From the UHGV virus genome UHGV-0382128: 64,000 nucleotides of DNA, one strand, 5' to 3'. Positions 1 to 64,000 of the stretch are shown here, in pieces. The notes under the pieces are model-generated. The model ran no database searches, was not told where the DNA came from, and was given only the letters and a program-made list of their open reading frames with translations. How positions within the stretch are numbered: the stretch's first letter is position 1; every line of letters starts with the position of its first letter. This stretch comes from a virus. Both the position numbers and the translations under genes were made by a program.

Positions 1-982
1 TGTAGGCACCGTCGACCTGCTCTGTTACCGCCGTATAGTTTTTCACAATGGTGTCACCTACGACATCGGTACCGCCGTAAGTTTCACCTCTGGATAACTT
101 ATAGCTCAGTACACAAGGTAGCGTGTTACCTGAGTTAGAAGCGATATAGAACGTGTCGTGTGAACCTGCGTTACGCAATCCGTTGAATTTCACACGAGCC
201 TGGTCGATAGGTAGACGTTTTGTGCCGTCGCTGTAAACAACATCACACCAAAGCGGTATAGACTCGATTGGCATGTTGATCGGCAGCGTCAGTGTGGTGC
301 CGTCATTGTCTACCAAGAACGGTGATACCAACTTAATACCCAACACCGTACGAGCTGGTGTTTCTTGCGGCATTACCAGGTTCGTTTTGATAATGTGCGC
401 GTGACCAATTTGTACCACGTTGCCGACGTCGGAGTAAACAGCGAACATACATTCTTCGCCGTTCTCGACCACAGCTAAGCAAGCACCAGGTAACGTTTGT
501 TTAACGACACGCTCTGCACCTTCGACAGAAATCGTCTGGACCGGTAAGTAAGTGTATTTCAATTTACCGTCTTTGTAGTAGCCGGAGAGTATTTCCGCAC
601 TGTCGTCGACTTTACTGCCTCGGAAAATGCGCACCCCGTCCACATCCGGTCCTTCAAAGGTGAGTGCGTTATCTAACACCATTGTTGCCGGGAGCTTCGT
701 AGAATCCACGTAGACGCGATATTTATCGCTACGCAGTGGGTAGTGTCCGTTCAGACGACCGTCTTGATTAGCCACTCCTACACCGCCCCACGGTTCGGTT
801 TCCCACGACGGTTTGGCGTAGTTAACGCTTATGACGATATCGAAACCGGAGGTGATATCGTTAACGATCAGATCTTTCGGGTTCGGTACGTATCCGGTTG
901 GGCGTTCCGGCGCATAGAGTTCTTCAGGACGCCATACACGGAACCCGCGATCCTTATTAATAATGTCGGTTGTTAAGGCCAT
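1..982 (-). CDS. Partial CDS (ATG at 982..980, runs off the left edge; C-terminus outside window); hypothetical virion structural protein
   Basis: Hand translation of minus strand from 982 gives MALTTDIINKDRGFRVWRPEELYAPERPTGYVPNPKDLIVNDITSGFD... with no stop over the ~260 nt checked; not in the ORF track because no in-window stop. Starts 2 nt after the stop of the 985..3501 gene. Confidence 0.5.
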   Translation of the reverse strand, partial: MALTTDIINKDRGFRVWRPEELYAPERPTGYVPNPKDLIVNDITSGFDIVISVNYAKPSWETEPWGGVGVANQDGRLNGHYPLRSDKYRVYVDSTKLPATMVLDNALTFEGPDVDGVRIFRGSKVDDSAEILSGYYKDGKLKYTYLPVQTISVEGAERVVKQTLPGACLAVVENGEECMFAVYSDVGNVVQIGHAHIIKTNLVMPQETPARTVLGIKLVSPFLVDNDGTTLTLPINMPIESIPLWCDVVYSDGTKRLPIDQARVKFNGLRNAGSHDTFYIASNSGNTLPCVLSYKLSRGETYGGTDVVGDTIVKNYTAVTEQVDGAY

Positions 983-984
983 GA

Positions 985-3501
985 TTAACCCTTGATTTTC
1001 AGATACTGGTTCAGCTGAACTTCACCATTCAGATACCGCTCGTTAACGCGATCCAAAAACGCGAACCCGAGTTCGTTAACTTCCACGGTTTGGTATTTCA
1101 CATGCGGATGGAGCTTGACAAACGCTTTATCGTAACCGATGTACGCGGGGTCGAACGGAAGCAGGTCTTTATACCGCTCCATAATCTCATCCAACTGTGT
1201 TGTTGAAATACGATAATCTGGATCGTCTTCCACGAGGGTGAGAACACCCTGTAAGTAGTCCCACAGGATTTTATTCAACGTAGGTGAATAAAGGTGATAC
1301 AAGTGCGGCAAAGGCACCGGGTTCTGTGGAGGCGGTGTCGGGAACCAGTTAGTCATGTAATTTTCTACACGACTATCCAGATCACGAGCTACGTCCCTGA
1401 GCGCATACGTGTTCCCCGTTACCAGCGTACGCAACGGTATTGTAGGGTCATCGACAGAATAGGGATAACCGTCATCAACAATATTGACACCCACAGTGTT
1501 GTCTTCGCGGAACACTACCTCATCGCGTAATAGCAGGGAACCGCCAGCAACGACACGAATAACTTTGTCGTCACGACAATCAAATTGGTTGTTATTTGAT
1601 AACAGCCCACTCGAGACGAATCCGTGTTTCGGAATACGAAGTTCGCCGGTGACCCCACGACAACGCACCGCGATGTGGTTCTCATCGGAATCACTCATCC
1701 ACGCTTTACAGACCACAACGATTTCTGGCCAAATGACGTGATAATCGATACCGTGTACCAGAGGGTGTCCGTTTAACCACACTTCAACAGTTTCCATCGG
1801 AATCCACAGCGTGCGTTGATTACCTTCTTGGTTTCGGGCCAGAATAGGAATACGAATCTCCCCTTCTCTGACTGCTACATCGATTTCGAAATACAGATGG
1901 CGATCGTCGTAAATCACCGTAGGGTGACGACGAGTACGGTCCACAGTCCAGGTAATGCTATTACCTTCACGGGTGTAATCCGTCCCTTCTACTGCCTTCA
2001 GATATTCGTCTCGTGGAATGTCATCGATAACCTTACGTAACCACAAGTTAACGTTTTGGCCTTCCTGAATCTCGAAATCGGCGGCGTTATCAACGATAGT
2101 TACTGTCTCGGCTTTATCGCCTTCAATCGCCTCGATAATTCTGGTGTTGGGGTTGCGTGCTTGGTATACGTCGTAACCACGGTTTTGATGTGCCTCTAAC
2201 AGCAAACCATCGCCATCATACTCGTACACAGTCGAGTTGGTTGCCAATAACGCAGGTAAGGTAGCGCGGTACCCTCCTTCCGTTAACGTAAGACGCTGAG
2301 GGGTATCGGCGGCATAACGGCTTACGGCGTTGTAACCGTAGGCATCAGTACACAAATCGCGCGTAATATTCTCAAGCTTAGCTGCTGCCAATCGGTTAAA
2401 AGCAGCTTGTTCCAGATTAGCAGCCTGCCACTCTGTTACGTTCGCATTCGCACCAATCATCGCGTCGATTATCAGGTCATCTGATAATCGGTATAAATCG
2501 TGGATGTGTGATGAGTTAAACAACGGTGTAATATCCAGATAATCGTCGCGGATAATCAGCCTGATGATCAGATCGTCCAGGTCGGTGATTGAGCCACTAA
2601 AAACGTTGCGATATTTTGCAATACGTTCAGTCGGGATTGATAAATCGTTCCATGTTAGCTGACGCAGTGCCTGGTGGCGGTGCCGATGGTAATAACGTCC
2701 CCGGCCTTTCCAGTAAAGCTGGATTTCCGCATCGTTGTTAAAAATCCAGATGCCATCTTTTTTCGGAATATGGAGCAAGTATTTTCGTTTACTATCCAGT
2801 TTGGACATAAACGTTTGTAAGTCGCCGCAGCGAAACTCTACAACACGACGAACGCGACCATCGACGCGGATGTCGATATCGTCCCACGTTTTAATATCCG
2901 CAGGCTTTGGAGAATCAACCAGTTCTCCGTTTAACCAGAACTCAACGTACCCTTTGTTTTGTTGTTTCAGGTAATTAAACCGATCGATGACCTTTTGGAC
3001 CTGTTCACGATTCGGCGGTGAATAAAACTCGACGGTCGTCGGGTTGATGTACGGTGCGTTTTCACCCCCGTTGTAACCAGGATAAATTCGCAGGTAACAA
3101 GGGTCGTTGTCCAACCAGGCATACCGATCGGATTGCGGAATAGCCATGTAAACCATTCCCGCACTGTTACGGTAGAAATAAACGTATTCGGAAGGAATTG
3201 TCGTTCCGTTTTCGTTATAGACCTGAATCCAGGTGCTAAAACCGTTTACGCAAGTGGACAGTTTCTTCCAACGGTTTAGGGGGATAGCAAGATTCCCCCA
3301 GTTTACGTGAAGTTTATCCACCGCGTAGGCGTGCCACCACGAATTCTCTTTCGGTAAAGCGACCGGAATCCGACCGTGTTTGAAAAAGCCGATCGCCCCG
3401 GTCTTGGGTGAAAGACGGAAGGGTGCGATGTTGAGCACCCCGTCAAGATATGGACGCTGCCACGCTTTTTGGATGGCGTGGGCGACCAGCCAGTTCTCCA
3501 T
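985..3501 (-). CDS. Hypothetical large protein (838 aa), probably virion structural (tail/baseplate-like)
   Basis: Long uninterrupted ORF in a minus-strand block divergent from the sheath/tube-like operon; no recognisable catalytic motif. Confidence 0.55.
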   Translation of the reverse strand: MENWLVAHAIQKAWQRPYLDGVLNIAPFRLSPKTGAIGFFKHGRIPVALPKENSWWHAYAVDKLHVNWGNLAIPLNRWKKLSTCVNGFSTWIQVYNENGTTIPSEYVYFYRNSAGMVYMAIPQSDRYAWLDNDPCYLRIYPGYNGGENAPYINPTTVEFYSPPNREQVQKVIDRFNYLKQQNKGYVEFWLNGELVDSPKPADIKTWDDIDIRVDGRVRRVVEFRCGDLQTFMSKLDSKRKYLLHIPKKDGIWIFNNDAEIQLYWKGRGRYYHRHRHQALRQLTWNDLSIPTERIAKYRNVFSGSITDLDDLIIRLIIRDDYLDITPLFNSSHIHDLYRLSDDLIIDAMIGANANVTEWQAANLEQAAFNRLAAAKLENITRDLCTDAYGYNAVSRYAADTPQRLTLTEGGYRATLPALLATNSTVYEYDGDGLLLEAHQNRGYDVYQARNPNTRIIEAIEGDKAETVTIVDNAADFEIQEGQNVNLWLRKVIDDIPRDEYLKAVEGTDYTREGNSITWTVDRTRRHPTVIYDDRHLYFEIDVAVREGEIRIPILARNQEGNQRTLWIPMETVEVWLNGHPLVHGIDYHVIWPEIVVVCKAWMSDSDENHIAVRCRGVTGELRIPKHGFVSSGLLSNNNQFDCRDDKVIRVVAGGSLLLRDEVVFREDNTVGVNIVDDGYPYSVDDPTIPLRTLVTGNTYALRDVARDLDSRVENYMTNWFPTPPPQNPVPLPHLYHLYSPTLNKILWDYLQGVLTLVEDDPDYRISTTQLDEIMERYKDLLPFDPAYIGYDKAFVKLHPHVKYQTVEVNELGFAFLDRVNERYLNGEVQLNQYLKIKG

Positions 3502-3511
3502 AGTGGACCTC

Positions 3512-4420
3512 TTACTGGTTGTTTATCGGTTTGGTGTTTTGGTTAAGTAATGTGTCGTATGCCATGATAAAAGCGTCTTTACGTTTTGCCACGTCACATT
3601 TCTTAATTAGCCCACCTAAACGGGAGCGGTTAAATATCACGTTCTCTAAGCATGTGCGGGTAATAACAAAGAGAGACGGTGGATATTCGATGGCGCTGGT
3701 AACAAGTTGACGATCGTAGCTAATAAAGCTACCCAGGCTCGTTGCCAGCATACCTTGCAAACTTACTACGCTGAGATCTTTTAAGCGTGCGGTAATGTCT
3801 GCAGCTTTTACCATCTCGACAAATTCACCGATATTGCGTGGGAACAGGAACTCTGTGTTTCCGGTAACAGTTTCAAAAATCTGTGGTCCGAGGCGAAGTT
3901 CACGTTCTAACTGTTGCTGCATTCTTAACATTTTAACTTCATCTTCGAAGTTGTTGTAGAACTGTCCTACGGAGAACAGGGCAGCGAGTGCCTTGACTTG
4001 ACCACTTTGATATGGAGCAAGTGCGTAGGTGTGTTCAATTGCATCGCTAATCCACCTGCTGAAGATCTCATGGTGATAAGACATACGTGACATTAATGCA
4101 CCGAGCTTATCATTGTTCCGTTTCCACACTAATTCCCAACGTGCTTCGTCGAGACGTAATTGGTGCTCAATGGGGTTACGGATTTTCAGTACGCCGTTTT
4201 TATCGAGCGTAGTGAAAGTTCGTGCGTCAACGTACACGTCATCACCGATGACGATCGGTAACGGGAACGGTTTTACATCGGCGGTTTCGATAACGTAATG
4301 TACTTCGTCAGACTGTGCAACGGTCTGATTGACTTTACGCGCCAGTTCCAAATCCGCGTGTAAGCGGGTAAGGTCTATGGTATTAAACGGAGTACCGTTG
4401 TAAGCGTTTTTGAGTGCCAT
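3512..4420 (-). CDS. Hypothetical protein (302 aa)
   Basis: ORF with ATG start, 62-bp divergent spacer to the 4483 gene; function unknown. Confidence 0.55.
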   Translation of the reverse strand: MALKNAYNGTPFNTIDLTRLHADLELARKVNQTVAQSDEVHYVIETADVKPFPLPIVIGDDVYVDARTFTTLDKNGVLKIRNPIEHQLRLDEARWELVWKRNNDKLGALMSRMSYHHEIFSRWISDAIEHTYALAPYQSGQVKALAALFSVGQFYNNFEDEVKMLRMQQQLERELRLGPQIFETVTGNTEFLFPRNIGEFVEMVKAADITARLKDLSVVSLQGMLATSLGSFISYDRQLVTSAIEYPPSLFVITRTCLENVIFNRSRLGGLIKKCDVAKRKDAFIMAYDTLLNQNTKPINNQ

Positions 4421-4482
4421 GAGTATGATACCTTAGTATGACCCTTTTTCAAGGTCTTAAAGACTGAATATGGAGACGTTCC

Positions 4483-6540
4483 ATGAGTTTTATTCCACGA
4501 AACGGCGCGCCATTGAATAACAAGCAAGGGTGGCAGGATAACTCTGTCCCTGAGCTTGTCCGGACCCCCACGGGTGATCCGATTCATAAGCCGCTGATCT
4601 TCACCTTTGCATCACGCGGGGTAGACGACGAGGCGTTCCCGTTATCCGGGGATAATGCATTGTCTCTGCTTGGTCGTGATTTGTTCGACCTGCGTGGCGA
4701 TTACGCGACGTTCAACACACCCTTCCAGGCGATGTTTAATGGCAATGGTAACGAGTGTATGTATCAGCGTCTGGTGCCGGACGATGCGAAAGTCGCAGCT
4801 GTCCGTCTGGTGGCTGACGTCCTCGAAACCAAAGTTCCTTCATACGAGCGTGTGAACGGCATTATCCAGTATGAAACTAACGGTAAGCCGAAGAAGAAAG
4901 AAGACGTTGATGGCTTGAAAGTGGTTTTCCGTCTGCAAGTTGTCGAAGATGTAAGCACCCTGAAAAAAGGTGTGGTTACTGAAGGGACAATGACCGACGA
5001 AACCACGAGCGCGAAATCAAAGCTCTATCCGATCTTCGACATTAAAGGCCCGTACGCGGGTGCTGATGTCAACGGTTTCGGTTTTAAACTGGTTCCGCTG
5101 AACGAAAAATCCAGCCCATCTATCGCGTCTGCTTATCAGACCAACGTAGGTGGACGTATGTACGCACTGCAATGGTTTGAAACCTTAGCAGGGGTTACAT
5201 CGCCGGTAATTTGGAAGACCCTTAAAGGTCTTAGCAGCATCAATGTTAGCTTCAAGCCCGATGCATACTATCAGCCGATGGCTACTCAACTGGACTTCGA
5301 AGTCGTTGTTCCAGATGCCTATCGTCAGACGATGCCAGACATCGGTGGTCTGCCGGACTACGGTCCTTTCGAAGAGTTCTACATTTACCGTGAAAACCTG
5401 GAAACTGTTCTGAAACTGGCACAGTCTAAAATTCAGAATGCGAAACCAGCGATCACCGATCCGTATATGGTCGATATCTTCGGCGGCCTGGATTTAACCG
5501 GTCAAATGTACGATGGTCTGCAAGTTAGCCCATCTGATGAAGTGGGTAAAGTTGTCTTTTCTGCTTCTAACATTCACTATCTGCAGGGCGGTAGTGACGG
5601 GACGATGGGTAATGATGCTTACGACAAACTCGTGCGTCGTGAGATGAGTCAGTTCCCGGACGGCGGTAAAGTCCGTTACGATAACGAACTGAAATATTCG
5701 TTAGGCTGCTTCTGGGACTCCGGTTTTAGCATGGATACCAAGAAAGTGCTGACCAATTTCATTGGTCGTTCTCGTAACACGTTCTTGACACTCTGTACTC
5801 ACGTTTATAACGAAGGTCGTAATGACTTACAAACCGAAGAGAACGTGAAGACAGCGCTGATCGAAATGATTACGTCCGTGCCTGAATCGTCCTATTACGG
5901 TACCCCAGCGTGCCGTGGGATGATTACTGGCCAGTCTGCGTTCATCCGTAACTCGAGCTACAAGAAACCGGTTCCGATGTGTTATAGCATTGCGAACTTC
6001 TTCTCGAAGTATCTCGGTTCCGGTGAAGGACGTGCAAAACCGGCGTATCGTTTCAGCCGTGGTGAAGAGACGATCATCGAAGATCTGTACGATCTGAGTA
6101 TGCCGTGGAAAGGTAACGAGATTTACGCGTCCGACTGGGATGTGTCCCTGGTTACCGCACGTTCCCGCGACTACTATCGTTTGTTCATCCCAGCTATCCA
6201 GTCCATCTATAGCGAAGAACGTTCAGTGCTGAACAATGCACTGTTTAACTTTATCCTGACTTACGTTTATCGTGTCAGCGATCAGGTTTGGGCAGATATG
6301 TCCGGTGAAAGCCGTATGACGGACGACGAACGCGCGAAAATGATTGAAAACAAAATCACCGAGCGTTTGGAAGGTCGCCTGGATAATATTGCCGACATTA
6401 CCCCGAGTGCGTATATGACAGCGGACGATAAAGCCAACGGCTACTCTATCACGCTGGACATTAAAGCTGAAGGCGGTGTACTGTTGTCGCAGTTCAACAC
6501 GACGATCAAAGTTTATCGTCGCAACAGTACGGAGGTCTAA
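4483..6540 (+). CDS. Highly expressed structural protein (685 aa); candidate tail sheath
   Basis: Strong bias to E. coli high-expression codons (ctg, cgt, ggt, ccg, aaa, gaa), SD ggagacg upstream, followed 3 nt later by a ~290-aa ORF and a strong terminator. Size and sheath-then-tube order fit a contractile tail; identity not verifiable by eye. Confidence 0.4.
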   Translation: MSFIPRNGAPLNNKQGWQDNSVPELVRTPTGDPIHKPLIFTFASRGVDDEAFPLSGDNALSLLGRDLFDLRGDYATFNTPFQAMFNGNGNECMYQRLVPDDAKVAAVRLVADVLETKVPSYERVNGIIQYETNGKPKKKEDVDGLKVVFRLQVVEDVSTLKKGVVTEGTMTDETTSAKSKLYPIFDIKGPYAGADVNGFGFKLVPLNEKSSPSIASAYQTNVGGRMYALQWFETLAGVTSPVIWKTLKGLSSINVSFKPDAYYQPMATQLDFEVVVPDAYRQTMPDIGGLPDYGPFEEFYIYRENLETVLKLAQSKIQNAKPAITDPYMVDIFGGLDLTGQMYDGLQVSPSDEVGKVVFSASNIHYLQGGSDGTMGNDAYDKLVRREMSQFPDGGKVRYDNELKYSLGCFWDSGFSMDTKKVLTNFIGRSRNTFLTLCTHVYNEGRNDLQTEENVKTALIEMITSVPESSYYGTPACRGMITGQSAFIRNSSYKKPVPMCYSIANFFSKYLGSGEGRAKPAYRFSRGEETIIEDLYDLSMPWKGNEIYASDWDVSLVTARSRDYYRLFIPAIQSIYSEERSVLNNALFNFILTYVYRVSDQVWADMSGESRMTDDERAKMIENKITERLEGRLDNIADITPSAYMTADDKANGYSITLDIKAEGGVLLSQFNTTIKVYRRNSTEV

Positions 6541-6543
6541 TAG

Positions 6544-7419
6544 ATGTCTATCAAAGAACGCATGATTTTACCTGACCAGGGCCTCCACGTCGATGGTGGC
6601 CAGTACGATATGGTTAACCCCTTCTCGTCTGGTCAAAACGGTCCGGTCGGTCAGGTTGGTAAGTTCGTTACCAACGCCCACCGTCTGCGTCGTAACGTAA
6701 TCGCACGTGTGATGGAATTCCCTCGTTGGGTTGATTACATGCCGAACCCACAACTGTGGCGTCAGGCAATCAAATCGTTCATCGAGGTTCACACCACGAT
6801 TACCGGTTTGGACAAATCCCTGAGTGCTGAGTACGTACAGACCCAGCAGGGACGTAACAACCGCGTTCAGTACGAAGCTGGACTGGTAACGGAAGCACTG
6901 TCTTCTGTTACACACACTACCCCGGATAAACTGGGTAAAGTGTATCAGAACATGCTCTGGGCGTGGCTGGTTTACGGTGTTTGTGATCCGCACACAGGCC
7001 ACCCTGGTCTGGCGGCAATCAACCCGAACGTGCCGGATCACCTGCCGGATATGTACAGCATGACCGTACTGTATTTCGAACCGGATGCGTATCAGCGTAA
7101 ACCGCAGAACGCTTGGTGGCTGACGAACATGGCTCCTGAATCTAACGGTCAGGATATCGGTGAACGTGACCCGAACACCGGTCCTCAGACCAACGAACTG
7201 TCCATCACCTTCACCTCCCAGCAATGGACAGGTTGGGGTCCGATGCAGGCAGCTCAGAAAGAACTGGAGCGCATGAAGCTTTACGGTCTGCGTCCTTACG
7301 AACGCAAACTGTGGCTTACTCCGTCTCAACAGACCAACGGTATCAACCCAGACGTCGATGCTACGGCTGGCGGTTATCGTTCTGTGTCCGACGAGCAGAT
7401 GGCAAATCAGCTTCGTTAA
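6544..7419 (+). CDS. Highly expressed structural protein (291 aa); candidate tail tube
   Basis: Same codon bias as the upstream gene, 3-nt spacing, terminated by the hairpin at 7436..7462. Confidence 0.35.
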   Translation: MSIKERMILPDQGLHVDGGQYDMVNPFSSGQNGPVGQVGKFVTNAHRLRRNVIARVMEFPRWVDYMPNPQLWRQAIKSFIEVHTTITGLDKSLSAEYVQTQQGRNNRVQYEAGLVTEALSSVTHTTPDKLGKVYQNMLWAWLVYGVCDPHTGHPGLAAINPNVPDHLPDMYSMTVLYFEPDAYQRKPQNAWWLTNMAPESNGQDIGERDPNTGPQTNELSITFTSQQWTGWGPMQAAQKELERMKLYGLRPYERKLWLTPSQQTNGINPDVDATAGGYRSVSDEQMANQLR

Positions 7420-7476
7420 GCAAAAAAAATAAGTTTACCTACCTCCGTCAAGGAGGTAGGTAGCTTTTATTTTTCT
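7420..7476. terminator. Bidirectional rho-independent terminator
   Basis: A-run 7422-7429, stem tacctacctcc / ggaggtaggta with loop gtcaa (7436-7462), T-run gcttttatttttc; lies between convergent genes. Confidence 0.8.
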
Positions 7477-8024
7477 TCTTGCGCCAGATGTTTACGGGCA
7501 GAAGAACGAATAATTAAGTTTTTCATCTGCATTAACAGCAGGAACGTAGAGAGTAAATCGAACGTGGTGGGTGGTGTGTTGGTGGTGTCGCTAGGATAAG
7601 CAACACGCCACAGTGTTAGTTCTGTGTCGCCATTTCCTTTTTCGTTACGTATAATTTCGTTGTTGTGCAAGCTAACCAATTCAGATTCTAACGCTTCTAA
7701 TACATCTTCACCGAACTCAATCCGTAAGAGTTGTTTGAAACGGATAACGTAACCGGCGACGACATTACCGACAGAACTGCTACGTATTTCGGTTAAGAAA
7801 CGCTGGTAGCCGTTGATAGTGTGTGGGATCGTTTCAGCAGGCCAGCCCGCGATGTGTGGAAACGCATCACCTAAAGTGGCTTGCATAGACAACGTAAAGA
7901 TTTCACCGATCTGGTTAAGATGACTAATGACTTCTGTACGGTTCATGACGTTAGGAAGCGGTACGGGCCGTTCTGTATTCGGCTTTTCTTGAGCCATGGG
8001 ATAACCATCGAATAAGTTTTGCAT
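7467..8024 (-). CDS. Hypothetical protein (~185 aa; start revised to the second Met)
   Basis: Track ORF 7467..8063; the first ATG lies inside the upstream terminator hairpin, while the ATG at 8024..8022 is preceded by SD aggaga (MQNLFDGYPMAQEK...). Confidence 0.5.
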   Translation of the reverse strand: MQNLFDGYPMAQEKPNTERPVPLPNVMNRTEVISHLNQIGEIFTLSMQATLGDAFPHIAGWPAETIPHTINGYQRFLTEIRSSSVGNVVAGYVIRFKQLLRIEFGEDVLEALESELVSLHNNEIIRNEKGNGDTELTLWRVAYPSDTTNTPPTTFDLLSTFLLLMQMKNLIIRSSARKHLAQEEK

Positions 8025-8043
8025 TGTTTTATCTCCTGAAATC

Positions 8044-8088
8044 AAAAAAAATAAGGCGGTCATAAGACCGCCCTAGATTTTATTTTCT
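8044..8088. terminator. Rho-independent terminator (hairpin ggcggtc/gaccgcc flanked by A-run and T-run)
   Basis: A8 run 8044-8051, 7-bp GC stem 8055-8072, then ctagattttattttc. Confidence 0.65.
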
Positions 8089-8190
8089 CCGCCGGTGGCT
8101 CAGGTAAACCAGACCATCAATCGGTCTAGGTGGCCCTGGCTTCCGAGAAAGAGGTTGTTGCCATTTCGTAGGATTGATTTTCTCTTCAGG

Positions 8191-8216
8191 AACAAAAGCC
8201 CGATATAGTCGGGCTC
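8191..8216 (-). terminator. Probable minus-strand terminator hairpin
   Basis: Stem agcccga / tcgggct with A-rich 5' flank on plus (T-run on minus), immediately after the stop of the 8234..8716 gene. Confidence 0.45.
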
Positions 8217-8233
8217 CTGAAATAATACCGATC

Positions 8234-8716
8234 TTATTCGTCTTCTTCGTCATCGCCCGCCATCATCGCATCGGCAAACACTTTGCGCATTTTCCCTTCC
8301 AGCTCTTTTGACTTAGGTACACCGTAACCAAAGCCGATAGAAGCTGCCCATTCAGACGCCCCTACTGTTTCCCCAGTTGGACGTGAGAACACCGTAGAGA
8401 ACGACGCGTTACCAATATTCGTGGTAAGGTCCAGTGCGACCAGTTCGTCGTCTGCTTTCGCTTTCTCAACGATAAGTTCTGACGCAACCTTACCGTAGAC
8501 TTCCAGGAAGTTTGCATCGTGTTGGCGAACCGCATCCGCATCCTGTAGCGTCAGACGATAATCGGTGTCGTTCACTTTGATGACCGGAAGTGATTCTTCG
8601 TAGATTTTGATTAACGGGTCTGCGTTAAGTACCGCGCTTTCGTCCAGAGTCATTGCCGGAGTTTCCAGCGCATCGATCATTGCAGCCAGTTCTTTAGTAG
8701 ACATTACTTGTGCCAT
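8234..8716 (-). CDS. Hypothetical protein with acidic C-terminal tail (160 aa)
   Basis: ORF ending ...MMAGDDEEDE; function unknown. Confidence 0.55.
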   Translation of the reverse strand: MAQVMSTKELAAMIDALETPAMTLDESAVLNADPLIKIYEESLPVIKVNDTDYRLTLQDADAVRQHDANFLEVYGKVASELIVEKAKADDELVALDLTTNIGNASFSTVFSRPTGETVGASEWAASIGFGYGVPKSKELEGKMRKVFADAMMAGDDEEDE

Positions 8717-8735
8717 TTGATTTATTCCTTAAGGT

Positions 8736-9407
8736 TTACTGTTGTTGAAGACGGCTTTCTAAGCCAGTGATGATTTCGTCGGTGAAATACGCTAAGTCGA
8801 GCATTTCAACGTACTCTTGGCGTTCCAAGATTTCTTTCGCAAACAATGCGTTATACCAATCAGGAACACGAGATTTACCATTACGACCGAACTTATTTTG
8901 CACGTGACTGATTGCATGGAATTTTGAATCAGTAACAGATTTTCCATGGTCTCGTGCGTATAAGTAAGAGCGGTGCATGTAATTTTTAACTTCCTCGACG
9001 GTAGGGATGCCGCGATCGGCGGCAGCGACAATTTCAGAAACAATGGAATTATAACCACCTTTGTGGGAACTCCGATGTTCTAATACTGCATACGCTACCT
9101 CGGTCACATCGTCGGAACTAAGTTTAAAACGCCGCTTGAGTATAGGTGCAGAATCAAGCACGTAATTGAATGCCTTGATGTGGTGTGAAGCACGGTCAGC
9201 AGGTGTGGAGAAAATATCGTGCGCAGCCACGGCAACCAGAACATTCTTTAGGTGTTGCGTTTCATTCAACAGGTAAGCGATACGAACAGCGTTCGACTTC
9301 ACAGAAAGAATGTGGTCTAGTCGATGCGCGCTATCGGTATAGCGATAGAAATCGCGGAAGTGGCTAAGTACACGTTCCCAGAATTTATTAATTTCAGTAG
9401 CTTCCAT
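8736..9407 (-). CDS. Putative HD-domain phosphohydrolase (223 aa)
   Basis: His/Asp metal-binding pattern ...LVAVAAHDIFS...SHH...AVLEHR... typical of the HD superfamily; assignment by motif only. Confidence 0.45.
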   Translation of the reverse strand: MEATEINKFWERVLSHFRDFYRYTDSAHRLDHILSVKSNAVRIAYLLNETQHLKNVLVAVAAHDIFSTPADRASHHIKAFNYVLDSAPILKRRFKLSSDDVTEVAYAVLEHRSSHKGGYNSIVSEIVAAADRGIPTVEEVKNYMHRSYLYARDHGKSVTDSKFHAISHVQNKFGRNGKSRVPDWYNALFAKEILERQEYVEMLDLAYFTDEIITGLESRLQQQ

Positions 9408-9428
9408 TGATAATACCTTACAAGTCGA

Positions 9429-9818
9429 TTAAGAGAATGTGAACTGACAGCGTGCCAACAGAATACGATGGTTTTTCCAATCGTCAGGTTCTTGGATAAT
9501 GTTTCGATAAAGGATATGGTCAGCGCTTACTACCCTTGCAAGCTCTTGCACCATATCTGGGAGCGTAGGTGCTTTTAGCCGATGCGCTTCACGCCACTTA
9601 GGAGACGCCATACGGGACAGAAACGCATCTTTAGGTACGATGGTATTGCTTTCCTCTTTTAACGTCTCTAAATGCGCCTCAACGCGTTTTACGTGGAGCT
9701 CAAGTGCTTGTGGGTCTGTTACGAAAGTATAGAATCTGTCATCGCGACGTAAGCTACACAGAATCCATAAGGTAAAGGGGTCACGACAGGCATTGATAAG
9801 TTCTTTTGACCATTCCAT
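9429..9818 (-). CDS. Hypothetical protein (129 aa)
   Basis: ORF tightly packed with neighbours (2-nt spacing to the next gene). Confidence 0.5.
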   Translation of the reverse strand: MEWSKELINACRDPFTLWILCSLRRDDRFYTFVTDPQALELHVKRVEAHLETLKEESNTIVPKDAFLSRMASPKWREAHRLKAPTLPDMVQELARVVSADHILYRNIIQEPDDWKNHRILLARCQFTFS

Positions 9819-9819
9819 C

Positions 9820-10209
9820 TTAGCTACCTACGCTAGAGAGCATCCAATTGCTTTTGATAGCATTAATCTGTTTAACTGATTCCCGAATGCCTTCAAACAT
9901 TTTGATGCGGTCTGGCGTAGTAAGACATTGTTTAAGGTCTTTATCGAGAGAGAACAACATTGCCAGTTTTGCAAGCGAAACACTCAAGATATCAGACAAT
10001 TCGTTGTTTCTACGCCACTCTGGGTTACGGACGATAGTCACTAGAGGACCGATATCTTCATAAGGACATTCTTTGTTCAGTAGTTTGTCACGTTGCTCGC
10101 ACAGATAAGTTTCATCTGTAATTAATCGTTCCAGGTCATCTTGACGCGTGATAGCACGAGTAGAAATCATTAATACAACAAACGGGTCTTTAAATAATTC
10201 GTTTTTCAT
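9820..10209 (-). CDS. Hypothetical protein (129 aa)
   Basis: ORF with SD aaaggag before the ATG. Confidence 0.5.
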   Translation of the reverse strand: MKNELFKDPFVVLMISTRAITRQDDLERLITDETYLCEQRDKLLNKECPYEDIGPLVTIVRNPEWRRNNELSDILSVSLAKLAMLFSLDKDLKQCLTTPDRIKMFEGIRESVKQINAIKSNWMLSSVGS

Positions 10210-10299
10210 TTTTAATACTCCTTTAGGTTAAACAGTCGAATAGCGTGTAATTCTACAACGCTCACCTAAGTAAAATATATCTAAGATAATTTTCAATAG

Positions 10300-10345
10300 G
10301 GTTAAAATATAAGTGGGCTAGTCTATTCGATGAATAGACTAGCCG
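10300..10345 (-). terminator. Long hairpin (12-13-bp stem) followed by an AT-rich tract; probable terminator
   Basis: ggctagtctattc-gat-gaatagactagcc at 10317-10344, directly after the stop of the 10353..10904 gene; adjacent AT-rich 10270-10315. Confidence 0.5.
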
Positions 10346-10352
10346 AAAGGTT

Positions 10353-10904
10353 TTACTGCACGCACAAAATCTGACCTGAGTATTCGAAGGGATTTTCTGC
10401 GAATGTTCTGAGCTGCCGACAAACCGCTTCGACGTCAGGTTCATCCGTCCGCGTATAAATCGCGGTCCCGTTCTTTAACACCCACTCACGGCAATTCCGG
10501 CCATAGTCGTCCACTAACAATCTCCCTTTATCAGCGTAAGTCGCTTTTTCCGCAGAGTTTGTAGTTACGATAACTTTGTGACCAGGCACACCAAAGTGTT
10601 TCTCGAAGAATAATTTTTTACACTCAACAACACGGTCGTGATCGAAATGGTCTTCCGAACCCGACGTTAATATCGCCCAACATTCCCCCAGACTTTCTAC
10701 CGTTTCGAGGATTTTTGCGGCCTCGGGTATAGGGTCCAGTTTATAGAAAAGATCCGGGTCTTTTAAATACATTTCCCGGACTAGTGCACGGCGGTGCAAT
10801 TCCGGCATTCCATGAAATTCTTGTATGGACATTCCTTGAAAGTGGTGAGTCAGCACGTATTTGCGCCAACTTGCGAATACGCCGTCACTATCTAAATTGA
10901 ACAT
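10353..10904 (-). CDS. Putative HAD-superfamily 5'(3')-deoxyribonucleotidase-like hydrolase (183 aa)
   Basis: N-terminal MFNLDSDGVF (HAD motif I DxDG), later LTSGS and LLVDDYG (motif IV-like). Confidence 0.5.
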   Translation of the reverse strand: MFNLDSDGVFASWRKYVLTHHFQGMSIQEFHGMPELHRRALVREMYLKDPDLFYKLDPIPEAAKILETVESLGECWAILTSGSEDHFDHDRVVECKKLFFEKHFGVPGHKVIVTTNSAEKATYADKGRLLVDDYGRNCREWVLKNGTAIYTRTDEPDVEAVCRQLRTFAENPFEYSGQILCVQ

Positions 10905-10971
10905 TTTTGATTATCCTTTTTTGTAGAAATTCCTCCGACACAATAACGGTAGAAATCGTAAAAATAAAAAA

Positions 10972-11271
10972 TTAGGACTGCTTAATCGAAAGAATGAACC
11001 GAAACGGTTCAGTTAACAAGAGGTAAGTACGTGTAAAATCGATTTCGGTACCGGCTTGACGTACATCGCAATAAAATTTCGCGATATCTTGTTGTGAAAT
11101 ACCTGCGACAATGTTGTTGACTTTACGTTTGGTGTCAAAACGTTCAGCGAGTATCGAAGAAAGCACTTCCTTTCCAGCGCGTTCTTGAACGGCATAGATT
11201 GTTAGTGCTTTCAATTCCTCAGTCGTTAAAGTTTGCAAAGTCGGAGGTATGGCAATGTTAACCACTTTCAT
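10972..11271 (-). CDS. Hypothetical protein (99 aa)
   Basis: ORF only. Confidence 0.45.
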   Translation of the reverse strand: MKVVNIAIPPTLQTLTTEELKALTIYAVQERAGKEVLSSILAERFDTKRKVNNIVAGISQQDIAKFYCDVRQAGTEIDFTRTYLLLTEPFRFILSIKQS

Positions 11272-11320
11272 GCTTCCCTCACAATCGACAAATTCGGGTT
11301 GCAGACCATGAACTGGGCGA

Positions 11321-11959
11321 TTATGGAGTTACAGTGTATTCGTTTAACGCAGCGTCAAAAATACCCCGAGAGATTTCTTTTGCATCAGAAATCGTAATCT
11401 GAGGTTCCCGTTCACTACACGTTACAGTAAGTTCGTAGAATGAACCACTTTTTAATAGTTGGTTAGCATTCAAACGAACGTCTTGGTTAAGCGCTACTGC
11501 TAACGTGTGAGTGTATCCGTTATTTGCCAGTCGAACTAAACGCAGTTCACCAATCATACTAGGTTTAATTTCCCAGTTTGATAAGCGGTGAGGAACAATC
11601 CACACTTCATTAGCGCGGTAGGGTTCAGCCGACAGTTCTATCGAGGGTTGGACAACATCACGTTCGTCGAACCCATACAGATAAAAACGTGGCACAGCGG
11701 TTGCGGTTTCCGCAGGTGTAAAGTAACGACGGACACCACGCAGGCAACGTTCTAAATCGACAGAGCAGCAAATACGGGGTACCGTTTTGTCTTCGTCTCT
11801 GTAAACGCTATAAGGAATCCGAGGCGTGAAAACCGAAATCTTTCGATCGCTGATATGTAACGGGGCGCTATCTAACTTTTTCAAAGAAACTTTCTTTGCG
11901 GTGCGTGGCAGTTGTTGCTCTAACCACTTCACCAACGAAGGTTCAATAGTATCAGCCAT
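11321..11959 (-). CDS. Hypothetical protein (212 aa)
   Basis: ORF with SD gagggaag; abuts the next gene. Confidence 0.5.
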   Translation of the reverse strand: MADTIEPSLVKWLEQQLPRTAKKVSLKKLDSAPLHISDRKISVFTPRIPYSVYRDEDKTVPRICCSVDLERCLRGVRRYFTPAETATAVPRFYLYGFDERDVVQPSIELSAEPYRANEVWIVPHRLSNWEIKPSMIGELRLVRLANNGYTHTLAVALNQDVRLNANQLLKSGSFYELTVTCSEREPQITISDAKEISRGIFDAALNEYTVTP

Positions 11960-12763
11960 TTACCACTTCCCGTTACCTAAACCCATAACACGCAGGTTAG
12001 TTTTCTTATTAGCGATGGCCAGGTACTCCTGCGCTAACGCACGAACTTCACCACGACGAGATTCTGTCGCGATGGTAGACGTGGTGTTAGGATTTCGCAG
12101 AATGTCCTCCAGTGCCTGGAGAGAAACACGACGGTCCAGCAGTACACGAGTGGATTCTTGAGCCACTTTACTACCGCGTTGAATTGCAGAGTATTTGTTA
12201 CAAATCTGCAACCCGTCTTCGATAACCCAGTCAAACGTTACCAGGCGATCTAAGCGACGTGTTTTCACACCACCTACATAGCCTTCACGTACGATTGCGC
12301 GCAGAGAGAAACACACATTCTGGTGTGGGTTTTCGAGCGCTTCTGCTAAGTACGGACCACGTTCACGGTTCGGCTTAACCCAGCCCCAGATTTCCATGAC
12401 CGGCAAGCCGTTACAGGTTTGGTCGGTTGGAATCACTTCAACTTCACGAATGTGCATACAGACGTTTTTCGTCTCAATCCATTCGTTGCGATCGATCCAT
12501 TGCGCTTCGGTCATGCCGGGTTCTGGCGCTGGGTGATCTTCTTCCCCGAACAGATTCCCTGCTTTCACTTTACGCATAAAAATGTTCGAGCGTTCGAATA
12601 CGTGTTTGGACTCGTTATAGGCGTAAAAAATCCCTTCCGAGTTAAAGATATTCAAAGCACCCAATAGTACGCGGTAATAACCATCCGCGTCTTTCTCCAG
12701 TGTGGCTGGAGCGTTAACACCGGCTAACGCTACACAGTTGTAACGCAGTGTTAAATTGTCCAT
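11960..12763 (-). CDS. Hypothetical protein (267 aa), possibly virion/morphogenesis
   Basis: ORF in the block upstream of the RNAP fragments; no motif recognised. Confidence 0.5.
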   Translation of the reverse strand: MDNLTLRYNCVALAGVNAPATLEKDADGYYRVLLGALNIFNSEGIFYAYNESKHVFERSNIFMRKVKAGNLFGEEDHPAPEPGMTEAQWIDRNEWIETKNVCMHIREVEVIPTDQTCNGLPVMEIWGWVKPNRERGPYLAEALENPHQNVCFSLRAIVREGYVGGVKTRRLDRLVTFDWVIEDGLQICNKYSAIQRGSKVAQESTRVLLDRRVSLQALEDILRNPNTTSTIATESRRGEVRALAQEYLAIANKKTNLRVMGLGNGKW

Positions 12764-12794
12764 TGTTTTCCCCGAGTAAAAGTAAAAGGTAGGA

Positions 12795-13529
12795 TTACCT
12801 CATAAACAAATCTTCGAGCGGTTCGGCACGCACCGGGTCAACCTGTAACGCAGAACGAATACCACGTTTAAGTTCTACGTCCGCAAGTTTCGCCAGTCTC
12901 GACGTTTTGTTAAGTGAACCACTGCGCAACGGAATAAACTGCACAGGGTTGTTAAGATCGCTATCTTTCTTCAGCGTATAACGGAAGAACGTTCTCGGAT
13001 CACCTACTTTACGCTGCGTGTGTGCTGCGTAAACGTCAGCGGTAATCTGATCGGCAAATACAGTAAAACCGTTCCATTTCTTGACTTTATCAGGTGCCAA
13101 GAGTTCAGCATCATCCGCCGCAGTAAACCAGAAAGGACGATTACCAAAGTCGTAAATATACGACGCAATGTTGTAAATAGGGTGAGACAACACCTGTAAA
13201 TTGCGGTTGGGGAAAACCACTGTACCGGGATCAAAACGAAATTCGTAATAAGGAACACCAAAGACGTCGATCTCTTCAAACGCCGTTGGGGTAATTTCCA
13301 TAAGCGTTGTAACGCTGGACACCCCATATGTTTTACGGTCGGTAGAAATCGCAAAGATACCTACTATTGTTACCGTAGAAGAAATAACCGCCAACTCTTT
13401 CGCCACAAACCCAACGGGGATGTAAATGTAACATCCCCCTTTGGTAGTGGTGACCGTGCCGTTATTTACCAAGTCCGCATGAACCTTAGTAGGGTCACGA
13501 CGGGCTGTTTCAATCGCACTCACGATCAC
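12795..13529 (-). CDS. Hypothetical protein (244 aa)
   Basis: ORF only. Confidence 0.5.
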   Translation of the reverse strand: MIVSAIETARRDPTKVHADLVNNGTVTTTKGGCYIYIPVGFVAKELAVISSTVTIVGIFAISTDRKTYGVSSVTTLMEITPTAFEEIDVFGVPYYEFRFDPGTVVFPNRNLQVLSHPIYNIASYIYDFGNRPFWFTAADDAELLAPDKVKKWNGFTVFADQITADVYAAHTQRKVGDPRTFFRYTLKKDSDLNNPVQFIPLRSGSLNKTSRLAKLADVELKRGIRSALQVDPVRAEPLEDLFMR

Positions 13530-13541
13530 CTCCTAAGCGCG

Positions 13542-15002
13542 TTAAAGTTTGTCGACAAATACTGAACCTGCGATCCAGTTCAGTACATAGTCAATCATCC
13601 AACTGGTTGCGGCTTCTGCCGGGTCGGTGTTCTCAATCATTGCTGTATGAATCGTACGCATCAGCGGATCAATTTCGTAGGCGCAGAATACGGAGTTACA
13701 TGCAGTCCGGATGATAAACAACGTAATGTCTTCGTCTGCGTTGACAAAGAAATCATCACAAATACCCATAACAACCTGCTTGACTTCTTCGCGAGTACGC
13801 GTCAGTTCGCCAACAGTCAGGTAGCCCTGGTCGAGTTGGTCGATTGCAATCGAGAACGCTGTTTTCAACGCCTGGCGGTTACGGCTTACCCAGTCGAGTT
13901 CGTTTCGTTTCTGAACGATAATCGCACGACGATTGTAAGCTTCAACGTAGGCTTTCTGGTTTTCCAGCAGAGATGCGACACGTGCGGAAACGTTATAGTC
14001 GCCTTCGTCCATCAGGTAAATGGCACCCAACAGGGCTTCAACGATGCCGCCTTTTTCCAGGTAGTCGTCCATCGTTTCCTGACAGATATAGACGTTTTTC
14101 TCGTTGGTATCGTAAGAGTAAACGATGTTACCTGTGGCGACACGGTTAGCCACCGCTTTTTCGAAACCGTATACCCAACCGATAGACGTGTAGTACGCAC
14201 GACCCATTTCCGCTTTCCATTTCAGGGCGTCAACACCTGAGTCAGGCCATGGACGTTCAATGAAGAACGAAGACAACAGCAGTACCAGAACACGTTCTTT
14301 TACCATCTCCGGTGCTTTATCTGCAACAGGTACGGTGTAGTTACCTGCCAGCAGCAGTTTTGCTGCATCGTACATGCTGAGATTCAGGTCGTTCAGTAAT
14401 TTACGCACCAGCTCATCGTACGCTTTCACACCTGTTTCCGGAATCTCGATGTCGGTCGGTACATCGAACTTGATCGGGTCGTAAGTCGTACCGTTACCCA
14501 CCGGGTTGGCGATTTCTTGAATCAGCGCCTGGACAACTGGGGAATCCACACACGGATCGATACCTACTGGAATCAGGTTCCAGTCTTCAACCAATGGTTT
14601 GACATCCTCAATCGTGTTATTCTGGATAACCAACTGCACAAACGGTTGAACAACGTTACGGGCAAAGTCTAGCATCCCGTTACAACGCTGAATGGCCATG
14701 TTCTTCAGTTCGAATAGCGTGGTTTCGTGATCGTCAACACGCAGTGCTTCAACTTCAACAGCGCCGTCACGAATAATCGAAGCTTCTGCCGTACCGTCTA
14801 CAGGACGTTTAAGCTGCGTAATCGCAGGCAGTTCCTGGAAGAACTGTTCGTCGGTGATTGTGGTATCGAAAACGCGCGTAGGGTCGACCGCACGGTTGAG
14901 TAAATCAACCGGAGAGTCAACGTCTGTGCCAAGCTGAACATTATGCTGTTTGCACAGTTTCATGGCGTTAGTAACCGCATTCAGCGAGTATAAACTGATC
15001 AT
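13542..15002 (-). CDS. Hypothetical protein (486 aa)
   Basis: ORF; 4-nt overlap with the upstream 97-aa gene suggests coupling. Confidence 0.55.
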   Translation of the reverse strand: MISLYSLNAVTNAMKLCKQHNVQLGTDVDSPVDLLNRAVDPTRVFDTTITDEQFFQELPAITQLKRPVDGTAEASIIRDGAVEVEALRVDDHETTLFELKNMAIQRCNGMLDFARNVVQPFVQLVIQNNTIEDVKPLVEDWNLIPVGIDPCVDSPVVQALIQEIANPVGNGTTYDPIKFDVPTDIEIPETGVKAYDELVRKLLNDLNLSMYDAAKLLLAGNYTVPVADKAPEMVKERVLVLLLSSFFIERPWPDSGVDALKWKAEMGRAYYTSIGWVYGFEKAVANRVATGNIVYSYDTNEKNVYICQETMDDYLEKGGIVEALLGAIYLMDEGDYNVSARVASLLENQKAYVEAYNRRAIIVQKRNELDWVSRNRQALKTAFSIAIDQLDQGYLTVGELTRTREEVKQVVMGICDDFFVNADEDITLFIIRTACNSVFCAYEIDPLMRTIHTAMIENTDPAEAATSWMIDYVLNWIAGSVFVDKL

Positions 15003-15292
15003 TGTTTAACCTCTTTATTCGTGCTGATGTTCGCCTGAAGCATCGCGTACAAACGCGCGCCCACCAGATCTGCGATATCACGTTTCAGCAGTTTCTGATC
15101 ACCGATACGGTCAGACATTCCTGAGTTACCGCGAATCAGTCCATGTACAATCTCCGTTGCTAATTCAACGGTATTACCTAAAGACACGTAGTTGGTACGT
15201 TGAATGGGACTGTATCCCTCCACGTTTTGCTGGGTAATATTTTTCCCAGTCGGAATACCGTGCCGCTGTTTGATTTTATCTAGAATAGACAT
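14999..15292 (-). CDS. Hypothetical protein (97 aa)
   Basis: ORF only. Confidence 0.45.
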   Translation of the reverse strand: MSILDKIKQRHGIPTGKNITQQNVEGYSPIQRTNYVSLGNTVELATEIVHGLIRGNSGMSDRIGDQKLLKRDIADLVGARLYAMLQANISTNKEVKQ

Positions 15293-15339
15293 TCTCTTCT
15301 CCGGAGTTTATCAGGGTGGGAGCGACCCACCCCTCGAGA

Positions 15340-18300
15340 TTATTTAAGTGTCGCGGGTAAATCAGGCACAGCTTCCCCATCGAGTATACGCCCGATGAGA
15401 ATCCCGGCTTGTTCACCTACAGCATTCGCGGTACCGATACGTTGGATTGAACCTACGATACGCGCATCGACAGAATCACGACCGAACAACACGTCCAGGT
15501 CATCACCATCCTCTGTTTTGTTGTCGCCGTACATGACTTCTTGTACGGTGGTTTTTAGCTGGTTAGCAATAACCATCTTATCCGCAGCGGCCATCTCAAC
15601 GTCGTGTGTAATAAAGAATCGAACACAAAGTGAGTTAAAGGCTAATGGTACACCTTCGACACGGTAGTCGCCGTTTACACTGCCTGAAACCGGATCACCT
15701 CGCCCGACTGCCAAAGCGGCTTTACGACGAATTCTGTCGTATTTACGCACCAGTTCAGCAAGGCTTGGTGTCATGTCTTCGGTTTCACCGTGATACACCA
15801 CTTCGATCTTATCCACGATACCACGTACCCCTGCACGAGGTGCGTACGAACTTAAACTTTGCAACGTTGCGGCTGCTTCCTGACTAAAGGCACTCATATC
15901 GCCTGTCAAGTCGTCAGTAAACGTGCATAGGATTGTATCGACGTCTACGTGGTCGCCCTCATTCACGATTTCCAAAAGCATCTGGTTGCTGTTAATCGTC
16001 ACTTCTTTCAGCTTTGTTACCTGCCCCACCATTTTCTTCGCGAACCGTTCAGAAATTGCGTTGGAGTCTTCGATAACTTCTTCAGCTTCTAATAAAGCAA
16101 CGGTAGCCAGCACCCCGTTTTTCCAGGAAACCTGAGTAGGATCGTAAATATCAGGTTCAAAGTGTTGCTCGTTGTACGTAATCACTGCTCCGGCCGGGAG
16201 CTTGTCACCGGCTTTCCAGCGTGTTACCAAGGTGTGCGGATAGAAGGTACCTTCGTGGGGGCCGAACCAGCGCCCTAGAGGAAAAGCTTCTTTACTTCCA
16301 TCTTCGTACGTAATTTCAATGTGGTCTTTCGACAGACCAGTAATCTTACCTGCTTTATCAATAACGCGTGCATGTTTCACCGAAGTACGGTGTGCGACGA
16401 ATTTCTCCTGTTCAGTACGATACGGGGTTGTGGTTGCCCCAATACAACTGGTGGCAGAACCTAACTGAATCCCAACGAAGTTTTGACGCTTTGCGTCGTC
16501 CATTAACGTATCTGGTACTAACCCGTCAATAAACGAAAGGGTGTCGCTTGGTTTCGGGGTTTTCTCTTCACGTTTAAATGTAGTACCGTCAACGGTGTCA
16601 AAACGTGGGTTATTGGTGACGAAAGCAGTAATACCTACGTCGCCGTTATCTACGGTGTTACCCGAGACTATCCCGATATCGCTGGGTTGGAACTCACGTG
16701 TGTGGTAGACCATCGTTTTACGATTACGACCACCTGTACCCCCCATCGTAATAACGTCTTTTTCTTTAATTGACTGGATAGGGTTAGCACCTGGTGCCAA
16801 AAGTACCGACGGGTCGGAGTTAATTGCACCCCAAACCATGTCTTGCGTCAGTTCGAACTTACGGTTACTGCCCGGTGCGTTATTGTAGTTACGCATCGCT
16901 CTGACCATCGCGGTATAGATGTGGTAGGCAATCCTCTGATTTCCTAAGAACATCATTTCATCGCCGTTAATCTCTGGTAAAGAGTGGTCAGTTTGTAACA
17001 GTTCGTTAGAACGTTCCAACAAGCCAATAAAGGTTTCCGGTTCACCCATTTTCCTGAGGATACGTGCGTGCATGTCGTCAACAAACGCGGACCGCATCTG
17101 TTTCAGCTCATTGATGTACCGTGGTGTTAGGCCATCTGCATCACGTAATAAGTTCAGGTAAATGTCTTCGCGGTCTGCTTCTGATTCAGTATAAGCAACC
17201 AGGTGTTTGAGATAGCGATCCAAACCATGCAGAATCATCTTCTGCTGATCGTTATCGCATGTAACTAAAAGTTTACAGTCTTGTAGTCGAATAATACTGT
17301 CGTAGGCATTCTTATCAACACGCTGCCCTGCGGGAACCAACTCGTACTGGATACCGAAATGTTTCAACATTCCCTGGAGTCCAAGGTAGAACGAGAAGAT
17401 AAAACCAAGCGACAAAGATTTACCCATCAAAGACAGCTCGGTCATTTCGCGAGGCACTTTCTGGTTATTAAAGCCCAGTACCTCTGCGATAGTTCCCACC
17501 GGCTCAACTTTGTTTCCGTTCACACCGTAAAGCATGGATTTGTCATCCATTGCCAGTATTGTTTCACTGCGCGGACGTTTCGCCACTGGCAAAAGTTTGG
17601 CAGCATCGGCGTCTCTGAGTTGTTCGTCGTTAAAGAAGTTAACGGCTTCTTTGTAGTCGAAGTTCCACATATAGCCATTCGCATTAAAGCTGGCAATACG
17701 ACGTGCAATCTCCGTATACTGACGAGGCAGATGTTGCGTAGGATCGAACACATTTGCTAAACGTGCATCGGTGACTTCGGTGTTTGTCGGGTCAACAGCG
17801 CGTGTGATAATCGCGTTGGTTAACCAACGACCGTAGTCGTTTGCGACCTTATCACTACGACGGACAAAGTTTTTACCGTATGCGGTAGTCAGTGCGACAG
17901 TATCCGGCGCAACCTTACGAATCGGTAAGTCCACACGTTGCCGACGCATGGTGTATTCGACACCATTAGCTACCCAAGTACCGTCCTCGGTCAAGCCTGG
18001 GATAGAGAAGCGAACGGTTGTTGGCTCACCACCGACTGGTTGAACACGTAAAGTGTGGTGCTCGATAGTCCCTGTAACAGAAACTTCTTTTTCCACCGTG
18101 TGATTGTGAATCGCCAGACCCAAACGTTGTGAGCTGGCGACCGCCGCCAGCACGTCCTTGGTCATCATGGTCTGGTTGTACTGTTTCATCATCTGGTCAG
18201 TGACGTTCTCGGCCCACCCTTCGTCGGTAACAAGTCGCTGAACCTTTTTCGGCTCGGCTTTAACGACGACATCTTTCTCGTGAACAGTAAGTGCTTCCCC

Positions 18301-19506
18301 GTAGGTTTCTTTCGGGTTATACGGGTTAGGCAGCTGAACGAAACGTTTAGACGATTCTGACAGGAACTGATATGCTTTAGAACTTAAGCGGCCCGCTTCA
18401 GCTAAGCGTTGTGCTTCTTGTTTAATAATTTCGTCATGCGGAATGACTTTCTCGACAACAATTGTCGTCGGTTTGACGTCTTCCTTCGGTTCTTCAATAA
18501 CAACGTCTTCTTTTTCATCGAAGGTGTTATCGGATTCGACCACAGCGTCATTAACAACGTCGTCATCATCGACAACATCAACGGTTTCTTCTTCGACGTC
18601 TTTAAGGAAAACACGTTCGTCGCCTTCAGGCGTTAGGAATTCCGCTTCGTACGCATTAGACGGCGCTTGTGTCATTACACGCACTAGCGTACGGTAGAAC
18701 ATCCTGGCCATTTGATCGTCACTTAAACGACCGCCGGAGGACTTACGCATTTTCTCTACAACACCCATGTTCATGGACGTAAAGCCCGTGTTGTGGGTGA
18801 AGATAAAGTTCATTCGTGACAGCTGAGTTAAATCCATTCCCGCGAATAAGGAATCGGATTGTTTTCCATAAGCCCAAGCAAACAACTCCAATAACCACAG
18901 CAAGTTGAAGTCCTGGAACTTCTCAATCTTGCTTTTAACACGGTCGTTATAGGTTGTTTGAAACTTCTGGAACGAGGGTAATGTCGAACCCAGTTCAATA
19001 ACGAAATAGTTCTGACGCATGTATTCTTGCGTGTCGTATTTGAACTGGTTAATCATCAACAGTTGGATGTTACGCAATCTATCGTACCAGGCTAACTGGG
19101 TATCAGGATAGTAGTAGTGCGATAGCATCGGCGTGTAGTTCTCGATCAGGAGAACTTTTAAGTCTTTGCGAACCAGTTCGTCTGAGGTAAGACGACGCAT
19201 CGGGCGGTTTGCACGGTGGTAGGCAAAGATAGCACGTTCTTGCCCCTGAACAGGTTTGTTGCGCGGATGTCCGCTAATACCGTCTTCCGGTAATTTAAAG
19301 TGGTGACGAACCTGTGCAGGTTTTTCTAACGGTTGAATAATCTCGAGTGTTGCAGGCGGCGCTAACACCACCTGGTCGAGATCAATGACATGGAGTACAG
19401 AACCTCGCGGTATCTGTAGCTTCTCGAGCGGGATAATCCTCGGATTACCAAACTCGTCGGTTTTACGCACCGAGAAGCGTTGGTTAAACTGTTTAATGAG
19501 CAGCAT
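15340..19506 (-). CDS. Multisubunit RNA polymerase beta-like subunit, N-terminal fragment (1388 aa)
   Basis: Near residues ~940-1045: GGTGGRNRKTMVYHTREFQPSDIGIVSGNTVDNGDVGI and TTPYR, resembling the bacterial beta region [36 protein letters not shown]...ETPYR. Protein ends before the beta C-terminal GDKxxxRHGNKG region, and lies 10 nt downstream of the beta-prime-like gene. Confidence 0.55.
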   Translation of the reverse strand: MLLIKQFNQRFSVRKTDEFGNPRIIPLEKLQIPRGSVLHVIDLDQVVLAPPATLEIIQPLEKPAQVRHHFKLPEDGISGHPRNKPVQGQERAIFAYHRANRPMRRLTSDELVRKDLKVLLIENYTPMLSHYYYPDTQLAWYDRLRNIQLLMINQFKYDTQEYMRQNYFVIELGSTLPSFQKFQTTYNDRVKSKIEKFQDFNLLWLLELFAWAYGKQSDSLFAGMDLTQLSRMNFIFTHNTGFTSMNMGVVEKMRKSSGGRLSDDQMARMFYRTLVRVMTQAPSNAYEAEFLTPEGDERVFLKDVEEETVDVVDDDDVVNDAVVESDNTFDEKEDVVIEEPKEDVKPTTIVVEKVIPHDEIIKQEAQRLAEAGRLSSKAYQFLSESSKRFVQLPNPYNPKETYGEALTVHEKDVVVKAEPKKVQRLVTDEGWAENVTDQMMKQYNQTMMTKDVLAAVASSQRLGLAIHNHTVEKEVSVTGTIEHHTLRVQPVGGEPTTVRFSIPGLTEDGTWVANGVEYTMRRQRVDLPIRKVAPDTVALTTAYGKNFVRRSDKVANDYGRWLTNAIITRAVDPTNTEVTDARLANVFDPTQHLPRQYTEIARRIASFNANGYMWNFDYKEAVNFFNDEQLRDADAAKLLPVAKRPRSETILAMDDKSMLYGVNGNKVEPVGTIAEVLGFNNQKVPREMTELSLMGKSLSLGFIFSFYLGLQGMLKHFGIQYELVPAGQRVDKNAYDSIIRLQDCKLLVTCDNDQQKMILHGLDRYLKHLVAYTESEADREDIYLNLLRDADGLTPRYINELKQMRSAFVDDMHARILRKMGEPETFIGLLERSNELLQTDHSLPEINGDEMMFLGNQRIAYHIYTAMVRAMRNYNNAPGSNRKFELTQDMVWGAINSDPSVLLAPGANPIQSIKEKDVITMGGTGGRNRKTMVYHTREFQPSDIGIVSGNTVDNGDVGITAFVTNNPRFDTVDGTTFKREEKTPKPSDTLSFIDGLVPDTLMDDAKRQNFVGIQLGSATSCIGATTTPYRTEQEKFVAHRTSVKHARVIDKAGKITGLSKDHIEITYEDGSKEAFPLGRWFGPHEGTFYPHTLVTRWKAGDKLPAGAVITYNEQHFEPDIYDPTQVSWKNGVLATVALLEAEEVIEDSNAISERFAKKMVGQVTKLKEVTINSNQMLLEIVNEGDHVDVDTILCTFTDDLTGDMSAFSQEAAATLQSLSSYAPRAGVRGIVDKIEVVYHGETEDMTPSLAELVRKYDRIRRKAALAVGRGDPVSGSVNGDYRVEGVPLAFNSLCVRFFITHDVEMAAADKMVIANQLKTTVQEVMYGDNKTEDGDDLDVLFGRDSVDARIVGSIQRIGTANAVGEQAGILIGRILDGEAVPDLPATLK

Positions 19507-19515
19507 TGCTTAGCC

Positions 19516-21135
19516 TTATGGGTTCTTTAATAACGCTTGCGTTGCACGTTTAATCACGTTGTTGATAGGATTGATTTTAAAGTTCCCATCAGAATCGAAC
19601 CAGTAGTTTTTCGAGTGTATCCAGTTCCGGTTTTCCTCGAGCGCTTCCTGGGACATAGGCGCGTTAAACGACCCGGTATCGCCATCGTAGTCACCCCCTA
19701 ACCCACCTAGGCGTGAAGGGTGTGGTGCCATAGACTCAACGAAGGTAGGAACCGACCGGTCAGGGTAGCTGATAGCCCCTCGGGGTTTTTCAGTTTCCCA
19801 GTCATCTTCCAGTTCTTTTAAATATAAAGATGACGTGGTGGTCTCCAATCTTATGGTCGATGAATACGTCGAGCCTCGGCCTGTAACGGGATAACGTGTA
19901 ACGAAACCGAAATAATCGTTCCAAAGTTCGTAGCCCGACAAATAAAGCAATTCGACGAGTGTCATACCGTGAACGAATTTTCGGTCAAACGTTTTAGGAA
20001 GTTCTTCAATATCGTAGAACACCTTAAAATGTTTGGTGTCTTGGTAAACCAACGCAACGTAGTGGGTGTCGTCCAACATAATCGGTTGATGGCGAAGCTC
20101 GCGAGCTTCCATTCGGTTGATTAAGGATTCAATCCCATCGTCGGTGGTAAAGGTGTCGTATACACGACCACCTACTTCCAAGAATTCACGTTTAAGGGTT
20201 TTGGTGTTTACGCCGTAAAGGTTGCCATCGCCAGCACGGATGTTACCGAGGTAACGTTCGCGTATCTGGTACTGCGCAACGGGGAGTAATGCTTTTAAAC
20301 CCTGGTATAAACCAATTTTGGTGTCGGTGGGACGAATAGCGTCTTCACGACCCATGCATTTAGACCCCGTCGAGAACGAGGACAGTACGTTACGTGTCCC
20401 GTTCATTAACTTACGAGACGTCACTTTACGACGTTGGAAACCCCCTTTACCGTCCTGGATGTTAAAGAAATACATCCAGATATCATTGAAGGTTTGTTGA
20501 AGTTTCCAGCGTACGGGGTTAGTTAACTCGACACGGGTTGCCCGGTCAGGGATCGCCCTGGCGAGAGATACCAACCGACGATACATCCCGCCGATTTCTT
20601 CTTCTTGCTCTCTACCATCTTGTCGAATTACTAAATCGCGTAAACCCGCGGGTAACACGAGAACGTATCGACTAAGACTAACGGGACGGAATTTCAAAAA
20701 GAAATCCACGGTTTCGTCACGTTGTAGAGACTCGTTACGCTTAGGTTTTAAATCGTTATAGTGACTGAGGAAGAAGTTAAAACCGGTATCTGCGCCTGGG
20801 TCTCCCGGCAAGGCCGGTTCGAAATCTTTTTCTTTTTCGCTCCAGGTTGCGTAGCGTTTTCCAGAACAAATTTCTTCGTAGAGTTGTTTGAGTTGGAATA
20901 ACGCCAAACACACTGTCGGCGAAATGATATCGAGCTTAATATCGATATAAGAGAATGTAGAGTCTCGCGCTTCACTACCCGTGAGTCCAAAAATCTCTGT
21001 AGAGTAAAGACCTTCGGGGTGAAAGTTTTTTGTTAACCCCTGGAAAGTATCCGTGGTCGTGACGGGTCGTAATCGCGACACAAGAGACTTGTTTACATTG
21101 AGCAGATAAAAGTCAACCCAATTAAGTTTATTCAC
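19516..21135 (-). CDS. Multisubunit RNA polymerase beta-prime-like subunit, N-terminal fragment (539 aa)
   Basis: GKGGFQRRKVTSRKLMNGTRNV resembles beta-prime [22 protein letters not shown]; C-terminal GGDYDGDTGS matches the NADFDGD Mg-binding motif; ORF ends ~50 aa after it. Confidence 0.65.
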   Translation of the reverse strand: MNKLNWVDFYLLNVNKSLVSRLRPVTTTDTFQGLTKNFHPEGLYSTEIFGLTGSEARDSTFSYIDIKLDIISPTVCLALFQLKQLYEEICSGKRYATWSEKEKDFEPALPGDPGADTGFNFFLSHYNDLKPKRNESLQRDETVDFFLKFRPVSLSRYVLVLPAGLRDLVIRQDGREQEEEIGGMYRRLVSLARAIPDRATRVELTNPVRWKLQQTFNDIWMYFFNIQDGKGGFQRRKVTSRKLMNGTRNVLSSFSTGSKCMGREDAIRPTDTKIGLYQGLKALLPVAQYQIRERYLGNIRAGDGNLYGVNTKTLKREFLEVGGRVYDTFTTDDGIESLINRMEARELRHQPIMLDDTHYVALVYQDTKHFKVFYDIEELPKTFDRKFVHGMTLVELLYLSGYELWNDYFGFVTRYPVTGRGSTYSSTIRLETTTSSLYLKELEDDWETEKPRGAISYPDRSVPTFVESMAPHPSRLGGLGGDYDGDTGSFNAPMSQEALEENRNWIHSKNYWFDSDGNFKINPINNVIKRATQALLKNP

Positions 21136-21164
21136 GCTAAATCTCCTGATACGGATTAAACGTT

Positions 21165-24100
21165 ATGGCTAAAAAAGGTAAAGATGATTTCGATGAAATC
21201 GATCTTGATAACATGGACGACTGGGACGATTTTGATGAGCCCCCTCGTCAACAAGACCAATCGCGTAACCCGGTCATGGACACATTTCGTGCTGCCCGTA
21301 AGTCGGCGTTGTCGACTATCTGGCCCGAAAACAAACGTGATCAGGTTATTTTAAAAGGGATGCCCAAACCTGCGGCAGAAGCCTACGAAGGCTATCAAAA
21401 CGTTAAAGCTGCAGGTCAAGACATTCTGGCCCATACGAAAGACGAGATTGAAAAGACGTCTCGCGTCGTTAAGATGCAAGCGAGACAGTTAGGCCCAACA
21501 CTGAAACGGTATTTACCAGAATCCGTAACACGGAAAATCGACAAGTGGGCACGTAACGATCAAATCGACTATGGGAATTACGATCCTAAACAAGCGTTGA
21601 TGGATCGTGAGCTGGACAGCGTGTTCTCAGGTGCACCGCAAACGGCGGACCAGCAACGCGAAACGCAAGAAGGGATGGTTGAAGACCGCTTGCGTGACAC
21701 GATTAAGGACATGAAGTCCGACGCACTGTTCCAGACAGTAATCGGTATTGCAAAAGACGTCAACTTAACGACTAGCTTAAGTCGTGGCGTGTTGTTGAAT
21801 GTTCAGCGTAAGCAGTTAGAGCTACAATATCGGACATTGTTTGCTTTGCAGGATATTGCGAAACTCAAACAAGATGAGTTTGCACGCAATACACCGGCAT
21901 TAGAAGCTATCGTTAAGAACACAGCACTGCCAGACTACGCGAAGGAAGAGTTTTCTGAAGTTCGTTGGGCTAATGTAAAACGTAAAGCTGCGGAGTGGAT
22001 GAACCCCTTACGCTACGCAGACAATTTCGTTGATCAAATTCGTGAAAATGCGAAGAAGAAAATATCGAACATCTTTAGTGACGGCCGTGGAATTCTAGAA
22101 CAAGTTCTAGGGATGGCTCAGGAAGATGACTTTGGCATGTCGGACAGCTCATCGTTGTCCCCTGACCGTCGTAACACAAACTCGCGTAATAAAGCGGCAG
22201 GTTTTGCAGGTGGTTGGTTAGCAAAACGGTTCTTACAACCCCAGATCGAGCGTCTCCAAAACTGGACTCGTGGCGAGTTAGAGAAAAATCCAGAAGTAAT
22301 GAAGCGGTTGGAAAAGCTGAATTACATCGTTAGTAATAAATCGTCACTTTCTAACTCAGCTATTGCGGGGGAGTCGAGCGGATGGTTAGCCGACTTTTTC
22401 CGCCTGTTGAACGACGTGGGATTGGTTAACCCGCTACGTCGCGAAACGTTAGCATTAGACGATCGCTCTGCGGAATCTCTTTCTGCGGCGGCGAAATTCG
22501 ATCGTAAAGCTTACCTCAGCATCACCGAAGTTATTCCGACATTACTGTCCGAGATTAACAAATCTATTCGTCGGGGATATGGTGAACACCACGATCAGGT
22601 TTATGACCTGACCACGCGCGGTATGGTGGATCGTAAAGTTATTGGTAATCGTGTTCGTAAAGCGGTCGCTAATGACGATCAGCGTAAACGTTTACAGACT
22701 TACATCAACGACACTGTTGACTTTATCGATAAAGATAAAACGCTCGATAATAAAACACGTCAAGCATTAGCGGACTACATCGAATCTCGTGCCTCAGAAG
22801 GGAAAGCGTTCGACGTAGGGTCTTTATTGAAAGACCCGATGCACATGTATCGGTACATGAACGCAAACGCTGTGGAAGCGATTCAGGGTGTTTTAGAAGC
22901 CCGTTCTGCGGAACTGGTTGGTGGGCACCATGAACTGAGCAACGCGATTTCAAACAAAATCGCCGCTATCCAGTCAACGATTCGCGCACGTCAGGACACT
23001 GTTGATGCTGCGTCTGTGATTTACGGCGAGAATGCACTTCGTGATTCCGGTATTTTTAAATACGATGCGAAGAATGACATTTTCGAGGTCGATAAGGACA
23101 TTAACGATCCCTATACGTTATTTAATGACCTGTCGATGGGTAAGACCCGCTCTGGACGTTCGTTAACCCGTGAGCAAGAGATTCAGCGTAAGTTGCAAAA
23201 CGGTTCTGCGTTGGGTGATTACTTGCGTCGGATGGGTGCAGGCGCGGAGACGAGCTTTGAAGACAAAGAACTGTCCAATGTACGTGGCGGTGGAAAAGGA
23301 GGTCGTGGTCGCGGTTTAAGCGCACGCCAACTCGCTGCGGTACTTTATGGAGAGAAATCCACTAACTTTGTTGAACTATTAAGCAGTCGTCCAGACACGA
23401 ACGCCGGGTTGGAGCATCAATTCGACCGTTTGATTGATGCTGTACGTAAACAGCCCGAATCTAGCACAGTGCAAGATATCCTCAAACACGTTAAGAACAT
23501 GGATGAGGAAGGTATTCTCCTAGCCAGTTTAGGCGGTAGTCGTGATGACGGTGACGAATCTGAAAGTTCGAGTGACTCGGGTCGTAAACGTCGTCGTAAA
23601 CGCAAACGTATTGTGCTAGGCGAGACAGGATTGTTACGCCGTTGGGCTGGGGTGCTTTGGGATACCGGTTCAGGTGTAGGGCGGTTTGGTAAGAATCTGT
23701 TCCTACGTGGGAAAGATCGTCTGCAGGCTTTAGGTGGTTTTATCCGTGGGAAATTCTCAGGCGGATCCTCCGAAGGACCCGGTGTATTTAGCCGACTGAA
23801 AGGGCTAGTAACAGGTACTCTATCGACAGGTTGGAATTCTGCTGTAGCTTTCGGTAAAGGCGTTTTAGGCGTTCGTGATATTTACGATGAGCGTGGCAAC
23901 GTCGTATTACAAGGAAGTCGTTTAGAAGCTGGGGAATATTACCAGGCTGACCCGAAAACTGAGAAGCTGATTCAACTTAAAACCCTCGACGATATTAAAC
24001 TGGGACGTGATATTGTCGATGAAGCGGGTAATTTAATCTTAGCTGCTGCTGATTTGGCTGCCGCAGGTAAACTGCGCTTCTACAAAGGTGGTAAAGTTCA

Positions 24101-27100
24101 AGCGCTTTTCCAGTACATTTCTGGGAAAGCAGGAACGGCGGTAAACAAAGCTGTGACTTTACCGAAGAAACTTCTGGGCTTCATTTCACCTAAAGCGGCT
24201 TCGTTGTTCGAGAAAGCACGTGAGTGGTTAAATGAGGTTCCAGAGGGCGCAGAGAAAACCCGTTTACAAAGTATGATTTCCCGTGTAACGGGAATGCCAG
24301 CACGTTTGTGGAACAATGCAAAACGCGGGTTTGAGAAGCTCAAAGAGTTGGCTTCTGATAACCCTCTGACACGTTGGTGGCAGAACCGTAAGGAAGGTGG
24401 TTCTGGTGGTGGGTTTAGTGTGTTCTCATGGTCGAACGGCCGTAAAACTAACCACATCTTAATCCGTATCTACAAACTCCTTAACCGGAGATTGCCAGGT
24501 GAACCAGAAGATGATACCTGGACAGAACAGATGGAACGGAATACGGGAGCCAGCTCAGTTAAAGGATTATTCCAACGTGCTAAAGACATACGTGATGGGT
24601 TCCGTGAACATTTTCAGGGGTTCCGGGATTGGCGTGGTCGGATGCGTGACAGAATGTCCCGTTATCGCAGTGCGGTAGGTGGTCGTCTTTCTCGTTGGGG
24701 CGGTGCCGCACGTGGTTGGTTTGATCGTTTCCGTGGCCATGCAAGCGATATGGTCGATACTTTCCGAGACCCACGTTACGATATCGGCACACGTTATCGA
24801 ATGGAGAGTCGTTTAGCAGGACGCGATGACGATGTTGCTGAGTTTTATCGTCAGCACATCTACGCAAGAGGCAAGGTGTCTAAAACACGTATCATCGATG
24901 CGGCAAAAGAAGACTTAGACACCGTAACGGATAGCGCTGGACGTGTGATTAATAAAGGGAAACAGAAAGCCCGTAGCGTTGGGTCAGCTTTACTGGAACG
25001 CCTGAACCGAATGGTTAATCTTCAGGAAATGTCATGGTTTAACACCATGCGTGATTCTGCGGAAAAAGCAGGTGCTTCGGAAGGTTTGTTAAGAACTATG
25101 TTCAGTAAGTTCGGCCAACGCAATAAGCCGCCTGCCAGTGATGAAAAACGCGATTACTTCCAGTTCTTCCGACGCCGTCGGCGTTCTAAGGAAGAGGAAA
25201 AGGCTAAGAAAGAGGCTGGGAAGAAAGGTGGTAAACGTGGGGTAATGGATTTCCTTAAAGGATTGCCGTTGGTAGGACCAATCGTGAGTATTTTAGGCAC
25301 AGTGGGTTCAATCTTAGGTAAACTTGCAAAATGGGGAATCTTCAAGCCGGTTGGATTTGCAGGCAAAGCGTTGTGGAACGTTGGTAAGTTTGCCGTGACC
25401 CGTTTGGCTGTCCCTGCGGTTAGTGCTGTCGCGACAGCTGCATCTGCAGTGGTAACTGCGGTTGGCTGGCCGATTATCGGTTTGGTAGCCGCTGGCGCAG
25501 GGTTAACGTGGTTTTATTATAAAACTAAAGATCGTGTAAATGCCCAGTATCTGGATAACATGCGATTGGCACAGTACGGTTTTAGAGACCACGATGAATG
25601 GTCTTCCGACGACGGTGCAAAAGCACGTTATTTAGAAGACAACTTGAAACCGTATATCTCTTATACAGAGAACGGTCAAGCGCAGCTGCGTGGTTTGTCC
25701 GGTGACGATGTGAAGAAACTGGCCGAAGGGTTTGGTACTAACGTAGAAGACAAAGGCGAAATGCTGGCGTTTAGTGCGTTTATGCTACAACGTTTTGTGC
25801 CTATTTACTTACGTTGGATTACGGCACTGAAATCGATGGATAATGATATCGCGTTAGCTGACGTCGGTAATCCAGCAAAAGTGTCGAAAGCAGACATGTT
25901 GAACATCTTTAACAAAATGAAGATGTCGAAAGACGCACCTGCATTCCGTGCATTAGAAGACCCCCGCAAGGTTAATCAAGGTTGGTTCTCTAAAGCGTGG
26001 GATTTCGTAACGTTTACCCCGGCCGAGTTTTTGTCAGGTGAAGAAGTCGTTGAAGCACAAGAACGCGTGCTTCGTTCGATTAACATGCGTCGTGATGAAA
26101 AACGTAAGGATGTAAATGCTACGGGCAGCGTGGCCGAAGGACACAAAGTTGCTTCTGTGGCGGAATCGTCCCAAGCGTTGGCTCAAGCGGATGCGGAACG
26201 CAACAAAGAGGTTGCAAAGGTTGAAGGTTGGGAAGACGGCACCGAACAAGTTCAGGTTCAAGTTGACTGGAGAAGCTTACCTAAAGAAACCGATCTCCGT
26301 GATTTGGAATCTGTAAGGTTGAAAGCTTATGGTGCTGTGAGCATTACTCAAACAACCCGTAACCTCTATACGCTCCTAGAACGTCAAGTGTTGCAAGACA
26401 CTGATGTGAAAAGTTGTACGTATAAAGGAGACTGGAAACGTGCGATTGCAGTGATTGCACCTGACGCTATTGGTGGACCAAAAGAAGATCGGTACAAGAA
26501 CTGGTTCTACAACCGCTTCTTACCTGTCTTCATGACGTACGTGGTTGGGGTGAAACGTTATGTCCCTGCTGCCGATCCGATGGACCTACGCGTTACAGGC
26601 GGGTTCTTGTATGAAATCGCACTGATGATGCGTGGTGCGTACAACCTGAAAGGGGGTATTCGCCAATCGGTGTGGGAGGTACCGTTTAACCCGTTAGGGG
26701 GTGATGCTAACACTGACGCTGGTTCAGTTGCGACGGAGTTAGAGAATCTGAAAGAACTGTCTAAGGAAGCTGATTTGGCAGTACGTAAAACGCTGCGTGC
26801 TACGCCTTCTGCTGGTTTCCGTGTGAACTGGCAGCGAAAAGATCGTGCGACTCAGATGTTCTTGACCGATGACGAGAAGGACCAACCACCTCGGCAACAG
26901 ATGAATACTTCCTCCTCTTATCGCGATCTGCTTCAACCGGCAGCGAATGACGGTGGGAATTACGGCACGCCAAACGATTTGGCTGGTGCTTATGGTCAGA
27001 TGGGGGCTAAGAATTACGCCGCGTTTAGTACCGGTAACTTCGGTGTGAAGCTTGGCGAGATGCAAGACGGTGATTATAAAACGTTAGCGGCTAAGTATCC

Positions 27101-28289
27101 AATTTCAACGTTGGGTGACGGATTGAAGCCTAACCTGAATGCGGTCGCAGCACTGATTATAGACGTAGCGAAGATGATGGGTGTTCCTCCAGCGTTAGCG
27201 CTGGGAATGGCACAAGCAGAATCAGGACTTAGATACGGCATCAAAGCTAAAGGAAGTTCTGCAGCTGGCTTGTTCCAGTTCATCAACGGTACCTGGAGTG
27301 AGCAGATGAAAGCTTACGCTAGACGTTACGGTATCCCGCAAACCGACCAGTATGACCCGTGGGCGAATGCCCTGCTTGGTGTCCGCCATATTCGTGACAA
27401 TATCGAGAAAGCCAGAAAGGATTTAGGTGGCATCGATCCTCCCGGTGCAGCAGTTTACCTCTACCACTTCTTAGGACAAGGTGGCGGTAAGAAATTCCTG
27501 CAAGAATGGAAGCGTGATCCGAACGGTCCGTCATCGCGTGGTGCATCGGCCGATCAAATCGCGGCAAACAGCACAATTTTCTACAAGAATGGAAAATTGC
27601 GTAGTTTGGATGAAGTGCTCAGCATCATGGGTGGTAAGATTGGTGCAGTAGGAACAAACGCAATTGCGGGCAATCAGGCATCGGTGAAAGACTTGACGAC
27701 TGGCGTAACGCCAATGCCGTCATCCCCAGCCATCGCTGCGGGCGCTGCTAACGATCCGTCCATCACAGGCCCGGCAGATAACCTGCCAGCTGCGAACGAG
27801 GCGAATCGTGACACAGCCTTAGCAGATAAAGGTGCAATGGGGGCCGATGACATTAAAGCTGCGACGGGCGGTGGTCCGGCGGTGCCGAGCCCCGGCGGCG
27901 ACGTTACACCGAGTGATGCGTCAGTTGTTGTAGATACGGTGGGTCAAAATGCTCGTGCTGACGGCCTGGCCGAAGAGGATGTTGCTAAAGTAAAAGAAGG
28001 TGCTAGACAGCAGATGGAGAAATCAGTCCGCCCTGCACCAACAGTAACTTCCGATGCACAGACTGGTTCTACAGTGAACAGCGGTGATCCGATCAGTGTA
28101 CAACAGCTGGCGGTTGCAAAAGAGTCTGCGGGCTACCTGAAAGAGATTGTAACAATTCTTCGTCAGCGGCCACAGGCTATGCAAAACGGACCGGCTAACC
28201 CTGCGTCAACCGCTCCGGGTTCGGCGTCACGTAACGTGTCAATAACCCAACCCACGCCACAACTCGACGTTAGTCGTAAATCGGCGTAA
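21165..28289 (+). CDS. Giant virion-associated protein (2374 aa) with C-terminal lytic transglycosylase (SLT) domain
   Basis: SLT signature GMAQAESGLRYG...SSAAGLFQFINGTW at about nt 27180-27300; polybasic GRKRRRKRKR; long hydrophobic segment (about 25250-25520); acidic N-terminus. Confidence 0.8.
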   Translation: MAKKGKDDFDEIDLDNMDDWDDFDEPPRQQDQSRNPVMDTFRAARKSALSTIWPENKRDQVILKGMPKPAAEAYEGYQNVKAAGQDILAHTKDEIEKTSRVVKMQARQLGPTLKRYLPESVTRKIDKWARNDQIDYGNYDPKQALMDRELDSVFSGAPQTADQQRETQEGMVEDRLRDTIKDMKSDALFQTVIGIAKDVNLTTSLSRGVLLNVQRKQLELQYRTLFALQDIAKLKQDEFARNTPALEAIVKNTALPDYAKEEFSEVRWANVKRKAAEWMNPLRYADNFVDQIRENAKKKISNIFSDGRGILEQVLGMAQEDDFGMSDSSSLSPDRRNTNSRNKAAGFAGGWLAKRFLQPQIERLQNWTRGELEKNPEVMKRLEKLNYIVSNKSSLSNSAIAGESSGWLADFFRLLNDVGLVNPLRRETLALDDRSAESLSAAAKFDRKAYLSITEVIPTLLSEINKSIRRGYGEHHDQVYDLTTRGMVDRKVIGNRVRKAVANDDQRKRLQTYINDTVDFIDKDKTLDNKTRQALADYIESRASEGKAFDVGSLLKDPMHMYRYMNANAVEAIQGVLEARSAELVGGHHELSNAISNKIAAIQSTIRARQDTVDAASVIYGENALRDSGIFKYDAKNDIFEVDKDINDPYTLFNDLSMGKTRSGRSLTREQEIQRKLQNGSALGDYLRRMGAGAETSFEDKELSNVRGGGKGGRGRGLSARQLAAVLYGEKSTNFVELLSSRPDTNAGLEHQFDRLIDAVRKQPESSTVQDILKHVKNMDEEGILLASLGGSRDDGDESESSSDSGRKRRRKRKRIVLGETGLLRRWAGVLWDTGSGVGRFGKNLFLRGKDRLQALGGFIRGKFSGGSSEGPGVFSRLKGLVTGTLSTGWNSAVAFGKGVLGVRDIYDERGNVVLQGSRLEAGEYYQADPKTEKLIQLKTLDDIKLGRDIVDEAGNLILAAADLAAAGKLRFYKGGKVQALFQYISGKAGTAVNKAVTLPKKLLGFISPKAASLFEKAREWLNEVPEGAEKTRLQSMISRVTGMPARLWNNAKRGFEKLKELASDNPLTRWWQNRKEGGSGGGFSVFSWSNGRKTNHILIRIYKLLNRRLPGEPEDDTWTEQMERNTGASSVKGLFQRAKDIRDGFREHFQGFRDWRGRMRDRMSRYRSAVGGRLSRWGGAARGWFDRFRGHASDMVDTFRDPRYDIGTRYRMESRLAGRDDDVAEFYRQHIYARGKVSKTRIIDAAKEDLDTVTDSAGRVINKGKQKARSVGSALLERLNRMVNLQEMSWFNTMRDSAEKAGASEGLLRTMFSKFGQRNKPPASDEKRDYFQFFRRRRRSKEEEKAKKEAGKKGGKRGVMDFLKGLPLVGPIVSILGTVGSILGKLAKWGIFKPVGFAGKALWNVGKFAVTRLAVPAVSAVATAASAVVTAVGWPIIGLVAAGAGLTWFYYKTKDRVNAQYLDNMRLAQYGFRDHDEWSSDDGAKARYLEDNLKPYISYTENGQAQLRGLSGDDVKKLAEGFGTNVEDKGEMLAFSAFMLQRFVPIYLRWITALKSMDNDIALADVGNPAKVSKADMLNIFNKMKMSKDAPAFRALEDPRKVNQGWFSKAWDFVTFTPAEFLSGEEVVEAQERVLRSINMRRDEKRKDVNATGSVAEGHKVASVAESSQALAQADAERNKEVAKVEGWEDGTEQVQVQVDWRSLPKETDLRDLESVRLKAYGAVSITQTTRNLYTLLERQVLQDTDVKSCTYKGDWKRAIAVIAPDAIGGPKEDRYKNWFYNRFLPVFMTYVVGVKRYVPAADPMDLRVTGGFLYEIALMMRGAYNLKGGIRQSVWEVPFNPLGGDANTDAGSVATELENLKELSKEADLAVRKTLRATPSAGFRVNWQRKDRATQMFLTDDEKDQPPRQQMNTSSSYRDLLQPAANDGGNYGTPNDLAGAYGQMGAKNYAAFSTGNFGVKLGEMQDGDYKTLAAKYPISTLGDGLKPNLNAVAALIIDVAKMMGVPPALALGMAQAESGLRYGIKAKGSSAAGLFQFINGTWSEQMKAYARRYGIPQTDQYDPWANALLGVRHIRDNIEKARKDLGGIDPPGAAVYLYHFLGQGGGKKFLQEWKRDPNGPSSRGASADQIAANSTIFYKNGKLRSLDEVLSIMGGKIGAVGTNAIAGNQASVKDLTTGVTPMPSSPAIAAGAANDPSITGPADNLPAANEANRDTALADKGAMGADDIKAATGGGPAVPSPGGDVTPSDASVVVDTVGQNARADGLAEEDVAKVKEGARQQMEKSVRPAPTVTSDAQTGSTVNSGDPISVQQLAVAKESAGYLKEIVTILRQRPQAMQNGPANPASTAPGSASRNVSITQPTPQLDVSRKSA

Positions 28290-28335
28290 TAACAACAGGG
28301 GGTAGTTTCCTACCCCCGTTTTTTAGAGGTAAAAC

Positions 28336-30507
28336 GTGGACGCTAGATCAGCTAACGACTCAAGCTGGGTCAGAAATCTATTTAAGGGAGAGTTGGAAGG
28401 CCGAGATGAACGTTTTCTGGCCTTGCGACGCTACTCTAACGGTATGATGTCTTTTGAAGATACGACCATGGGCGGTAGTAAAGCGATTAATAGCCCTCCG
28501 CAGTTTACCTGGTTTGCAGACCCCCCATCAACTGGGGCATTTGCACGACCCGGTAATCGTGAGGCGGAGAAAAAGGCGTTGGCTAACGGTATGCCAACCG
28601 CTTCTTATCGCTTAGGGACGTATTATTACGAAAGTATTAACCAAAATTCGTTTTACGTACATTGCCGTTTCGGCAAGCCTAAATATCTGGGCATGGCCGC
28701 GTTCTTTGCGAATATGTACGATTCCAACTTAGCATATTTAGCGCGTACGGGTGACTATCCGGGAATGATCCGTACGATAGCAAGTTATATCGGCGCAGCA
28801 GCGATATGGGCAACTGTGGGTACTGTCGCTTTTGCGGTAATTTTAATTACTCCTCGCATTCTCGCGGCAGCGTTGAATAAGCAAACGTCGCGTTATTATT
28901 ACGTTAAACCGACGATGCATCTGTATTTGCGTGCTGTACAGAACATCTTGAATACGCAACTTGTTTATCGTCGTTTGGTTCCTACGGGTATCTTAGGTAC
29001 CTTCCAGGTCAGTCAAGACGGAGATGGAAAAGGGAACAAAAAAGCACGCGATGAAGCTTTTGAAGCGTTACCGGAGGTTTGGAAAAAGGGCGGTGAATTC
29101 GATGTCTTTAAGATGATCAACCGTTATCAAACTTTGGCGAACTATCAGAATCAACGTTTAAAAGAGCTTCGTAAGCAGTCCTCAAGTGACGACGAACTCG
29201 CCGAGCGGATACGAAATTTCTATTTGGATAGCACGTATGGTGCAGCTTCGTATTCTGACGATGTGAGAAATTACGAAGTTTCTTTGCAAGACATGGAACG
29301 GTTAGCCGCTTCCGAGCGCGGTGGTTATGCGGCGAAAGACGCGTCGGGTAAAGATATTAACAGCGTTGATGAACTGGAGAAAGGGGTTCTCGATGCGTTT
29401 AGTTCCGGGTTACAAACTGGGGGAACGGCAAGCGACCTAGAGGCGCAGGCGGCAGAAATCCAAAACAAAATGAATGAGGATTTGGAAAATGCCGATGCGA
29501 GTAACCTCACCGAGGGACAACAGAATACGATACAGTCCTGGGCGGATAAAGGTAAAGAATCAACCATGGAGACGTTCTTCGGCGACTTTGTTAAAGTGGT
29601 TGGCGAACAGATTGAAGGGATTAAAGCACAGGCTCTGTCCGAAATCTACAACGGTTCTCAGTGGGTGACCTGGAGAATCGATGGGAAGGACACCGTCTCT
29701 CGTTCGTTCTCTAACTCCACAAAAGAGCCGGAGATTTCTAGTACAGTTAACTCAATGACGGCGAAAGCTCGTCAACTTGAAGTAAACTTGTCTGGCGGGC
29801 AAACCGGCTTCAACGCGGTCGATTCATTAATTACAGGCTTTAAGTCCGTAATGCGTGGGTTAGCAGATACGCTGCATTTAACGGGGATTATGTCGTTATA
29901 TAACTCATCCGTCATCGACTTCCCAGAGGTGTGGGACAGTTCAGATGCCTCGGGTGACGATATTAACTTGACAATACCTTTACGTGCGTGGTCGGGAAGT
30001 GACCTGGATATCTTCCAGGAGATTCTAGTGCCGCTGTCCTTTTGGATCGCCGCAGTATGTCCAATTGCGACGGGTAAACAATCATTCACACATCCGTTTT
30101 ATTTGGAATGTTACTCACAAGGCCGATTCTCGTTCCGTAATGCTATCGTGACTTCTTTGTCTTTACAATTCGGTGTTGGTGGTTTAGGTTGGCGGCCAGG
30201 CGATTCTGTTCCATTGTCTTGTGATATCAATGTTACCATCCGCGATTTGTCCCGTGTGATGTATATGCCCATCGTTACAGACACTGGTGTTTGGGACGAC
30301 GATAATAAATTCAGTGAGTTTATGGCGTGTTTGGGTGCAGCGACGTTGTACGAGCGTACGAACGGTATAGAGCGTGCCAAGATCCAGGGAAGCATTTGGG
30401 CGCAGAACTGGGCATCTGCATGGTCACAAGGCAGCTTTATCAACTCTGCGTTTGATGTGCTTCCAGCACGCCAGATCGCGAACATCTTCTTGCCGCAAGC
30501 ACGTTAA
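28336..30507 (+). CDS. Hypothetical protein (723 aa) with one hydrophobic segment; probably virion-associated
   Basis: ORF directly downstream of the giant gene; hydrophobic stretch IGAAAIWATVGTVAFAVILITP. Confidence 0.5.
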   Translation: MDARSANDSSWVRNLFKGELEGRDERFLALRRYSNGMMSFEDTTMGGSKAINSPPQFTWFADPPSTGAFARPGNREAEKKALANGMPTASYRLGTYYYESINQNSFYVHCRFGKPKYLGMAAFFANMYDSNLAYLARTGDYPGMIRTIASYIGAAAIWATVGTVAFAVILITPRILAAALNKQTSRYYYVKPTMHLYLRAVQNILNTQLVYRRLVPTGILGTFQVSQDGDGKGNKKARDEAFEALPEVWKKGGEFDVFKMINRYQTLANYQNQRLKELRKQSSSDDELAERIRNFYLDSTYGAASYSDDVRNYEVSLQDMERLAASERGGYAAKDASGKDINSVDELEKGVLDAFSSGLQTGGTASDLEAQAAEIQNKMNEDLENADASNLTEGQQNTIQSWADKGKESTMETFFGDFVKVVGEQIEGIKAQALSEIYNGSQWVTWRIDGKDTVSRSFSNSTKEPEISSTVNSMTAKARQLEVNLSGGQTGFNAVDSLITGFKSVMRGLADTLHLTGIMSLYNSSVIDFPEVWDSSDASGDDINLTIPLRAWSGSDLDIFQEILVPLSFWIAAVCPIATGKQSFTHPFYLECYSQGRFSFRNAIVTSLSLQFGVGGLGWRPGDSVPLSCDINVTIRDLSRVMYMPIVTDTGVWDDDNKFSEFMACLGAATLYERTNGIERAKIQGSIWAQNWASAWSQGSFINSAFDVLPARQIANIFLPQAR

Positions 30508-30523
30508 TGTTTGAGAGGAAATA

Positions 30524-31087
30524 ATGGCTAATACGCTATTAGGTAAATCAGGAAAACAGCTGGTTTATGAGTTATTAGTAAAAAAGAATCCAGGTTTGGT
30601 AGAGAAAGGTATTACAATCGATAAGTTGAATTTTGGCACACCGGCACTTATCCCTGCGGTAGAAACACCAGAAACTCAATTTACGCGATTAAATACCCAA
30701 CTTAGCGTCCAGGGAATTATTGAACAGAAAACGTTTGGTAAAATTGACGTTATTTATCGTCGATTGGATTTAGAGCACCTCTTAGGTGACTTTGTAGTTT
30801 CTGTTGCGGGTATCAATGCGGCTACGGTATCTGAGGTACTACAGCTTTTTCGCACTAAGTACAATTTGCAGATTACCGACGATGAAGTTGAGAACCCAAC
30901 AGCTGCACCAGACAGCAAAGATAAAACCATCATTATCATGAATGGGAGATCTTTGGCGTGGACGGGGCGGTTGGAGGTGTACTTGACAGAGCTACCGTCC
31001 GACGGTAAGGATATTTCGAAGTTGATTAAAGTCACCGAACTTGACGGTTTAACGTATATCTCTTCTGGGATTGTTCCTGGCGCTTAA
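30524..31087 (+). CDS. Hypothetical protein (187 aa)
   Basis: ORF followed immediately by a strong terminator. Confidence 0.5.
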   Translation: MANTLLGKSGKQLVYELLVKKNPGLVEKGITIDKLNFGTPALIPAVETPETQFTRLNTQLSVQGIIEQKTFGKIDVIYRRLDLEHLLGDFVVSVAGINAATVSEVLQLFRTKYNLQITDDEVENPTAAPDSKDKTIIIMNGRSLAWTGRLEVYLTELPSDGKDISKLIKVTELDGLTYISSGIVPGA

Positions 31088-31152
31088 AAAAAGAAAAAAA
31101 ATAAGAAAGTTAACCTACCTCCGAAGGGAGGTAGGTGCTTTTATTTATTTCG
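31088..31152. terminator. Bidirectional rho-independent terminator
   Basis: A-run, stem cctacctcc / ggaggtagg with loop gaag (31114-31135), then tgcttttatttatttc; between convergent genes. Confidence 0.8.
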
Positions 31153-32002
31153 CCAAGTCTGCTTCTTTTACAAAGATGCCGTCGGCGTTCAGGTAACCTT
31201 TACGGTCTTTGATTTCATGCCAGGCTAAAGAGAAGCAATGGCGAATATCCAATTTATAATACAAGGCGATACGAGCAAGATGGGCTAAACCCAGGCTAAC
31301 GAAATCGAAACCATGATCTTTACCTTCCATAAAGGTTGTGGCAAAACTTTCAATAGCGTGAAGGTATTGTTGATGTGGGTATCCAGCGTTGTTTAAATTT
31401 TCTTCAACTTCAGCTACATCTTCCACGTCTAAGCGTAGACCAGACTCGATGCAGTCTTCTGCCACTGTAAGGTAACCAGAATTTGCATCCCCTAATTCGA
31501 TGATGTTTACCAGAACCACCAACGCGTCGCCGATACCATCCATGATCATTTCAGGTTTGTTTTTACTGATGCCCGCCGCAATTTCACCTAACTCTTCAAA
31601 GAACTTCGTGATTTGGGTTTCCAGTTTGCCGTTATCGAGAATCCCACGTTCTTTAGACCAACCTTTAACGAGTTTTACACATTTTGCGATCGTGCAAACT
31701 AGAACAGATTCTGTATGCATTACCGTACCGTTATAAACGGCATCGGTAAGCTTAATAGGCGCTACAATCGTTTCAATATCCAGTTCTTGATTACCGGTGT
31801 GGCGTTTACCTTCTACACGAATACGGTTGGTACCAGGGTTTACACCAATTGTGTAAATAGCATCGAACTGTACTGCATTCTCATTCAGAGCGCGCAGTTG
31901 CGCGTTAACTTCTTCCAGGTGTTGACCAGGATTAACCACGATGTTGTAAATAGTGTTGATGTCAAAACGTTCGCCCATTTTAAACTCCATTAGATTAAAC
32001 AA
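31145..32002 (-). CDS. Putative MazG-like nucleotide pyrophosphohydrolase domain protein (285 aa)
   Basis: ITKFFEELGEIAAGISKNKPEMIMDGIGDALVVLVNIIELGD resembles the MazG/HisE-type EExxE...D helix pair; N-terminal part unknown. Confidence 0.4.
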   Translation of the reverse strand: MFNLMEFKMGERFDINTIYNIVVNPGQHLEEVNAQLRALNENAVQFDAIYTIGVNPGTNRIRVEGKRHTGNQELDIETIVAPIKLTDAVYNGTVMHTESVLVCTIAKCVKLVKGWSKERGILDNGKLETQITKFFEELGEIAAGISKNKPEMIMDGIGDALVVLVNIIELGDANSGYLTVAEDCIESGLRLDVEDVAEVEENLNNAGYPHQQYLHAIESFATTFMEGKDHGFDFVSLGLAHLARIALYYKLDIRHCFSLAWHEIKDRKGYLNADGIFVKEADLAK

Positions 32003-32040
32003 AAAAGAATAAGGATTAGGGGTGCTACATAAGCACCCCG
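31997..32040 (-). terminator. Probable minus-strand terminator
   Basis: Hairpin ggggtgct-acat-aagcacccc (32019-32039) with A-rich plus-strand 5' flank; follows a small ORF. Confidence 0.5.
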
Positions 32041-32047
32041 TGAACTG

Positions 32048-32191
32048 TTAAATTTTGCAAGCCCCGCCTGAGCAGTTATCGTCTTCCGTAGTTGGGTCAG
32101 CACCCTTCTCTACGGTTTCTTCTGGGTCTAAGCCAGGGATTGCAAATTCGTCAGTTTCTTTAACGGTTTCTACTTTAACTTCTTCAGTCAT
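32048..32191 (-). CDS. Small acidic ORF (~47 aa), not in the supplied ORF track
   Basis: Hand translation MTEEVKVETVKETDEFAIPGLDPEETVEKGADPTTEDDNCSGGACKI; ends just before a terminator. Coordinates approximate (+/-2 nt). Confidence 0.3.
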   Translation of the reverse strand: MTEEVKVETVKETDEFAIPGLDPEETVEKGADPTTEDDNCSGGACKI

Positions 32192-32233
32192 TTTAGTTCC
32201 CAAATTTCTTACAAAGGTGTTAGCAGTTTTGAT

Positions 32234-32416
32234 TTAACGATGGCGAATGTGAGACAGAAGCAGGCCCATCCGTAGTGGAACTGACGCTGTCATTGCCTTT
32301 TTATACTGCACAGTGCGTACTTTCGATTTACCAGGTCCCTTACGTACGCGGTTGTAGCCAATAAAATATAGAGTACCTGTAAAGAATCTGAGGTTATGAA
32401 AATATGGCTTCTTCAT
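32234..32416 (-). CDS. Small basic protein (60 aa)
   Basis: ATG overlaps the stop of the upstream small ORF (ATGA), preceded by aagggggaa SD-like sequence; Lys/Arg-rich. Confidence 0.35.
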   Translation of the reverse strand: MKKPYFHNLRFFTGTLYFIGYNRVRKGPGKSKVRTVQYKKAMTASVPLRMGLLLSHIRHR

Positions 32417-32586
32417 TGTTCCCCCTTCTCGAATGGGTTAGATTCAAGGAACTTGGAATAAGAAAATTGAATTACTTGGAAACGTTTACGTCCTTTACGT
32501 GGCCCTTTGCACCAACGTGTAGTAACGGTACGGAATTTCTTCGGTTCGAAATACATTATCGTGAAACTAAGAACATCATCCAACAT
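32413..32586 (-). CDS. Small basic ORF (~57 aa), not in the supplied ORF track
   Basis: Hand translation MLDDVLSFTIMYFEPKKFRTVTTRWCKGPRKGRKRFQVIQFSYSKFLESNPFEKGEQ; SD aagga before the ATG. Coordinates approximate. Confidence 0.3.
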   Translation of the reverse strand: MLDDVLSFTIMYFEPKKFRTVTTRWCKGPRKGRKRFQVIQFSYSKFLESNPFEKGEQ

Positions 32587-32605
32587 AAATTTTCCTTATC
32601 GCCAA

Positions 32606-33052
32606 CTAACCCATTAAATGTATTACGACGTCTTTAGTTACTGAGTTTGCCAGTAAGCGAAAGAACTTCATGTAACGGAAAATGCTAAAGAAAACCCCAG
32701 CGTCGTCTACAATAACAAGGCTGTATTTTTCTTTTTCTGTACCCATCTGATAACCAATGATTTGCGTGATATTCTCCGGTAAGTCTTCGAGACCCAAACG
32801 GAATAGCACATCGTCCTCTAAGAACCCTTTTGGGTTAACGAATAATACCTTCCCTTTATGGTTCTTAGCTAACTCGACACCGAAGTCTGTAAGTCCTGTC
32901 TGCCTGCCTGTACCGTAGCGGATAGTACGAAATTCAGATAAGGCATTGGGACCATAACGATCGGTAAACGGATTATCTTTAGAATCCAGATCGGTTAAAC
33001 CTTTTGATAATTCTTCTACTACGATGTTATAGTTAACATGAGTTTTAGACAT
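32606..33052 (-). CDS. Hypothetical protein (148 aa)
   Basis: ORF only; sits beside thyA and the MazG-like gene, so a nucleotide-metabolism role is possible but unsupported. Confidence 0.45.
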   Translation of the reverse strand: MSKTHVNYNIVVEELSKGLTDLDSKDNPFTDRYGPNALSEFRTIRYGTGRQTGLTDFGVELAKNHKGKVLFVNPKGFLEDDVLFRLGLEDLPENITQIIGYQMGTEKEKYSLVIVDDAGVFFSIFRYMKFFRLLANSVTKDVVIHLMG

Positions 33053-33109
33053 TTCAATGTTCCTTTTAGTTTCGAGGTGGTTCAGATATAGATTGCATGT
33101 GAAACAACT

Positions 33110-33406
33110 TTACTTAAAATCACGTTTGGCCTTGCTAATGATTTGAGATATTCTGCTTGGCGTCACTCCGTGTATTTCGGCCAATTTCTTGTTACTTAGG
33201 CCACCCAATTTACCAACAAGAATATTCAATACACGTAAGTCTTTTAACGTTGCCGAAATCTTCTCTAAGATTTCGATATCAGCTTGATCAAACTTACCTT
33301 TAGTCTGTAATGCTATCCCAGCACGCTCAGTAACAGTTTTTAGCTCAGCTAATCGACTAATGCCGAAAGAAGTTAACTCCACGTACGATTTCTCATTAAT
33401 CATCAT
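33110..33406 (-). CDS. Small helix-turn-helix protein resembling sigma-70 region 4 (98 aa); candidate transcription factor
   Basis: C-terminal LSNKKLAEIHGVTPSRISQIISKAKRDF resembles the region-4 HTH consensus (cf. ...LEEVG..FGVTRERIRQIE.KAL). Confidence 0.4.
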   Translation of the reverse strand: MMINEKSYVELTSFGISRLAELKTVTERAGIALQTKGKFDQADIEILEKISATLKDLRVLNILVGKLGGLSNKKLAEIHGVTPSRISQIISKAKRDFK

Positions 33407-33413
33407 GTACCCC

Positions 33414-34448
33414 TTAGACAGCTATGGGAGCTTTAATTGTGTCGTGTGATTGATACCCAACCAATTCGAAGTCTTCGTATTTGTAATCGAAGATGGAATC
33501 AGGTTTACGTTTGATAACCAGTTTAGGTAGCGGGTAAGGTTCGCGAGTAAGTTGTAGTTTTGCCTGCTCCAGATGGTTAGAATACAGATGAACGTCTACA
33601 CCACTATAAACCAACTCGTCTGGAACCATGTTCAACTGCTGTGCAATCATGTGAGTTAACAACGCGTACGAAGCGACGTTAAATGGCGCGCCGAGTAGGT
33701 AATCGTTGCTCCGCATCATGTAAAAACATGAAAGCTTCCGACGTGGAATGTCCTCACGATCTAAAATTTCATGAAGTCGCTCTTCATCATCAATATCTTC
33801 GTGATTAATAAGCGGTGCGCTCGCAAATTTTTCCGGTTCGTTTACTTCGTACCAATCCAGTCGTTCAAGCAACGTCATTTCCGTTGTGTAGAATTGGAAA
33901 TAGTTGTGGCATGGGTTAAGTGCCATATCGTCCAGGTCACCTACATTCCAGGCACTAACAATAATACGACGGGAGTCAGGGTCTTCACGAAGTTGCTGGA
34001 TAACTTTACTGATCTGGTCATGTGCTTTTTCATAGACCAAATACGTCGTACCGTCTTCCTTCATATTCCCAATATACTTGTAACCCCGCTGCATTAGTTG
34101 TTGTGTACGTCTTACGTCATGACACTCCACAACTTTACAGTCGCGCCATTCACGCCATTGTTTACCATAAACTGGTCCTAAGTTCCCCTCTTCATCACTC
34201 CATTCGTTCCAAATTTTTACCCCGTTCTCTTGCAGGTACTTCACGTTAGTGTCACCATTTAAGAACCACAGCAGTTCATGAATGATACTTTTCAGGTGAA
34301 CCTTTTTCGTAGTAACTAATGGGAAACCTTCTTTTAGGTCGAAACGTAGTTGGCGACCAAATACAGAAAGTGTCCCTACGCCTGTACGGTCTTTCTTGAC
34401 AACACCGTTATCTAGAATGTCTTGCATTAACGCTAAATACTGTTTCAT
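33414..34448 (-). CDS. thyA: Thymidylate synthase (344 aa) with two insertions
   Basis: Near-identical blocks to E. coli ThyA (MKQYL.LMQ..L..G....[53 protein letters not shown]). Two in-frame insertions of roughly 33 and 46 aa. Confidence 0.9.
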
Positions 34449-34762
34449 TTGTTATTCTCCATACGTTTCGTTAAAATGTCTAAATTACGTTGCGCTTGCT
34501 CAGGACTAAAAATAATGTTTTCCTGGCTATACGTTACATGGAAATGTTTTTTGTTAACAATCTCAACCTTAAGGCCACGAACTTCGAATTGCCGTTTAGC
34601 CTCTTCAACCTTTTTTGGTGAGATTCTAAGAAGACCTGGAAATAGTTCGTCTGCAGGAACGTAGTATTTGATTTCCTTAGTTTCGGGAATTAATTCGATC
34701 CTATCTAAACTGACGCTTATGATTTCGTCAATCTTTTTCTTTATATTGTCGTTCACAGTCAT
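34445..34762 (-). CDS. Hypothetical protein (105 aa)
   Basis: ORF overlapping thyA by 4 nt. Confidence 0.45.
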
Positions 34763-35070
34763 CAGATTTTGTCCTTTTCGAGTTCAGTTAAAATTTCAAA
34801 CAGGTCTGCGTTGGACTGCAGTACGATTTCACTGCCTTCTGCTACAACAGTAATTAAAGGCTTCTTACCACGTAGCAAGAACTCCCAACGCATTGTTCTT
34901 ACGTGGCTGTCGAGTAACTGTTTTAATTTGTGGTTAACTTCAACTTCCAATTTGCCCAGTAACTGTGGTGTAATGCTTTCACCTGAGTTTTTGTTATAAA
35001 GTGTACGCACTAAAGAACGTAAAGAATAGCCAATGCACTGCGAAATTGCCCAACCCGAATAGTTTTCCAT
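34762..35070 (-). CDS. Hypothetical protein (102 aa)
   Basis: ORF only. Confidence 0.45.
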   Translation of the reverse strand: MENYSGWAISQCIGYSLRSLVRTLYNKNSGESITPQLLGKLEVEVNHKLKQLLDSHVRTMRWEFLLRGKKPLITVVAEGSEIVLQSNADLFEILTELEKDKI

Positions 35071-35071
35071 G

Positions 35072-35617
35072 TTAATCCTTCAAAATGTCTTTAAGTTTTA
35101 GTTTTGTATAGAACGGAGAACTACTTAGTTCTTCTGTCCAACTTATACGTCCGTTCTGTAGAACCCGGTCGAAGATTAGGCCGTTCATCTTTACAATTCT
35201 GGCCAATTGATAAAAGAGTGTCGCGAGATGTAGACGACGCTCCATTTGTGCGCGAGCGGTACAACTTCGTACCGCTTTGATAGCAAGTACCGCTTCTGGC
35301 ATCAACGTAACCGCGATTGACTCAGGATGTTCGTTTTTCCATTTCTTAATGGCTAGTAGTCGGTGTAGTGATTTTTCAAGGGGACGTAAATCCCCGTTAT
35401 TCATCACGTAAACTAGAGCAGCAATATCCCACAAGGCGTTACCCACCGCTTTAGCAACAAACAACCCGTCGTGTGATGTCGTGGATTCACAGACTTTGCC
35501 AATACTTCCATAAACACGTGCAGTCCATGCGTCTGTCTGTTCGCCGGGTTTTATACCCGCGTTATCCAGAAAGTGTTTAAACGCATTAACGTGATCAGTT
35601 AACTGTATTTGTTTCAT
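35072..35617 (-). CDS. Hypothetical protein (181 aa)
   Basis: ORF only. Confidence 0.45.
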   Translation of the reverse strand: MKQIQLTDHVNAFKHFLDNAGIKPGEQTDAWTARVYGSIGKVCESTTSHDGLFVAKAVGNALWDIAALVYVMNNGDLRPLEKSLHRLLAIKKWKNEHPESIAVTLMPEAVLAIKAVRSCTARAQMERRLHLATLFYQLARIVKMNGLIFDRVLQNGRISWTEELSSSPFYTKLKLKDILKD

Positions 35618-35631
35618 TTCCGATACCCGAT

Positions 35632-36147
35632 TTAGTCACGAGACTTTATTTTAAGGTACGCAACCGCAGCTCCCACGATTGCAATACCGGCGCCCCAACC
35701 TATCTTTTCTATTACACTCATATCGTCCCATCTTTTCTCTTCGTTACGTCGTTTGGCCTCGTCTGCCCGTTCTCTCCACATCGCTTCGCGTTCCAGACAG
35801 CTGGGATTTATTTCCTCTTCACAACGACGTTTCCGCTCTTCTTCCCTAACCAGTTCTTCTAAATAGAGCCTCGTTTCTTCCACAGCTTGTTCATAGACGT
35901 CTATGCGTTCGGGAAGAATTCTCCTGTGAGCGGCTTTGTTGCGAACGGAAGCAATCATGTGGAGTTTCCGTTCGTATTTTGGTTCGAGAAGATGAGCTAT
36001 GCTTTTGGTCTTCCCATGAAGCCCATGACCGGTACCGCCGAGTTTTTCCACAAGTTCTTCTACAGAAATTGCAAGATCGAGAATATATCCACGCATAATT
36101 GTTTCTCCGCTTAAACGCAGTCTTGGGAGACATAAGTCTGTTCCCAA
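35632..36147 (-). CDS. Small protein with HEPN-like Rx4H motif and C-terminal transmembrane helix (171 aa; may start at the internal Met near 36096)
   Basis: ...LHMIASVRNKAAHRRILPER... matches R-N-x-x-x-H; then a highly charged Glu/Arg/Lys-rich segment and hydrophobic IGWGAGIAIVGAAVAYL. Confidence 0.3.
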   Translation of the reverse strand: MGTDLCLPRLRLSGETIMRGYILDLAISVEELVEKLGGTGHGLHGKTKSIAHLLEPKYERKLHMIASVRNKAAHRRILPERIDVYEQAVEETRLYLEELVREEERKRRCEEEINPSCLEREAMWRERADEAKRRNEEKRWDDMSVIEKIGWGAGIAIVGAAVAYLKIKSRD

Positions 36148-36156
36148 CTGTAAAAA

Positions 36157-36525
36157 TCATTTCAACAAAACAAGATGAATTTGGTATTCGTCATCAGCAG
36201 GAGAAGAATAATCGCCAGCTTCAGGTAACGTTATATCTCCCAGTAGAGCGTGGAAGGGTAATCCACGAGCAGCCTCAACTATTCGTACAAGCGGAAAACC
36301 TGTTCTTTTAATCCAATTGTAATCAACAAACATAACACCACCAGGACTTCCCGAACCTTCCCACACACGAATTTCCACAGTCTTTCCCGAAAAGTTGGCA
36401 AGTACGGTGCGTAGTCCTAATCGCACATAACTGGGAAAGGGTACTTCAATAACTTGTTTTGGTAAAACAAATTCAGGGAATTTAAAACCGAAACCTTTGG
36501 GTGTACTAAAAAACTGAGCTTGCAT
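36157..36525 (-). CDS. Hypothetical protein (122 aa)
   Basis: ORF with SD aaggagaa, first gene after a terminator. Confidence 0.45.
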   Translation of the reverse strand: MQAQFFSTPKGFGFKFPEFVLPKQVIEVPFPSYVRLGLRTVLANFSGKTVEIRVWEGSGSPGGVMFVDYNWIKRTGFPLVRIVEAARGLPFHALLGDITLPEAGDYSSPADDEYQIHLVLLK

Positions 36526-36544
36526 GATAATTCTCCTTTAGGGT

Positions 36545-36585
36545 AAAAAATGAAAATACCCTACTCCTGTCTAGGAGTAGGGTAG
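36545..36585 (-). terminator. Rho-independent terminator (CCCTACTCC family)
   Basis: Stem accctactcc / ggagtagggt, loop tgtcta; T-run on minus strand, then SD and the next start. Confidence 0.7.
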
Positions 36586-36588
36586 GTA

Positions 36589-37248
36589 TTACATACGGGT
36601 AACTGAATCCCAGTAATCGCGAAGATATTCTTGATCTTCAGGATCTTTCGGTGTAGCCGGAATGTGGCCGTCAAACTCAAACGGAATTACAGACAGAACA
36701 TCCGCAATCTCGTAACGCTCGACTTCCAGTTCAACTTTCACCCAGTCACCGACGCTGGTACTACTACGCATCTCGGTGAGGAGATCGTTAAAGTCAGCCG
36801 AAACTTCAATTGCAGGGTGTCCGGTGGTGATAGTGAAAATATCAATATCCCAATGCTTAGCGCCTTTATCGGCTAATTCACCCGGTTCTAAGTGGATACG
36901 TTTCACCAGGTGAGCCAAATAACCGTCCTTGTAAAAAGAGAGTGCAGAACTAATACCGATATCCGAATTCTCTTCAACCTTTCCGTCCAGGAATTTACGC
37001 TTAAGCGTTAGCTGTGCTGTACCGTCTTCTTTAATACGGATACGACGACGCCCACCTTCTATCGGCATGAGAATGTCCATGAACATCTTAGTGGACTGTG
37101 CGTGTAGCCAATCCCATCCCGCTTGCGTGGGTTTTACCCAAACGCAATATTCCTTTTCCACTTCACGTTTAATGGATTCGCCTGCAACGCGAATAACTTC
37201 TTCTTCCTGCGCTTTTTCCAATTGCGCAAGGGTATCGAATAATCCCAT
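36589..37248 (-). CDS. Hypothetical protein (219 aa)
   Basis: ORF only. Confidence 0.5.
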   Translation of the reverse strand: MGLFDTLAQLEKAQEEEVIRVAGESIKREVEKEYCVWVKPTQAGWDWLHAQSTKMFMDILMPIEGGRRRIRIKEDGTAQLTLKRKFLDGKVEENSDIGISSALSFYKDGYLAHLVKRIHLEPGELADKGAKHWDIDIFTITTGHPAIEVSADFNDLLTEMRSSTSVGDWVKVELEVERYEIADVLSVIPFEFDGHIPATPKDPEDQEYLRDYWDSVTRM

Positions 37249-38090
37249 TAGATTAATCCCATACTTTCACTGACGCTCGTAATGTCGAACGTTGTGTCGT
37301 TAAAGTCGATGTTTTCTACAATAGAAACCACCAGATTAGGAAGCCATTCTGAATGGGGTGGTGTAATAACCCGGCCGTTCATAACGTAGTAATGCAAGAA
37401 CGGTAGTCCCATCGAATGGCAGTACGATAACACATTACCTAAGCAACTTCCGTCAAACTTCAAGAGTCGGAGCTTACGCAGTAATGCGTTTTGAAATGCA
37501 CCGCTTGCGTAATTGCTAAACTCGCCAGGTCGATAATCCGTGCCCCCGTAGATACTCGCCTTTAATCGCCGACCGCGTTGTATACATTCAGCCCCAGTCA
37601 GGGTTCGTAATAAACGAATGTCTGGATATTCAGTTTCCAAACGACCCAAAGCGTTTATTCCGTAGCCCTTGTAGAACAGATAGTCTACGATCCTTAAATA
37701 ATGATAGTAACCTTCCAACGTTAAAAACTGACCGTGAATTGTGTCGAATTTAGCACCGTTAGGTTGCGCGTAGAAGTTACTGATCATTTTCCCTACGGTA
37801 GTACGACCGTTAGAGTAAAGGTTAAGGTGGTTGATACCGTCGGTAAAAGGGAGTTTTTCGGGTAACGCACAAACGTAGCCTAAACGACGAAGGTATAGGA
37901 CATAAACAAAGCGCTCATCAGGAGTAAGCACAATGTTTGACGCGTTAACGTATGTATTAGGATTATTTCGGCCAGGTTGATAACCCAGCGTTAAAGCCAA
38001 TGCTTGATTGTCTTCGCTCTGACTTTTGATCTTCTTTAATACGGAACGCAGTAATTGTGGTTCGGTCATAACCGGCCTCTTAAATTGCAA
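37248..38090 (-). CDS. Hypothetical protein (280 aa)
   Basis: ORF only. Confidence 0.5.
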   Translation of the reverse strand: MQFKRPVMTEPQLLRSVLKKIKSQSEDNQALALTLGYQPGRNNPNTYVNASNIVLTPDERFVYVLYLRRLGYVCALPEKLPFTDGINHLNLYSNGRTTVGKMISNFYAQPNGAKFDTIHGQFLTLEGYYHYLRIVDYLFYKGYGINALGRLETEYPDIRLLRTLTGAECIQRGRRLKASIYGGTDYRPGEFSNYASGAFQNALLRKLRLLKFDGSCLGNVLSYCHSMGLPFLHYYVMNGRVITPPHSEWLPNLVVSIVENIDFNDTTFDITSVSESMGLI

Positions 38091-39381
38091 AATAGTCTTC
38101 CACGATTTTATCGGTAGACTGGTAACTTACACTGCCTGCAGCAATCACGTAATTACGTTTCTCAGTGGTCAGTAGTGCCTGAATCGCATTTACGCCCGCG
38201 TAGGTGTAAAGTTTAAGTTCAGTCATCTCCGGCGTGATGTTCTTCGCTTTGTCCCACTTTGCATCTAATCCTTTAAATAGTGTTAATAGGCGAGTACCAT
38301 ACGTTTTGAATCTGACACCAGGTTCAACCCGAAGGTTAGCCATGAGGTTTTGGATAACGGTGGCTGCGATCTGAGTCCCTTGTCCCGGTTGCAGTTTATC
38401 CAGATAGTATTCCGTTGAATCCAGATTACCTGTCGCTGCCGCCTGAATCATCAGCTCGCCGTACAGTACCTCTTTTGCTTGTGTGTCGGTAATCGCTTGA
38501 AGCATCGGCTCAATTTTAGCCGGTAAACCATAACTGTTCAGTTTGGTAGAGAGGCCATAAATCAGCGCCGAAGAGGTATTAATGTCTAACGCGGAGAAAC
38601 TGTTGCTGCCTTTAAAGCTATTAATCAGGTTATCGATGGCTAAGAAGTCATCTAAGTCTTTGTAGCTGTCGAAAGTATGTTGTACGTCATCAACGATCGA
38701 AGTGATTTGATAACGCATACTGTTGACTTCAGACATAAACCCGTTGACTTCTTGACTAACTTCCGAGGGGAGTTTAGCCAGTTGTCCAGCAATGTTCATC
38801 GTCCCTTCGAGACGTTTTTTCACCGAGTTAAAGTCAGTACCGATACCGGATAAAACGGAGTCGGTTAAGCTGCCGATGCTGTCCCACCCTTTACCTAACA
38901 GCTTCCCCATCCCACCTGGACTTAGGTAGTCTAGTGCTTTTAGGCCATCTTCATCCTTTTTCTTAAAGGGTTCAGAAACGTCACGCTTTTGTGGGTCGAG
39001 GACAGGAAGCGTTTCTTTGGTATTAGATGCAAAACCGGGAACCTTTTGTCCTGGCGACACCCCGGAGGCTGAACTCCCCGCAGTCTTAGTTCCCCCAACA
39101 CTGGCGGTATCGCTACCGCCAAAAAGGTTACCAATTTTGCTGGTCAGCTCGTTGCCGCCGCTAATGAGTTTGTTGAAAGTTTCACCAGCGCGGTCTGATA
39201 GTCGGCTGACGCTATCGACCGTGTTCTTAATACCACGCTCCGCATTTTCCACTGTTGTTTGTACGCGGTTTGTGGCGCTCTTTGCCGTATTAACGGAATT
39301 ATCGATTGCCGACTGACCTTTATTTATCTGACTGGTTATTTGGTCGATTTTCATTCTGGTCTCCAATTTGGTATTCGTCAA
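38080..39381 (-). CDS. Hypothetical protein (433 aa), Ser/Gly/Thr-rich with coiled-coil-like N-terminus; possibly virion internal protein
   Basis: Composition only; start may be the downstream Met (~39354). Confidence 0.45.
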   Translation of the reverse strand: MTNTKLETRMKIDQITSQINKGQSAIDNSVNTAKSATNRVQTTVENAERGIKNTVDSVSRLSDRAGETFNKLISGGNELTSKIGNLFGGSDTASVGGTKTAGSSASGVSPGQKVPGFASNTKETLPVLDPQKRDVSEPFKKKDEDGLKALDYLSPGGMGKLLGKGWDSIGSLTDSVLSGIGTDFNSVKKRLEGTMNIAGQLAKLPSEVSQEVNGFMSEVNSMRYQITSIVDDVQHTFDSYKDLDDFLAIDNLINSFKGSNSFSALDINTSSALIYGLSTKLNSYGLPAKIEPMLQAITDTQAKEVLYGELMIQAAATGNLDSTEYYLDKLQPGQGTQIAATVIQNLMANLRVEPGVRFKTYGTRLLTLFKGLDAKWDKAKNITPEMTELKLYTYAGVNAIQALLTTEKRNYVIAAGSVSYQSTDKIVEDYFAI

Positions 39382-40165
39382 GGTTTACCGTGACCTGAAC
39401 TTCGTAGATCTTATTGTCTTTCTGACGCCTTAAGGTCAAAAGGATTTCGAAACTACGAACATCAATTGCCTTGAGTACCCTCATAAACCATTTCCAGGAA
39501 AACTTCTTTTTTAACCTTAGATTGTGCTGCATATTGTGCCGCAAATCATTTCGTTTCGACGGCGTCTGCTCACAGTTAGCGGGATCGTTAACGAAGTTTG
39601 TGGAAAGACGGTACCACCAATCCGCATTCATTTTCATGTTTGCGAAGATAGTCCAAGTTAACCGAGATAACGGATGTACCATCATCTTTGCGGTCTCACC
39701 ACAGTTCTGGAAATAACGGTTCAGTTGCGCCGTTGCAGACTCCTTAGGTCGTTCGTCGTTATCTTCGAACAAATCCCGAGCGAGATCTTCACGCACGCGT
39801 GTGGTAACTTCAGATACGGTTTTTGTTTTGAAGTGTCCTCGGTAAGTGGTTACACAAATCCGCAGTGTTTCCACTCCGGTAATCACCAACCCTTCTGTAA
39901 AACCTCGCCAGGTAAGATCGACAGGTAGTGCAGGGATGTTACCTGAACTCAGCTTCGTGGAGATACGTTGTATTCGATCGTCCATCGTTGCTTTTGAACG
40001 TGTTTTAAATTCTGGAGACAGAATATGTTTGGCGACGGCGAGTTTGTAATCCGAAGGCTTCCATCCGATCAATTCTTTATAATTCCAATAAAGCGTTTGA
40101 AGTGGTCCGCCAGCACGTTCGTCTTCAGCGTCCACGACCACACTTACTTTTTTGCTATCCATCAC
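39320..40165 (-). CDS. Hypothetical protein (281 aa)
   Basis: ORF only. Confidence 0.45.
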   Translation of the reverse strand: MMDSKKVSVVVDAEDERAGGPLQTLYWNYKELIGWKPSDYKLAVAKHILSPEFKTRSKATMDDRIQRISTKLSSGNIPALPVDLTWRGFTEGLVITGVETLRICVTTYRGHFKTKTVSEVTTRVREDLARDLFEDNDERPKESATAQLNRYFQNCGETAKMMVHPLSRLTWTIFANMKMNADWWYRLSTNFVNDPANCEQTPSKRNDLRHNMQHNLRLKKKFSWKWFMRVLKAIDVRSFEILLTLRRQKDNKIYEVQVTVNLDEYQIGDQNENRPNNQSDK

Positions 40166-40195
40166 ATCACCTTGTTACAAGGGGTTACTGGTTTG

Positions 40196-40744
40196 TTAAA
40201 TAGGGCGTTCTAAAAGGTAGTGTTCGATCAGTGTTTCCAACTCCCGGAATAAATGCGCTGTTTGGTTTACCAACGCTTTGTCTTCGTCGGACTCCGGTTT
40301 AAGGAACGTCGATTCATAAGGTTGAATTAGCGCGAGTAATTTACCCAATTTATAAGCGGCAACCTCAGGACTGGACGTCCCAAAATAAGTGTCTAGCCAT
40401 CGGTATTCTGCCAAGTCGTTTCGTTTATTTAAAGCATCGGGCAATGGTAGCCATTCAATTGAACTCCTGTTAATTGCTCGTTGGTATTCGTTAATGAGAA
40501 ATGCTAAACGTTGATAAAGAATGTCAATGTTATTAACGCGCAATTCGAGGAAACCGCGAAGGCTGGGGCGAAAGGGTTCTTCATTTATGTTTAAAGGCAA
40601 TGTAAGCAATTGTAAGCCGGTAAAGACTCTGACATAGGGGTTGTGGGTGTTCTTATGGAACTCCTGCTTCAAAGACTCTCTGAGGGCTTTTAAACGGTTA
40701 TTCTCTAACCGTTGTTTAAAACGAGTTATTATTCCTGTTAACAT
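40196..40744 (-). CDS. Hypothetical protein (182 aa)
   Basis: ORF only. Confidence 0.45.
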   Translation of the reverse strand: MLTGIITRFKQRLENNRLKALRESLKQEFHKNTHNPYVRVFTGLQLLTLPLNINEEPFRPSLRGFLELRVNNIDILYQRLAFLINEYQRAINRSSIEWLPLPDALNKRNDLAEYRWLDTYFGTSSPEVAAYKLGKLLALIQPYESTFLKPESDEDKALVNQTAHLFRELETLIEHYLLERPI

Positions 40745-40815
40745 AATTCACTCCTAAAGAATGTCTCACGTAGATAATATCTGTCTGACTTCTTTTTGAA
40801 ATTGAGGTAGTAAGA

Positions 40816-41280
40816 ATGGCTGACGAAGAAGTGAAATATCAGGCGTTTGATGGAGATGTGGACGACGAAGAATCGCTTCTCCGCCAAACGCAACAAGCCC
40901 GTGTACGGATTGTGAACCTCATCTTAGACGATCCACAAGCACACAAAGACTTGAAAACGGTAGACCGTTTAGGGTCTTTGCTTAACGACGTTGATAAACA
41001 AATCATTTCCAAACGTCGTGTCGCCGCTGCACAGAAAAACAGCGAAGCTAACCAAGATTTGGCGAATGCACTTAATAGCATCCTCATGCAACGTGGTAAT
41101 ATCAAAATACGACGTCATGATGAGGAAATCGAAGAAACCCAGGGCTACCAGCCCCCCGTTCCTGCTATTCCGGATGTTGAGGTAACAGAAGGGGAGCTGG
41201 CACCAGTAGGTGAACAAATCGATGTTAAGTCCATTATGATGGCGGCGTTTGCACGTCCTGAACAGGACGAGCAAGACTAA
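40816..41280 (+). CDS. Hypothetical acidic protein (154 aa), lone plus-strand gene in a minus-strand block
   Basis: ORF with SD gaggtag; 3' end overlaps convergently with the 41234..41956 ORF. Confidence 0.45.
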   Translation: MADEEVKYQAFDGDVDDEESLLRQTQQARVRIVNLILDDPQAHKDLKTVDRLGSLLNDVDKQIISKRRVAAAQKNSEANQDLANALNSILMQRGNIKIRRHDEEIEETQGYQPPVPAIPDVEVTEGELAPVGEQIDVKSIMMAAFARPEQDEQD

Positions 41281-41956
41281 ATAAAGCAGCATCCCGTGGG
41301 TCGACACCGACCCACTCTGCCATAAACCGGATATGTTCCTTAAACGGGTTAACGCCGTCTTGTTTGATTTGTTCAACCAACACGCCGGTCAATTCTGGTG
41401 TGAGCATGGCAGGGTGTGTGATGGTAAAGCTTGGAATCGGTTTTTTCAAGTGCGAAGCGTTAAGCTTAATCCACTCGAACCAATCGTACATTATCCAGCA
41501 ATCCCACGCCAATGATAATCTCCCCGGTGTGAGGTCTTCTAACGACCAAGACACCAATTCGACTTGTACGTTATTGTAATACATCCGAAACAGATTCAAA
41601 AAGGCTTGAAGTTCTTCGCCTGTTAAATCCGTATAAGGCCATGTATTGATGGTCAGAGTAGGTTTTTCAATTGGCGAATGCATTTCGATTTCAAGCATCA
41701 TACACTCGAATTCGTTTTTCATCGTTGCCAATAATTCAGTAGGCTGCGCATTAATCAAAGCGCGCTTATCCCGCTTCCGCCACTCTTCATCCCATTTTTC
41801 AAACCCGAGTACACCCGCCCATGCTTCTGTATAGCGACGCCGATAAACATCGTAGTCTAGTAAGGCTAAGCTTTCAGGCTTAATGGCTTTTACCCAACCT
41901 AAACGCGTATCAAATAACGTATCAATATCGATTAAGAAACGTCGAGATAATCTCAT
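41234..41956 (-). CDS. Hypothetical protein (240 aa)
   Basis: ORF; 4-nt overlap with upstream gene. Confidence 0.45.
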   Translation of the reverse strand: MRLSRRFLIDIDTLFDTRLGWVKAIKPESLALLDYDVYRRRYTEAWAGVLGFEKWDEEWRKRDKRALINAQPTELLATMKNEFECMMLEIEMHSPIEKPTLTINTWPYTDLTGEELQAFLNLFRMYYNNVQVELVSWSLEDLTPGRLSLAWDCWIMYDWFEWIKLNASHLKKPIPSFTITHPAMLTPELTGVLVEQIKQDGVNPFKEHIRFMAEWVGVDPRDAALFSLARPVQDVQTPPS

Positions 41957-42621
41957 GACGGATGGCCTATGTTGTTACCGATATGCATCGCTTTCAGGTA
42001 CGCTGACCACGTACGCGTTGCTTTAGAACTCGTTCGCTCCGCTCCAGGCAAATCAATACGCCCTTTACCGGTTTGGCGCAGTGATTGATAGAAAGCACGT
42101 TGTAGTGCGTCGTTACCACCACGCGCCCACAAGAACTCTTTCAGTGTCCAGTCGTGACCATCGGAATACATGATGTATGCCTCTGGGAAGGACACCCCGG
42201 ATGCTTTGGAAGGCCCGACGACTTGACCGGAGAGCTTATCGCGGACTTTGTCGTTTTTCGCAACCGCCATTTTCTTTTCTTGCATCTGTGTCTGACGACG
42301 GACAGGCAAGCGTAAGACTAAGTGAGGGTAACGAGTACGATGATAAACACCCGTTTTTGGTTCTGTTAGCCACAGTCGTTGCTCCAGGTTTACCCCGAGA
42401 ATTTTACACACCTCGATATTGCGCAGGTGATCAATTTCGACTTTACTTCCCACCGGGTTGTAAATAGGCAAACCGTTACGAAGTCGGTTAAACTGTTCGT
42501 CGGTCATTCGTGCGAAGGCTTTCTTCGCGGCTTCAGCATTAATGCCAGAAGGGTCTACCAACTTTAAGATTTGTAAGGCGTAGGCTTCCGCCTTTTTACG
42601 CCGCGCTGGTTCGAGTTTCAT
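41953..42621 (-). CDS. Hypothetical protein (222 aa)
   Basis: ORF only. Confidence 0.45.
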   Translation of the reverse strand: MKLEPARRKKAEAYALQILKLVDPSGINAEAAKKAFARMTDEQFNRLRNGLPIYNPVGSKVEIDHLRNIEVCKILGVNLEQRLWLTEPKTGVYHRTRYPHLVLRLPVRRQTQMQEKKMAVAKNDKVRDKLSGQVVGPSKASGVSFPEAYIMYSDGHDWTLKEFLWARGGNDALQRAFYQSLRQTGKGRIDLPGAERTSSKATRTWSAYLKAMHIGNNIGHPS

Positions 42622-42895
42622 TGTCTACCGCCTTACGTAAATTGGATAACGTTTCTGCTTCAAGCAGGTCAATCCAGTAGCTGATAGCTTCCGTGTTTTC
42701 AGGAAGTTCGGAACGTACTGGTGCATACCCGTAACGTACTAATAGATTCGAGTAATACTCAGCGACCTTTAAACAAAAGGATTCCAGATCGGGAAACGGA
42801 AGAGTGAAGGCTTCACGAAATTCGGCCGCTGTTTCTAAATTAACACTTGCCAATCCTTCACTTAAGCGTTCCACAATCTCCGTTTGATAACGCAT
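42596..42895 (-). CDS. Hypothetical protein (99 aa)
   Basis: ORF with SD aaggag. Confidence 0.45.
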   Translation of the reverse strand: MRYQTEIVERLSEGLASVNLETAAEFREAFTLPFPDLESFCLKVAEYYSNLLVRYGYAPVRSELPENTEAISYWIDLLEAETLSNLRKAVDNETRTSAA

Positions 42896-42909
42896 GATGA
42901 CTCCTTAGG

Positions 42910-42952
42910 TCGGGTAGGGTTTACCCTACCCGATCCTATTTATTTCTTTTTC
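42910..42952. other. Perfect hairpin (cgggtagggt/accctacccg) overlapping the 3' end of the recombinase-like gene; T-run on the plus side only
   Basis: Stem 42910-42920 / 42923-42933, then tcctatttatttctttttcg on plus; on the coding (minus) side it is followed by an SD, not a T-run. Confidence 0.5.
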
Positions 42953-44436
42953 GTCAGGAACTTCGGTTCTAGTCCATCGACAGCCATACCCAGAATAGTA
43001 CGTGCAGTCAGTGTACGTTTACCACCTTTGGTTTCCTGGTCTTTAAACATCCAGTATTCTACCGTGTTATCCAGAATTTCATTCCAGTCCCACTTCTCGT
43101 CAATCAGTTTGTAAATCTCACCCATGCTGAGATGATACTTCATTTCAAGACGGTGGTAGTTGTTTTGCATATACGCGATTGCCGCCGTGATTTCTAAAGC
43201 GCGACGTAAGCGTGCGTTATCAGAAATCATATCACGGATTGTCGTACGTTGGAATTTCACACCAGGTAAAATGTCCAGTTCTTTGATAGAACCGCCACTA
43301 CCGCTTGACGTAAAACCAAAGTCTGACTTCTTCAGCGTGTCACTTAAATAGTGCCACAGGCTCAGGTGATATAACAGACCCATTTCCTGAGAGAAGATCA
43401 TCTGGAATTTCACACCGGTGTGACCACCCTTCGCACGATACTGAGTAAAGGTGATAATCTTCAAGTCGTTTACCGAAGCATTCATCGCTTTAGAACGTGA
43501 CGTCGGATAAAGTTCTTCGTTAACACCGGTCTGTGCGTTATAGCTCTGGTCTTTCTTCAACTCCCCTGATTTCGTCGCGACGATAAAAGAGTTTGTTAAA
43601 AAGCTAAGCTGACGGCGAGGAATACCTGCGAATTTTAAATCGTCGTTGGCATCGTCAAGAATTTTCGCATTTGCTTTTTGTGCCTGACGACCACCTGCCA
43701 TCGCTTTCCCAGAGTCATCGGCCATCTGTGCCACGAAACCCATATAGAAACCACCGCGTGCAAACGCAGACGGCCAGCGGCTCATCATGTTCGATTTTTG
43801 CAGTGCATCGTGGGCGTTCAGGATGTTCTGATCAGAATCACCGATATCTGTTTTTGCGTGTTTGTCTTCCAGCGAACTGGAATGCCACTCTGACAAAGAG
43901 TCGATAGAATAAAGCCAGGGGTCCAGGATTTCTTTTAACTTCCGACGAACCGGATCGGGGAACGGCGTTACACGGGTTTTACCAGACATATACTGCTTGA
44001 AGCGTTTTTCAACTTCGTCACGAATATAATCACTGTAATACTGTTCCCCAGGCATTACATCAGAACCGACCAGGTTATAACGACCTTCGTGGATGAGTTC
44101 CAATACGGACGTTCCGTCGTCGATACCGTTGGCGTTCATGGCAGAGATGTACCCAGTTTCTAAACGATCGAGGGCGGCGGACACTTCTGTATCGTACTTA
44201 GAACCCCACTCTGCTTTATAACGTTGCAGGATTTGGAAGATACAGAAATCTAACAAAGTGGATTTAAAGGTGTTACCGCGACCTGCGAAACCCATGATGT
44301 GGGCAAAACCACCGTTAAGGTAGTACAAACCATCTTCACCTTTTTCGTAGTTACCTAAGGCATGATCCATGATGGTGTAAACGTTAAAACGTGGACGAAT
44401 TACTTCACCGATAACTTGCTTAGTTGGGCCTGCCAT
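42940..44436 (-). CDS. Putative UvsX/RecA-like recombinase (498 aa)
   Basis: MGFAGRGNTFKSTLL resembles the T4 UvsX P-loop LAGPSKSFKSNFGL; preceding TIMDHALG resembles the RecA/UvsX N-terminal segment. Confidence 0.45.
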   Translation of the reverse strand: MAGPTKQVIGEVIRPRFNVYTIMDHALGNYEKGEDGLYYLNGGFAHIMGFAGRGNTFKSTLLDFCIFQILQRYKAEWGSKYDTEVSAALDRLETGYISAMNANGIDDGTSVLELIHEGRYNLVGSDVMPGEQYYSDYIRDEVEKRFKQYMSGKTRVTPFPDPVRRKLKEILDPWLYSIDSLSEWHSSSLEDKHAKTDIGDSDQNILNAHDALQKSNMMSRWPSAFARGGFYMGFVAQMADDSGKAMAGGRQAQKANAKILDDANDDLKFAGIPRRQLSFLTNSFIVATKSGELKKDQSYNAQTGVNEELYPTSRSKAMNASVNDLKIITFTQYRAKGGHTGVKFQMIFSQEMGLLYHLSLWHYLSDTLKKSDFGFTSSGSGGSIKELDILPGVKFQRTTIRDMISDNARLRRALEITAAIAYMQNNYHRLEMKYHLSMGEIYKLIDEKWDWNEILDNTVEYWMFKDQETKGGKRTLTARTILGMAVDGLEPKFLTKKK

Positions 44437-44451
44437 TTAGCGCTCCGATAA

Positions 44452-44751
44452 TTAACGATTCTTGGTCGGAAGAAGAAGACGGCGGTTGTGCCAGAATTCA
44501 AAGTAGGTCTCTACCCACTCAGTAACTTCTTCCGCATTTTCAGGATAAGGGTTTTCAATAGACTCGAAACGGCGTTTGTTACGCTCGTCAATTTCCAGTT
44601 CCATAACACGTTTACCGCTCGGGCACGACGTTACGCTCAAGACTTTTCCAACTTGAATAGGCTTACCGTTCTGACCTTTTTTAACAGGGCTCAGATAAAT
44701 TTCCGGTTCTAAACGCGGTGTGGTGTTTCGAGTCAGTAATTTGATTTTCAT
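44452..44751 (-). CDS. Hypothetical protein (99 aa)
   Basis: ORF only. Confidence 0.45.
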   Translation of the reverse strand: MKIKLLTRNTTPRLEPEIYLSPVKKGQNGKPIQVGKVLSVTSCPSGKRVMELEIDERNKRRFESIENPYPENAEEVTEWVETYFEFWHNRRLLLPTKNR

Positions 44752-44849
44752 CGAGCTTTACCTTTATGGAATTGTCTCGGTCATAAGGTTTGGGTGAACT
44801 GTAAAAAGACTTTACTATGTAACCCTGACTTATAATCCGAGGTTTTAGA

Positions 44850-45605
44850 ATGAATGTAAATCCACTTGCAGCGTTATCTAGCTTCGCCGCTAAAGCGTCT
44901 GCAATCTTACCGAAAGGCTTTAGTGGCCCTCAACAAGAGATTGCATTAACCACTTATGACGAGATGTCGGACGTTTCCAAGTGGATGCAACAAGAAAAAT
45001 TCCTTCACTTTGCGGGAATGTTGGTTATCGTTCCACCTGGGTTTAATACCTACGTGATGGATCATTTGAACCGCTTAGAATCCGTATGGAGTTCACTGCA
45101 AAACATTTATACGGGTATTCTGTTCCCGGTCGATAAACAACTTTCGGCCCTTACACATGATGTGGGTGTACTGTCATTACCGATTGGTTTCCGTTACAAA
45201 AATGTTAATATACCTTTACGTAACGTTAACCCGAAAGATCTGGTTAACTTGTTAGCGAAATCGTACACTAACAACGTTATTGACCAGCGACCAATCGAGA
45301 AGACGTATCACAGCGCGTCCGAAATTGATGTTGCGTTCAATCGTGCTAAGGCACTGAACGTTGAAATCACAAAACGTCTACGGACAAACATCGACAAGTC
45401 AATCGAGTCTATTCGCACTACGTCAGAAATCTTGTCAGAACAAAACATTCATCCGAATGTAGCAAAAGAACTGACGATGATGTTAGATTTTGCTTCCGAT
45501 TGGGTGGAGCTGTTTGGTTTGTTCATGAAACAGGTTAACGAATTAATCGAATGCCTGAACGTTACTGCCGAACGCTTAAAAGCGCTTAAGGCAAACAAAA
45601 AATAA
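44850..45605 (+). CDS. Hypothetical protein (251 aa), lone plus-strand gene
   Basis: ORF with SD gagg and a TATAAT-like hexamer ~15 nt upstream; ends at a bidirectional terminator. Confidence 0.5.
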   Translation: MNVNPLAALSSFAAKASAILPKGFSGPQQEIALTTYDEMSDVSKWMQQEKFLHFAGMLVIVPPGFNTYVMDHLNRLESVWSSLQNIYTGILFPVDKQLSALTHDVGVLSLPIGFRYKNVNIPLRNVNPKDLVNLLAKSYTNNVIDQRPIEKTYHSASEIDVAFNRAKALNVEITKRLRTNIDKSIESIRTTSEILSEQNIHPNVAKELTMMLDFASDWVELFGLFMKQVNELIECLNVTAERLKALKANKK

Positions 45606-45655
45606 AAAAGTAAAGCTACCCCTAGACCACACGGTCTAGGGGTAAACTATTTATT
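45606..45655. terminator. Bidirectional rho-independent terminator
   Basis: Stem cccctagacc / ggtctagggg (45619-45642) flanked by A-run and T-rich tract; between convergent genes. Confidence 0.75.
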
Positions 45656-46550
45656 TCCCACGATAAAATCCAGAGATGTAGCTTGGCGCTATCCATCGCC
45701 ATTCGCGCCAACGCATTTCTGACATTTTACCACACCATACACGCTTCCAATGAGCACGACGGATATGTGCTGCGCAATAAATCGCCAAACAAACCTCGTG
45801 TCCCTCCTTGCGTTGTTGTTCTATATCTTCCCATTGTACCGGACTTACGTCTAAAACGACCGCTTCACTACGTGGGCGAATCTCTGTATCAGGAACATAA
45901 CGAATGGTCCTCCCGCGAAATTCTTTCTTCTCACGTTCAGTTCGTTTAATTCGCGATGAAAGATATAGTCCGATATAGACGGCGTCGAGTAGTCGTTGAT
46001 TCTCCTTAACCGAAGTAAGGAGCGGCTTTAACTCCACGAAATCATCATTACTTTTATCGATCGTGTAAATCTCAAACTCCATGTATACCGACTCGTCATG
46101 TTCTTCGCATGACATCACAAAGAGAACTTCTTCACCTTCGTAAAGACGTCTTCCGATAAATAACGTGATTGGACATTCGTCGAGATTTACGGTAACCGAG
46201 AAAGTAAATGAAGGGATGGTTTCTATCCAGAAGTACGGGATATTTTTTAGTCTCTCAGTTTTTGCTAAGAGCGCCATCAGTTCTTCATCCGAGATGATTT
46301 CAACAGCAGCGTATTGCCATCCTAGTCCCAGGGACTGCTTAATCAGTCTGGGAATCTGTTCGGTAACGCCATATTCACGATAGGTCGGATCTTTAACTGG
46401 CATAAACGTTACGGGTATTTGTCGTTTATGCTCGTTAATGAACCGAATAAAACGGCACTGATCTAATCCGTGAATTGTTTGGTGTGCTTTTTCTATCTGT
46501 TCGCTCATGCGTCTTAGCGCTTTCCCGTAAAGTCTATTATTCGTTGTCAT
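45651..46550 (-). CDS. Paralog family A, member 1 (~299 aa; start revised to ATG at 46550)
   Basis: Track ORF 45651..46646 overlaps the upstream gene; the internal ATG (MTTNNRLYG...) is preceded by SD ggagca. C-terminal AAHIRRAHWKRVWCG...W.EWRWIAPSYISGF is shared with the neighbouring gene. Confidence 0.5.
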   Translation of the reverse strand: MTTNNRLYGKALRRMSEQIEKAHQTIHGLDQCRFIRFINEHKRQIPVTFMPVKDPTYREYGVTEQIPRLIKQSLGLGWQYAAVEIISDEELMALLAKTERLKNIPYFWIETIPSFTFSVTVNLDECPITLFIGRRLYEGEEVLFVMSCEEHDESVYMEFEIYTIDKSNDDFVELKPLLTSVKENQRLLDAVYIGLYLSSRIKRTEREKKEFRGRTIRYVPDTEIRPRSEAVVLDVSPVQWEDIEQQRKEGHEVCLAIYCAAHIRRAHWKRVWCGKMSEMRWREWRWIAPSYISGFYRGK

Positions 46551-46575
46551 TTTAATGCTCCTAAACACTTTTAGC

Positions 46576-47502
46576 TTAATTGTGGGGTACGTAGCCACGG
46601 ACAAATGTAGGTGGAATCCAACAAAGTTTTCTTTTTCTTTCCCCATCTCTTGGACCGACCCAATATCTGCGCCAGTGCGCGCGACGAATATGTGCGGCCT
46701 TGGCGTGTTTGATACCTTCCATGGTTTTCAAGTCGGTGTTAAATCCCTTTAGATATTTCACTTGTTCTGGTGTGATGTCTATTTTAACGTCACGTTCACG
46801 AGGTTTGATTTCGTGACTTATGCTACCATTCTTTTTGATTTCTTTGAACTTAATGTCATTGAAAGACCCTCTGAGATTGGGCGGGATTAGCGTACAGAGA
46901 AATATCAACGATATGGCGGTTTTGGCCAGTGATAACCATAACGTCTTCTCTTGTTCGGTCTGTACGCCAGTTGTATAATCGATTTCAACAAGCCCGTTTC
47001 CAACACTACATATCTCTAACGAGCAGGTGGCGATTGTGGTAACGCCTTCTGTTAACCCGTAATCAGTATTTGTAGCAATTATAATAAACCTTCTATTCCC
47101 ATTTTTTCGATAACCGAGAAAGAAAGTCTCATCTTCTTTACCTACATCGATTGCCACAGTCCAAGTAGGTATAAAGTCCAACCATTCTTCAGGGAATTTA
47201 CTGGGCATCTCAGTCTCGAAAACAAGTTCTCTAAGTGCTCGATCGGATATTAAGGAAGCACCACCGTATAGCCATCCGATCGCCAATGTTTGAGCGTGAA
47301 GGGAACGGGGATCTTTGAGACCTAACTCAGCATCGTAGGGTATAAAGGCATTAGTTAAATGCTTACGATTCTTTTTTATCCATTTCGAGACGGGATTTTC
47401 TTTTGTTTGGTTTTCTTCCATGACATTTTCTAGATGCTGACTCCCCATTTGTCTAAGGCAGTCTTTAATACCTTTTACTTTTTTACTTTTGTACAAATAC
47501 AT
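46576..47502 (-). CDS. Paralog family A, member 2 (308 aa)
   Basis: C-terminal AAHIRRAHWRRYWVG...LCWIPPTFVRGY and an internal block similar to the gene downstream; own SD aggaga after a terminator. Confidence 0.55.
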   Translation of the reverse strand: MYLYKSKKVKGIKDCLRQMGSQHLENVMEENQTKENPVSKWIKKNRKHLTNAFIPYDAELGLKDPRSLHAQTLAIGWLYGGASLISDRALRELVFETEMPSKFPEEWLDFIPTWTVAIDVGKEDETFFLGYRKNGNRRFIIIATNTDYGLTEGVTTIATCSLEICSVGNGLVEIDYTTGVQTEQEKTLWLSLAKTAISLIFLCTLIPPNLRGSFNDIKFKEIKKNGSISHEIKPRERDVKIDITPEQVKYLKGFNTDLKTMEGIKHAKAAHIRRAHWRRYWVGPRDGERKRKLCWIPPTFVRGYVPHN

Positions 47503-47520
47503 GGTATATTCTCCTAAAAT

Positions 47521-47560
47521 GGTTAAAAAAGATAGAGGGACGCTTTAGCGTCCCTCTAAG
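47521..47560 (-). terminator. Rho-independent terminator
   Basis: Stem agagggacgc / gcgtccctct, loop ttta, T-run on minus strand, then SD aggaga + ATG. Confidence 0.7.
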
Positions 47561-48046
47561 TCAATCATCTTCGGTAAGTTCAGGATGGTGGGTTTTTAAG
47601 TATCCCCATATCTGAATGGCGAGTGGCTCTTGATTTTCTAGAATCATCTGCTTTATTTTAGACTTCGACCCCCCATTCCAAATTTCCTTATAAAGTTTTC
47701 TCCATTCCTCACAAGCATAAAGAACGGTTGTTGTCGGATTTATAGGTAATGAACGATCGTTGTCTAAGAGTTTGACTGTACTATCTAGGATAATGTTAAG
47801 ACATGTTATTATATCTGCTTTTGACACGACAGACTTATCGGAGGGAAAGAAATTAGGCAGATGGCCCATTATAACGCTTTTATAGGTTATCGTAATAAAT
47901 TTACCCACGGCGGTTACCATCCATGGTTCAGCTTTTCTAGATACGTACAAATAAGATGGTAACTGTTTCTCTATTAAATCTATATGGTTTAAAAACAAGT
48001 GAGTAATAGCGCTATTACTCGGCTTAATGATGTTATTTATGTACAT
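47561..48046 (-). CDS. Paralog family B, member 1 (161 aa)
   Basis: Same length as the upstream gene and shared C-terminal block (...W.KLYKEIW...IQIWGYLKTHHPE vs ...WEKFYTRIW...LQLWEWLKANYP). Confidence 0.5.
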   Translation of the reverse strand: MYINNIIKPSNSAITHLFLNHIDLIEKQLPSYLYVSRKAEPWMVTAVGKFITITYKSVIMGHLPNFFPSDKSVVSKADIITCLNIILDSTVKLLDNDRSLPINPTTTVLYACEEWRKLYKEIWNGGSKSKIKQMILENQEPLAIQIWGYLKTHHPELTEDD

Positions 48047-48075
48047 AAAGTACTCTCTTATTTTCAGTCTATATT

Positions 48076-48561
48076 CTATAGTGACACGTAAATAGGATAA
48101 TTAGCTTTCAGCCACTCCCATAGCTGTAAGGAAAGTAGGTTTTCATTACGTTCGATGATTTCCATGATTTCGTCCAAGTTAGAATCTTCAACCCAAATCC
48201 GGGTATAAAATTTTTCCCATTCCGGTTCTGTATAAGGGACTAGAGGAGTAGGGAATCGCTCCATGTGGTACGCATCAGAAACTTTCTTTAAGAACTCGTC
48301 GCGACCATGGCGTAGGCGTTGCCGAACGTCTGTTTCTGTTATGCGCTTGCTTGATAGATCGGAGAAGTCAAATAGGCTAAATATGTATTGCGTTAGACAC
48401 CGAGAAGAAAAGTAGGACGCGGCATAAGCCGCCATCCAAGGAGTGTCTGCAACCAACGGAGTCAACTTTTCTTCAATTTCTTTTCTTACACGTGTTTCGT
48501 TATTGAGAAATTCATGTACGATATCGCAGTTACGAATATCGAAGATATGATTTAAGTTCAT
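48076..48561 (-). CDS. Paralog family B, member 2 (161 aa)
   Basis: See family B member 1. Confidence 0.5.
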   Translation of the reverse strand: MNLNHIFDIRNCDIVHEFLNNETRVRKEIEEKLTPLVADTPWMAAYAASYFSSRCLTQYIFSLFDFSDLSSKRITETDVRQRLRHGRDEFLKKVSDAYHMERFPTPLVPYTEPEWEKFYTRIWVEDSNLDEIMEIIERNENLLSLQLWEWLKANYPIYVSL

Positions 48562-48562
48562 T

Positions 48563-49087
48563 TTACTGTCCTAAAATTGGGGTGAGTCTGTCTGCGGTGT
48601 TTAACAATGCTTTTGTAATTTCGTGGTTGGTCTCTTTTAGGATGGCGCAGCAGAGAGTGGTATAAACCTCGATTGCTAAACCGATTTCTTGTTCAGTCAG
48701 ACACGGTTCGGTGCCGCCAATCCCGTAACGCTGCGCTGCATACTCAATTTCAAGTTTCAAACGTTTTCGTAGTGCCTCGTCATCAGTTAAACGCGCGCAC
48801 GCCCGATCGAAACGTCTATTGTAAGCCTCGATCTTGTGGACAATTTCGCGTCGCAGTTGGTCGACCTTTACGTTATCATCAAGAGTGATGGTGACGTTGT
48901 CAACTAAACAGTAATGCACCGCGTGTCGTAAGTTGTGTAATGTGGCGGCAGTAACGACCCGCTCCTGATGGTCGCTAAAGCCGTGGGCACCACAGAGCTT
49001 GCGTGCAACCGCGCCAGAGATTTTCTCCTCTAACGCTATCGGCGTGGCAATGGTTGTTTTCTTACGAAGCTGAATTAAAATATCCAC
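48563..49087 (-). CDS. Hypothetical protein (174 aa)
   Basis: ORF abutting neighbours (operon-like spacing). Confidence 0.45.
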   Translation of the reverse strand: MDILIQLRKKTTIATPIALEEKISGAVARKLCGAHGFSDHQERVVTAATLHNLRHAVHYCLVDNVTITLDDNVKVDQLRREIVHKIEAYNRRFDRACARLTDDEALRKRLKLEIEYAAQRYGIGGTEPCLTEQEIGLAIEVYTTLCCAILKETNHEITKALLNTADRLTPILGQ

Positions 49088-49089
49088 GG

Positions 49090-49632
49090 TTATACTCCTT
49101 TAGGTTGTCCGTATTTTGACGATAGGTAGATGAGTTCAGCATGGCAGATTTTCTCAACTAACCCGAGTGTCTCAAGGAAAATATCCCGGATACGGGACAT
49201 CGTTTCGTTGGTAAGAATATCGCTCCAACATGTTGTGTCTATTATATCCGTCGTTGAAGATTGGCGCTGCAATATTGCGACATACACTTCGTCGAGGCTA
49301 TCTGGTGCATTATTCTGTAAGTAATGGGCGGCATGTAGAAAGGCTTTCTCAAGAATCAGCTGAATATCCGTATCGGGATCAGTTACCCGTACTAAATGCG
49401 GGTATGTCATAGCCGAACTGATTTTTATCACTAACTGCTCAACGAGGTTATTCACCATCGCTTCTGAATCCAGGATAGTAATATCAGCTCCATCGTGTTC
49501 TTCAGAAATCTTATTCTCATGCACTGCTATCGCATCGTGTAATTCAAACGCAACGCGACTTCGCATCTCACTTAACACTTTGTTTAATTTGTCCCGTGAC
49601 TCGCTGAGTGAGAAATCGATAAGTATTTTCAT
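49090..49632 (-). CDS. Hypothetical protein (180 aa)
   Basis: ORF; 1-nt overlap with the upstream gene. Confidence 0.45.
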   Translation of the reverse strand: MKILIDFSLSESRDKLNKVLSEMRSRVAFELHDAIAVHENKISEEHDGADITILDSEAMVNNLVEQLVIKISSAMTYPHLVRVTDPDTDIQLILEKAFLHAAHYLQNNAPDSLDEVYVAILQRQSSTTDIIDTTCWSDILTNETMSRIRDIFLETLGLVEKICHAELIYLSSKYGQPKGV

Positions 49633-50375
49633 TATACGTACTCCTGATAAATTGGCCGACCCCGATCTTCTCGAATCTGGCAGTATGTTACAACAATACC
49701 GTTAGGGATTTGTGCGCCGCTGTCTTCAAGGTAAATAACGCCCGTAGCTTCACAGAGATAAAACGACCACAATCGTGAGATACCAAGCCGTGCGTTCTCG
49801 TAGTGACTGAATGGCCAGAAACCACAGTGAATCTCATCATAGTCTCCCCGTTCTATCCCGTAAGCAATCATTTCTTTTTCCCACAACGTACATTCAGCGT
49901 CGTAAGTCGAAAACCAGAAACCAACGAGATTCTTTGTCCGCTTAACGTTCATTAAGTCGTTATAAATGGGAAAGAGTGCTTTATTGAAATTTTCTAACAT
50001 CTCTGGAGAGAATAGAAAATTCATGTAGTATTCTAGCCATTGATAAACGGCTTCCCAGACATCTTCAGAAGAGAAATGTTCGAATACGGCGTCATCGCAA
50101 TCGTAGTTATCGAAGATCCCTGAGAGATCTATTTCGACGACGCCGCGAAGGTCAAAGTTTCTGTTGGTATTGACAGCGTCAATAACCTCAGCGATGAGAC
50201 GAGTAAAGACGATTGTGCAGGCGGTTTGTGCGGTATAAAAGAATTCTCCTTGTACGGTTGACCACTTCGGGTCCTTCAAATGTTCATTGAAGTATTGTGG
50301 CCAAATTTTATAAAAGATTCCCTCGAACAACGAGGGATTGATACGTTGTAATTGAGGGACATAAACTTTTAGCAT
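49632..50375 (-). CDS. Hypothetical protein (247 aa)
   Basis: ORF only. Confidence 0.45.
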   Translation of the reverse strand: MLKVYVPQLQRINPSLFEGIFYKIWPQYFNEHLKDPKWSTVQGEFFYTAQTACTIVFTRLIAEVIDAVNTNRNFDLRGVVEIDLSGIFDNYDCDDAVFEHFSSEDVWEAVYQWLEYYMNFLFSPEMLENFNKALFPIYNDLMNVKRTKNLVGFWFSTYDAECTLWEKEMIAYGIERGDYDEIHCGFWPFSHYENARLGISRLWSFYLCEATGVIYLEDSGAQIPNGIVVTYCQIREDRGRPIYQEYV

Positions 50376-50411
50376 TCTAATAACTCCAATGGTGTTACAC
50401 CTGGATAATAT

Positions 50412-51080
50412 CTATCTAAGAATATTTTTAATGAAAAAAGGATCGGCTGTAAACTCCTTCACTTGTGAGTCATAACCCGAATGTATTTGATCGCTACTGA
50501 GCAAATACTGGTCTAGGTCGTGCGGAAGAATCCAAGAATCACCTTGCTTAAAAATACCATAATCTGCTGTTCCTGCGGAAAAAATGATTTCCTCTGGAAA
50601 CGAATAGACACGGCGTAAGGCAAGATCGGATGGCTTTAACACGATTAATCGAACGGGATGTTGACTGACTGCCTCTTTAATAAACTGTTCACGATTAAAC
50701 CAAATTATTTTTTCGGGGTAAGTTTCGAATTCAGCCCATGCCCGCGTGATAACTAATTTGGAAATCTTTCTCAATTCTTCAGAACGCTCTGCGTAGCCGA
50801 TGCACTCCTTGCGTACTTCATGATTTTCTATCGATGTTGTGAATTTTTGGAATAGGTGTTGTTGGAAAAAGCCGTTCTCCGGGATATCACAACCCGCGTT
50901 GTATAGTGCTATGATCTCCCACAACAACGAAAGAGAAAACACAAATGCTAACTTTTCCACAACTTCCCAATCTTCGGAGTAAGGGGCTTTAAAGCCCCAA
51001 TACTGCCGTGCGTTATACATAAAGTGAGTTTGTAAAAACCGAGGGGCTTTTGACAAGACCTCACTATAAACGATCAGCAT
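50412..51080 (-). CDS. Hypothetical protein (222 aa)
   Basis: ORF; 7-nt overlap with the RNase H gene. Confidence 0.45.
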   Translation of the reverse strand: MLIVYSEVLSKAPRFLQTHFMYNARQYWGFKAPYSEDWEVVEKLAFVFSLSLLWEIIALYNAGCDIPENGFFQQHLFQKFTTSIENHEVRKECIGYAERSEELRKISKLVITRAWAEFETYPEKIIWFNREQFIKEAVSQHPVRLIVLKPSDLALRRVYSFPEEIIFSAGTADYGIFKQGDSWILPHDLDQYLLSSDQIHSGYDSQVKEFTADPFFIKNILR

Positions 51081-52594
51081 TCAAGCTCCTTATCCGTCAA
51101 TATTCGTTTGTTTGAATAATAGCCGCACCACAAACCATGATATTTTTCCCCGATATAAACCAACGCGTATTCGATATACTGCCGTTCTGGACGACGTACA
51201 GCCACGTAAAACCGCCCTTCCGGTTCTTTGATACGGTTGATTTCCGTACGCGTCGGTATGTCGATACCTCGAGTAAGGATAGCTTTAACCTTGTTTTTAC
51301 TACCAGGGATCTTGATGGTTACGTCAAAACCTTTATCTACGTTACGATAAATGTCTTTCTTCGGCTTACCTTTCTCATCGTAAAGTACGTCAGTAATGTC
51401 ATTCAACACTACTGAGTTTTTCCCTTCCATGGCATCGCGTAACCAACCTGCAAGCTCATCACGAATCGCAATACAACGATAAGATAATAGCGCAGGACGA
51501 AGAATTCGTGTAATCGAAAGATCTTCAAACATCCACAGGTTTTTGTCTTCACTAAAATGCATCCGATCGATAGGAATGCCGTTAGCAGCGGCTTCTGCGA
51601 ACTTCTTGCGCTTTACGAATAAGTTAAAAACAACGGCGATTGGATCAAATTGACGTAAACGGGGCACCCCTTCCCACGCTTTCGCAGAATGGGTATTTAC
51701 CAACTCGTATACGTTATCCCACGGTTCTTTGGTAAACATTACGCAGAATTGTGCATCTGGAATGTACTTACCAACGAAGACGATATCATCCTTCTGTTTT
51801 GCGTGGTTTCCACCGAACATGTAATAAAGTTTATTACCGTTAACTGTAACAGTGGGGTGAGGCTCGTTCACCATCGGGTAACAGAACTTCGTAACACAGA
51901 TATCGGGAAAAGTGGACAAATTGACACCCTCACCAACAACTTCCGGTTGCTGTTCTTCCTCAGGCAGTTCGTCTTTTGACCAATACGGTGTATAGTCTAA
52001 CCCCTCCCCTCGGGCAGAGATAATTGAGCCTTTCCGCGCTAACTCGTCTGCGCGTTCGTTTCCATAACGTCCAGAGTGGCCTTTAATTTTAAGGACACGA
52101 ACACCTTTCCCTTCTTTCTTTAAGCGCTGTTTAACCACCCACATCCGTTGGATTAATTCCAGATTCGCAATAGGTGTACCGTCCGCACGACGCCAACCAC
52201 GTGCTGCCCAACCATCAATCCAGTCGTTATACGTGTTGACAACGTAAGATGCGTCGATATAGATAACGTAGTTTTTGGCAACGAAGGGGGCGTGTTCGAA
52301 GACGGTCAGGAAAGCCACGAGTTCTGCAACGTCGGAGTGTGACATTTTTGGTACAGGAACAACTCCGTCAATAAACTCCACGGTTTCTGGTAAAGGCGGA
52401 AGTTTTTCATCTTTGTTTATCTGGCGGTATCCTGACGTCGTAATCCCCTCGGGAATAGTGGGATGGCGGTAAACCCGACCATCCTCAATCGCTTCACGAT
52501 TAAATAAGTATCCATGAATCCCCGCCCCTGTACCGAGCGGGGAGGTCAAATGGCTACCGTCCGTGTAAATTACTGCAACATCAACGTTCTTCAT
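51074..52594 (-). CDS. RNase H (RNase HI-like) domain fused to a ~310-aa C-terminal domain of unknown function (506 aa)
   Basis: N-terminus carries the full RNase HI pattern: IYTDGS, AELVAF, IYIDASYVVN...W..GW, IKGHSGRYGNERADELARKG (cf. E. coli RnhA FTDGS...E...STDSQYV...VKGHAGHPENERCDELAR). Confidence 0.8.
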   Translation of the reverse strand: MKNVDVAVIYTDGSHLTSPLGTGAGIHGYLFNREAIEDGRVYRHPTIPEGITTSGYRQINKDEKLPPLPETVEFIDGVVPVPKMSHSDVAELVAFLTVFEHAPFVAKNYVIYIDASYVVNTYNDWIDGWAARGWRRADGTPIANLELIQRMWVVKQRLKKEGKGVRVLKIKGHSGRYGNERADELARKGSIISARGEGLDYTPYWSKDELPEEEQQPEVVGEGVNLSTFPDICVTKFCYPMVNEPHPTVTVNGNKLYYMFGGNHAKQKDDIVFVGKYIPDAQFCVMFTKEPWDNVYELVNTHSAKAWEGVPRLRQFDPIAVVFNLFVKRKKFAEAAANGIPIDRMHFSEDKNLWMFEDLSITRILRPALLSYRCIAIRDELAGWLRDAMEGKNSVVLNDITDVLYDEKGKPKKDIYRNVDKGFDVTIKIPGSKNKVKAILTRGIDIPTRTEINRIKEPEGRFYVAVRRPERQYIEYALVYIGEKYHGLWCGYYSNKRILTDKELEC

Positions 52595-52596
52595 TC

Positions 52597-53331
52597 TTAA
52601 TCCCTGGTTAATTGATCACGAATCTGCGGCGCAACATACTCGCCAGTTTTCAGTTCTTCGTGACAGGCTTTGGCGCGTTCAAACCCGTATTGGTGTGTGA
52701 CCAAAGCGAGGTGGTAAATACGTGCCGTGGTGTAGGCTTCTTTTGCTGCATCCCACATTGCGTGGTGCTCAAAAGCGGGCTTACCGCGTGTCCAATAAAC
52801 TTGCTCTACCGTTAAGTCGGGTTCGAAACCAAACGCAAAGGCTAAACGTTCTGCGGTGCGATCGCTATCCAGCGCACTAAATTTACGGAACTTCCCGGGC
52901 GGAATATCGCATTGTGCGAAAGCGTTCATGAAAATCGGCGCATCGAAGTCGGGACCGCGCATGGTAATAACAAACTCATGTTTTGCGGTGATCTCCCCGA
53001 GCCATTTTTGCATCGCCCACAGAGCATCAGGCAATGCTGTTGTTCCACCCCATGCTTCCGCATAGGCTTCACGAGACGGCGCGTATTCAGGTTCGCCTTT
53101 ACCTTCCCACCATCCCACCGTTTGTGGGTCTTCGTGGAAAATAGCTTTTGCTTTAGGGTCATTAGGATCGATACGGATGTATGAGGAACCAACCATTTTC
53201 AAGGTAGGGACGTCAAACGCCACTAAACCTGCACTCAACAGATAAGCGTCGGGACGTAACGATTTGGTTTCTGCATCGGCACCAATAACCAACGTCGGTG
53301 TGTACGGGGTGATAATTTTTGGGTAGGTCAT
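52597..53331 (-). CDS. Putative DEDDh-type 3'-5' exonuclease (244 aa)
   Basis: LVIGADAETKSL (Exo I-like DxE) and C-terminal EHHAMWDA (H-x4-D, Exo III-like); spacing and middle motif not verified. Confidence 0.4.
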   Translation of the reverse strand: MTYPKIITPYTPTLVIGADAETKSLRPDAYLLSAGLVAFDVPTLKMVGSSYIRIDPNDPKAKAIFHEDPQTVGWWEGKGEPEYAPSREAYAEAWGGTTALPDALWAMQKWLGEITAKHEFVITMRGPDFDAPIFMNAFAQCDIPPGKFRKFSALDSDRTAERLAFAFGFEPDLTVEQVYWTRGKPAFEHHAMWDAAKEAYTTARIYHLALVTHQYGFERAKACHEELKTGEYVAPQIRDQLTRD

Positions 53332-53371
53332 GTTGAATTCTCCTGTTAGTCTACATTAAAATAGTCGTAAA

Positions 53372-53418
53372 CGTTAAAAAGAAAGGCCCTCCTGTACCTC
53401 GAAGGGTACAGGAGGGAG
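53372..53418 (-). terminator. Rho-independent terminator
   Basis: Stem ccctcctgtaccc / gggtacaggaggg, loop tcgaa, T-run on minus, then SD aggaga + ATG. Confidence 0.7.
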
Positions 53419-53420
53419 TG

Positions 53421-53879
53421 TCAGTACAAACACGATGTCAAGTATTGGTTATACGAATCGAGCAGTGCCTGACGGTCGGAACGGTAATTCCACAACAAAT
53501 TATTGAGTTTACGCGATAAATCACGGCTAATCTCCTGGGCCGTTAAAGAGCTCTCATCAAGAAACATGCGCTCAGGTACAACGTGTAATTTCGGTAACTC
53601 ATAGCGTTCACAAAGTGGAGCCAACATTGGTGGACTCCAGCCACGTTTAGCGGCTTGCTGGTTTAAATTTCGTGTGTAGACATAAACGTAATAAGCATAG
53701 GTGTTGACATCTGCAACATACTCACGCATTGCATTCTTGTCAATTTTCCAATTCACCATTATTGGCGGTTCAGGAGGAAGTTCCAGTGGTCTATAAGCTG
53801 GACGTTTAACTTCGTCACCGTAGCTATTACTCACCAACCCCACGAACACTACCATGATGAATAATAGCATTTTCATCAA
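53421..53879 (-). CDS. Secreted/periplasmic protein with N-terminal signal peptide (152 aa)
   Basis: MMKMLLFIMVVFVGLVSNSYG|DEV: hydrophobic core and small residues at -3/-1; no lipobox Cys. Confidence 0.5.
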   Translation of the reverse strand: MMKMLLFIMVVFVGLVSNSYGDEVKRPAYRPLELPPEPPIMVNWKIDKNAMREYVADVNTYAYYVYVYTRNLNQQAAKRGWSPPMLAPLCERYELPKLHVVPERMFLDESSLTAQEISRDLSRKLNNLLWNYRSDRQALLDSYNQYLTSCLY

Positions 53880-54383
53880 TCACTCCTTAGAAGACGATAG
53901 CGTCTTTATGATCTCCTGTCGAAAACTGTTCGCGTTTAAATTACCAACAGGTCTCGCCGAAGCCTCTTTACGTTGTTCTGGTGTTGAAGCCGGATTAACA
54001 GGAGTTTCTGGTTTTGCCGAGGACAGATCCTTCGTCGTACCGCTCGCTTTCGATGAATTAAACGTGCTTTCATATGGCGGTTTCTGGCCGAGGCAAACGA
54101 AGAGTCTGTCGTATAACTTATCATTATCTTCTTTTAGTTTATCTCGATCTTGTTTCATCTCTTGGTAAGACTGTGACATATAAGTGTCATGAGACTGCAC
54201 TGCAACGAGCGCGTGAAACTGTTGTACATAGGCGTAGGAGACGAAGCCAGAATACGACAACAAGATCGTGATGATTAAAGTCATTATCTTGCTTGCTCTT
54301 GATACGTTTTCTCCTTCTCCTGGTTTAAATGCTTCCATTAACATCTGAAGGAAGAACGGAAGCACTTTAAAAAATGAACCCAT
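53880..54383 (-). CDS. Membrane protein with one N-terminal TM helix and charged periplasmic/coiled-coil-like domain (167 aa); i-spanin-like
   Basis: TM segment IMTLIITILLSYSGFVSYAYV, then KQDRDKLKEDNDKLYDRL; abuts the signal-peptide gene. Confidence 0.4.
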   Translation of the reverse strand: MGSFFKVLPFFLQMLMEAFKPGEGENVSRASKIMTLIITILLSYSGFVSYAYVQQFHALVAVQSHDTYMSQSYQEMKQDRDKLKEDNDKLYDRLFVCLGQKPPYESTFNSSKASGTTKDLSSAKPETPVNPASTPEQRKEASARPVGNLNANSFRQEIIKTLSSSKE

Positions 54384-54408
54384 TGCTCACCTCGGAGTAT
54401 TTTTAATT

Positions 54409-55782
54409 ATGTTAGACTTACAAGGTTTTATTCAGATACCGGCACTGTTTGACAATCAGGACGGCGTCACCGCTCCGGTGGGCGAGCTGTCGGATTTGAC
54501 ACTCTCGTACGCGAAGAGTAAACAGACGTTTACCAAAACCAATTTGCAAGTTCAATTGGTGACTTTTACGTCTAAACGAGAAAAACAGACGGTTGTTGTA
54601 CCAGCCGAATTTTCTGATCATATTCTAACCGTTTCTCAATGGATATACCAGCAAGCCATCTTGGGGAATCTGAGAAATGACGAACTTGAATTCCAGCGCC
54701 TGTTACTAGGACAATTCCAATCAACCATTTCTGGCGTTCAGTCCGGTGCGATGATTCAGACGAACAGTAATTGGTTCCCACGCTGGGTGAGCTGGAAATA
54801 TGAAGCAACAGCAGATCAAGTACAAGATGACACTGATGTAGATAATCAGATCATTGTTTGGTTCTCGGATGAAGACTTCGATCAAGATTACACAGGGTTC
54901 GAAATCGAAGTGCAGATGCCGATTTCACCAATCGACACATTTTTGTCGACCAAGTCAGTCGTTGAAAAGGCGATGGAAGGGTTTAACCTTACCGAACACC
55001 ATAAGAAAATCAATGAGTTAATGGCAGGATTTCCTTACACCGCTATCCAAACCAACTACTATACTTGGCACGATAAAGAAAACTACGAGTCCACCCTAGT
55101 TGTCCCAATGTCGGTTATTATTTACGGCCGCGCGGGAAAAAACCCAACGAAAATAAAGCAAGCATTGCGAGAACATATTCTTGCCAATTCTAGCTTTACT
55201 GTCCCCGTCGGGGTAAAGGTATTTCCTGAAATTTTCACTACCACGAAATTTACAATTGTTCCTGGATGGAAAATTCGTGGAATACCTAATGAGGAAGACG
55301 TAGCGGCGCTTTATTCCCCTATCCTTCCATATGATTTCTGGGTCAAAGCTATCAGTCGGTTTGGAGAATGGGCAGACCTGACGGTAGCGGAAAGAAATAC
55401 TAAAACGATCAGTAAGCCTACGACAGATGTAACTGACTTACCAACCGTTTATAAATCATTAAACTGTGTTGTAATCAGTGGGCCGGAAAATGATACGCGG
55501 AAAGCGACCTTACACGAAACTATCCCGGATTATGCGTTAATTGCGACGACTAACCCTGATATTGCGCGTATGTCGAAAACAACGACCGAATGGTTGGCGT
55601 TATTCTTCCAGGCACTTATTGCTGCGGAAGAATACCACCCGTATCAAACCAGCTTAGATGTTGTAAAACTGGTCGATGAGGCTGACCCTGATAACTACTT
55701 CTGGGTGTTTGAATACGACAACGTAGAATATCGTATCCTGTCTCGGAAAGCGAAATGGTACACCGAGTTAGACGAGGAGTAA
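54409..55782 (+). CDS. Hypothetical protein (457 aa)
   Basis: ORF; only 25 bp from the divergent 54383 start. Confidence 0.5.
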   Translation: MLDLQGFIQIPALFDNQDGVTAPVGELSDLTLSYAKSKQTFTKTNLQVQLVTFTSKREKQTVVVPAEFSDHILTVSQWIYQQAILGNLRNDELEFQRLLLGQFQSTISGVQSGAMIQTNSNWFPRWVSWKYEATADQVQDDTDVDNQIIVWFSDEDFDQDYTGFEIEVQMPISPIDTFLSTKSVVEKAMEGFNLTEHHKKINELMAGFPYTAIQTNYYTWHDKENYESTLVVPMSVIIYGRAGKNPTKIKQALREHILANSSFTVPVGVKVFPEIFTTTKFTIVPGWKIRGIPNEEDVAALYSPILPYDFWVKAISRFGEWADLTVAERNTKTISKPTTDVTDLPTVYKSLNCVVISGPENDTRKATLHETIPDYALIATTNPDIARMSKTTTEWLALFFQALIAAEEYHPYQTSLDVVKLVDEADPDNYFWVFEYDNVEYRILSRKAKWYTELDEE

Positions 55783-55785
55783 TGA

Positions 55786-56409
55786 ATGGCTACGCGTTTA
55801 CCACTCCAGGTACCAGTCAACACCACGGGACTGTTTAAAGTAAAAACACCATTTACTTTGGCCGAGACCGTCATTTATACGGTAGAAGCGTCACGTACCT
55901 TCCCAGATTTAGTACGTCAGAATATTGACGTTTATAACTCGTATTACCAGCCAGTAGGGCTAGGACGTGAAGAATATTTAGCAGATGCGAATGTTAGCGC
56001 GTCGATTCTGACATTTAAATCTCGTGATGGTCAAGTTGTATACATACCTGACACCTACCTGGAATCATACCCAGGTTTATCCGGGATCACGTATCAACGA
56101 AATGTGTTAGTGGTAGATTTGGCACTGGTACCGGATTACGTGAAAGTGTCGTCTATAACAAAAGACGTTTCAGATATTCTCACGCATACACTAGGGATTG
56201 AGCCGAAAGTTGAAATTACAACGCTCGAGTATGAGGGGAAGGTAACGGAGGAACAACACTTGCAGATGGAAGCGGCACGAAAAAATAAAATTCGTGAATC
56301 TATTCCATTAGGTGAGAAAGTTGCTGCGTTGACAGAAGAGAACAAAAAATTAAAAGAGTTAAACAACCAAATGTTAGAGATTCTTAAAGCTAACGGGTTA
56401 GTTAACTAA
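55786..56409 (+). CDS. Hypothetical protein (207 aa) with C-terminal coiled-coil-like segment
   Basis: ORF 3 nt after the upstream gene; ends at a terminator. Confidence 0.5.
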   Translation: MATRLPLQVPVNTTGLFKVKTPFTLAETVIYTVEASRTFPDLVRQNIDVYNSYYQPVGLGREEYLADANVSASILTFKSRDGQVVYIPDTYLESYPGLSGITYQRNVLVVDLALVPDYVKVSSITKDVSDILTHTLGIEPKVEITTLEYEGKVTEEQHLQMEAARKNKIRESIPLGEKVAALTEENKKLKELNNQMLEILKANGLVN

Positions 56410-56455
56410 AAAAGATTACCCTACTCCTTCGGGAGTAGGGTAGCTTTTATTTTAA
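56410..56455. terminator. Bidirectional rho-independent terminator (CCCTACTCC family)
   Basis: Stem taccctactcc / ggagtagggta, loop ttcg, then gcttttatttt; between convergent genes. Confidence 0.8.
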
Positions 56456-57000
56456 ATGTCAACTTCTAGTTTACGGTAATCGATGACACCTTGAGCAATC
56501 ATAGCAGCAACATCGTTCCAAGTACGAAAAATGAAGTAAACTGTGTCTCCGTTTAAAAAGATGTTAGATTCTTTATCCGGGAAATCGTCTTCACTGAGGT
56601 AGTAGTAGGGTTTGTCGAATGGGAAGTCGCGCTCATCAGAGGAACCAAGTACCGCATAACGATTGCCACAATCAAACAGAATCTTCCAACCAGACATTTC
56701 ACTATTAGCGTCAATACGATCGACGATTTCAACGGTAATAGGAGAATGATCAAGAAAACTGATTGTAATATCTCCGTTATAACGCTTGAATCGCCAAATA
56801 TCTGTAGGTACGATTTCAGATGCCGCTATAAGGGAATAAAGTTGTGTTGATGTGATCTTTTTGTAAACGTTAGTTCCATCTCCAAAATGGTTATATAAGA
56901 AATTAGCCAGGAAATTTATATCCTTTAAACGTGTGCGGAAAACAGAACCACGACGAATACCGTAAGCCAGATGAGTTAAATATTCAGATGATGGAAACAT
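56452..57000 (-). CDS. Paralog family C, member 1 (182 aa)
   Basis: N-terminus MFPSSEYLTHLAYGIRRGSVF...FLANFLYNHFGDGT resembles that of the upstream gene (MTFPSEVIYTLANIFRRSHNF...VTADFLFNYLIGTD). Confidence 0.5.
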   Translation of the reverse strand: MFPSSEYLTHLAYGIRRGSVFRTRLKDINFLANFLYNHFGDGTNVYKKITSTQLYSLIAASEIVPTDIWRFKRYNGDITISFLDHSPITVEIVDRIDANSEMSGWKILFDCGNRYAVLGSSDERDFPFDKPYYYLSEDDFPDKESNIFLNGDTVYFIFRTWNDVAAMIAQGVIDYRKLEVDI

Positions 57001-57015
57001 TTTAATACTCCTAAG

Positions 57016-57054
57016 ATGGAAAAAGAATTAACCCTACTCCCGGAGGAGTAGGGG
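57016..57054 (-). terminator. Rho-independent terminator (CCCTACTCC family)
   Basis: Stem ccctactcc / ggagtaggg, loop cgga, T-run on minus, then SD aggag. Confidence 0.7.
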
Positions 57055-57061
57055 ACTTAAA

Positions 57062-58006
57062 TTATTTTTTGGTTTGGCCCAGCTTTTCAAGAACCAGTTC
57101 ACGAATGTACTTTTGAGTACGTTTCTTCGGCGGTAAAGCCATAAGGGTGTCAACGATTTCCTGGCCGCTGATAACCTTGCTGACGAGTTGCTGAACTTGG
57201 AAGAGTTCTGCTTCTTCGTCGCTAATTTCGTTAGCTTGGTCTTTCTGACACAACGCTTCTACCAGATCAGCTACGGATATTTCATTTTCGTCACCGGGGA
57301 AATCCAGGTTTAACGATTCGAAAACATCACGTTTAACGAGTACAGATTTCAGATCATCGTAGTTTTCACAAACGGCGACTTCTGTACCAGGTACCGTCGG
57401 TTCATTGTACTCAGCAAACAAATCTTCCATTACTTTCTGATCGTGCTCTACTTTCAAAGCGTGGAAGGTGTTGGAAGCCTTGGTTAAGACGTAACCAATT
57501 TGCTGCCAGCTACTCAGAATGAAGCAAAGCGTTTTTCCAGTTAGACCGATATTGCCCTGACGTGCGTCAAAAAAGATTTCTTCGGTGCGAGAAATCTGAC
57601 CCAGTTCGAAAAAGGTTTCTTTTTTGGCCGCGACGACTTCATACCGATTCTTACCCTGTTCTACAACAATTAACCAGTTACCAAGAATTTCGTGTTGGTA
57701 GTTTGATAGGGAGAGAGACTCGTTACCCACGAGTGGTTTAATGTCAATGGACGCCCGGCGCATACCCATTGAGAAGTTGAACTTAACCCCATTGTTATAC
57801 GCTGAGGCGTACTCGATCGGGATAATTTCTGAGACACGTTCAATATCCATAATTGTTTCCTGCGTAACACATGCAGGATCGGTACCAATTAGGTAATTAA
57901 ACAGAAAGTCGGCTGTAACGTCTGCCGATTTCCGAAAGATTGGGAAATTATGGCTGCGGCGGAAAATATTAGCCAGTGTATAGATTACTTCAGATGGAAA
58001 AGTCAT
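57062..58006 (-). CDS. Paralog family C, member 2 (314 aa) with acidic C-terminal extension
   Basis: See family C member 1; extra ~130 aa C-terminal region. Confidence 0.5.
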   Translation of the reverse strand: MTFPSEVIYTLANIFRRSHNFPIFRKSADVTADFLFNYLIGTDPACVTQETIMDIERVSEIIPIEYASAYNNGVKFNFSMGMRRASIDIKPLVGNESLSLSNYQHEILGNWLIVVEQGKNRYEVVAAKKETFFELGQISRTEEIFFDARQGNIGLTGKTLCFILSSWQQIGYVLTKASNTFHALKVEHDQKVMEDLFAEYNEPTVPGTEVAVCENYDDLKSVLVKRDVFESLNLDFPGDENEISVADLVEALCQKDQANEISDEEAELFQVQQLVSKVISGQEIVDTLMALPPKKRTQKYIRELVLEKLGQTKK

Positions 58007-58059
58007 TTTAATAGTCCTCTTTTAGGTTTGTTCAAATCAACTAAGGGTTATGTAAAAAG

Positions 58060-58539
58060 TTAAAATAAAGGCAAGTTACGCCATTGTCCTACCGAGTAAA
58101 AAGCTTTTGGATGTTTACGGATATACGCTTTCGCTTCTTCTGGCAACCAACGGTCACCTACCAGTTTTTGTTGTGCAACAATTACTGCCATCAACAAATA
58201 CGGGTTTTTCGCACCGGGAAACTTTGCATTGGTTTCTAGCGCAATATCCAACATTGACGACCAGCCCAGTAATTTATGTTGCGCCGGTAAACGTTCTTCA
58301 ATATACATCAGCCACTTCATGATTTGTTTAGGCTTATACGGACAGGTATAATTCGCCCAACAGACCATGACGAACTTAATAGCCTTCGCAATCACCCATA
58401 CAGGGACAGTCACGAAAAGGCAGAAAATAGCCAACTGCGAGGCGGGCGCTTCGACAAAAGTAACCGCTACAAGAACCATACACAGTTCAAGTACCACAAA
58501 CCAAAAACGTGTCGGATAACGCCAAATGAATTTTATCAT
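58060..58539 (-). CDS. Membrane protein with two or three N-terminal TM helices (159 aa); holin-like candidate
   Basis: Hydrophobic FWFVVLELCMVLVAVTFV and LAIFCLFVTVPVWVIAKAIKFVMV; two genes upstream of the endolysin-like SLT gene. Confidence 0.4.
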   Translation of the reverse strand: MIKFIWRYPTRFWFVVLELCMVLVAVTFVEAPASQLAIFCLFVTVPVWVIAKAIKFVMVCWANYTCPYKPKQIMKWLMYIEERLPAQHKLLGWSSMLDIALETNAKFPGAKNPYLLMAVIVAQQKLVGDRWLPEEAKAYIRKHPKAFYSVGQWRNLPLF

Positions 58540-58547
58540 AACTCTGC

Positions 58548-58590
58548 TCCTTTAGGGAATGAAAATAAAAGTACCCCTTACTCCGTATAG
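58548..58590 (-). terminator. Rho-independent terminator
   Basis: Stem accccttac / gtaaggggt (~11 bp), T-run on minus, then SD aaggag. Confidence 0.7.
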
Positions 58591-58605
58591 GGTAAGGGGT
58601 AGAGG

Positions 58606-59115
58606 TTAGAAGAACGGCTGGTTTGGAATGACAGCGTACTCTAAAATGAACATGTGTTCTGGGGCGTCTTCTTTACGCCAGACTTTGTGTGTCGACACAA
58701 GTTTTTCCAGAATCGTTAAGAAACTGCGCTGGCAGTATGTGTTTTCACCAAGCAGTAGATTTTGAAGTTCTACAGTAGCGTCCATATACGCCTGTTTAAA
58801 GACTAAATTACGGTTATACTGCCCGGTAAAATTCCAAAGCAAGACTTTCCCTTCTTCGGTTTCTTTTACCGTTGGTCGTAAACCACAAATCCACAGTAAG
58901 GCAAGGTTGACGTTCCAGTCAAACTCTAAACCTTCTTCTTCGTCATCACCGAATGCTGTGGGTAAAGCATCGTAAAATTCGTGTTTCTCTGCGAATTCTT
59001 CATCCGACTTAATCTCGTCTTCGATACTGCTTCGGACGATACTGTAAACGTCTTTCGCGGTCAATTGTGCGGCTTTTGTAATGCCTTTATACCAATCGGT
59101 TACTACGATGCTCAA
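58606..59115 (-). CDS. Hypothetical protein (169 aa)
   Basis: ORF overlapping the SLT gene by 4 nt. Confidence 0.45.
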   Translation of the reverse strand: MSIVVTDWYKGITKAAQLTAKDVYSIVRSSIEDEIKSDEEFAEKHEFYDALPTAFGDDEEEGLEFDWNVNLALLWICGLRPTVKETEEGKVLLWNFTGQYNRNLVFKQAYMDATVELQNLLLGENTYCQRSFLTILEKLVSTHKVWRKEDAPEHMFILEYAVIPNQPFF

Positions 59116-59837
59116 AGGGTAACTCCTCTATTGATTGGAAAACTCGTGTTTATCGTATCCCAAATTCTACTAACTTCCGCCAGTTGAATCTGACGTGGTG
59201 TTTTCTTCGCAAACGCAAGCTGACGTGGGGCCGAGCCCACAACAACAGGCACATCGATTTTCGCGCTATAGAACGCGGCGTCTTTCATAAAGCCTGCCAT
59301 TTCTCGTTGTGCTGCTCGAGATTTGCTTTTGATTCGCGTGTGAGCGCCACTTTCACCCCAGTGGTAAGCTAACGCAATTTCAGCCATGGTGGGCTTGCGT
59401 TTGAGTCGTTTGGTTAACCCCCTCTCAAGATGTTTAACATACGCGGCAGCCAGCAAAACAGCATTACGCGGATTATATAAATCGGCGTTCTGACTAAGAC
59501 CTAATTCTTTTCCATAAAGCCTTAGCAGATTACGCTTGGTACTTGGAAGCATCTGTACCAGGCTGTGTGCTCGTGAGCTTTTGTTGTAAGCCTTGGGATC
59601 AAAACGTGATTCGCGATAAATCAGCGTAATCATCAGCTTAGGATCAACGCCTTGCTTTCGTGAGATTTCCACAATTAACGGGCTGACTTTTTCGAACCGA
59701 TGTTGGATTTGTGCAAACTCACGCTGATGCTTAGAATGTGGCGTTGACGTTGACGCCTGTGCGTTAAACGCGAAAAGTGTTACCAGTAAAAGAAAGAAGA
59801 TACGAAACATTTTGTTTCTCCAGTTGGATTTATACAT
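59112..59837 (-). CDS. Signal-peptide-bearing lytic transglycosylase (SLT domain), endolysin candidate (241 aa)
   Basis: N-terminal MFRIFFLLLVTLFAFNAQAS; SLT core LIYRESRFDPKAYNKSSRAHSLVQMLPST...LLAAAYVKHL (catalytic Glu-Ser and the SxxGxxQ block). Confidence 0.7.
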   Translation of the reverse strand: MYKSNWRNKMFRIFFLLLVTLFAFNAQASTSTPHSKHQREFAQIQHRFEKVSPLIVEISRKQGVDPKLMITLIYRESRFDPKAYNKSSRAHSLVQMLPSTKRNLLRLYGKELGLSQNADLYNPRNAVLLAAAYVKHLERGLTKRLKRKPTMAEIALAYHWGESGAHTRIKSKSRAAQREMAGFMKDAAFYSAKIDVPVVVGSAPRQLAFAKKTPRQIQLAEVSRIWDTINTSFPINRGVTL

Positions 59838-59910
59838 TTCCGTATTCCGTAAGACGAAATGACGGCGCGGACAGCTAATACTCCTTTGTTGTGTGCCCTA
59901 ATGATAATAT

Positions 59911-60471
59911 CTATTTAAAAGAGTTTGGAATTAATGACTCTGCTTCTTGGTACAACTTATCAGGTAAGTATAACGTGTAGCACTGCCTCCTCGGTTCAAG
60001 TTTTTTGTAAAGCCACAAAAAGATTTCTTGTCTTTCCCAGGAATCTAACCACCCATTTGCCATTCCCAGTGGAGGGATAGCAACGCTGGTATTCAGATCC
60101 TCAGCACAGTCTGCTAGTGCGCTAATGCCCGCAGTAACATAAGAAACCTGTGACTTTAAACGCCAATGGGTTTTCGTGGGGAGCAAGATACACTTTTCAT
60201 CAGAGTAAACGTAAACGCTTCCAATCTTAATTTCGTCTTCACGACACCGCTTACGATAATCCTGATAAAGGTTGGGGTAGCGTTCACGGCACGCCAGTGC
60301 AATACCGCGACCCATCGCTCCTACGCAGTTAATGGTAACGACTTTATAGTCTTCGGGTGCATTAAAAAGATCGTTACCAATTTCAGATTCTTTACGTACC
60401 GTTAACATAACGAAACGTCCGGAGTTGGTGTGTAGTATTAAAACGTGTACCGCCGATTGATAGCTCGACAA
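59911..60471 (-). CDS. Putative macro-domain (ADP-ribose binding/processing) protein (186 aa)
   Basis: VVTINCVGAMGRGIALACRERYP (glycine-rich loop as in macro domains) and later VAIPPLGMANGWL; by eye only. Confidence 0.45.
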   Translation of the reverse strand: MSSYQSAVHVLILHTNSGRFVMLTVRKESEIGNDLFNAPEDYKVVTINCVGAMGRGIALACRERYPNLYQDYRKRCREDEIKIGSVYVYSDEKCILLPTKTHWRLKSQVSYVTAGISALADCAEDLNTSVAIPPLGMANGWLDSWERQEIFLWLYKKLEPRRQCYTLYLPDKLYQEAESLIPNSFK

Positions 60472-60495
60472 GTATAGCGATATATGTTTTACCCA

Positions 60496-60864
60496 TTATC
60501 GATTTTTCGTAATCCATTGCTTGACCGCCGCTTCTAAACCTTCGTGTTGTAAGCCCAGGCGTTGCATAGTCAGTGCCAGGTTGAGCGTGTGTACAACCTG
60601 TTCACGGAACTGATGATCGTTCATACGGTCCCAGACCTTCTCTACTGAAATGTTGTGTTTCCAGAGCAAATAAGCTTCGCGACACGATGCGCGACGAACC
60701 AAGCTGGGTTTAACAAAAGGCAACTCGATTTCAGGCAAGTAACCTAAAAGCTTAACTAGCGGCGTTACTTGCGTCTTACCGAAGTCACCGCACTGATAAC
60801 AAATTTGCAGAATATCAATTTCATTCAACGGTATACCGTAAATTGATGGGTTCTCTGTGAACAT
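60496..60864 (-). CDS. Hypothetical protein (122 aa)
   Basis: ORF only. Confidence 0.45.
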   Translation of the reverse strand: MFTENPSIYGIPLNEIDILQICYQCGDFGKTQVTPLVKLLGYLPEIELPFVKPSLVRRASCREAYLLWKHNISVEKVWDRMNDHQFREQVVHTLNLALTMQRLGLQHEGLEAAVKQWITKNR

Positions 60865-61132
60865 TCATATTCTCCTCAGGCTCGAAATGTGATTCGGGTG
60901 GCAATGTCCCTAAAGCCCCTTGGATACAAGCCGTCAGCGTAGGTTTGCCAAAACAGACCTTACCTATTGTCCCCACATTGGGATGTTGTAAGAACGCTTT
61001 TGCACGTTCGTATTCCTTCCAACAAATACTCGTATCCAAACCACCCACTCCGTACGATTTTAACATAATTAGCTCTCCTGACGTAAATTTCTCACACTCA
61101 TAGTGAGGTACGTCAGGAGAGCTTGATTGTTT

Positions 61133-61582
61133 TTAGAATGTTTTGCTAAAATCGACCCACTCACGATCGTGCGAGTAAACCGCCTGATAGCCGCGTCGGA
61201 TGAAATACTCTTTTGCTTCTTTACATTTCGCATACATGCCAGTAACAATCTCACCGAAAACTTCATCAGCTGCAATTGCTTTGAAAATCTCTTTCATTAC
61301 ACCCCGTTGACGATAGTCTGGGAGCACGTATACCGAACGTATCTTAAGTGAACCGTTACGATTCCGATAACTACAGTATCCTACCGCGACATCATCCTGA
61401 TACACCAGAACTATGCAGTTACCTTCGATCAGCTGTCGCGCATTTAACTTCGGCACCGACGTTTTGATTTTCAGTAACGTGGCCTGGTGGTCTAAGTAAC
61501 GGTAGTGTAGTTTGAGTAAATCGGCAGCTTGTCGCTCACCGACTTTAGAAGATGCGTTCAACAAATAAATTTCCATTTGCAA
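61133..61582 (-). CDS. GNAT-family N-acetyltransferase (149 aa)
   Basis: Motif A-like IRSVYVLPDYRQRGVMKEIFKAI. Confidence 0.55.
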   Translation of the reverse strand: MQMEIYLLNASSKVGERQAADLLKLHYRYLDHQATLLKIKTSVPKLNARQLIEGNCIVLVYQDDVAVGYCSYRNRNGSLKIRSVYVLPDYRQRGVMKEIFKAIAADEVFGEIVTGMYAKCKEAKEYFIRRGYQAVYSHDREWVDFSKTF

Positions 61583-61608
61583 ACCTTAGAGACGCAAAAA
61601 AAGTAAAA

Positions 61609-61737
61609 TTAAAACCAACGCGCGATGACGAATGCCGCAGCGGCTAATATGGCCGTGGTGATTATTAATCCACCCCATGAAAGTTCCGCATCGTATAATG
61701 CGGATATCGCTACATTCGTAGTGTTTATCGAGGTCAT
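61609..61737 (-). CDS. Small hydrophobic peptide (~41 aa), not in the ORF track
   Basis: Hand translation MTSINTTNVAISALYDAELSWGGLIITTAILAAAAFVIARWF with SD aggagc; coordinates approximate. Confidence 0.3.
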   Translation of the reverse strand: MTSINTTNVAISALYDAELSWGGLIITTAILAAAAFVIARWF

Positions 61738-61794
61738 TTTCTGCTCCTAGTAATACCCTCACGCCGGAGGGTATCTTCTGGATTATTTGGGTGG

Positions 61795-61893
61795 TTAATC
61801 TTCGAACGCCCAACGGTGTCGTTTAATCAGCCAGTTTAAACCTTTACCAATTAACCACAACGAGCCAAGTGTTAACAGAACCCCTACAACCAT
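61795..61893 (-). CDS. Small hydrophobic peptide (~32 aa), not in the ORF track
   Basis: Hand translation MVVGVLLTLGSLWLIGKGLNWLIKRHRWAFED with SD aggagaggg; coordinates approximate. Confidence 0.3.
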   Translation of the reverse strand: MVVGVLLTLGSLWLIGKGLNWLIKRHRWAFED

Positions 61894-61903
61894 ATTCCCT
61901 CTC

Positions 61904-62083
61904 CTAATTCCGCCATTCGCATTCGCGTTGACGCCAAATTGAACCCCACGATAGTTTAATCAGATAAGATGAAACTACCCATAAAATCATCACCACACAA
62001 AACATGACATAAAGAACCGCTAGAATGGACATGAAGCCAAACCCTGCCGCATCCACAATACGACGGAACCAATCAGTTTGCAT
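61904..62083 (-). CDS. Small membrane protein (~59 aa)
   Basis: Track ORF 61904..62089 begins at a TTG; ATG at 62083 (MQTDWFRRIVD...) has SD aggag. TM FGFMSILAVLYVMFCVVMILWVV. Confidence 0.35.
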   Translation of the reverse strand: MQTDWFRRIVDAAGFGFMSILAVLYVMFCVVMILWVVSSYLIKLSWGSIWRQRECEWRN

Positions 62084-64000
62084 AAACAATTTTTACTCCT
62101 TCGTTATACACCGCAGGCAATGTCACTCCTTCCGGTTCGATGACACAGTACGATGCTTCATTAAGTTTAGAATGGACCTCAGCTTCGTGGGAAACTACCA
62201 AGAGTTGTGAAAATTCTCCCGAGTTTGCTAACGTTTTAATAAAGCCGACCAGGTTATTACGGTGTTCCTCGTCCATGCCTTCCGAAGGCTCATCCAAAAG
62301 CAACGGAAACTGATGCAACTTCAGCGCTTTGTACGCAGTCAGTCTGAACATCAGATTAAATATAGCACGCTGTGCCTTAGACCCTTTACGCACGTCAGGA
62401 ACAGGCTCAGGGTGCGTTTTTAGCTGGACAGGAAAAGTATAATCCAAATCGCCGTCAGTGAGATCACAGGGCATAACACGCATGGGGTACGTCCAGACCT
62501 GTTCGATATAACGCGTCATTAACTCTGTGATTCTAACGATAGCGTTGTAAAAATACTTTCTAAGTACACCCTTTTCTGGCGAGAAGGCTTGAATCATCAG
62601 TTTGTTATTGAACTGCTGGGCTTGTAAGTCAGCAAGTTCACGTTCCAAACTGTTGAGTTGGTTCAATTCATTTTCCATCTGACGATAACGCTCGCGTGCG
62701 GTTGTAAAAGCATCCAGCTTCCCTTCCCGCACTCGTAAGAGTTCCTCGACGACCGTATTTGTCAACGTAACCTTAACATCACTCTCTAACCGTTCGAATA
62801 ACGCACTGAAATCATCTACAGCACGTTTAACATTCACTAGATAGGTAAGTGTCGTGTTAGCCAGTTCGTGCTCTCTACGACGCATTGAGAGCATCTCTGT
62901 GGCTTTACCTAATCGCGACTGTTGGAAGGCGATTTTCTGTTGTAAAGCACCATCGACGTTACCAACGGCCGCTACGGCATCCTGCCATTCTTTTTCCGCT
63001 TTCACTAACCGTTGTCGGGTTTCATGGTACTCAATAGCAGAGTACAATTCACCGTCAAACGCTGCACATAGACTCCCGAACTGCTCGCGAGATTCTGTGA
63101 AAACGTTACGTTCTTGCAAACGCTTAAAGAACATGCTCAATATCGGGTCCTTTGAATACGTCAGCACAATCTCACGAACCTGCCGCATATAAGTTACATC
63201 AGATTCTAATTCAACACGATCGCGTAATAAGGTCTCTAGCTGTGTTTGAAGTTCCGTCCGTTGCTGCTGTTGACCACGAATCGATGACTCGAGTTCAGGT
63301 AAAGAACGCGTAACACCTGGCCGAAACTTAAACCGACACTGCGGACAATCCACTTCTGCCGTTTCTAAGTAGTGGTTACGTTCGTGATTTAAATTCTGTA
63401 AAACGTTCTCCACTCGCTGGAGTCTATCCCGTAATCCTGCGGTTTTTTGATCCATCACCAGAAGACGTTCTTCCAAAACATTGAGTTTCTCGGTTGAATG
63501 AATAGCGTCCAGTGTTGTTCCCAACCGTTGTCCCCAAACACGCGCATCGGTAGCCGCACGAAGTTGGTCTAAATTAACGTTATCGTTAAATAAACCTGGA
63601 AAGAGATGTTCGGTGTCCCACTTGGTAAGTAACTCACGTAAACGTGCCAGTGTGTTCTTGAGACCTTCGTGGTTCCGCATCAGGTAGTCTTGTCGTGTTG
63701 ACTCATCCATCAATAGCGATAAATCTTTATTCAACATCGATACCTCTGTTTCGGTAGAAACGACGGCTTCGCGGGCTGTCGCTTCATTTTGTCGGGCGGC
63801 CAGTATCTGTTCATCAGTAGGCAACCCACCACGATGTTGTAATATTGCGTCGATGGTTGGACCCAAACCGTTTAATAACGCTTGGATTGTTTCGATCGTG
63901 ACAGCACGATTTAATCCTGGCAACTGTTCGATTTCTCGGTTCAGTTCACGTAAATCCGATTCCAAACCTTTTAATCTCGTTGCTAATTGTTGTCGTTCTT
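62073..64000 (-). CDS. SbcC/Rad50-like recombination-repair ATPase, partial (N-terminus outside right edge)
   Basis: Long coiled-coil with zinc-hook-like CPQC (DCPQCRFKF), C-terminal FPLLLDEPSEGMD (Walker B/D-loop). Reading frame is open from 64000; the track start at 63965 is a TTG. Confidence 0.6.
   Translation of the reverse strand, partial: ERQQLATRLKGLESDLRELNREIEQLPGLNRAVTIETIQALLNGLGPTIDAILQHRGGLPTDEQILAARQNEATAREAVVSTETEVSMLNKDLSLLMDESTRQDYLMRNHEGLKNTLARLRELLTKWDTEHLFPGLFNDNVNLDQLRAATDARVWGQRLGTTLDAIHSTEKLNVLEERLLVMDQKTAGLRDRLQRVENVLQNLNHERNHYLETAEVDCPQCRFKFRPGVTRSLPELESSIRGQQQQRTELQTQLETLLRDRVELESDVTYMRQVREIVLTYSKDPILSMFFKRLQERNVFTESREQFGSLCAAFDGELYSAIEYHETRQRLVKAEKEWQDAVAAVGNVDGALQQKIAFQQSRLGKATEMLSMRRREHELANTTLTYLVNVKRAVDDFSALFERLESDVKVTLTNTVVEELLRVREGKLDAFTTARERYRQMENELNQLNSLERELADLQAQQFNNKLMIQAFSPEKGVLRKYFYNAIVRITELMTRYIEQVWTYPMRVMPCDLTDGDLDYTFPVQLKTHPEPVPDVRKGSKAQRAIFNLMFRLTAYKALKLHQFPLLLDEPSEGMDEEHRNNLVGFIKTLANSGEFSQLLVVSHEAEVHSKLNEASYCVIEPEGVTLPAVYNEGVKIVYAN

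What the first reader, a model, noticed from the sequence alone, without database searches (positions are those of the whole stretch)
45606..62090. Accessory region of tandem diverged paralogs, macro-domain and GNAT genes, each insulated by hairpin terminators
Between about 45.6 and 62 kb the genome changes character. It holds three pairs of adjacent, clearly related but strongly diverged genes (families A, B, C), many small ORFs without recognisable function, a macro-domain gene, a GNAT acetyltransferase and small membrane peptides. Nearly every gene or pair is followed by its own hairpin terminator and preceded by a strong SD. Tandem paralog expansion with rapid divergence is typical of host-takeover and anti-defence arsenals, so this is the most likely place in the window for an undescribed phage-host interaction system.
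Basis: inference. Interest (0 to 1): 0.7.

Follow-up and report, generated by a model that had tools for sequence, protein, structure and literature searches.

The report
Jumbo-phage backbone block with counter-defence genes
This 16-kb stretch is not a free-standing accessory island but a conserved gene block of an SPN3US-like jumbo phage; embedded in it are an already characterised anti-DarT macrodomain gene (AdfM), a fast-evolving hot spot with two diverged AcrVA2/FinQ-family genes whose targets are unknown, and a lineage-specific orphan gene family.

Summary
The observed features are mostly real. BLASTP confirms three adjacent paralog pairs. The macro and GNAT domains, small membrane peptides and strong Shine-Dalgarno sites are also confirmed. 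Only about nine hairpins serve 26 genes, so "nearly every gene" is overstated.

The region is syntenic with SPN3US gp186-214, Asesino gp207-236 and Huxley gp197-227. About 17 of 26 genes have same-order orthologues. These include an essential tail protein (gp203) and a virion protein (gp202).

The anti-defence reading holds for parts of the region:
- The macro gene is the orthologue of AdfM, a chimallivirus anti-DarT2 DNA de-ADP-ribosylase described in 2026.
- Family A is a tandem pair of AcrVA2/FinQ-family proteins. They carry the invariant H-x-R…H motif that AcrVA2 needs, while their N-terminal parts evolve fast.
- The family A pair forms a terminator-flanked cassette in a hot spot that varies even within one phage species.
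- Family B is a hypervariable five-helix-bundle family with one or two copies, found only in this phage clade.
- In family C, C2 is the SPN3US gp201 orthologue and C1 is an extra copy of its N-terminal domain. Function is unknown.

Verdict: new members of known kinds inside a known backbone. The targets of the AcrVA2-like pair are unknown and the hosts probably lack Cas12a. Interest is moderate.

The parts
45617..45644 (.). Bidirectional hairpin terminator between the head-protein gene (SPN3US gp214 orthologue, 44850-45605 +) and A1
   Evidence: 12-bp stem with T-runs on both strands. A hairpin sits at the same position in SPN3US, Asesino, Huxley and the E. coli 98232 element.
45651..46550 (-). 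A1, AcrVA2/FinQ-family protein (299 aa from the Met with an AGGAG SD; the ORF extends to 46646)
   Evidence: BLASTP to A2 E=9e-19. phrog_6160. The orthologue in L005 carries Pfam PF26125 AcrVA2-like. The H-x-R..H motif is invariant. Only 64% identical to orthologues in close relatives whose core genes are 85-97% identical.
46576..47502 (-). A2, AcrVA2/FinQ-family protein (308 aa)
   Evidence: phmmer against PDB hits AcrVA2 7ci1 at E=1.7e-4. The family profile hits it at E=1.6e-6 over AcrVA2 residues 98-317. PF26125 is recorded on homologues P0001-3. H271/R273/H276 are invariant. dN is 0.28 in residues 1-225 and 0.04 in residues 226-308.
47533..47558 (-). Hairpin terminator separating the long operon from the A2-A1 cassette
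   Evidence: 11-bp stem followed by TCTTTTTT. An equivalent hairpin lies upstream of the AcrVA2-like gene in Asesino, EC001, ChrisDB and the E. coli 98232 element.
47561..48046 (-). B1, clade-restricted 161-aa protein
   Evidence: Paralog of B2. Present in L014 (83% identity) and absent from L005, L006 and L012. No Pfam or PHROG match.
48076..48561 (-). B2, clade-restricted 161-aa protein, predicted five-helix bundle
48563..49087 (-). p174, variable-slot protein of unknown function
   Evidence: No homologue in SPN3US, Asesino or Huxley. 84-86% identical in clade relatives. Absent from the E. coli 98232 element.
49090..49632 (-). p180, orthologue of SPN3US gp212; conserved across genera but fast-evolving
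   Evidence: phrog_8379. Orthologues in all three genera. Only 60% identical in close relatives, dN 0.28.
49632..50375 (-). p247, orthologue of SPN3US gp209
   Evidence: phrog_8219 E=2e-63.
50412..51080 (-). p222, orthologue of SPN3US gp208; fast-evolving
   Evidence: phrog_9472. 57% identical in close relatives, dN 0.33.
51074..52594 (-). RNase H-domain ribonuclease (SPN3US gp207 orthologue)
   Evidence: PF00075 E=2e-20. phrog_3265 E=3e-168. 64-67% identical to SPN3US and Asesino.
52597..53331 (-). 3'-5' exonuclease (SPN3US gp206 orthologue)
   Evidence: PF16473; phrog_255.
53387..53416 (-). Hairpin terminator after p152
   Evidence: 13-bp stem plus T-run. Same position in SPN3US and Asesino.
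53421..53879 (-). p152, protein with an N-terminal hydrophobic signal-like segment (SPN3US gp205 orthologue)
   Evidence: phrog_8165. Hydrophobic segment at residues 1-22. Orthology.
53880..54383 (-). p167, single-pass membrane protein (SPN3US gp204 orthologue)
   Evidence: phrog_8719. Transmembrane-length segment at residues 30-51. Orthology.
54409..55782 (+). Virion (tail-associated) structural protein, orthologue of essential SPN3US gp203
   Evidence: phrog_3293 E=3e-172. 78% identical to SPN3US gp203. gp203 is essential and tail-associated (PMC5105663) and detected in the virion by mass spectrometry.
55786..56409 (+). DUF7194 virion protein, orthologue of SPN3US gp202
   Evidence: PF23824 E=7e-72. 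60% identical to gp202. gp202 is in the SPN3US virion proteome.
56416..56443 (.). Bidirectional hairpin terminator between the tail module and C1
   Evidence: Conserved position in SPN3US, Asesino and Huxley.
56452..57000 (-). C1, 182-aa copy of the N-terminal domain of C2
   Evidence: BLASTP to C2 E=1.5e-8. hhalign 89% probability. Aligns only to the N-terminal ~180 residues of C2/gp201. 91% conserved in the clade, dN/dS 0.11. No counterpart detected in SPN3US, Asesino or Huxley.
57032..57053 (-). Hairpin terminator between C2 and C1
   Evidence: 9-bp stem followed by a T-rich tail.
57062..58006 (-). C2, orthologue of SPN3US gp201 (non-virion, function unknown)
58060..58539 (-). p159, membrane protein in a variable slot
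   Evidence: Hydrophobic stretch at residues 8-62. No orthologue by BLASTP in the three genera. Weak phrog_20030 match.
58572..58601 (-). Hairpin terminator after p169
   Evidence: 12-bp stem plus CTTTTATTTT. Same position in SPN3US and Asesino.
58606..59115 (-). p169, orthologue of SPN3US gp199
   Evidence: phrog_8114 E=8e-76.
59112..59837 (-). Lytic transglycosylase (SLT domain) with an N-terminal hydrophobic signal-like segment, orthologue of SPN3US gp198
   Evidence: PF01464. phrog_4067. Hydrophobic segment at residues 10-31.
59911..60408 (-). AdfM orthologue: DarG-like macrodomain, anti-DarT2 DNA ADP-ribosyl glycohydrolase (probable start at Met22 of the ORF that runs to 60471)
   Evidence: PF01661. 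PDB DarG macrodomains 5m3i E=1e-25 and 5m31 E=2e-20. NCBIfam antitoxin_DarG E=1.7e-35. 40% identical to PhiKZ gp104 at E=2e-29 with the catalytic Asn conserved. 60% identical and syntenic to Asesino gp217, one of the AdfM proteins tested in PMC13309987.
60496..60864 (-). p122, orthologue of SPN3US gp194
   Evidence: phrog_11720.
60821..61066 (-). p81, orthologue of SPN3US gp192
   Evidence: phrog_28329.
61071..61123 (-). Long hairpin (15-bp outer stem) between GNAT and p81, without a T-tail
   Evidence: MFE -32.8 kcal/mol for the 66-nt spacer. Not called by the terminator scan.
61133..61582 (-). GNAT acetyltransferase, orthologue of SPN3US gp191; substrate unknown
   Evidence: PF00583/PF13508. 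phrog_3810. No PDB sequence match at E<=0.01, so no link to AcrVA5. Only sub-threshold NCBIfam hits.
61609..62089 (-). Three small membrane-peptide ORFs (61609-61737, 42 aa; 61795-61893, 32 aa; 61904-62083/62089, 59-61 aa) with a hairpin at 61752-61775
   Evidence: Each has a hydrophobic segment of at least 19 residues. Positional equivalents of SPN3US gp187-190 and Asesino gp208-211 with little or no sequence similarity. Hairpin seen.

Best explanation
The stretch is part of the conserved, mostly non-virion gene backbone of a previously unclassified ~222-228-kb SPN3US-like jumbo phage. Its relatives include Asesino, which forms a phage nucleus.

The backbone part carries nucleic-acid enzymes (RNase H-domain ribonuclease, 3'-5' exonuclease, flanking UvsX-like and SbcC/SMC proteins), a two-gene virion (tail) module on the opposite strand, a lytic transglycosylase with a signal-like N-terminus, and membrane proteins. 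Individual counter-defence genes are embedded in this backbone. They are separate genes, not one system.

1. The macro gene is AdfM. By orthology it removes DarT2-made ADP-ribose from thymidines in phage DNA and so neutralises DarTG2 defence. The family function is shown experimentally elsewhere and is inferred here.

2. The slot next to the gp214 head gene holds a terminator-flanked cassette of two old, diverged AcrVA2/FinQ-family genes.
- Both keep the C-terminal H-x-R…H motif that AcrVA2 needs to destroy its target's mRNA.
- Their N-terminal and middle parts evolve fast.
- The inferred mechanism is that each paralog recognises the nascent polypeptide of a different host or rival-element protein and triggers loss of that mRNA during translation in the cytoplasm.
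- The known enterobacterial hosts are not known to have Cas12a, so the targets are something else.

3. The adjacent B genes are a clade-restricted five-helix-bundle family. Copy number and sequence vary between near-identical phages, which is the signature of an arms-race gene. The mechanism is unknown, and the most likely role is a stoichiometric inhibitor of a variable host protein.

4. C2 is the orthologue of SPN3US gp201, and C1 is an extra copy of its N-terminal domain that is retained under purifying selection. Function is unknown.

The hairpin terminators are real and positionally conserved. They divide the region into about nine transcription units rather than insulating every gene.
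For: Synteny and orthology:
- Searches show about 17 of 26 genes in the same order in three genera.
- In the SPN3US virion proteome, only gp193, gp202, gp203 and gp214 of gp186-214 are virion proteins.

AdfM:
-, plus PMC13309987.

AcrVA2 family:
- Precomputed PF26125 on orthologues of both A1 and A2.
- phmmer hit to 7ci1 at E=1.7e-4. Profile hit at E=1.6e-6 covering AcrVA2 residues 98-317.
- Invariant H271/R273/H276 correspond to AcrVA2 H286/R288/H291, whose mutation abolishes Cas12a mRNA knock-down.
- AcrVA2 homologues are usually found where Cas12a is absent, including on megaphages.

Hot spot:
- The AcrVA2-like gene is present in EC001 and absent from SPN3US, which belong to the same species.
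- Distribution is patchy: 19 of 50,697 phage records.
- B1 and p174 show presence/absence variation among clade members.
- dN is 0.2-0.6 for A1, A2 and B2 against 0.02-0.09 for core genes. Within A2, the N-part dN is 0.28 and the C-part dN is 0.04.
- The cassette is flanked by hairpins in five phages.

B family restriction. B fold.
Against: - No function was tested here. All roles rest on homology or evolutionary pattern.
- The local Pfam hmmscan did not report PF26125 for A1, A2, P0001 or P0003 even at E<=5. The Pfam assignment therefore rests on precomputed hits.
- Similarity to AcrVA2 is strong only in the C-terminal ~40 residues.
- How AcrVA2 destroys mRNA is itself unresolved.
- dS is saturated, so positive selection could not be shown.
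- B and C have no informative structural neighbours.
- Absence of Cas12a from the hosts is background knowledge and was not tested.
- Fast evolution alone does not prove an anti-defence role.
Confidence: 0.7

Rival explanations
1. One reading: the whole 45.6-62 kb stretch is an accessory arsenal built by recent tandem paralog expansion, and it hides an undescribed phage-host interaction system.
For: Three paralog pairs are present. Many genes have no known function. G+C is lower than in the structural half of the window. The 45.6-51 kb part is truly hypervariable. B is an orphan family.
Against: About 17 of 26 genes are conserved in order across three genera. An essential tail gene and a virion gene lie in the middle. 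The two genes with recognisable anti-defence homology belong to described families (AdfM, AcrVA2). The A1/A2 split is at least as old as the genera, and C1/C2 are 83-92% conserved in the clade. The genes fall into about nine separate transcription units with no sign of acting together.
Confidence: 0.12
2. The AcrVA2-like pair acts in competition between mobile elements or in the phage's own gene regulation, as FinQ does when it lowers F-plasmid transfer-gene mRNA. It would not be directed against host immunity.
For: FinQ is an AcrVA2 homologue that inhibits F conjugation and lowers transfer-gene mRNA. The clade is repeatedly assembled as a circular ~222-kb extrachromosomal element in E. coli and Enterobacter isolates, where it would meet plasmids. 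The hosts are not expected to have Cas12a.
Against: tblastn of A2 against 72,556 plasmids found only the mis-filed phage and no FinQ-like plasmid gene at E<=0.01, so A is not especially close to FinQ. A fast-evolving recognition part and within-species presence/absence fit either reading equally well.
Confidence: 0.2
3. The paralog pairs are ordinary fast-drifting genes of low importance (relaxed constraint after duplication) with no interaction role. The region is simply backbone plus junk.
For: No domain or fold assignment for B and C. dS is saturated, so no positive selection could be demonstrated.
Against: All copies are intact ORFs, and five of the six have an SD-like motif (B1 has none). 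Residues are invariant across 31 B sequences and 10 A sequences. dN/dS is well below 1 where measurable: C1 0.11, C2 0.31, A2 0.19. The AcrVA2 functional motif is strictly kept in both A copies. The A pair is retained in all six clade members examined.
Confidence: 0.08

Closest known systems
AcrVA2 (Moraxella bovoculi prophage anti-CRISPR; PDB 7CI1/7CI2; Pfam PF26125 AcrVA2-like) and its homologue FinQ
   Same: Similar length (~300 aa). Sequence homology is detectable by phmmer and by profile search. The C-terminal H-I-R-R-x-H-W…W-x-P motif is identical, including the three residues required for activity. The N-terminal part is divergent, as reported between AcrVA2 and FinQ. The genes are carried on a mobile element in hosts that probably lack Cas12a, which is the common situation for the family.
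   Different: There are two tandem, deeply diverged copies (23% identity) instead of one. They are encoded by a lytic SPN3US-like jumbo phage of Enterobacterales rather than a temperate Moraxella phage. No AcrVA1-like partner and no Aca-type regulator were detected nearby. The target is unknown and almost certainly not Cas12a. Fold and activity were not tested here.
AdfM (anti-DarT factor macro; PhiKZ gp104, Asesino gp217; Morgan et al., Cell Rep 2026, PMC13309987)
   Same: Single DarG-like macrodomain of ~165 aa. 60% identical and syntenic to Asesino gp217 and 40% identical to PhiKZ gp104. The catalytic Asn is conserved. The best PDB and NCBIfam matches are DarG.
   Different: Nothing substantive. 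It is a new orthologue in an unclassified phage. Activity and nuclear localisation are not tested for this protein.
SPN3US gp186-gp214 gene block (Seoulvirus), with its Asesino gp207-236 and Huxley gp197-227 equivalents
   Same: Same gene order and strands. Terminators lie at the same intergenic positions. The tail genes gp202/gp203 sit on the opposite strand in the same place.
   Different: The window lacks homologues of SPN3US gp193 (a head protein), gp195, gp200, gp210 and gp211. It adds A1, A2, B1, B2, p174, C1 and p159.
Moron-like accessory cassettes and variable hot spots at fixed backbone positions in phage genomes (general concept, from background knowledge)
   Same: A gene or gene pair bounded by its own terminator is inserted at a fixed backbone junction, and it is present or absent among otherwise near-identical genomes.
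   Different: This is a lytic jumbo phage, not a temperate one. No sigma-70-type promoter was found in the ~30-nt spacer between the upstream terminator and A2, so the expression signal is unknown.

Membership tests
AcrVA2/FinQ family (Pfam PF26125) | Significant sequence similarity to AcrVA2 or to the family model | tested here: met
   Precomputed PF26125 hits (unmarked, so E<=1e-5) on orthologues of A2 and A1. phmmer with A2 against AcrVA2 7ci1 gives E=1.7e-4. The 10-sequence profile gives E=1.6e-6 over AcrVA2 residues 98-317. Caveat: the local Pfam hmmscan returned nothing.
AcrVA2/FinQ family (Pfam PF26125) | Conserved C-terminal H-x-R…H residues (AcrVA2 H286, R288, H291) required for mRNA and protein knock-down | tested here: met
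   H271, R273 and H276 (A2 numbering) are invariant in A1, A2 and eight homologues. They align to HIRRGHW of AcrVA2. The functional role of these residues comes from bioRxiv 10.1101/2022.11.29.518452.
AcrVA2/FinQ family (Pfam PF26125) | Three-domain fold of PDB 7CI1 | not tested
AcrVA2/FinQ family (Pfam PF26125) | Binds the nascent N-terminal polypeptide of a specific target and triggers translation-dependent loss of its mRNA | not testable with these tools
   Requires expression, RNA-seq and pull-down experiments.
Anti-CRISPR type V-A (functional class) | Inhibits Cas12a in a host that carries a type V-A system | not testable with these tools
   Clade members occur in Salmonella, Shigella, E. 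coli and Enterobacter assemblies. From background knowledge these taxa lack Cas12a. I therefore do not file A1/A2 as anti-CRISPRs, only as members of the protein family.
AdfM (chimallivirus anti-DarT factor macro) | Stand-alone macrodomain most similar to DarG macrodomains | tested here: met
   PF01661. 5m3i E=1e-25 and 5m31 E=2e-20. NCBIfam antitoxin_DarG E=1.7e-35 on the macro part only.
AdfM (chimallivirus anti-DarT factor macro) | Orthology to characterised AdfM proteins and a conserved catalytic Asn (PhiKZ gp104 N23) | tested here: met
   40% identity at E=2e-29 to gp104, with the Asn aligned. 60% identical and syntenic to Asesino gp217, which localises to the phage nucleus.
AdfM (chimallivirus anti-DarT factor macro) | Removes DarT2 ADP-ribose from ssDNA, rescues DarT2 toxicity, and is imported into the phage nucleus | not testable with these tools
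   Shown for PhiKZ AdfM. Localisation is shown for the Asesino, PhiKZ and PhiPA3 proteins. Not shown for this protein.
Accessory (non-core) genomic island | Presence/absence variation of the block among related genomes | tested here: not met
   For the block as a whole, about 17 of 26 genes are conserved in order in three genera. The feature is met only for sub-slots: A, B1, p174, and C1, p159 and the small peptides.
Intrinsic terminators insulating each gene | GC-rich hairpin plus T-run after nearly every gene or pair | tested here: not met
   Seven strong hairpins have T-tails and two lack them, for 26 genes. One unit holds eight genes. The hairpins that exist are positionally conserved in relatives.
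SPN3US virion paralog families A, B and C (Thomas lab) | Homology to SPN3US gp53/54, gp83/138-154 or gp168-170 | tested here: not met
   Those families map elsewhere in SPN3US. The window's families match phrog_6160, no PHROG, and phrog_11818/gp201 respectively. gp201 is not in the virion proteome. The shared letters A, B and C are a coincidence.

The most novel reading that the evidence does not exclude
The two deeply diverged AcrVA2-like proteins are polypeptide-specific gene silencers. Each would be aimed at a different, non-Cas12a defence or housekeeping protein of Enterobacterales. Their fast-evolving N-terminal parts would set target specificity. The neighbouring hypervariable B proteins would belong to the same arms-race locus. 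If so, a phage whose relatives shield their DNA inside a phage nucleus would extend its counter-defence to co-translational destruction of host mRNAs in the cytoplasm. Natural plus/minus pairs (EC001 against SPN3US) in a genetically tractable host would allow the first non-CRISPR targets of this family to be identified.
Probability: 0.3. Interest if true: 0.75.

Novelty: new member of a known kind. Interest (0 to 1): 0.45.

Why it matters
AcrVA2 is the only known bacterial case of a protein that recognises a nascent polypeptide and eliminates its mRNA. Its many homologues in genomes without Cas12a have no known targets. SPN3US-like phages of Salmonella and E. coli have genetic tools and natural isolates that differ by the presence of this gene. 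A conserved tandem pair with divergent recognition regions is therefore a practical entry point to that open question.

The analysis also shows that what looks like an accessory island in raw sequence is a conserved jumbo-phage backbone with single counter-defence genes and one narrow hot spot. This is useful calibration for reading such genomes.

Tried and rejected
- Local Pfam scans of A1, A2, P0001 and P0003 at E<=0.01 and E<=5 found nothing. The AcrVA2 link came from precomputed annotations and PDB searches.
- hhalign tests of whether B, p174, SPN3US gp213, gp212, Huxley gp226 and Asesino gp234 form one superfamily gave no pair above 61% probability. The idea was dropped.
- GNAT against AcrVA5: no PDB sequence match at E<=0.01, and only sub-threshold ArsN2/RimI NCBIfam hits. 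The substrate remains open.
- dN/dS for positive selection: dS is saturated (>1 or undefined), so only dN contrasts are reported.
- The idea that C1 was duplicated together with its terminator: the shared stem CCCTACTCC also occurs at 36557-36584, and similar stems occur in the terminators of the related phages. It is not evidence of co-duplication.
- tblastn of A2 against plasmids to find FinQ returned only a mis-filed phage genome.
- Sigma-70 promoter scan: fewer sites than in shuffles (24 against 36). This is uninformative, and from background knowledge phages of this group use their own RNA polymerases.

Full report
**Identity of the window**

The region has no close DNA match among 50,697 phage records; only a ~280-620-bp stretch of the tail gene aligns, at 70-75%. 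Its proteins place it among SPN3US-like jumbo phages. The RNase H-domain protein is 64-67% identical to those of Erwinia phages Asesino and phiEaH2 and Salmonella phage SPN3US.

Closer relatives exist only as unannotated assemblies:
- Contigs of 200-228 kb in Logan, ENA and NCBI assemblies of Salmonella, Shigella and E. coli.
- Two complete circular "plasmids", Enterobacter ludwigii NZ_CP134650.1 (222,441 bp) and E. coli 98232 NZ_CP173450.1 (221,873 bp).

**Check of the observation**

All-against-all BLASTP confirms three adjacent paralog pairs:
- A: 45651-46646 / 46576-47502, 23% identity, E=9e-19.
- B: 47561-48046 / 48076-48561, 26%, E=6e-15.
- C: 56452-57000 / 57062-58006, 27%, E=1.5e-8.

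Pfam confirms the macro (59911-60471) and GNAT (61133-61582) domains. It also finds RNase H, an Rv2179c-like exonuclease, an SLT transglycosylase and DUF7194. Three ORFs of 32-61 aa at 61609-62089 each have a membrane-span-length hydrophobic segment, and p159, p167, p152 and the SLT protein have transmembrane or signal-like segments. An SD-like motif precedes 21 of 26 starts.

The terminator claim is overstated. Strong hairpins occur at about nine places, and eight consecutive genes (53331 down to 47561) share one unit. The hairpins that exist are real features, because they recur at the same intergenic positions in SPN3US, Asesino and Huxley.

The "change of character" at 45.6 kb is not supported. 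G+C is already low from about 30 kb, and gene order runs on unbroken into conserved neighbours.

**What the region is**

Annotated regions of Huxley, SPN3US and Asesino and reciprocal BLASTP show that the stretch corresponds to SPN3US gp186-gp214. About 17 of 26 genes have orthologues in the same order and orientation in all three genera.

Published SPN3US data show that, within gp186-214, only gp193, gp202, gp203 and gp214 are virion proteins. gp203 (tail-associated), gp214 (head-associated) and gp186 are listed among the essential genes (PMC5105663; PMC5694885 Supplementary Table 1). The window's + strand genes 54409-55782 and 55786-56409 are the gp203 and gp202 orthologues (78% and 60% identity).

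The block is therefore conserved backbone, mostly non-virion, with a small virion module inside it. The SPN3US "virion paralog families A, B and C" in the literature lie elsewhere in that genome and are unrelated to the pairs here.

**The macro gene**

Its best PDB matches are the DarG macrodomains of M. tuberculosis and T. aquaticus (E=1e-25 and 2e-20), and NCBIfam gives antitoxin_DarG at E=1.7e-35.

A 2026 paper (PMC13309987) names the chimallivirus macrodomain protein AdfM. It shows that PhiKZ gp104 removes DarT2 ADP-ribose from DNA and protects the phage from DarTG2. It also shows that the Asesino protein localises to the phage nucleus.

The window protein is 60% identical and syntenic to Asesino gp217. 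It is 40% identical (E=2e-29) to PhiKZ gp104, with the catalytic Asn conserved. This part of the finding is already explained.

**Family A**

Homologues P0001-P0003 and their neighbours carry the precomputed Pfam family PF26125, "AcrVA2-like". My local Pfam scan did not reproduce this, so I tested the link independently:
- phmmer with A2 against all PDB sequences returns only AcrVA2 (7ci1, E=1.7e-4).
- A ten-sequence family profile returns AcrVA2 at E=1.6e-6 over residues 98-317 of 323.
- The motif H-I-R-R-A-H-W is invariant in A1, A2 and all homologues. It aligns with AcrVA2 H286/R288/H291, the residues whose mutation abolishes Cas12a mRNA and protein knock-down while preserving binding (bioRxiv 10.1101/2022.11.29.518452).

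That study proposes that AcrVA2 recognises the nascent N-terminal polypeptide of Cas12a and triggers translation-dependent mRNA loss. It notes about 1,800 homologues, mostly in Cas12a-free bacteria, on plasmids and megaphages, including FinQ. The C-terminal parts are conserved and the N-terminal parts diverge.

The window pair fits that pattern. A1 and A2 share 23% identity. Between close relatives the first 225 residues of A2 have dN 0.28 and the last 83 residues have dN 0.04. A distance tree places A1 outside the group formed by A2 and the single-copy genes of Asesino, EC001 and ChrisDB. The split is therefore old and is not a recent tandem duplication.

**The hot spot**

The AcrVA2-like gene is found in only 19 phage records, always as a single copy.
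- It is present in EC001, JN03, SaP7 and Lh1B but absent from SPN3US, where a 62-bp spacer occupies the site. EC001 is classified in the same species as SPN3US.
- In the window, Asesino, EC001, ChrisDB and the E. coli 98232 element the gene or genes are bracketed by hairpins on both sides. SPN3US has only the single bidirectional hairpin.

Among clade members whose core proteins are 85-97% identical to the window's:
- A1 is 64% identical, A2 68-90%, the B2-type gene 39-68%, p180 60% and p222 57%.
- B1 is present only in L014, and p174 is missing from the E. coli 98232 element.

The sub-region of about 45.6-51 kb is therefore a true diversity hot spot. dS is saturated, so formal positive selection could not be shown.

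**Families B and C**

C2 is the orthologue of non-virion SPN3US gp201 (hhalign 98.5%). C1 aligns only to its N-terminal ~180 residues and is well conserved in the clade (91%, dN/dS 0.11). The C2 model is mediocre and has no structural neighbour. The functions of B and C remain unknown. For B, an inhibitor of a variable host protein is the most likely role. That is inferred from its evolutionary pattern alone.

**Comparison and verdict**

The region is not an accessory arsenal or a single undescribed system. It is a conserved SPN3US-type backbone block. It does contain one already characterised counter-defence gene (AdfM), one terminator-bounded cassette of two AcrVA2/FinQ-family genes in a variable hot spot, and one clade-specific orphan family.

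I classify it as new members of known kinds. The most interesting open point is the target of the two AcrVA2-like proteins in hosts that are not expected to have Cas12a. That absence is background knowledge and was not tested here.

Noticed in passing
whole window; L015 (NZ_CP134650.1) and L016 (NZ_CP173450.1): Close relatives of this phage are deposited as complete circular ~222-kb 'plasmids' of Enterobacter ludwigii (gull cloaca) and E. coli 98232 (human urine). Many ~220-228-kb contigs also occur in Salmonella, Shigella and E. coli isolate assemblies. This is an unclassified clade of SPN3US-like jumbo phages that seems to persist with cultured isolates and is mis-filed as plasmids.
   Followed up: partly
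window 36557-36584, 56417-56442, 57030-57055: The same palindromic hairpin arm TACCCTACTCC recurs at three intergenic sites. Terminator stems of SPN3US, Asesino and Huxley use very similar sequences (CTACCTACTCC, TACCCACTCC). The terminators look like a sequence family and not just generic GC hairpins.
   Followed up: partly
window 49090-49632 (p180) and 50412-51080 (p222): These two genes are conserved in position across three genera (SPN3US gp212 and gp208). Among close relatives they are only 57-61% identical, against 85-97% for neighbouring core genes. They evolve as fast as the AcrVA2-like genes but have no annotation.
   Followed up: no
window 53421-54383 and 59112-59837: A single-pass membrane protein (p167) and a protein with a signal-like N-terminus (p152) form their own terminator-bounded unit. 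An SLT transglycosylase with a signal-like N-terminus lies nearby. All three are conserved in relatives. They may form an envelope or lysis module, but p152 has no lipobox, so it is not a classical spanin pair.
   Followed up: no
window 45651-47502; against 34: The local Pfam-A hmmscan gave no hit for A1, A2 or their 90%-identical homologues even at E<=5. The collection's precomputed annotation lists PF26125 (AcrVA2-like) as an unmarked hit (E<=1e-5). The model may be missing from the local library.
   Followed up: partly
window 60408-61133 compared with L002 4519-5037: SPN3US gp193, a head protein detected by mass spectrometry and conserved in Huxley (gp204), has no homologue in the window or in Asesino. 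Even a virion component is dispensable or replaceable in this block.
   Followed up: no
window 46551-46646: The longest ORF for A1 (331 aa) overlaps the end of A2 by 71 nt. The probable true start is the Met at 46550, preceded by AGGAG, giving 299 aa. Orthologues are called at 294 aa.
   Followed up: yes
window 62073-63965: The SbcC/SMC-like gene (orthologue of SPN3US gp186, listed among its essential genes) is truncated as an ORF call at 630 aa, whereas relatives are ~836 aa. Its true start was not examined.
   Followed up: no

What the first reader, a model, noticed from the sequence alone, without database searches (positions are those of the whole stretch)
45651..47502. Paralog pair sharing a basic/aromatic C-terminal motif AHIRRAHW(R/K)RxW
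Two adjacent genes (~300 aa each) end with ...AAHIRRAHWRRYWVGPRDGERKRKLCWIPPTFVRGY and ...AAHIRRAHWKRVWCGKMSEMRWREWRWIAPSYISGF. They also share an internal block (IPTWTVAIDVGKED.TFFLGYR / IPSFTFSVTVNLDECPITLFIGRR) while being otherwise diverged. The conserved Arg/His/Trp-rich tail looks like a nucleic-acid-binding or membrane-interacting module, and I cannot assign it to a known family.
Basis: seen in the sequence. Interest (0 to 1): 0.6.

Follow-up and report, generated by a model that had tools for sequence, protein, structure and literature searches.

The report
Tandem AcrVA2-like genes in jumbo phage
The two neighbouring genes are diverged copies of the known AcrVA2/FinQ family, proteins that mobile elements use to shut off one chosen target protein by destroying its mRNA during translation; here they sit in a swappable cassette of a giant Enterobacteriaceae phage, and their targets are unknown.

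Summary
Two adjacent minus-strand genes (46576..47502, 308 aa; 45651..46550, 299 aa) are paralogs (BLASTP E=4e-20, 23% identity). They are most alike in the C-terminal 46 residues (40% against 13-26% elsewhere).

- The upstream protein hits the AcrVA2 crystal-structure sequence directly (E=1.7e-4).
- A 50-member profile seeded from the window hits AcrVA2 over its full length (E=9.6e-41).
- All five AcrVA2 residues shown by mutagenesis to matter are kept in both copies. The 'AHIRRAHW' tail is the H286/R288/H291 motif needed for mRNA down-regulation.

The window is a Seoulvirus/Erskinevirus-like, probably nucleus-forming, jumbo phage. The pair forms a cassette bracketed by terminators at a conserved site next to uvsX. 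Across relatives that site holds no copy, one copy of differing alleles, or two.

Most likely each copy recognises a different non-Cas12a protein as it is translated and triggers loss of its mRNA. This mechanism is inferred from AcrVA2, not shown here.

Verdict: new member of a known kind, moderate interest.

The parts
46576..47502 (-). Upstream AcrVA2-like gene (308 aa plus TAA stop)
45651..46550 (-). Downstream AcrVA2-like gene (299 aa plus TAA stop); the longest ORF runs to 46646, but the real start is ATG 46550
   Evidence: BLASTP against the upstream copy gives E=4e-20. Homologues P0004 and P0005 carry PF26125. The orthologue pair L002/L006 has dN/dS 0.10. There is no direct PDB sequence hit and the AF2 model is poor (pLDDT 46).
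46579..46716 (-). C-terminal domain of the upstream copy (residues 263-308, GIKHAKAAHIRRAHWRRYWVGPRDGERKRKLCWIPPTFVRGYVPHN); H271, R273 and H276 correspond to AcrVA2 H286, R288 and H291
   Evidence: These columns, plus W281, G283 and W295, are invariant in the 50 family members. dN/dS is 0.03.
45654..45791 (-). C-terminal domain of the downstream copy (residues 254-299, ...AAHIRRAHWKRVWCGKMSEMRWREWRWIAPSYISGFYRGK); H262, R264 and H267 correspond to AcrVA2 H286, R288 and H291
47107..47172 (-). Internal block of the upstream copy, IPTWTVAIDVGKEDETFFLGYR (first strands of the middle domain; AcrVA2 has LPDWCVYVDIS here)
   Evidence: P112 is nearly invariant in the family.
46146..46217 (-). Internal block of the downstream copy, IPSFTFSVTVNLDECPITLFIGRR
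47242..47274 (-). Upstream copy W77...D87, equivalent to AcrVA2 W79 and D89 (mutants show moderate loss of function)
   Evidence: the mutant data are.
46287..46319 (-). Downstream copy W78...D88, equivalent to AcrVA2 W79 and D89
47523..47558 (-). Intrinsic-terminator-like hairpin (11-bp stem followed by TCTTTTTT) between the preceding 161-aa gene and the cassette
47511..47515 (-). AGGAG ribosome-binding site of the upstream copy
46558..46562 (-). AGGAG ribosome-binding site of the downstream copy, in the 25-nt intergenic gap
45616..45645 (.). Bidirectional terminator-like hairpin (12-13-bp stem) between the cassette and the convergent 251-aa gene

Best explanation
The two genes are tandem, anciently diverged members of the AcrVA2-like (AcrVA2/FinQ) family. 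They sit in a two-gene accessory cassette bracketed by terminators in a Seoulvirus/Erskinevirus-like jumbo phage of Enterobacteriaceae. By analogy with AcrVA2, the variable N-terminal helical and middle beta-rich domains of each protein would bind a specific peptide of one target protein as it emerges from the ribosome. The conserved C-terminal H-x-R-x-x-H/Trp hairpin would then trigger destruction of that protein's mRNA and block its synthesis. Only the tail and a few scaffold residues are shared, and the hosts of related phages are not known to carry Cas12a. The two copies therefore most likely silence two different non-Cas12a targets: host defence or host-takeover-relevant proteins, or proteins of competing mobile elements. 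Shown here: the paralogy, family membership, fold, conservation of the functional residues, purifying selection, the cassette anatomy and the locus variability. Inferred: the co-translational mRNA-silencing mechanism and the nature of the targets. The confidence of 0.6 is for the whole statement; family membership alone I put at about 0.95.
For: Family membership:
- Direct phmmer hit to AcrVA2, E=1.7e-4.
- The family profile A4 hits AcrVA2 at E=9.6e-41 over profile positions 11-307 and chain residues 7-318.
- Foldseek gives E=4e-9 with probability 1.00, and the next non-AcrVA2 hit has probability 0.15.
- The precomputed Pfam label PF26125 'AcrVA2-like' is on both tandem genes of related contigs.

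Functional residues: W79, D89, H286, R288 and H291 of AcrVA2 are all conserved in both copies, and H, R and H are invariant in 50/50 family members. Their roles come from mutagenesis in Marino et al..

Both genes appear functional: dN/dS is 0.10-0.23 overall and 0.03 in the C-terminal domain, and each has its own AGGAG site.

Different specificities: the paralogs share 13-26% identity outside the tail, and the Cas12a(620-636)-contact residues E98, D129 and D195 are not conserved.

Accessory, arms-race-like behaviour:
- Against Asesino, UvsX is 80% identical but the AcrVA2-like gene only 28%.
- The gene is absent from SPN3US and most Seoulviruses despite flanks that are 95-98% identical.
- Allele replacement in SaP7 versus JN03 runs exactly from the start codon to the terminator.
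- The two copies vary independently among close relatives: upstream 90% and downstream 64% against L006, while L002 against L006 is 73% upstream and 98% downstream.

Wider context: AcrVA2 orthologues occur on plasmids and megaphages, mostly without Cas12a in the host. FinQ, a homologue, lowers F-plasmid tra mRNA.
Against: No experiment exists on any jumbo-phage member, so mechanism and targets are extrapolated across about 15-20% sequence identity. How AcrVA2 itself destroys mRNA is unknown, and the key paper is a preprint. The AF2 model of the upstream copy is only moderate (pLDDT 65.6) and is weakest in the C-terminal tail. The downstream copy's model is unusable (pLDDT 46). The downstream copy has no direct sequence hit to AcrVA2. 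Its membership rests on its link to the upstream copy, the shared profile and the PF26125 label on its 98%-identical homologue. The host of this particular phage is not identified, so absence of Cas12a is general knowledge, not a test made here.
Confidence: 0.6

Rival explanations
1. They are genuine anti-CRISPRs against Cas12a, like AcrVA2 itself, and protect the phage from a type V-A system in its host.
For: Homology to AcrVA2 and conservation of its effector motif. AcrVA2 acts on Cas12a orthologues that share only 35% identity.
Against: Related phages infect Erwinia, Salmonella, E. coli, Proteus and Enterobacter, in which type V-A systems are not known (general knowledge, not tested here). 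Most AcrVA2 orthologues occur where Cas12a is absent. Nucleus-forming relatives already shield their DNA from DNA-targeting Cas nucleases. The Cas12a-contact residues E98, D129 and D195 are not conserved, and the N-terminal and middle domains share only about 15-20% identity with AcrVA2. No Aca-type HTH gene lies nearby.
Confidence: 0.06
2. Same molecular mechanism, but the targets are proteins of competing mobile elements rather than host defences. This would be FinQ-like exclusion of conjugative plasmids or superinfecting phages, useful during the persistent carrier state seen in Seoul-like phages.
For: FinQ, a family member, inhibits F-plasmid transfer and lowers tra mRNA. A close relative that carries the tandem pair persists as a 222-kb circular 'plasmid' in an Enterobacter ludwigii isolate. 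Seoul-like phages are frequent persistent residents of bacterial isolates.
Against: There is no direct evidence for any target. The gene is missing from most Seoulviruses, which nevertheless persist.
Confidence: 0.2
3. They regulate the phage's own genes, for example by switching off early proteins co-translationally as part of the temporal programme.
For: They are encoded among replication and recombination genes (RNase H, UvsX) on the same strand. The mechanism would work in the cytoplasm, where mRNAs of nucleus-forming phages are translated.
Against: A core regulator would not be absent from near-identical phages such as SPN3US, nor swapped for alleles of 28-52% identity. The fast divergence relative to neighbouring genes fits conflict better than housekeeping.
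Confidence: 0.07
4. They are generic nucleic-acid-binding, membrane-interacting or structural proteins, and the basic/aromatic tail simply binds nucleic acid or lipid.
For: The tail is rich in Arg, His and Trp. In AcrVA2 the tail is loosely packed and flexible.
Against: Specific full-length homology and fold match to AcrVA2. The Asesino and ChrisDB homologues are annotated 'hypothetical protein', whereas nearby Asesino gp240 and gp241 are annotated 'putative virion structural protein'. The gene is dispensable in most Seoulviruses. No transmembrane or lipid-binding family matched.
Confidence: 0.03

Closest known systems
AcrVA2 (Moraxella bovoculi prophage anti-CRISPR; PDB 7CI1/7CI2; Pfam PF26125 AcrVA2-like)
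   Same: Same length class (about 300-320 aa). Same three-part architecture: a helical N-terminal domain, a beta-rich middle domain and a small beta-hairpin C-terminal domain. Full-length profile match and unique fold match. W79, D89, H286, R288 and H291 are conserved, together with the following W..W.G....W.P pattern.
   Different: Only about 13-17% identity over the structural alignments. The Cas12a-contact residues are not conserved. The genes are in a virulent or persistent jumbo phage of Enterobacteriaceae rather than a Moraxella prophage. There is no acrVA1 or aca partner. They are present as two diverged tandem copies. The target is unknown and probably not Cas12a.
FinQ (fertility inhibitor of IncI/F-like plasmids of E. 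coli)
   Same: Reported to be an AcrVA2 homologue with the conserved HxR motif. It lowers mRNA of F transfer genes, so it is a non-CRISPR target in an enterobacterial host. This is the best precedent for a non-Cas12a role.
   Different: FinQ is plasmid-borne and single-copy. I did not retrieve its sequence, so the relationship to the window proteins rests on the paper and was not tested here. tblastn of the upstream copy against 72,556 plasmids found only the phage-like E. ludwigii replicon.
Single-copy syntenic homologues in Erwinia, Salmonella and E. coli jumbo phages (Asesino gp235, ChrisDB gp236, the SaP7 gene, an unannotated JN03 ORF; phrog_6160)
   Same: Same position: small fast-evolving genes, then the AcrVA2-like gene, then a convergent 251-aa gene, a 99-aa gene and uvsX. 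Same strand and the same terminator-bracketed layout. The upstream window copy groups with them in an NJ tree.
   Different: They have one copy, and SPN3US has none. Identity to the window copies is only 20-29%. All are annotated as hypothetical, or not annotated at all.

Membership tests
AcrVA2-like family (Pfam PF26125) | Significant sequence or profile similarity to AcrVA2 over the whole protein | tested here: met
   The upstream copy hits 7ci1_A directly at E=1.7e-4, through the tail plus a weak N-terminal stretch. Profile A4 (50 sequences gathered from the window-seeded search) hits 7ci1_A at E=9.6e-41 across residues 7-318. The downstream copy alone gives no PDB hit but is tied to the upstream copy at E=4e-20.
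AcrVA2-like family (Pfam PF26125) | Match to the Pfam model PF26125 | tested here: inconclusive
   The local Pfam copy does not return this model for the window proteins or for P0001-P0003, so it appears to lack the model. The precomputed labels give PF26125 'AcrVA2-like' for homologues at 90% and 98% identity and for both tandem genes in L002, L005, L006 and L007. The feature is met indirectly and was not scored on the window sequences themselves.
AcrVA2-like family (Pfam PF26125) | AcrVA2 fold: helical N-terminal domain, beta-rich middle domain, small C-terminal beta domain | tested here: met
AcrVA2-like family (Pfam PF26125) | Conserved C-terminal H-x-R-x-x-H motif (AcrVA2 H286, R288, H291) plus W79 and D89 | tested here: met
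   Upstream copy: W77, D87, H271, R273, H276. Downstream copy: W78, D88, H262, R264, H267. H, R and H are invariant in 50/50 aligned family members (coordinates verified).
AcrVA2-like family (Pfam PF26125) | Translation-dependent down-regulation of a specific target mRNA | not testable with these tools
   This needs expression, RNA-seq and start-codon or synonymous-recoding controls of the kind used by Marino et al..
Anti-CRISPR against Cas12a (functional class AcrVA) | Binds Cas12a and inhibits type V-A immunity; the host carries Cas12a | not testable with these tools
   The host of the window phage is unknown. Relatives infect Enterobacterales. The AcrVA2 residues that contact Cas12a 620-636 (E98, D129, D195) are not conserved. 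Those residues were themselves dispensable in vivo.
Anti-CRISPR against Cas12a (functional class AcrVA) | Typical acr locus context (adjacent aca HTH regulator or other acr genes such as acrVA1) | tested here: not met
   The neighbours have no HTH or Acr family matches: there are only unknown-function PHROGs, a UvsX-like recombinase and RNase H. This context is typical of acr loci but does not define them.
FinQ fertility inhibitors | Sequence similarity to FinQ; plasmid-borne; inhibits F transfer | not tested
Its homology to AcrVA2 is taken from Marino et al.. The plasmid tblastn found no plasmid homologue other than a phage-like replicon.

The most novel reading that the evidence does not exclude
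Nucleus-forming jumbo phages already hide their DNA from DNA-targeting immunity. They may use a rapidly exchangeable cassette of AcrVA2-like proteins as evolvable silencers that read nascent peptides. Each paralog would recognise the N-terminal peptide of a different host immune, host-takeover-relevant or rival-element protein and destroy its mRNA during translation. The tandem pair would then be a two-target counter-defence module in a Cas12a-free host, extending the AcrVA2 mechanism well beyond anti-CRISPR function.
Probability: 0.4. Interest if true: 0.6.

Novelty: new member of a known kind. Interest (0 to 1): 0.35.

Why it matters
AcrVA2 is so far the only bacterial example of a protein that recognises a nascent polypeptide and triggers loss of its mRNA. 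Its nuclease or cofactor and the targets of its roughly 1,800 orthologues remain unknown.

These jumbo-phage members are all labelled 'hypothetical' in public records. They offer natural pairs of diverged specificity domains on a constant effector tail, in genetically tractable enterobacterial hosts that are not known to carry Cas12a. That makes them practical material for two open questions: what non-Cas12a targets the family hits, and how the tail works.

For annotation, the result is simpler: these genes, phrog_6160 and the unannotated JN03 ORF should be labelled AcrVA2-like.

Tried and rejected
- Local Pfam-A, NCBIfam and PHROG scans gave no functional name. There was only phrog_6160 of unknown function and a spurious AAA_19 hit at E=0.16.
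- The word-indexed protein search found only close relatives, even with a profile. The exhaustive representative search was needed to see the family: 640 representatives at E<=1e-3.
- A narrow 7-sequence profile matched AcrVA2 less well (E=0.027) than the single sequence did. Only the broad profile resolved the relationship.
- The AF2 model of the downstream copy was too poor to use.
- A sigma-70 promoter scan found nothing convincing between the upstream terminator and the first start codon. These phages use their own RNA polymerases, so this result says little.
- dS between the window and L006 downstream copies is saturated, so no dN/dS could be computed for that pair.
- The 174-aa and 180-aa upstream genes are not paralogs of each other or of the 161-aa pair.

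Full report
**1. Observation**

The window carries two adjacent minus-strand ORFs at 46576..47502 (308 aa) and 45651..46646 (331 aa as the longest ORF). BLASTP of the pair gives E=4e-20 and 23% identity over about 280 residues. Both proteins match phrog_6160, a PHROG of unknown function. The paralogy is therefore real.

The downstream gene really starts at ATG 46550. That codon lies 25 nt after the upstream TAA (46578..46576), has an AGGAG at 46562..46558, and agrees with the called start of the 98%-identical protein P0004. The gene is 299 aa. By region, the paralogs are 40% identical in the last 46 residues and 13-26% identical elsewhere.

**2. Genomic setting**

The window is a jumbo phage related at about 74-76% nucleotide identity to Erwinia phages Asesino, Stratton and phiEaH2 (Erskinevirus) and to Salmonella phage SPN3US (Seoulvirus). 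Its closest relative in an annotated public collection is a 222-kb circular 'plasmid' of Enterobacter ludwigii 51A:C, at 81.7% nucleotide identity.

Phage nucleus formation has been demonstrated experimentally for Asesino and SPN3US (review PMC13282480). Seoul-like phages all encode chimallin and are often found persisting in bacterial isolates (bioRxiv 10.1101/2024.12.31.630880). That the window phage itself forms a nucleus is an inference from this relatedness.

The pair sits between a fast-evolving block of small genes downstream of an RNase H gene and a convergent 251-aa gene, a 99-aa gene and a UvsX-like recombinase gene.

**3. Identity**

Several independent lines place both genes in the AcrVA2-like family.
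- A phmmer search of PDB sequences with the upstream protein finds one hit, AcrVA2 (7ci1_A), at E=1.7e-4. The alignment pairs HIRRGHWHGYWQG...WQPAVFV with HIRRAHWRRYWVG...WIPPTFV, and there is a weak second alignment that includes LPDWCVYVDIS against IPTWTVAIDVG.
- An exhaustive profile search seeded only with window proteins and their close homologues finds 640 cluster representatives at E<=1e-3. Most are 300-380 aa with the motif at the C-terminus.
- A 50-sequence alignment of these (A4) used as a profile hits AcrVA2 at E=9.6e-41 over residues 7-318. The next PDB hit is at E=0.15.
- The gene tables of related contigs label both tandem genes PF26125 'AcrVA2-like'. The local Pfam copy seems to lack that model.

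**4. Functional residues**

I rebuilt AcrVA2 residues 6-317 from the alignment printed and added them to alignment A4. All five residues whose mutation impaired AcrVA2 are conserved in both copies.

| AcrVA2 residue | Upstream copy | Downstream copy |
|---|---|---|
| W79 | W77 | W78 |
| D89 | D87 | D88 |
| H286 | H271 | H262 |
| R288 | R273 | R264 |
| H291 | H276 | H267 |

The H, R and H columns are invariant in all 50 aligned family members, as are W281, G283 and W295 (upstream numbering). According to Marino et al. (bioRxiv 10.1101/2022.11.29.518452), the H286A, R288A and H291A mutants still bind Cas12a but no longer lower its mRNA and protein. The W79A and D89A mutants lose function moderately.

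In contrast, the residues E98, D129 and D195, which contact the Cas12a 620-636 peptide in 7CI2, are not conserved.

**5. How it most likely works (inference)**

AcrVA2 recognises the N-terminal LSKT-containing peptide of Cas12a. It causes translation-dependent loss of cas12a mRNA, independent of promoter and codon usage. The nuclease step is unknown.

By homology, each window protein would use its divergent N-terminal and middle domains to bind a specific nascent polypeptide. Its conserved tail would then trigger mRNA loss.

The hosts of related phages are Enterobacterales, in which Cas12a is not known (general knowledge, not tested here). Most AcrVA2 orthologues lie in Cas12a-free bacteria, and the homologue FinQ lowers F tra mRNA. 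The targets are therefore probably not Cas12a. Two copies that share only the tail suggest two targets.

**6. Evolutionary behaviour**

Both genes are under purifying selection. dN/dS is 0.11-0.23 for the upstream copy and 0.10 for the downstream orthologue pair L002/L006, and it drops to 0.03 in the tail.

Even so, the locus evolves much faster than its neighbours.
- Against Asesino, UvsX is 80% identical, the 251-aa protein 76% and RNase H 67%, but the AcrVA2-like protein is only 28%.
- Asesino, ChrisDB, SaP7 and JN03 each have a single copy at the same site.
- SPN3US and most Seoulviruses lack the gene altogether, although their flanks are 95-98% identical.
- Homology between SaP7 and JN03 breaks exactly at the start codon and resumes at the downstream terminator. 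SPN3US lacks the gene together with its upstream terminator.
- The two-copy arrangement is shared by metagenomic relatives (L002, L003, L005-L007) and by the E. ludwigii replicon.
- The two copies vary independently. The window against L006 is 90% (upstream) and 64% (downstream), while L002 against L006 is 73% and 98%.
- In an NJ tree without bootstrap support, the upstream copy groups with the syntenic single-copy clade and the downstream copy branches outside it. The second copy is therefore old or was acquired by exchange.

In the window the cassette reads as follows:

| Element | Coordinates (minus strand) |
|---|---|
| Terminator hairpin | 47558..47533 |
| AGGAG | 47515..47511 |
| Upstream gene | 47502..46576 |
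| AGGAG | 46562..46558 |
| Downstream gene | 46550..45651 |
| Bidirectional terminator hairpin | 45645..45616 |

This is the pattern expected of an accessory conflict gene. It does not fit a structural protein or a core regulator.

**7. Comparison with what is known, and novelty**

The family, its fold, its motif and its presence on 'megaphages' are already described. Other phage members are recognisable by structure but are annotated as uncharacterised.

What is specific here is modest:
- a tandem, anciently diverged pair;
- a hot-swappable cassette bracketed by terminators;
- a Seoul/Erskine-like jumbo phage of Enterobacteriaceae.

A BLASTp survey of verified anti-CRISPRs in jumbo phages reported none in ChmA-encoding phages (PMC11448039). 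That is consistent with these genes being too diverged for BLAST to find.

I classify the finding as a new member of a known kind, with moderate interest (0.35). The main open question is what the non-Cas12a targets are.

**8. Limits**

- No experiment exists for any jumbo-phage member of the family.
- The mechanism is transferred across about 15-20% sequence identity from a preprint.
- The downstream copy's structure could not be modelled.
- The host of this phage is unknown.
- PF26125 could not be scored directly on the window proteins.
- The FinQ relationship was taken from the literature and was not tested here.

Noticed in passing
window 47561..48046 and 48076..48561 (minus strand): A second tandem paralog pair lies immediately upstream of the AcrVA2-like pair. 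Both genes are 161 aa, 26% identical, BLASTP E=2e-16, with no Pfam or PHROG match. Related contigs L002, L005 and L006 carry only one such gene, 28-68% identical to the window copies.
   Followed up: partly
window about 47500..51100 (genes of 161, 161, 174, 180, 247 and 222 aa): The block between RNase H and the AcrVA2-like pair evolves much faster than the flanking core genes. Against L006 the values are 222 aa 57%, 180 aa 61% and 161 aa 31-40%, compared with UvsX 97% and RNase H 84%. This may be a wider accessory or host-interaction island.
   Followed up: partly
L012 (NZ_CP134650.1, Enterobacter ludwigii 51A:C 'plasmid unnamed1', 222,441 bp, circular): This record is filed as a non-mobilizable plasmid, but it is 81.7% identical in nucleotide sequence to window 40000-60000 and has the same phage gene order. 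It is probably a Seoul-like jumbo phage persisting in a bacterial isolate, and it points to Enterobacter as a likely host genus for the window's clade.
   Followed up: partly
L008 (Salmonella phage JN03, MT799840.1), locus about 2820-3745: An intact 307-aa AcrVA2-like ORF (close to P0012) is not annotated in the GenBank record.
   Followed up: yes
L011 (SaP7), L008 (JN03) and L013 (SPN3US): Among near-identical Seoulviruses the AcrVA2-like gene is either absent (SPN3US and most others) or present as one of two alleles about 41% identical to each other. The homology break-points fall exactly at the start codon and at the downstream terminator.
   Followed up: yes
BFVD hit A0A223LH45 (Erwinia phage vB_EamM_RisingSun): A structural homologue of the upstream copy (Foldseek E=3.6e-11) is named 'Putative mycothiosynthase' in UniProt. 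That name looks like a misannotation for an AcrVA2-like protein.
   Followed up: no
window 45616..45645: A perfect 12-13-bp GC-rich hairpin with T-runs on both strands lies between the convergent stop codons of the downstream copy and the 251-aa gene. It looks like a bidirectional terminator. Analogous but different hairpins occupy the same place in SaP7, JN03 and SPN3US.
   Followed up: partly
Pfam resources used by the tools: The local Pfam-A hmmscan library returns nothing for proteins whose precomputed annotation is PF26125 (AcrVA2-like). A negative local Pfam scan was therefore misleading here.
   Followed up: yes

What the first reader, a model, noticed from the sequence alone, without database searches (positions are those of the whole stretch)
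47561..48561. Tandem duplicated 161-aa genes (family B)
Two consecutive ORFs of identical length, separated by 29 bp, share a C-terminal block (EEW.KLYKEIW...IQIWGYLKTHHPE vs EPEWEKFYTRIW...LQLWEWLKANYP) but differ at the N-terminus. Equal length with mosaic divergence suggests recent duplication followed by diversifying selection.
Basis: seen in the sequence. Interest (0 to 1): 0.45.

Follow-up and report, generated by a model that had tools for sequence, protein, structure and literature searches.

The report
Old paralog pair in hypervariable phage cassette
The two 161-residue genes are real but anciently diverged relatives of a small helical protein family found only in one group of giant enterobacterial phages. 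They sit in a gene slot that related phages swap and stack like interchangeable cartridges, which points to a host-interaction or counter-defence role that has not been tested.

Summary
Two 161-aa ORFs lie on the minus strand, b at 48561..48076 and a at 48046..47561, 29 nt apart. They are homologous over their whole length (26% identity, E 2e-16; profile E 3e-27), not only at the C-terminus.

Within-type dN/dS is 0.27-0.29, so positive selection is not shown.

The window is an SPN3US/Asesino-like jumbo phage of about 225 kb. The family is an orphan: a profile search of 1.84 billion proteins found only three clusters (a, b, c), with no Pfam, PHROG, NCBIfam or PDB match.

In close relatives the flanking genes are 91-100% identical, but this slot holds one gene only 40-66% identical to b. 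Slot 1 carries b1, b2 or c. Slot 2 (a, with its own ribosome-binding site and terminator hairpin) is optional. All six combinations occur.

The g174-b-a module has dS 0.23-0.34 between sublineages whose core genes have dS 1.1-2.6, so it moved by recombination.

AlphaFold gives confident all-helical models with no convincing structural analog. Two AcrVA2-like genes lie directly downstream. The best guess, inferred only, is a variable counter-defence or host-binding protein.

The parts
48076..48561 (-). Gene b (slot 1): 161 aa, acidic (pI 5.0, charge -8), all-helical. It is the b1 allele of a slot that in other phages holds b1, b2 or c alleles.
   Evidence: ORF. 29 homolog clusters at 99-39% identity. 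Its ATG lies 1 nt after the stop of g174, with AGGA 7 nt upstream. AF2 pLDDT 87.4, pTM 0.83. pI. dN/dS 0.27.
47561..48046 (-). Gene a (slot 2): 161 aa, neutral to basic (pI 6.7-9.1), all-helical. It is an optional paralog, present only in some phages and always downstream of a slot-1 gene.
   Evidence: ORF. 7 clusters at 81-100% identity, all in two-copy loci. AF2 pLDDT 87.4, pTM 0.84. dN/dS 0.29. GC 36.2%, second lowest of 59 genes.
48047..48075 (-). 29-nt spacer between b and a. It has an SD-like AAGAGAG 6 nt before the ATG of a and no hairpin, so b and a are probably co-transcribed (inferred).
   Evidence: Sequence. The spacer is conserved (28-29 nt) in L006, L015 and L017.
47533..47558 (-). 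Terminator-like hairpin TAGAGGGACGC-TAAA-GCGTCCCTCTA followed by a T-run, directly after a. It is specific to two-copy loci; single-copy loci have CACCCTAGC-TTCG-GCTAGGGT instead.
   Evidence: Terminator scan. Junction comparison across 11 loci.
47530..48085 (-). The 'a cassette' indel of about 556 nt. It runs from the last four codons of the slot-1 gene (..YVSL* instead of ..YVKID*) to the T-run after a's hairpin. In single-copy relatives about 45 nt takes its place.
   Evidence: blastn breakpoints and junction sequences.
48563..49087 (-). g174 (174 aa, unknown function), the upstream neighbour. It was co-transferred with b and a between sublineages and is absent from one relative (L031).
   Evidence: dS 0.26 between window and L006, against 1.1-2.6 in core genes. 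Absence in L031.
46576..47502 (-). AcrVA2-like gene 1 (308 aa), directly downstream of a's hairpin.
   Evidence: phmmer against PDB: AcrVA2 7CI1, E = 1.7e-4, C-terminal HIRRxHW motif. Orthologs carry precomputed PF26125. phrog_6160.
45651..46550 (-). AcrVA2-like gene 2. It is probably 299 aa starting at 46550; the 331-aa reading from 46646 overlaps gene 1 by 71 nt. It is a paralog of gene 1.
   Evidence: BLASTP 23% identity, E 8e-19 against the 308-aa gene. Gene calls of 299 aa in near-identical contigs. PF26125 in orthologs.

Best explanation
SHOWN. a and b are two intact, purifying-selected members of an orphan family of soluble all-helical proteins of about 19 kDa. The helices are about 13-32, 41-65, 76-95 and 111-153.

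The family exists only in one clade of SPN3US/Asesino-like jumbo phages of about 222-229 kb from Enterobacteriaceae. They occupy a two-slot hypervariable cassette at the end of a putative operon: exonuclease - RNase H - 222 - 247 - 180 - 174 - b - a - hairpin.
- Slot 1 is always filled, by one of at least three deeply diverged allele classes: b1, b2 (66% to b1) and c (40%).
- Slot 2 (a, 26-31% to the others) is optional.
- All six combinations occur, and the module crosses between sublineages by homologous recombination.
- Likely anchors are the conserved 3' end of the slot-1 gene (LWEWLKANYP.YV) and the conserved RBS and start of the next gene.
- So the pair in this window is an old paralog stacked next to a slot-1 allele, not a fresh duplication.

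INFERRED (function). The constrained N-terminal 20 and C-terminal 22 residues (65-67% identity between b and c, pN about 0.19) form a common scaffold or a docking surface for a conserved partner.

The near-randomised centre (helices 2-3, 27% identity; 13% between a and b) and the different net charge (b -6 to -14, c -2 to -5, a 0 to +4) would set specificity for a variable target.

I think the most likely target is a strain-variable host factor, probably an immune or defence component. Carrying both a and b would then widen the range of hosts or defences the phage can handle. Two AcrVA2-like anti-CRISPR homologs lie immediately downstream, which fits an anti-defence neighbourhood.
For: Paralogy.

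Orphan status:
- A profile search of 1.84e9 representatives returns only the a, b and c clusters plus two fragments.
- No hit in Pfam, PHROGs or NCBIfam, in PDB sequences, or by tblastn of 50,697 phage records.

Phage identity: the RNase H is 64-67% identical to Asesino, phiEaH2 and SPN3US; multisubunit RNAP, tail sheath and other hallmark genes are present; synteny is shown.

Hypervariable slot:
- Against L004, the flanking genes are 92-100% identical but the slot gene is 40%.
- Against L009, most flanks are 96-100% (g174 89%, g247 85%) but the slot gene is 66%.
- blastn homology at 93% stops at 48503 and resumes at 47529.

Six haplotypes: b1 (L018, L014, L020); b1+a (window, L006, L015); b2 (L009); b2+a (L028, L029); c (L004, L010, L013, L032); c+a (L017, L027).

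Module transfer: dS for g174/b/a is 0.26/0.34/0.23, against 1.15-2.14 for g244, RNase H, g251 and g498 in the same comparison.

Selection: dN/dS is 0.27-0.29 with bootstrap intervals below 1, against 0.02-0.05 for core genes. The ends are constrained and the centre is not.

Structure: pLDDT 87.4 and pTM 0.83-0.84 for both, with the same helix order. Charge.

Neighbours: AcrVA2 match E 1.7e-4 and PF26125 on orthologs. A macro-domain gene lies 12 kb away; a macrodomain protein of chimalliviruses is a proven anti-DarT factor (PMC13309987).
Against: No functional evidence of any kind exists for this family. Guilt by association with AcrVA2-like genes is weak, and those neighbours are themselves uncharacterised in these phages.

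Gene-wide and regional dN/dS are below 1, so an arms race is not demonstrated by substitution patterns.

The hairpins may be RNA-stability elements rather than terminators. Promoters of these phages could not be scanned; the sigma-70 scan was at background level.

Expression timing, localisation (cytoplasm, phage nucleus or virion) and binding partners are all unknown.
Confidence: 0.4

Rival explanations
1. One reading: a recent in-situ tandem duplication, followed by rapid diversifying (positive) selection that erased most similarity except at the C-terminus.
For: The two genes have equal length, the same orientation and a 29-nt spacing, and show full-length homology. dN/dS is elevated relative to core genes (0.27-0.29 against 0.02-0.05).
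Against: Synonymous sites between a and b are saturated. a is the outgroup to the b/c split. a orthologs at 81-83% identity exist in the other sublineage, paired with b1, b2 or c. a has a different terminator and lower GC. No segment has a dN/dS interval that lies wholly above 1.
Confidence: 0.05
2. Virion-packaged internal or ejected proteins, analogous to the polymorphic internal-protein (IP) locus of T-even phages. On this reading the conserved N-terminus is a capsid-targeting or propeptide signal, and the variable body acts on the host after injection. This could still be anti-restriction, as with T4 IPI* (own knowledge).
For: The N-terminal 20 residues are conserved across a, b and c while the body is hypervariable. 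The neighbouring 251-aa gene on the opposite strand is the ortholog of SPN3US gp214, an essential head-associated protein (PMC5105663). The cassette-like polymorphism resembles the T-even IP locus.
Against: No conserved [A/S/G]-x-E prohead-protease motif follows the N-terminal block in any of the three types (read from the alignment; the motif is from my own knowledge of phiKZ/SPN3US proteases). The C-terminus is just as conserved as the N-terminus, which a targeting-signal model does not need. The operon partners are nucleases, not structural genes.
Confidence: 0.12
3. Phage-versus-phage determinants, such as superinfection exclusion or co-infection incompatibility. On this reading allele classes are kept by frequency-dependent selection among competing jumbo phages.
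For: Trans-lineage allele classes assort freely, which is the pattern expected under balancing selection. The constrained termini could dock onto a conserved phage component, while the centre discriminates self from non-self.
Against: There is no homology or structural similarity to known exclusion proteins, and no membrane segment (maximum Kyte-Doolittle 19-mer 0.7-1.3). The adjacent AcrVA2-like genes point to host rather than phage targets.
Confidence: 0.12
4. Remote members of the syntenic Erskinevirus gp235 / Asesino gp233 / SPN3US gp213 family. On this reading the block 180-174-161-161 is an array of very old paralogs with a shared housekeeping role in phage nucleic-acid metabolism, and it simply evolves fast.
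For: The top Foldseek hit of model a in all of BFVD is Stratton gp235 (A0A1B2IHA5; prob 0.99, TM 0.51, E 0.058). One search verified this as the 172-aa gene in the same syntenic block. Both models hit the same unnamed 200-aa viral protein (TM 0.52 and 0.59). The genes are co-operonic with RNase H and an exonuclease.
Against: hhalign finds no relation among any of these families (probability at most 3.4%). Model b does not retrieve gp235 in its top 50. TM of about 0.5 between helical bundles is weak. A housekeeping role does not explain optional slot 2 or the deep allele classes inside nearly identical genomes.
Confidence: 0.15
5. Dispensable orphan genes with no selected function, drifting and being gained and lost neutrally in a plastic region.
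For: Slot 2 is optional, g174 is optional, the genes have relaxed dN/dS and there are no known domains.
Against: The ORFs are intact at 160-162 aa in more than 35 protein clusters and many contigs. dN/dS is 0.27-0.29 with upper bounds of 0.43. There are 17 invariant positions across types that are otherwise 26-44% identical. The predicted folds are confident. Slot 1 is never empty in any of the 24 loci examined.
Confidence: 0.06

Closest known systems
Hyperplastic or accessory regions of large lytic phages, e.g. the polymorphic internal-protein (ipI/ipII/ipIII) locus of T-even phages (own knowledge; Repoila et al. 1994, Comeau et al. 2007)
   Same: A short slot between conserved genes holds different small ORFs in otherwise near-identical genomes. 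The alleles share a conserved N-terminal stretch and are bounded by conserved flanks and hairpins. Exchange is by homologous recombination. In T4, at least one occupant (IPI*) is an anti-restriction protein.
   Different: All occupants here are homologous to each other (one family, three or four classes), and both termini are conserved. No protease or capsid-targeting motif was found, and virion association is unknown. The host phage is a phiKZ-like jumbo phage, not a T4-like phage.
Anti-CRISPR / anti-defence gene clusters (e.g. AcrVA2, PDB 7CI1; Pfam PF26125)
   Same: The pair lies immediately next to two AcrVA2-like genes. The products are small soluble proteins with no enzymatic motifs, patchy presence and absence, mosaic exchange among related elements, and variable charge.
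   Different: a and b have no sequence or structural similarity to AcrVA2 or to any solved anti-defence protein. No aca-type regulator was seen, and no activity has been tested.
Erwinia phage Stratton gp235 / phiEaH2 gp135 / Asesino gp233 / SPN3US gp213 (uncharacterised, 172-180 aa)
   Same: They are in the same syntenic block between the RNase H operon and the gp214-like head gene, have similar size and are all-helical. Stratton gp235 is the best BFVD structural hit of model a (prob 0.99, TM 0.51).
   Different: There is no detectable sequence or profile similarity. Model b does not retrieve gp235. That family's function is equally unknown.
PRIN2 (plastid RNA-polymerase-associated protein; PDB 8R6S_U, 9EPT)

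Membership tests
Tandem paralog pair (products of gene duplication) | Statistically significant homology over most of the length | tested here: met
   BLASTP E 2e-16 over 156 of 161 aa. Cross-profile E 3.4e-27 and 1.5e-18; shuffle z 22.9.
Tandem paralog pair (products of gene duplication) | The duplication is recent (low synonymous divergence, lineage-specific) | tested here: not met
   pS is 0.64-0.97 in all segments. a is the outgroup to b/c. a is present in both sublineages.
Genes under pervasive diversifying (positive) selection | dN/dS above 1, gene-wide or in a defined region | tested here: not met
   Nei-Gojobori estimates with codon bootstrap: a 0.29 [0.20-0.43], b1 0.27 [0.18-0.43]. 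The highest segment is b1 codons 46-75 at 0.73 [0.28-2.32]. Site models were not run.
Recombining hypervariable cassette (hyperplastic-region locus) | Divergence at the locus is far greater than in its flanks between otherwise near-identical genomes, with sharp breakpoints | tested here: met
   Against L004 the flanking genes are 92-100% identical and the slot gene 40%. Against L009 most flanks are 96-100% (g174 89%, g247 85%) and the slot gene 66%. blastn breakpoints lie at 48503 and 47529.
Recombining hypervariable cassette (hyperplastic-region locus) | Allele type is decoupled from genome lineage (horizontal exchange) | tested here: met
   b1, c and +/-a occur in both sublineages, and b2 is also found with and without a. 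Module dS is 0.23-0.34 against core dS of 1.15-2.14.
AcrVA2 family (PF26125) | Sequence match to AcrVA2 or the Pfam model, including the C-terminal HIRRxHW block | tested here: not met
   a and b have no hit to the PDB, with A1 as query, or to Pfam. Only the neighbours at 46576-47502 and 45651-46550 match.
T-even-type internal proteins | A conserved N-terminal capsid-targeting sequence followed by a prohead-protease cleavage motif | tested here: inconclusive
   The N-terminal 20 aa are conserved, but no conserved [ASG]-x-E site follows. The motif definition comes from my own knowledge, and packaging cannot be tested here.
T-even-type internal proteins | Presence in the virion | not testable with these tools
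   This needs virion proteomics of a cultivated member.
Stratton gp235 / Asesino gp233 / SPN3US gp213 family | Detectable sequence or profile homology | tested here: not met
   BLASTP found nothing. hhalign probability is at most 0.3%.
Stratton gp235 / Asesino gp233 / SPN3US gp213 family | Same fold | tested here: inconclusive
   Foldseek with model a gives rank 1, prob 0.99, TM 0.51, E 0.058 (target identity verified). The protein is absent from the top 50 for model b.

The most novel reading that the evidence does not exclude
The a/b/c family is a previously unrecognised class of specificity-bearing counter-defence (or host-takeover) proteins of nucleus-forming enterobacterial jumbo phages. 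A conserved two-helix docking scaffold would present a hypervariable two-helix surface. Allele classes would be kept as a balanced, trans-lineage polymorphism, and phages would broaden their spectrum by stacking a second paralog (a) next to the slot-1 allele. The cassette would work together with the adjacent AcrVA2-like genes.
Probability: 0.25. Interest if true: 0.65.

Novelty: new member of a known kind. Interest (0 to 1): 0.4.

Why it matters
Nucleus-forming jumbo phages are of interest for therapy because their shell excludes many DNA-targeting defences. They still need extra counter-defence genes; a macrodomain anti-DarT factor was recently shown (PMC13309987).

This locus has deep allele classes, optional stacking, recombination across sublineages and AcrVA2-like neighbours. 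That makes it a concrete place to look for new host-range or anti-immunity determinants in enterobacterial jumbo phages.

The six natural haplotypes provide a ready-made allelic series for experiments.

If the genes turn out to be dispensable, the locus is simply another plastic region holding an orphan family.

Tried and rejected
1. Known domains. Pfam, PHROGs and NCBIfam gave nothing for a or b. A PDB sequence search with the family profile gave only noise, E at least 0.19.
2. Cultured phages. tblastn of a and b against 50,697 phage records found no match at E of 0.01 or below. Megablast of the 7-kb region also found nothing.
3. Remote relatives. The exhaustive profile search returned nothing beyond the three clusters. 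Scans found 5 loci in IMG/VR and none in GTDB genomes.
4. Neighbouring and position-equivalent genes. I tested whether w_174, w_180, w_222, w_247, Asesino gp233/gp234 and SPN3US gp213 are hidden paralogs. hhalign all-against-all was negative.
5. Widening the Asesino gp233 family. My last homolog search returned only 3 close sequences, so no better profile could be built.
7. w_174 as a gp25/TssE-like baseplate protein. The NCBIfam hit scored 22 bits against a cut-off of 53, and a profile search of the PDB did not support it. Rejected.
8. Recent recombination as the cause of the conserved ends of b and c alleles. Rejected, because pS is saturated there too (0.86-0.89). The ends are conserved by selection on the protein.
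9. Sigma-70 promoter scan. The count was at or below the shuffle expectation and is uninformative for this kind of phage.
10. Rfam and tRNA scans of the window found nothing.

Full report
OBSERVATION. Two ATG-initiated ORFs of exactly 161 codons lie at 47561..48046 (here 'a') and 48076..48561 ('b'), 29 nt apart. Both are on the minus strand, so b is upstream of a.

b starts 1 nt after the stop codon of the preceding 174-aa gene, with AGGA 7 nt upstream. a has an SD-like AAGAGAG in the 29-nt spacer. A strong hairpin plus T-run (47558-47533) follows a directly.

The two products are homologous over their full length:
- BLASTP gives 26% identity over 156 aa with one gap, E 2e-16.
- The Smith-Waterman z-score is 22.9 against 2000 shuffles.
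- An HMM built without any a-type sequence finds a at E 3.4e-27 among 426 ORF segments of the window and finds nothing else.

The N-terminal 20 residues are the best-conserved part (45%) and the centre (46-105) is the worst (13%).

GENOMIC SETTING. The window belongs to a phiKZ-like jumbo phage. It has split multisubunit RNA-polymerase beta subunits, a tail sheath and a 2374-aa tail-fibre-like protein.

Its 506-aa RNase H is 64-67% identical to those of Erwinia phages Asesino, phiEaH2 and Stratton (Erskinevirus) and of Salmonella phage SPN3US (Seoulvirus). Gene order around the locus is syntenic with those phages. The order is: exonuclease, RNase H (SPN3US gp207), a 222-aa gene (~gp208), a 247-aa gene (~gp209), a 180-aa gene (~gp212), then a variable stretch, then the oppositely oriented 251-aa gene (~gp214), then a UvsX-like gene. 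SPN3US gp214 is an essential head-associated protein (PMC5105663).

In this window the variable stretch holds g174, b, a and two paralogous AcrVA2-like genes. The 308-aa gene matches AcrVA2 (PDB 7CI1) at E 1.7e-4 through the C-terminal HIRRxHW block. Its orthologs carry precomputed PF26125 hits.

No cultured phage in the INPHARED copy matches the region by megablast. None encodes a detectable a or b homolog.

AN ORPHAN FAMILY. Word-indexed searches found 7 clusters for a (81-100% identity) and 29 for b (99-39%). The exhaustive profile search of 1.84 billion representatives found only three full-length 50%-identity clusters, plus two N-terminal fragments.

The clusters correspond to three types: a (mean 85% within type), b (79%, comprising b1 and a b2 subgroup about 66% identical to the window's b) and c (74%). 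Between types, identity is 28% for a-b, 31% for a-c and 44% for b-c.

Seventeen columns are invariant across all types: M1, N4, H16, L19, N20, L33, W42, L63, F66, P104, W115, Y119, I122, W147, L150, K151 and P155.

There is no Pfam, PHROG, NCBIfam or PDB-sequence match. There is also no profile-profile relation to any neighbouring or position-equivalent gene family.

STRUCTURE. AlphaFold2 with the family alignment gives confident models for both proteins (pLDDT 87.4; pTM 0.84 and 0.83). Both show the same order of long helices, roughly 13-32/37, 41-65, 76-95/99 and 109/111-153.

Foldseek against BFVD gives Stratton gp235 as the top hit for a (prob 0.99, TM 0.51, E 0.058). I verified this to be the 172-aa gene in the same syntenic block. 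Model b does not retrieve it. Both models weakly hit one unnamed 200-aa viral protein (TM 0.52 and 0.59). I regard a distant relationship to the gp235/gp213 family as possible but unproven.

The proteins are soluble, with no hydrophobic span. They differ strongly in charge: b has pI 4.7-5.3 (charge -6 to -14), c has pI 5.3-6.3, and a has pI 6.7-9.1.

THE KEY RESULT: A TWO-SLOT HYPERVARIABLE CASSETTE. I fetched 24 related loci from public assemblies. The phages fall into two sublineages:
- Sublineage A has a 506-aa RNase H and includes this window.
- Sublineage B has a 503-aa RNase H.
- Between them, core-gene dS is 1.15-2.14, and several accessory genes are only 57-62% identical.

Within sublineage A, contigs L003/L004 have flanking genes 92-100% identical to the window. 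They carry a single 161-aa gene that is 40% identical to b and 30% to a. L009 (most flanks 96-100%; g174 89%, g247 85%) carries a single gene 66% identical to b.

At the DNA level, 93% homology with L004 ends at 48503 and resumes at 47529.

Slot 1 is filled in every locus by b1, b2 or c. Slot 2 (a) is present only in some loci. All six combinations were found:
- b1 alone (L014, L018, L020)
- b1+a (window, L006, L015)
- b2 alone (L009)
- b2+a (L028, L029)
- c alone (L004, L010, L013, L032)
- c+a (L017, L027)

Mosaic alleles also exist. In P0029 and the L031 gene, residues 21-45 are b-like in an otherwise c-like protein.

The a cassette is a clean indel. Slot-1 genes end ..DYVKID* followed by the hairpin CACCCTAGC-TTCG-GCTAGGGT when alone. 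When a follows, they end ..YVSL*..YVTP* or ..YMSL* and are followed by a 28-29-nt spacer. After a comes a different hairpin, GAGGGACGC-TWWA-GCGTCCCTC. Downstream of the T-run, the RBS and the start of the AcrVA2-like gene are the same in both forms.

Between the window and sublineage-B locus L006, g174, b and a have dS of 0.26, 0.34 and 0.23. The surrounding core genes have dS of 1.15-2.14. The g174-b-a module was therefore exchanged between sublineages long after they split. This window (with its near-identical contigs) is the only sublineage-A genome seen with a, so the likely direction of transfer was B to A.

a also has the second-lowest GC of 59 genes in the window (36.2% against a mean of 44.4%, sd 3.4).

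SELECTION. Within types the genes are under purifying but relaxed selection. dN/dS is 0.29 [0.20-0.43] for seven a sequences and 0.27 [0.18-0.43] for six b1 sequences. Core genes are at 0.02-0.05 and g174 at 0.16-0.53. No segment has an interval that lies wholly above 1.

Between b and c, synonymous sites are saturated everywhere. The N-terminal 20 and C-terminal 22 residues keep 65-67% identity (pN 0.18-0.19). Residues 21-105 keep only 27-28% (pN 0.50-0.52).

So the ends are held by selection on the protein, and the centre has been free or driven to change. 'Diversifying selection' in the formal sense is not shown. The diversity is old, and it is maintained and recombined.

INTERPRETATION. 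The following are shown:
- paralogy;
- orphan distribution;
- a confident helical fold;
- the two-slot organisation, free assortment and inter-lineage transfer;
- purifying selection.

The following are inferred:
- The putative operon runs from the hairpin at 53416-53387 to the hairpin after a.
- The conserved termini act as a scaffold or docking surface, and the variable helices 2-3 act as a specificity surface.
- The target is a strain-variable host factor, most plausibly a defence component.

The third inference rests on the population-genetic pattern, the adjacent AcrVA2-like genes, and a macro-domain gene at 59911-60471. A macrodomain protein in chimalliviruses is a demonstrated anti-DarT factor (PMC13309987).

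I put about 0.9 on the evolutionary and structural description and about 0.35-0.4 on the counter-defence or host-specificity function.

The rivals are packaged internal proteins of the T-even IP type, phage-phage competition determinants, fast-evolving members of the gp235/gp213 block with a housekeeping role, and neutral orphans. They are listed with their tests.

NOVELTY. The kind of thing is well known: a plastic accessory locus in a large lytic phage that holds small, fast-evolving genes. The family itself is undescribed. The complete 3 x 2 set of natural haplotypes next to AcrVA2-like genes in a nucleus-forming-type jumbo phage is a good experimental handle. I rate it a new member of a known kind, of moderate interest.

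Noticed in passing
window 45651-47502 (minus strand): Two adjacent paralogous AcrVA2-like genes: 308 aa, and 299 or 331 aa (23% identical, E 8e-19). The 308-aa product matches AcrVA2 (PDB 7CI1) at E 1.7e-4 through a C-terminal HIRRxHW..W.P..F block. Orthologs carry PF26125, but the local Pfam scan gave no hit. The 331-aa reading overlaps the upstream gene by 71 nt, and gene callers on near-identical contigs start it at 46550 (299 aa).
   Followed up: partly
L031 (NZ_CP173450.1, E. coli 98232, 221,873 bp circular) and L032 (NZ_CP134650.1, Enterobacter ludwigii, 222,441 bp circular); also contigs in Salmonella and Shigella isolate assemblies (e.g. GCA_001292545.1, 228,572 bp): Genomes of this jumbo-phage clade are deposited as circular 'plasmids' or as contigs of bacterial isolates. 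No cultured phage record matches by megablast. This suggests a carrier state or pseudolysogeny in enterobacterial cultures.
   Followed up: partly
window 48563-49087 (g174); L031 4481-5535: The 174-aa gene upstream of b is itself optional, being absent from the E. coli 'plasmid' genome. It was co-transferred with b and a (dS 0.26). It has a sub-threshold NCBIfam hit to TssE/gp25 (22 bits, cut-off 53) that a PDB profile search did not support.
   Followed up: yes
window 49632-50375 (g247) and 46576-47502 (g308), compared with L003-L029: Other genes of the block also show discrete allele classes that do not follow lineage. g247 is 94-95% identical in L004 and L014 but 84-85% in L009, L010 and L018. 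Within sublineage B, the AcrVA2-like gene 1 is either 91% identical (310 aa; loci without a) or 68% (311 aa; loci with a).
   Followed up: partly
L004 1967-3488 (GCA_001292545.1): In this relative the RNase H gene is split into 168-aa and 297-aa ORFs. This is a frameshift, a pseudogene or an assembly error.
   Followed up: no
window 59911-60471, 61133-61582, 59112-59837 (minus strand): Three genes with Pfam matches: a macro-domain protein (3.1e-6), a GNAT acetyltransferase and an SLT transglycosylase. The macro-domain gene may correspond to the AdfM anti-DarT factor described for chimalliviruses (PMC13309987). This was not tested.
   Followed up: no
window 45616-45645: A perfect 12-13-bp hairpin lies between the convergent AcrVA2-like gene 2 and the 251-aa gp214-like gene. 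It scores as a terminator on both strands.
   Followed up: no
BFVD entry A0A7T8EQB2 (200 aa, unnamed): This is the only viral predicted structure hit by both models (TM 0.52 for a, 0.59 for b). Its sequence and source phage could not be retrieved with the tools at hand.
   Followed up: no
P0029 and L031 4481-4969: This is a mosaic slot-1 allele. Residues 21-45 are b-like (64% identical to the window's b) while the rest is c-like (50-75%), which indicates intragenic recombination between allele classes.
   Followed up: partly
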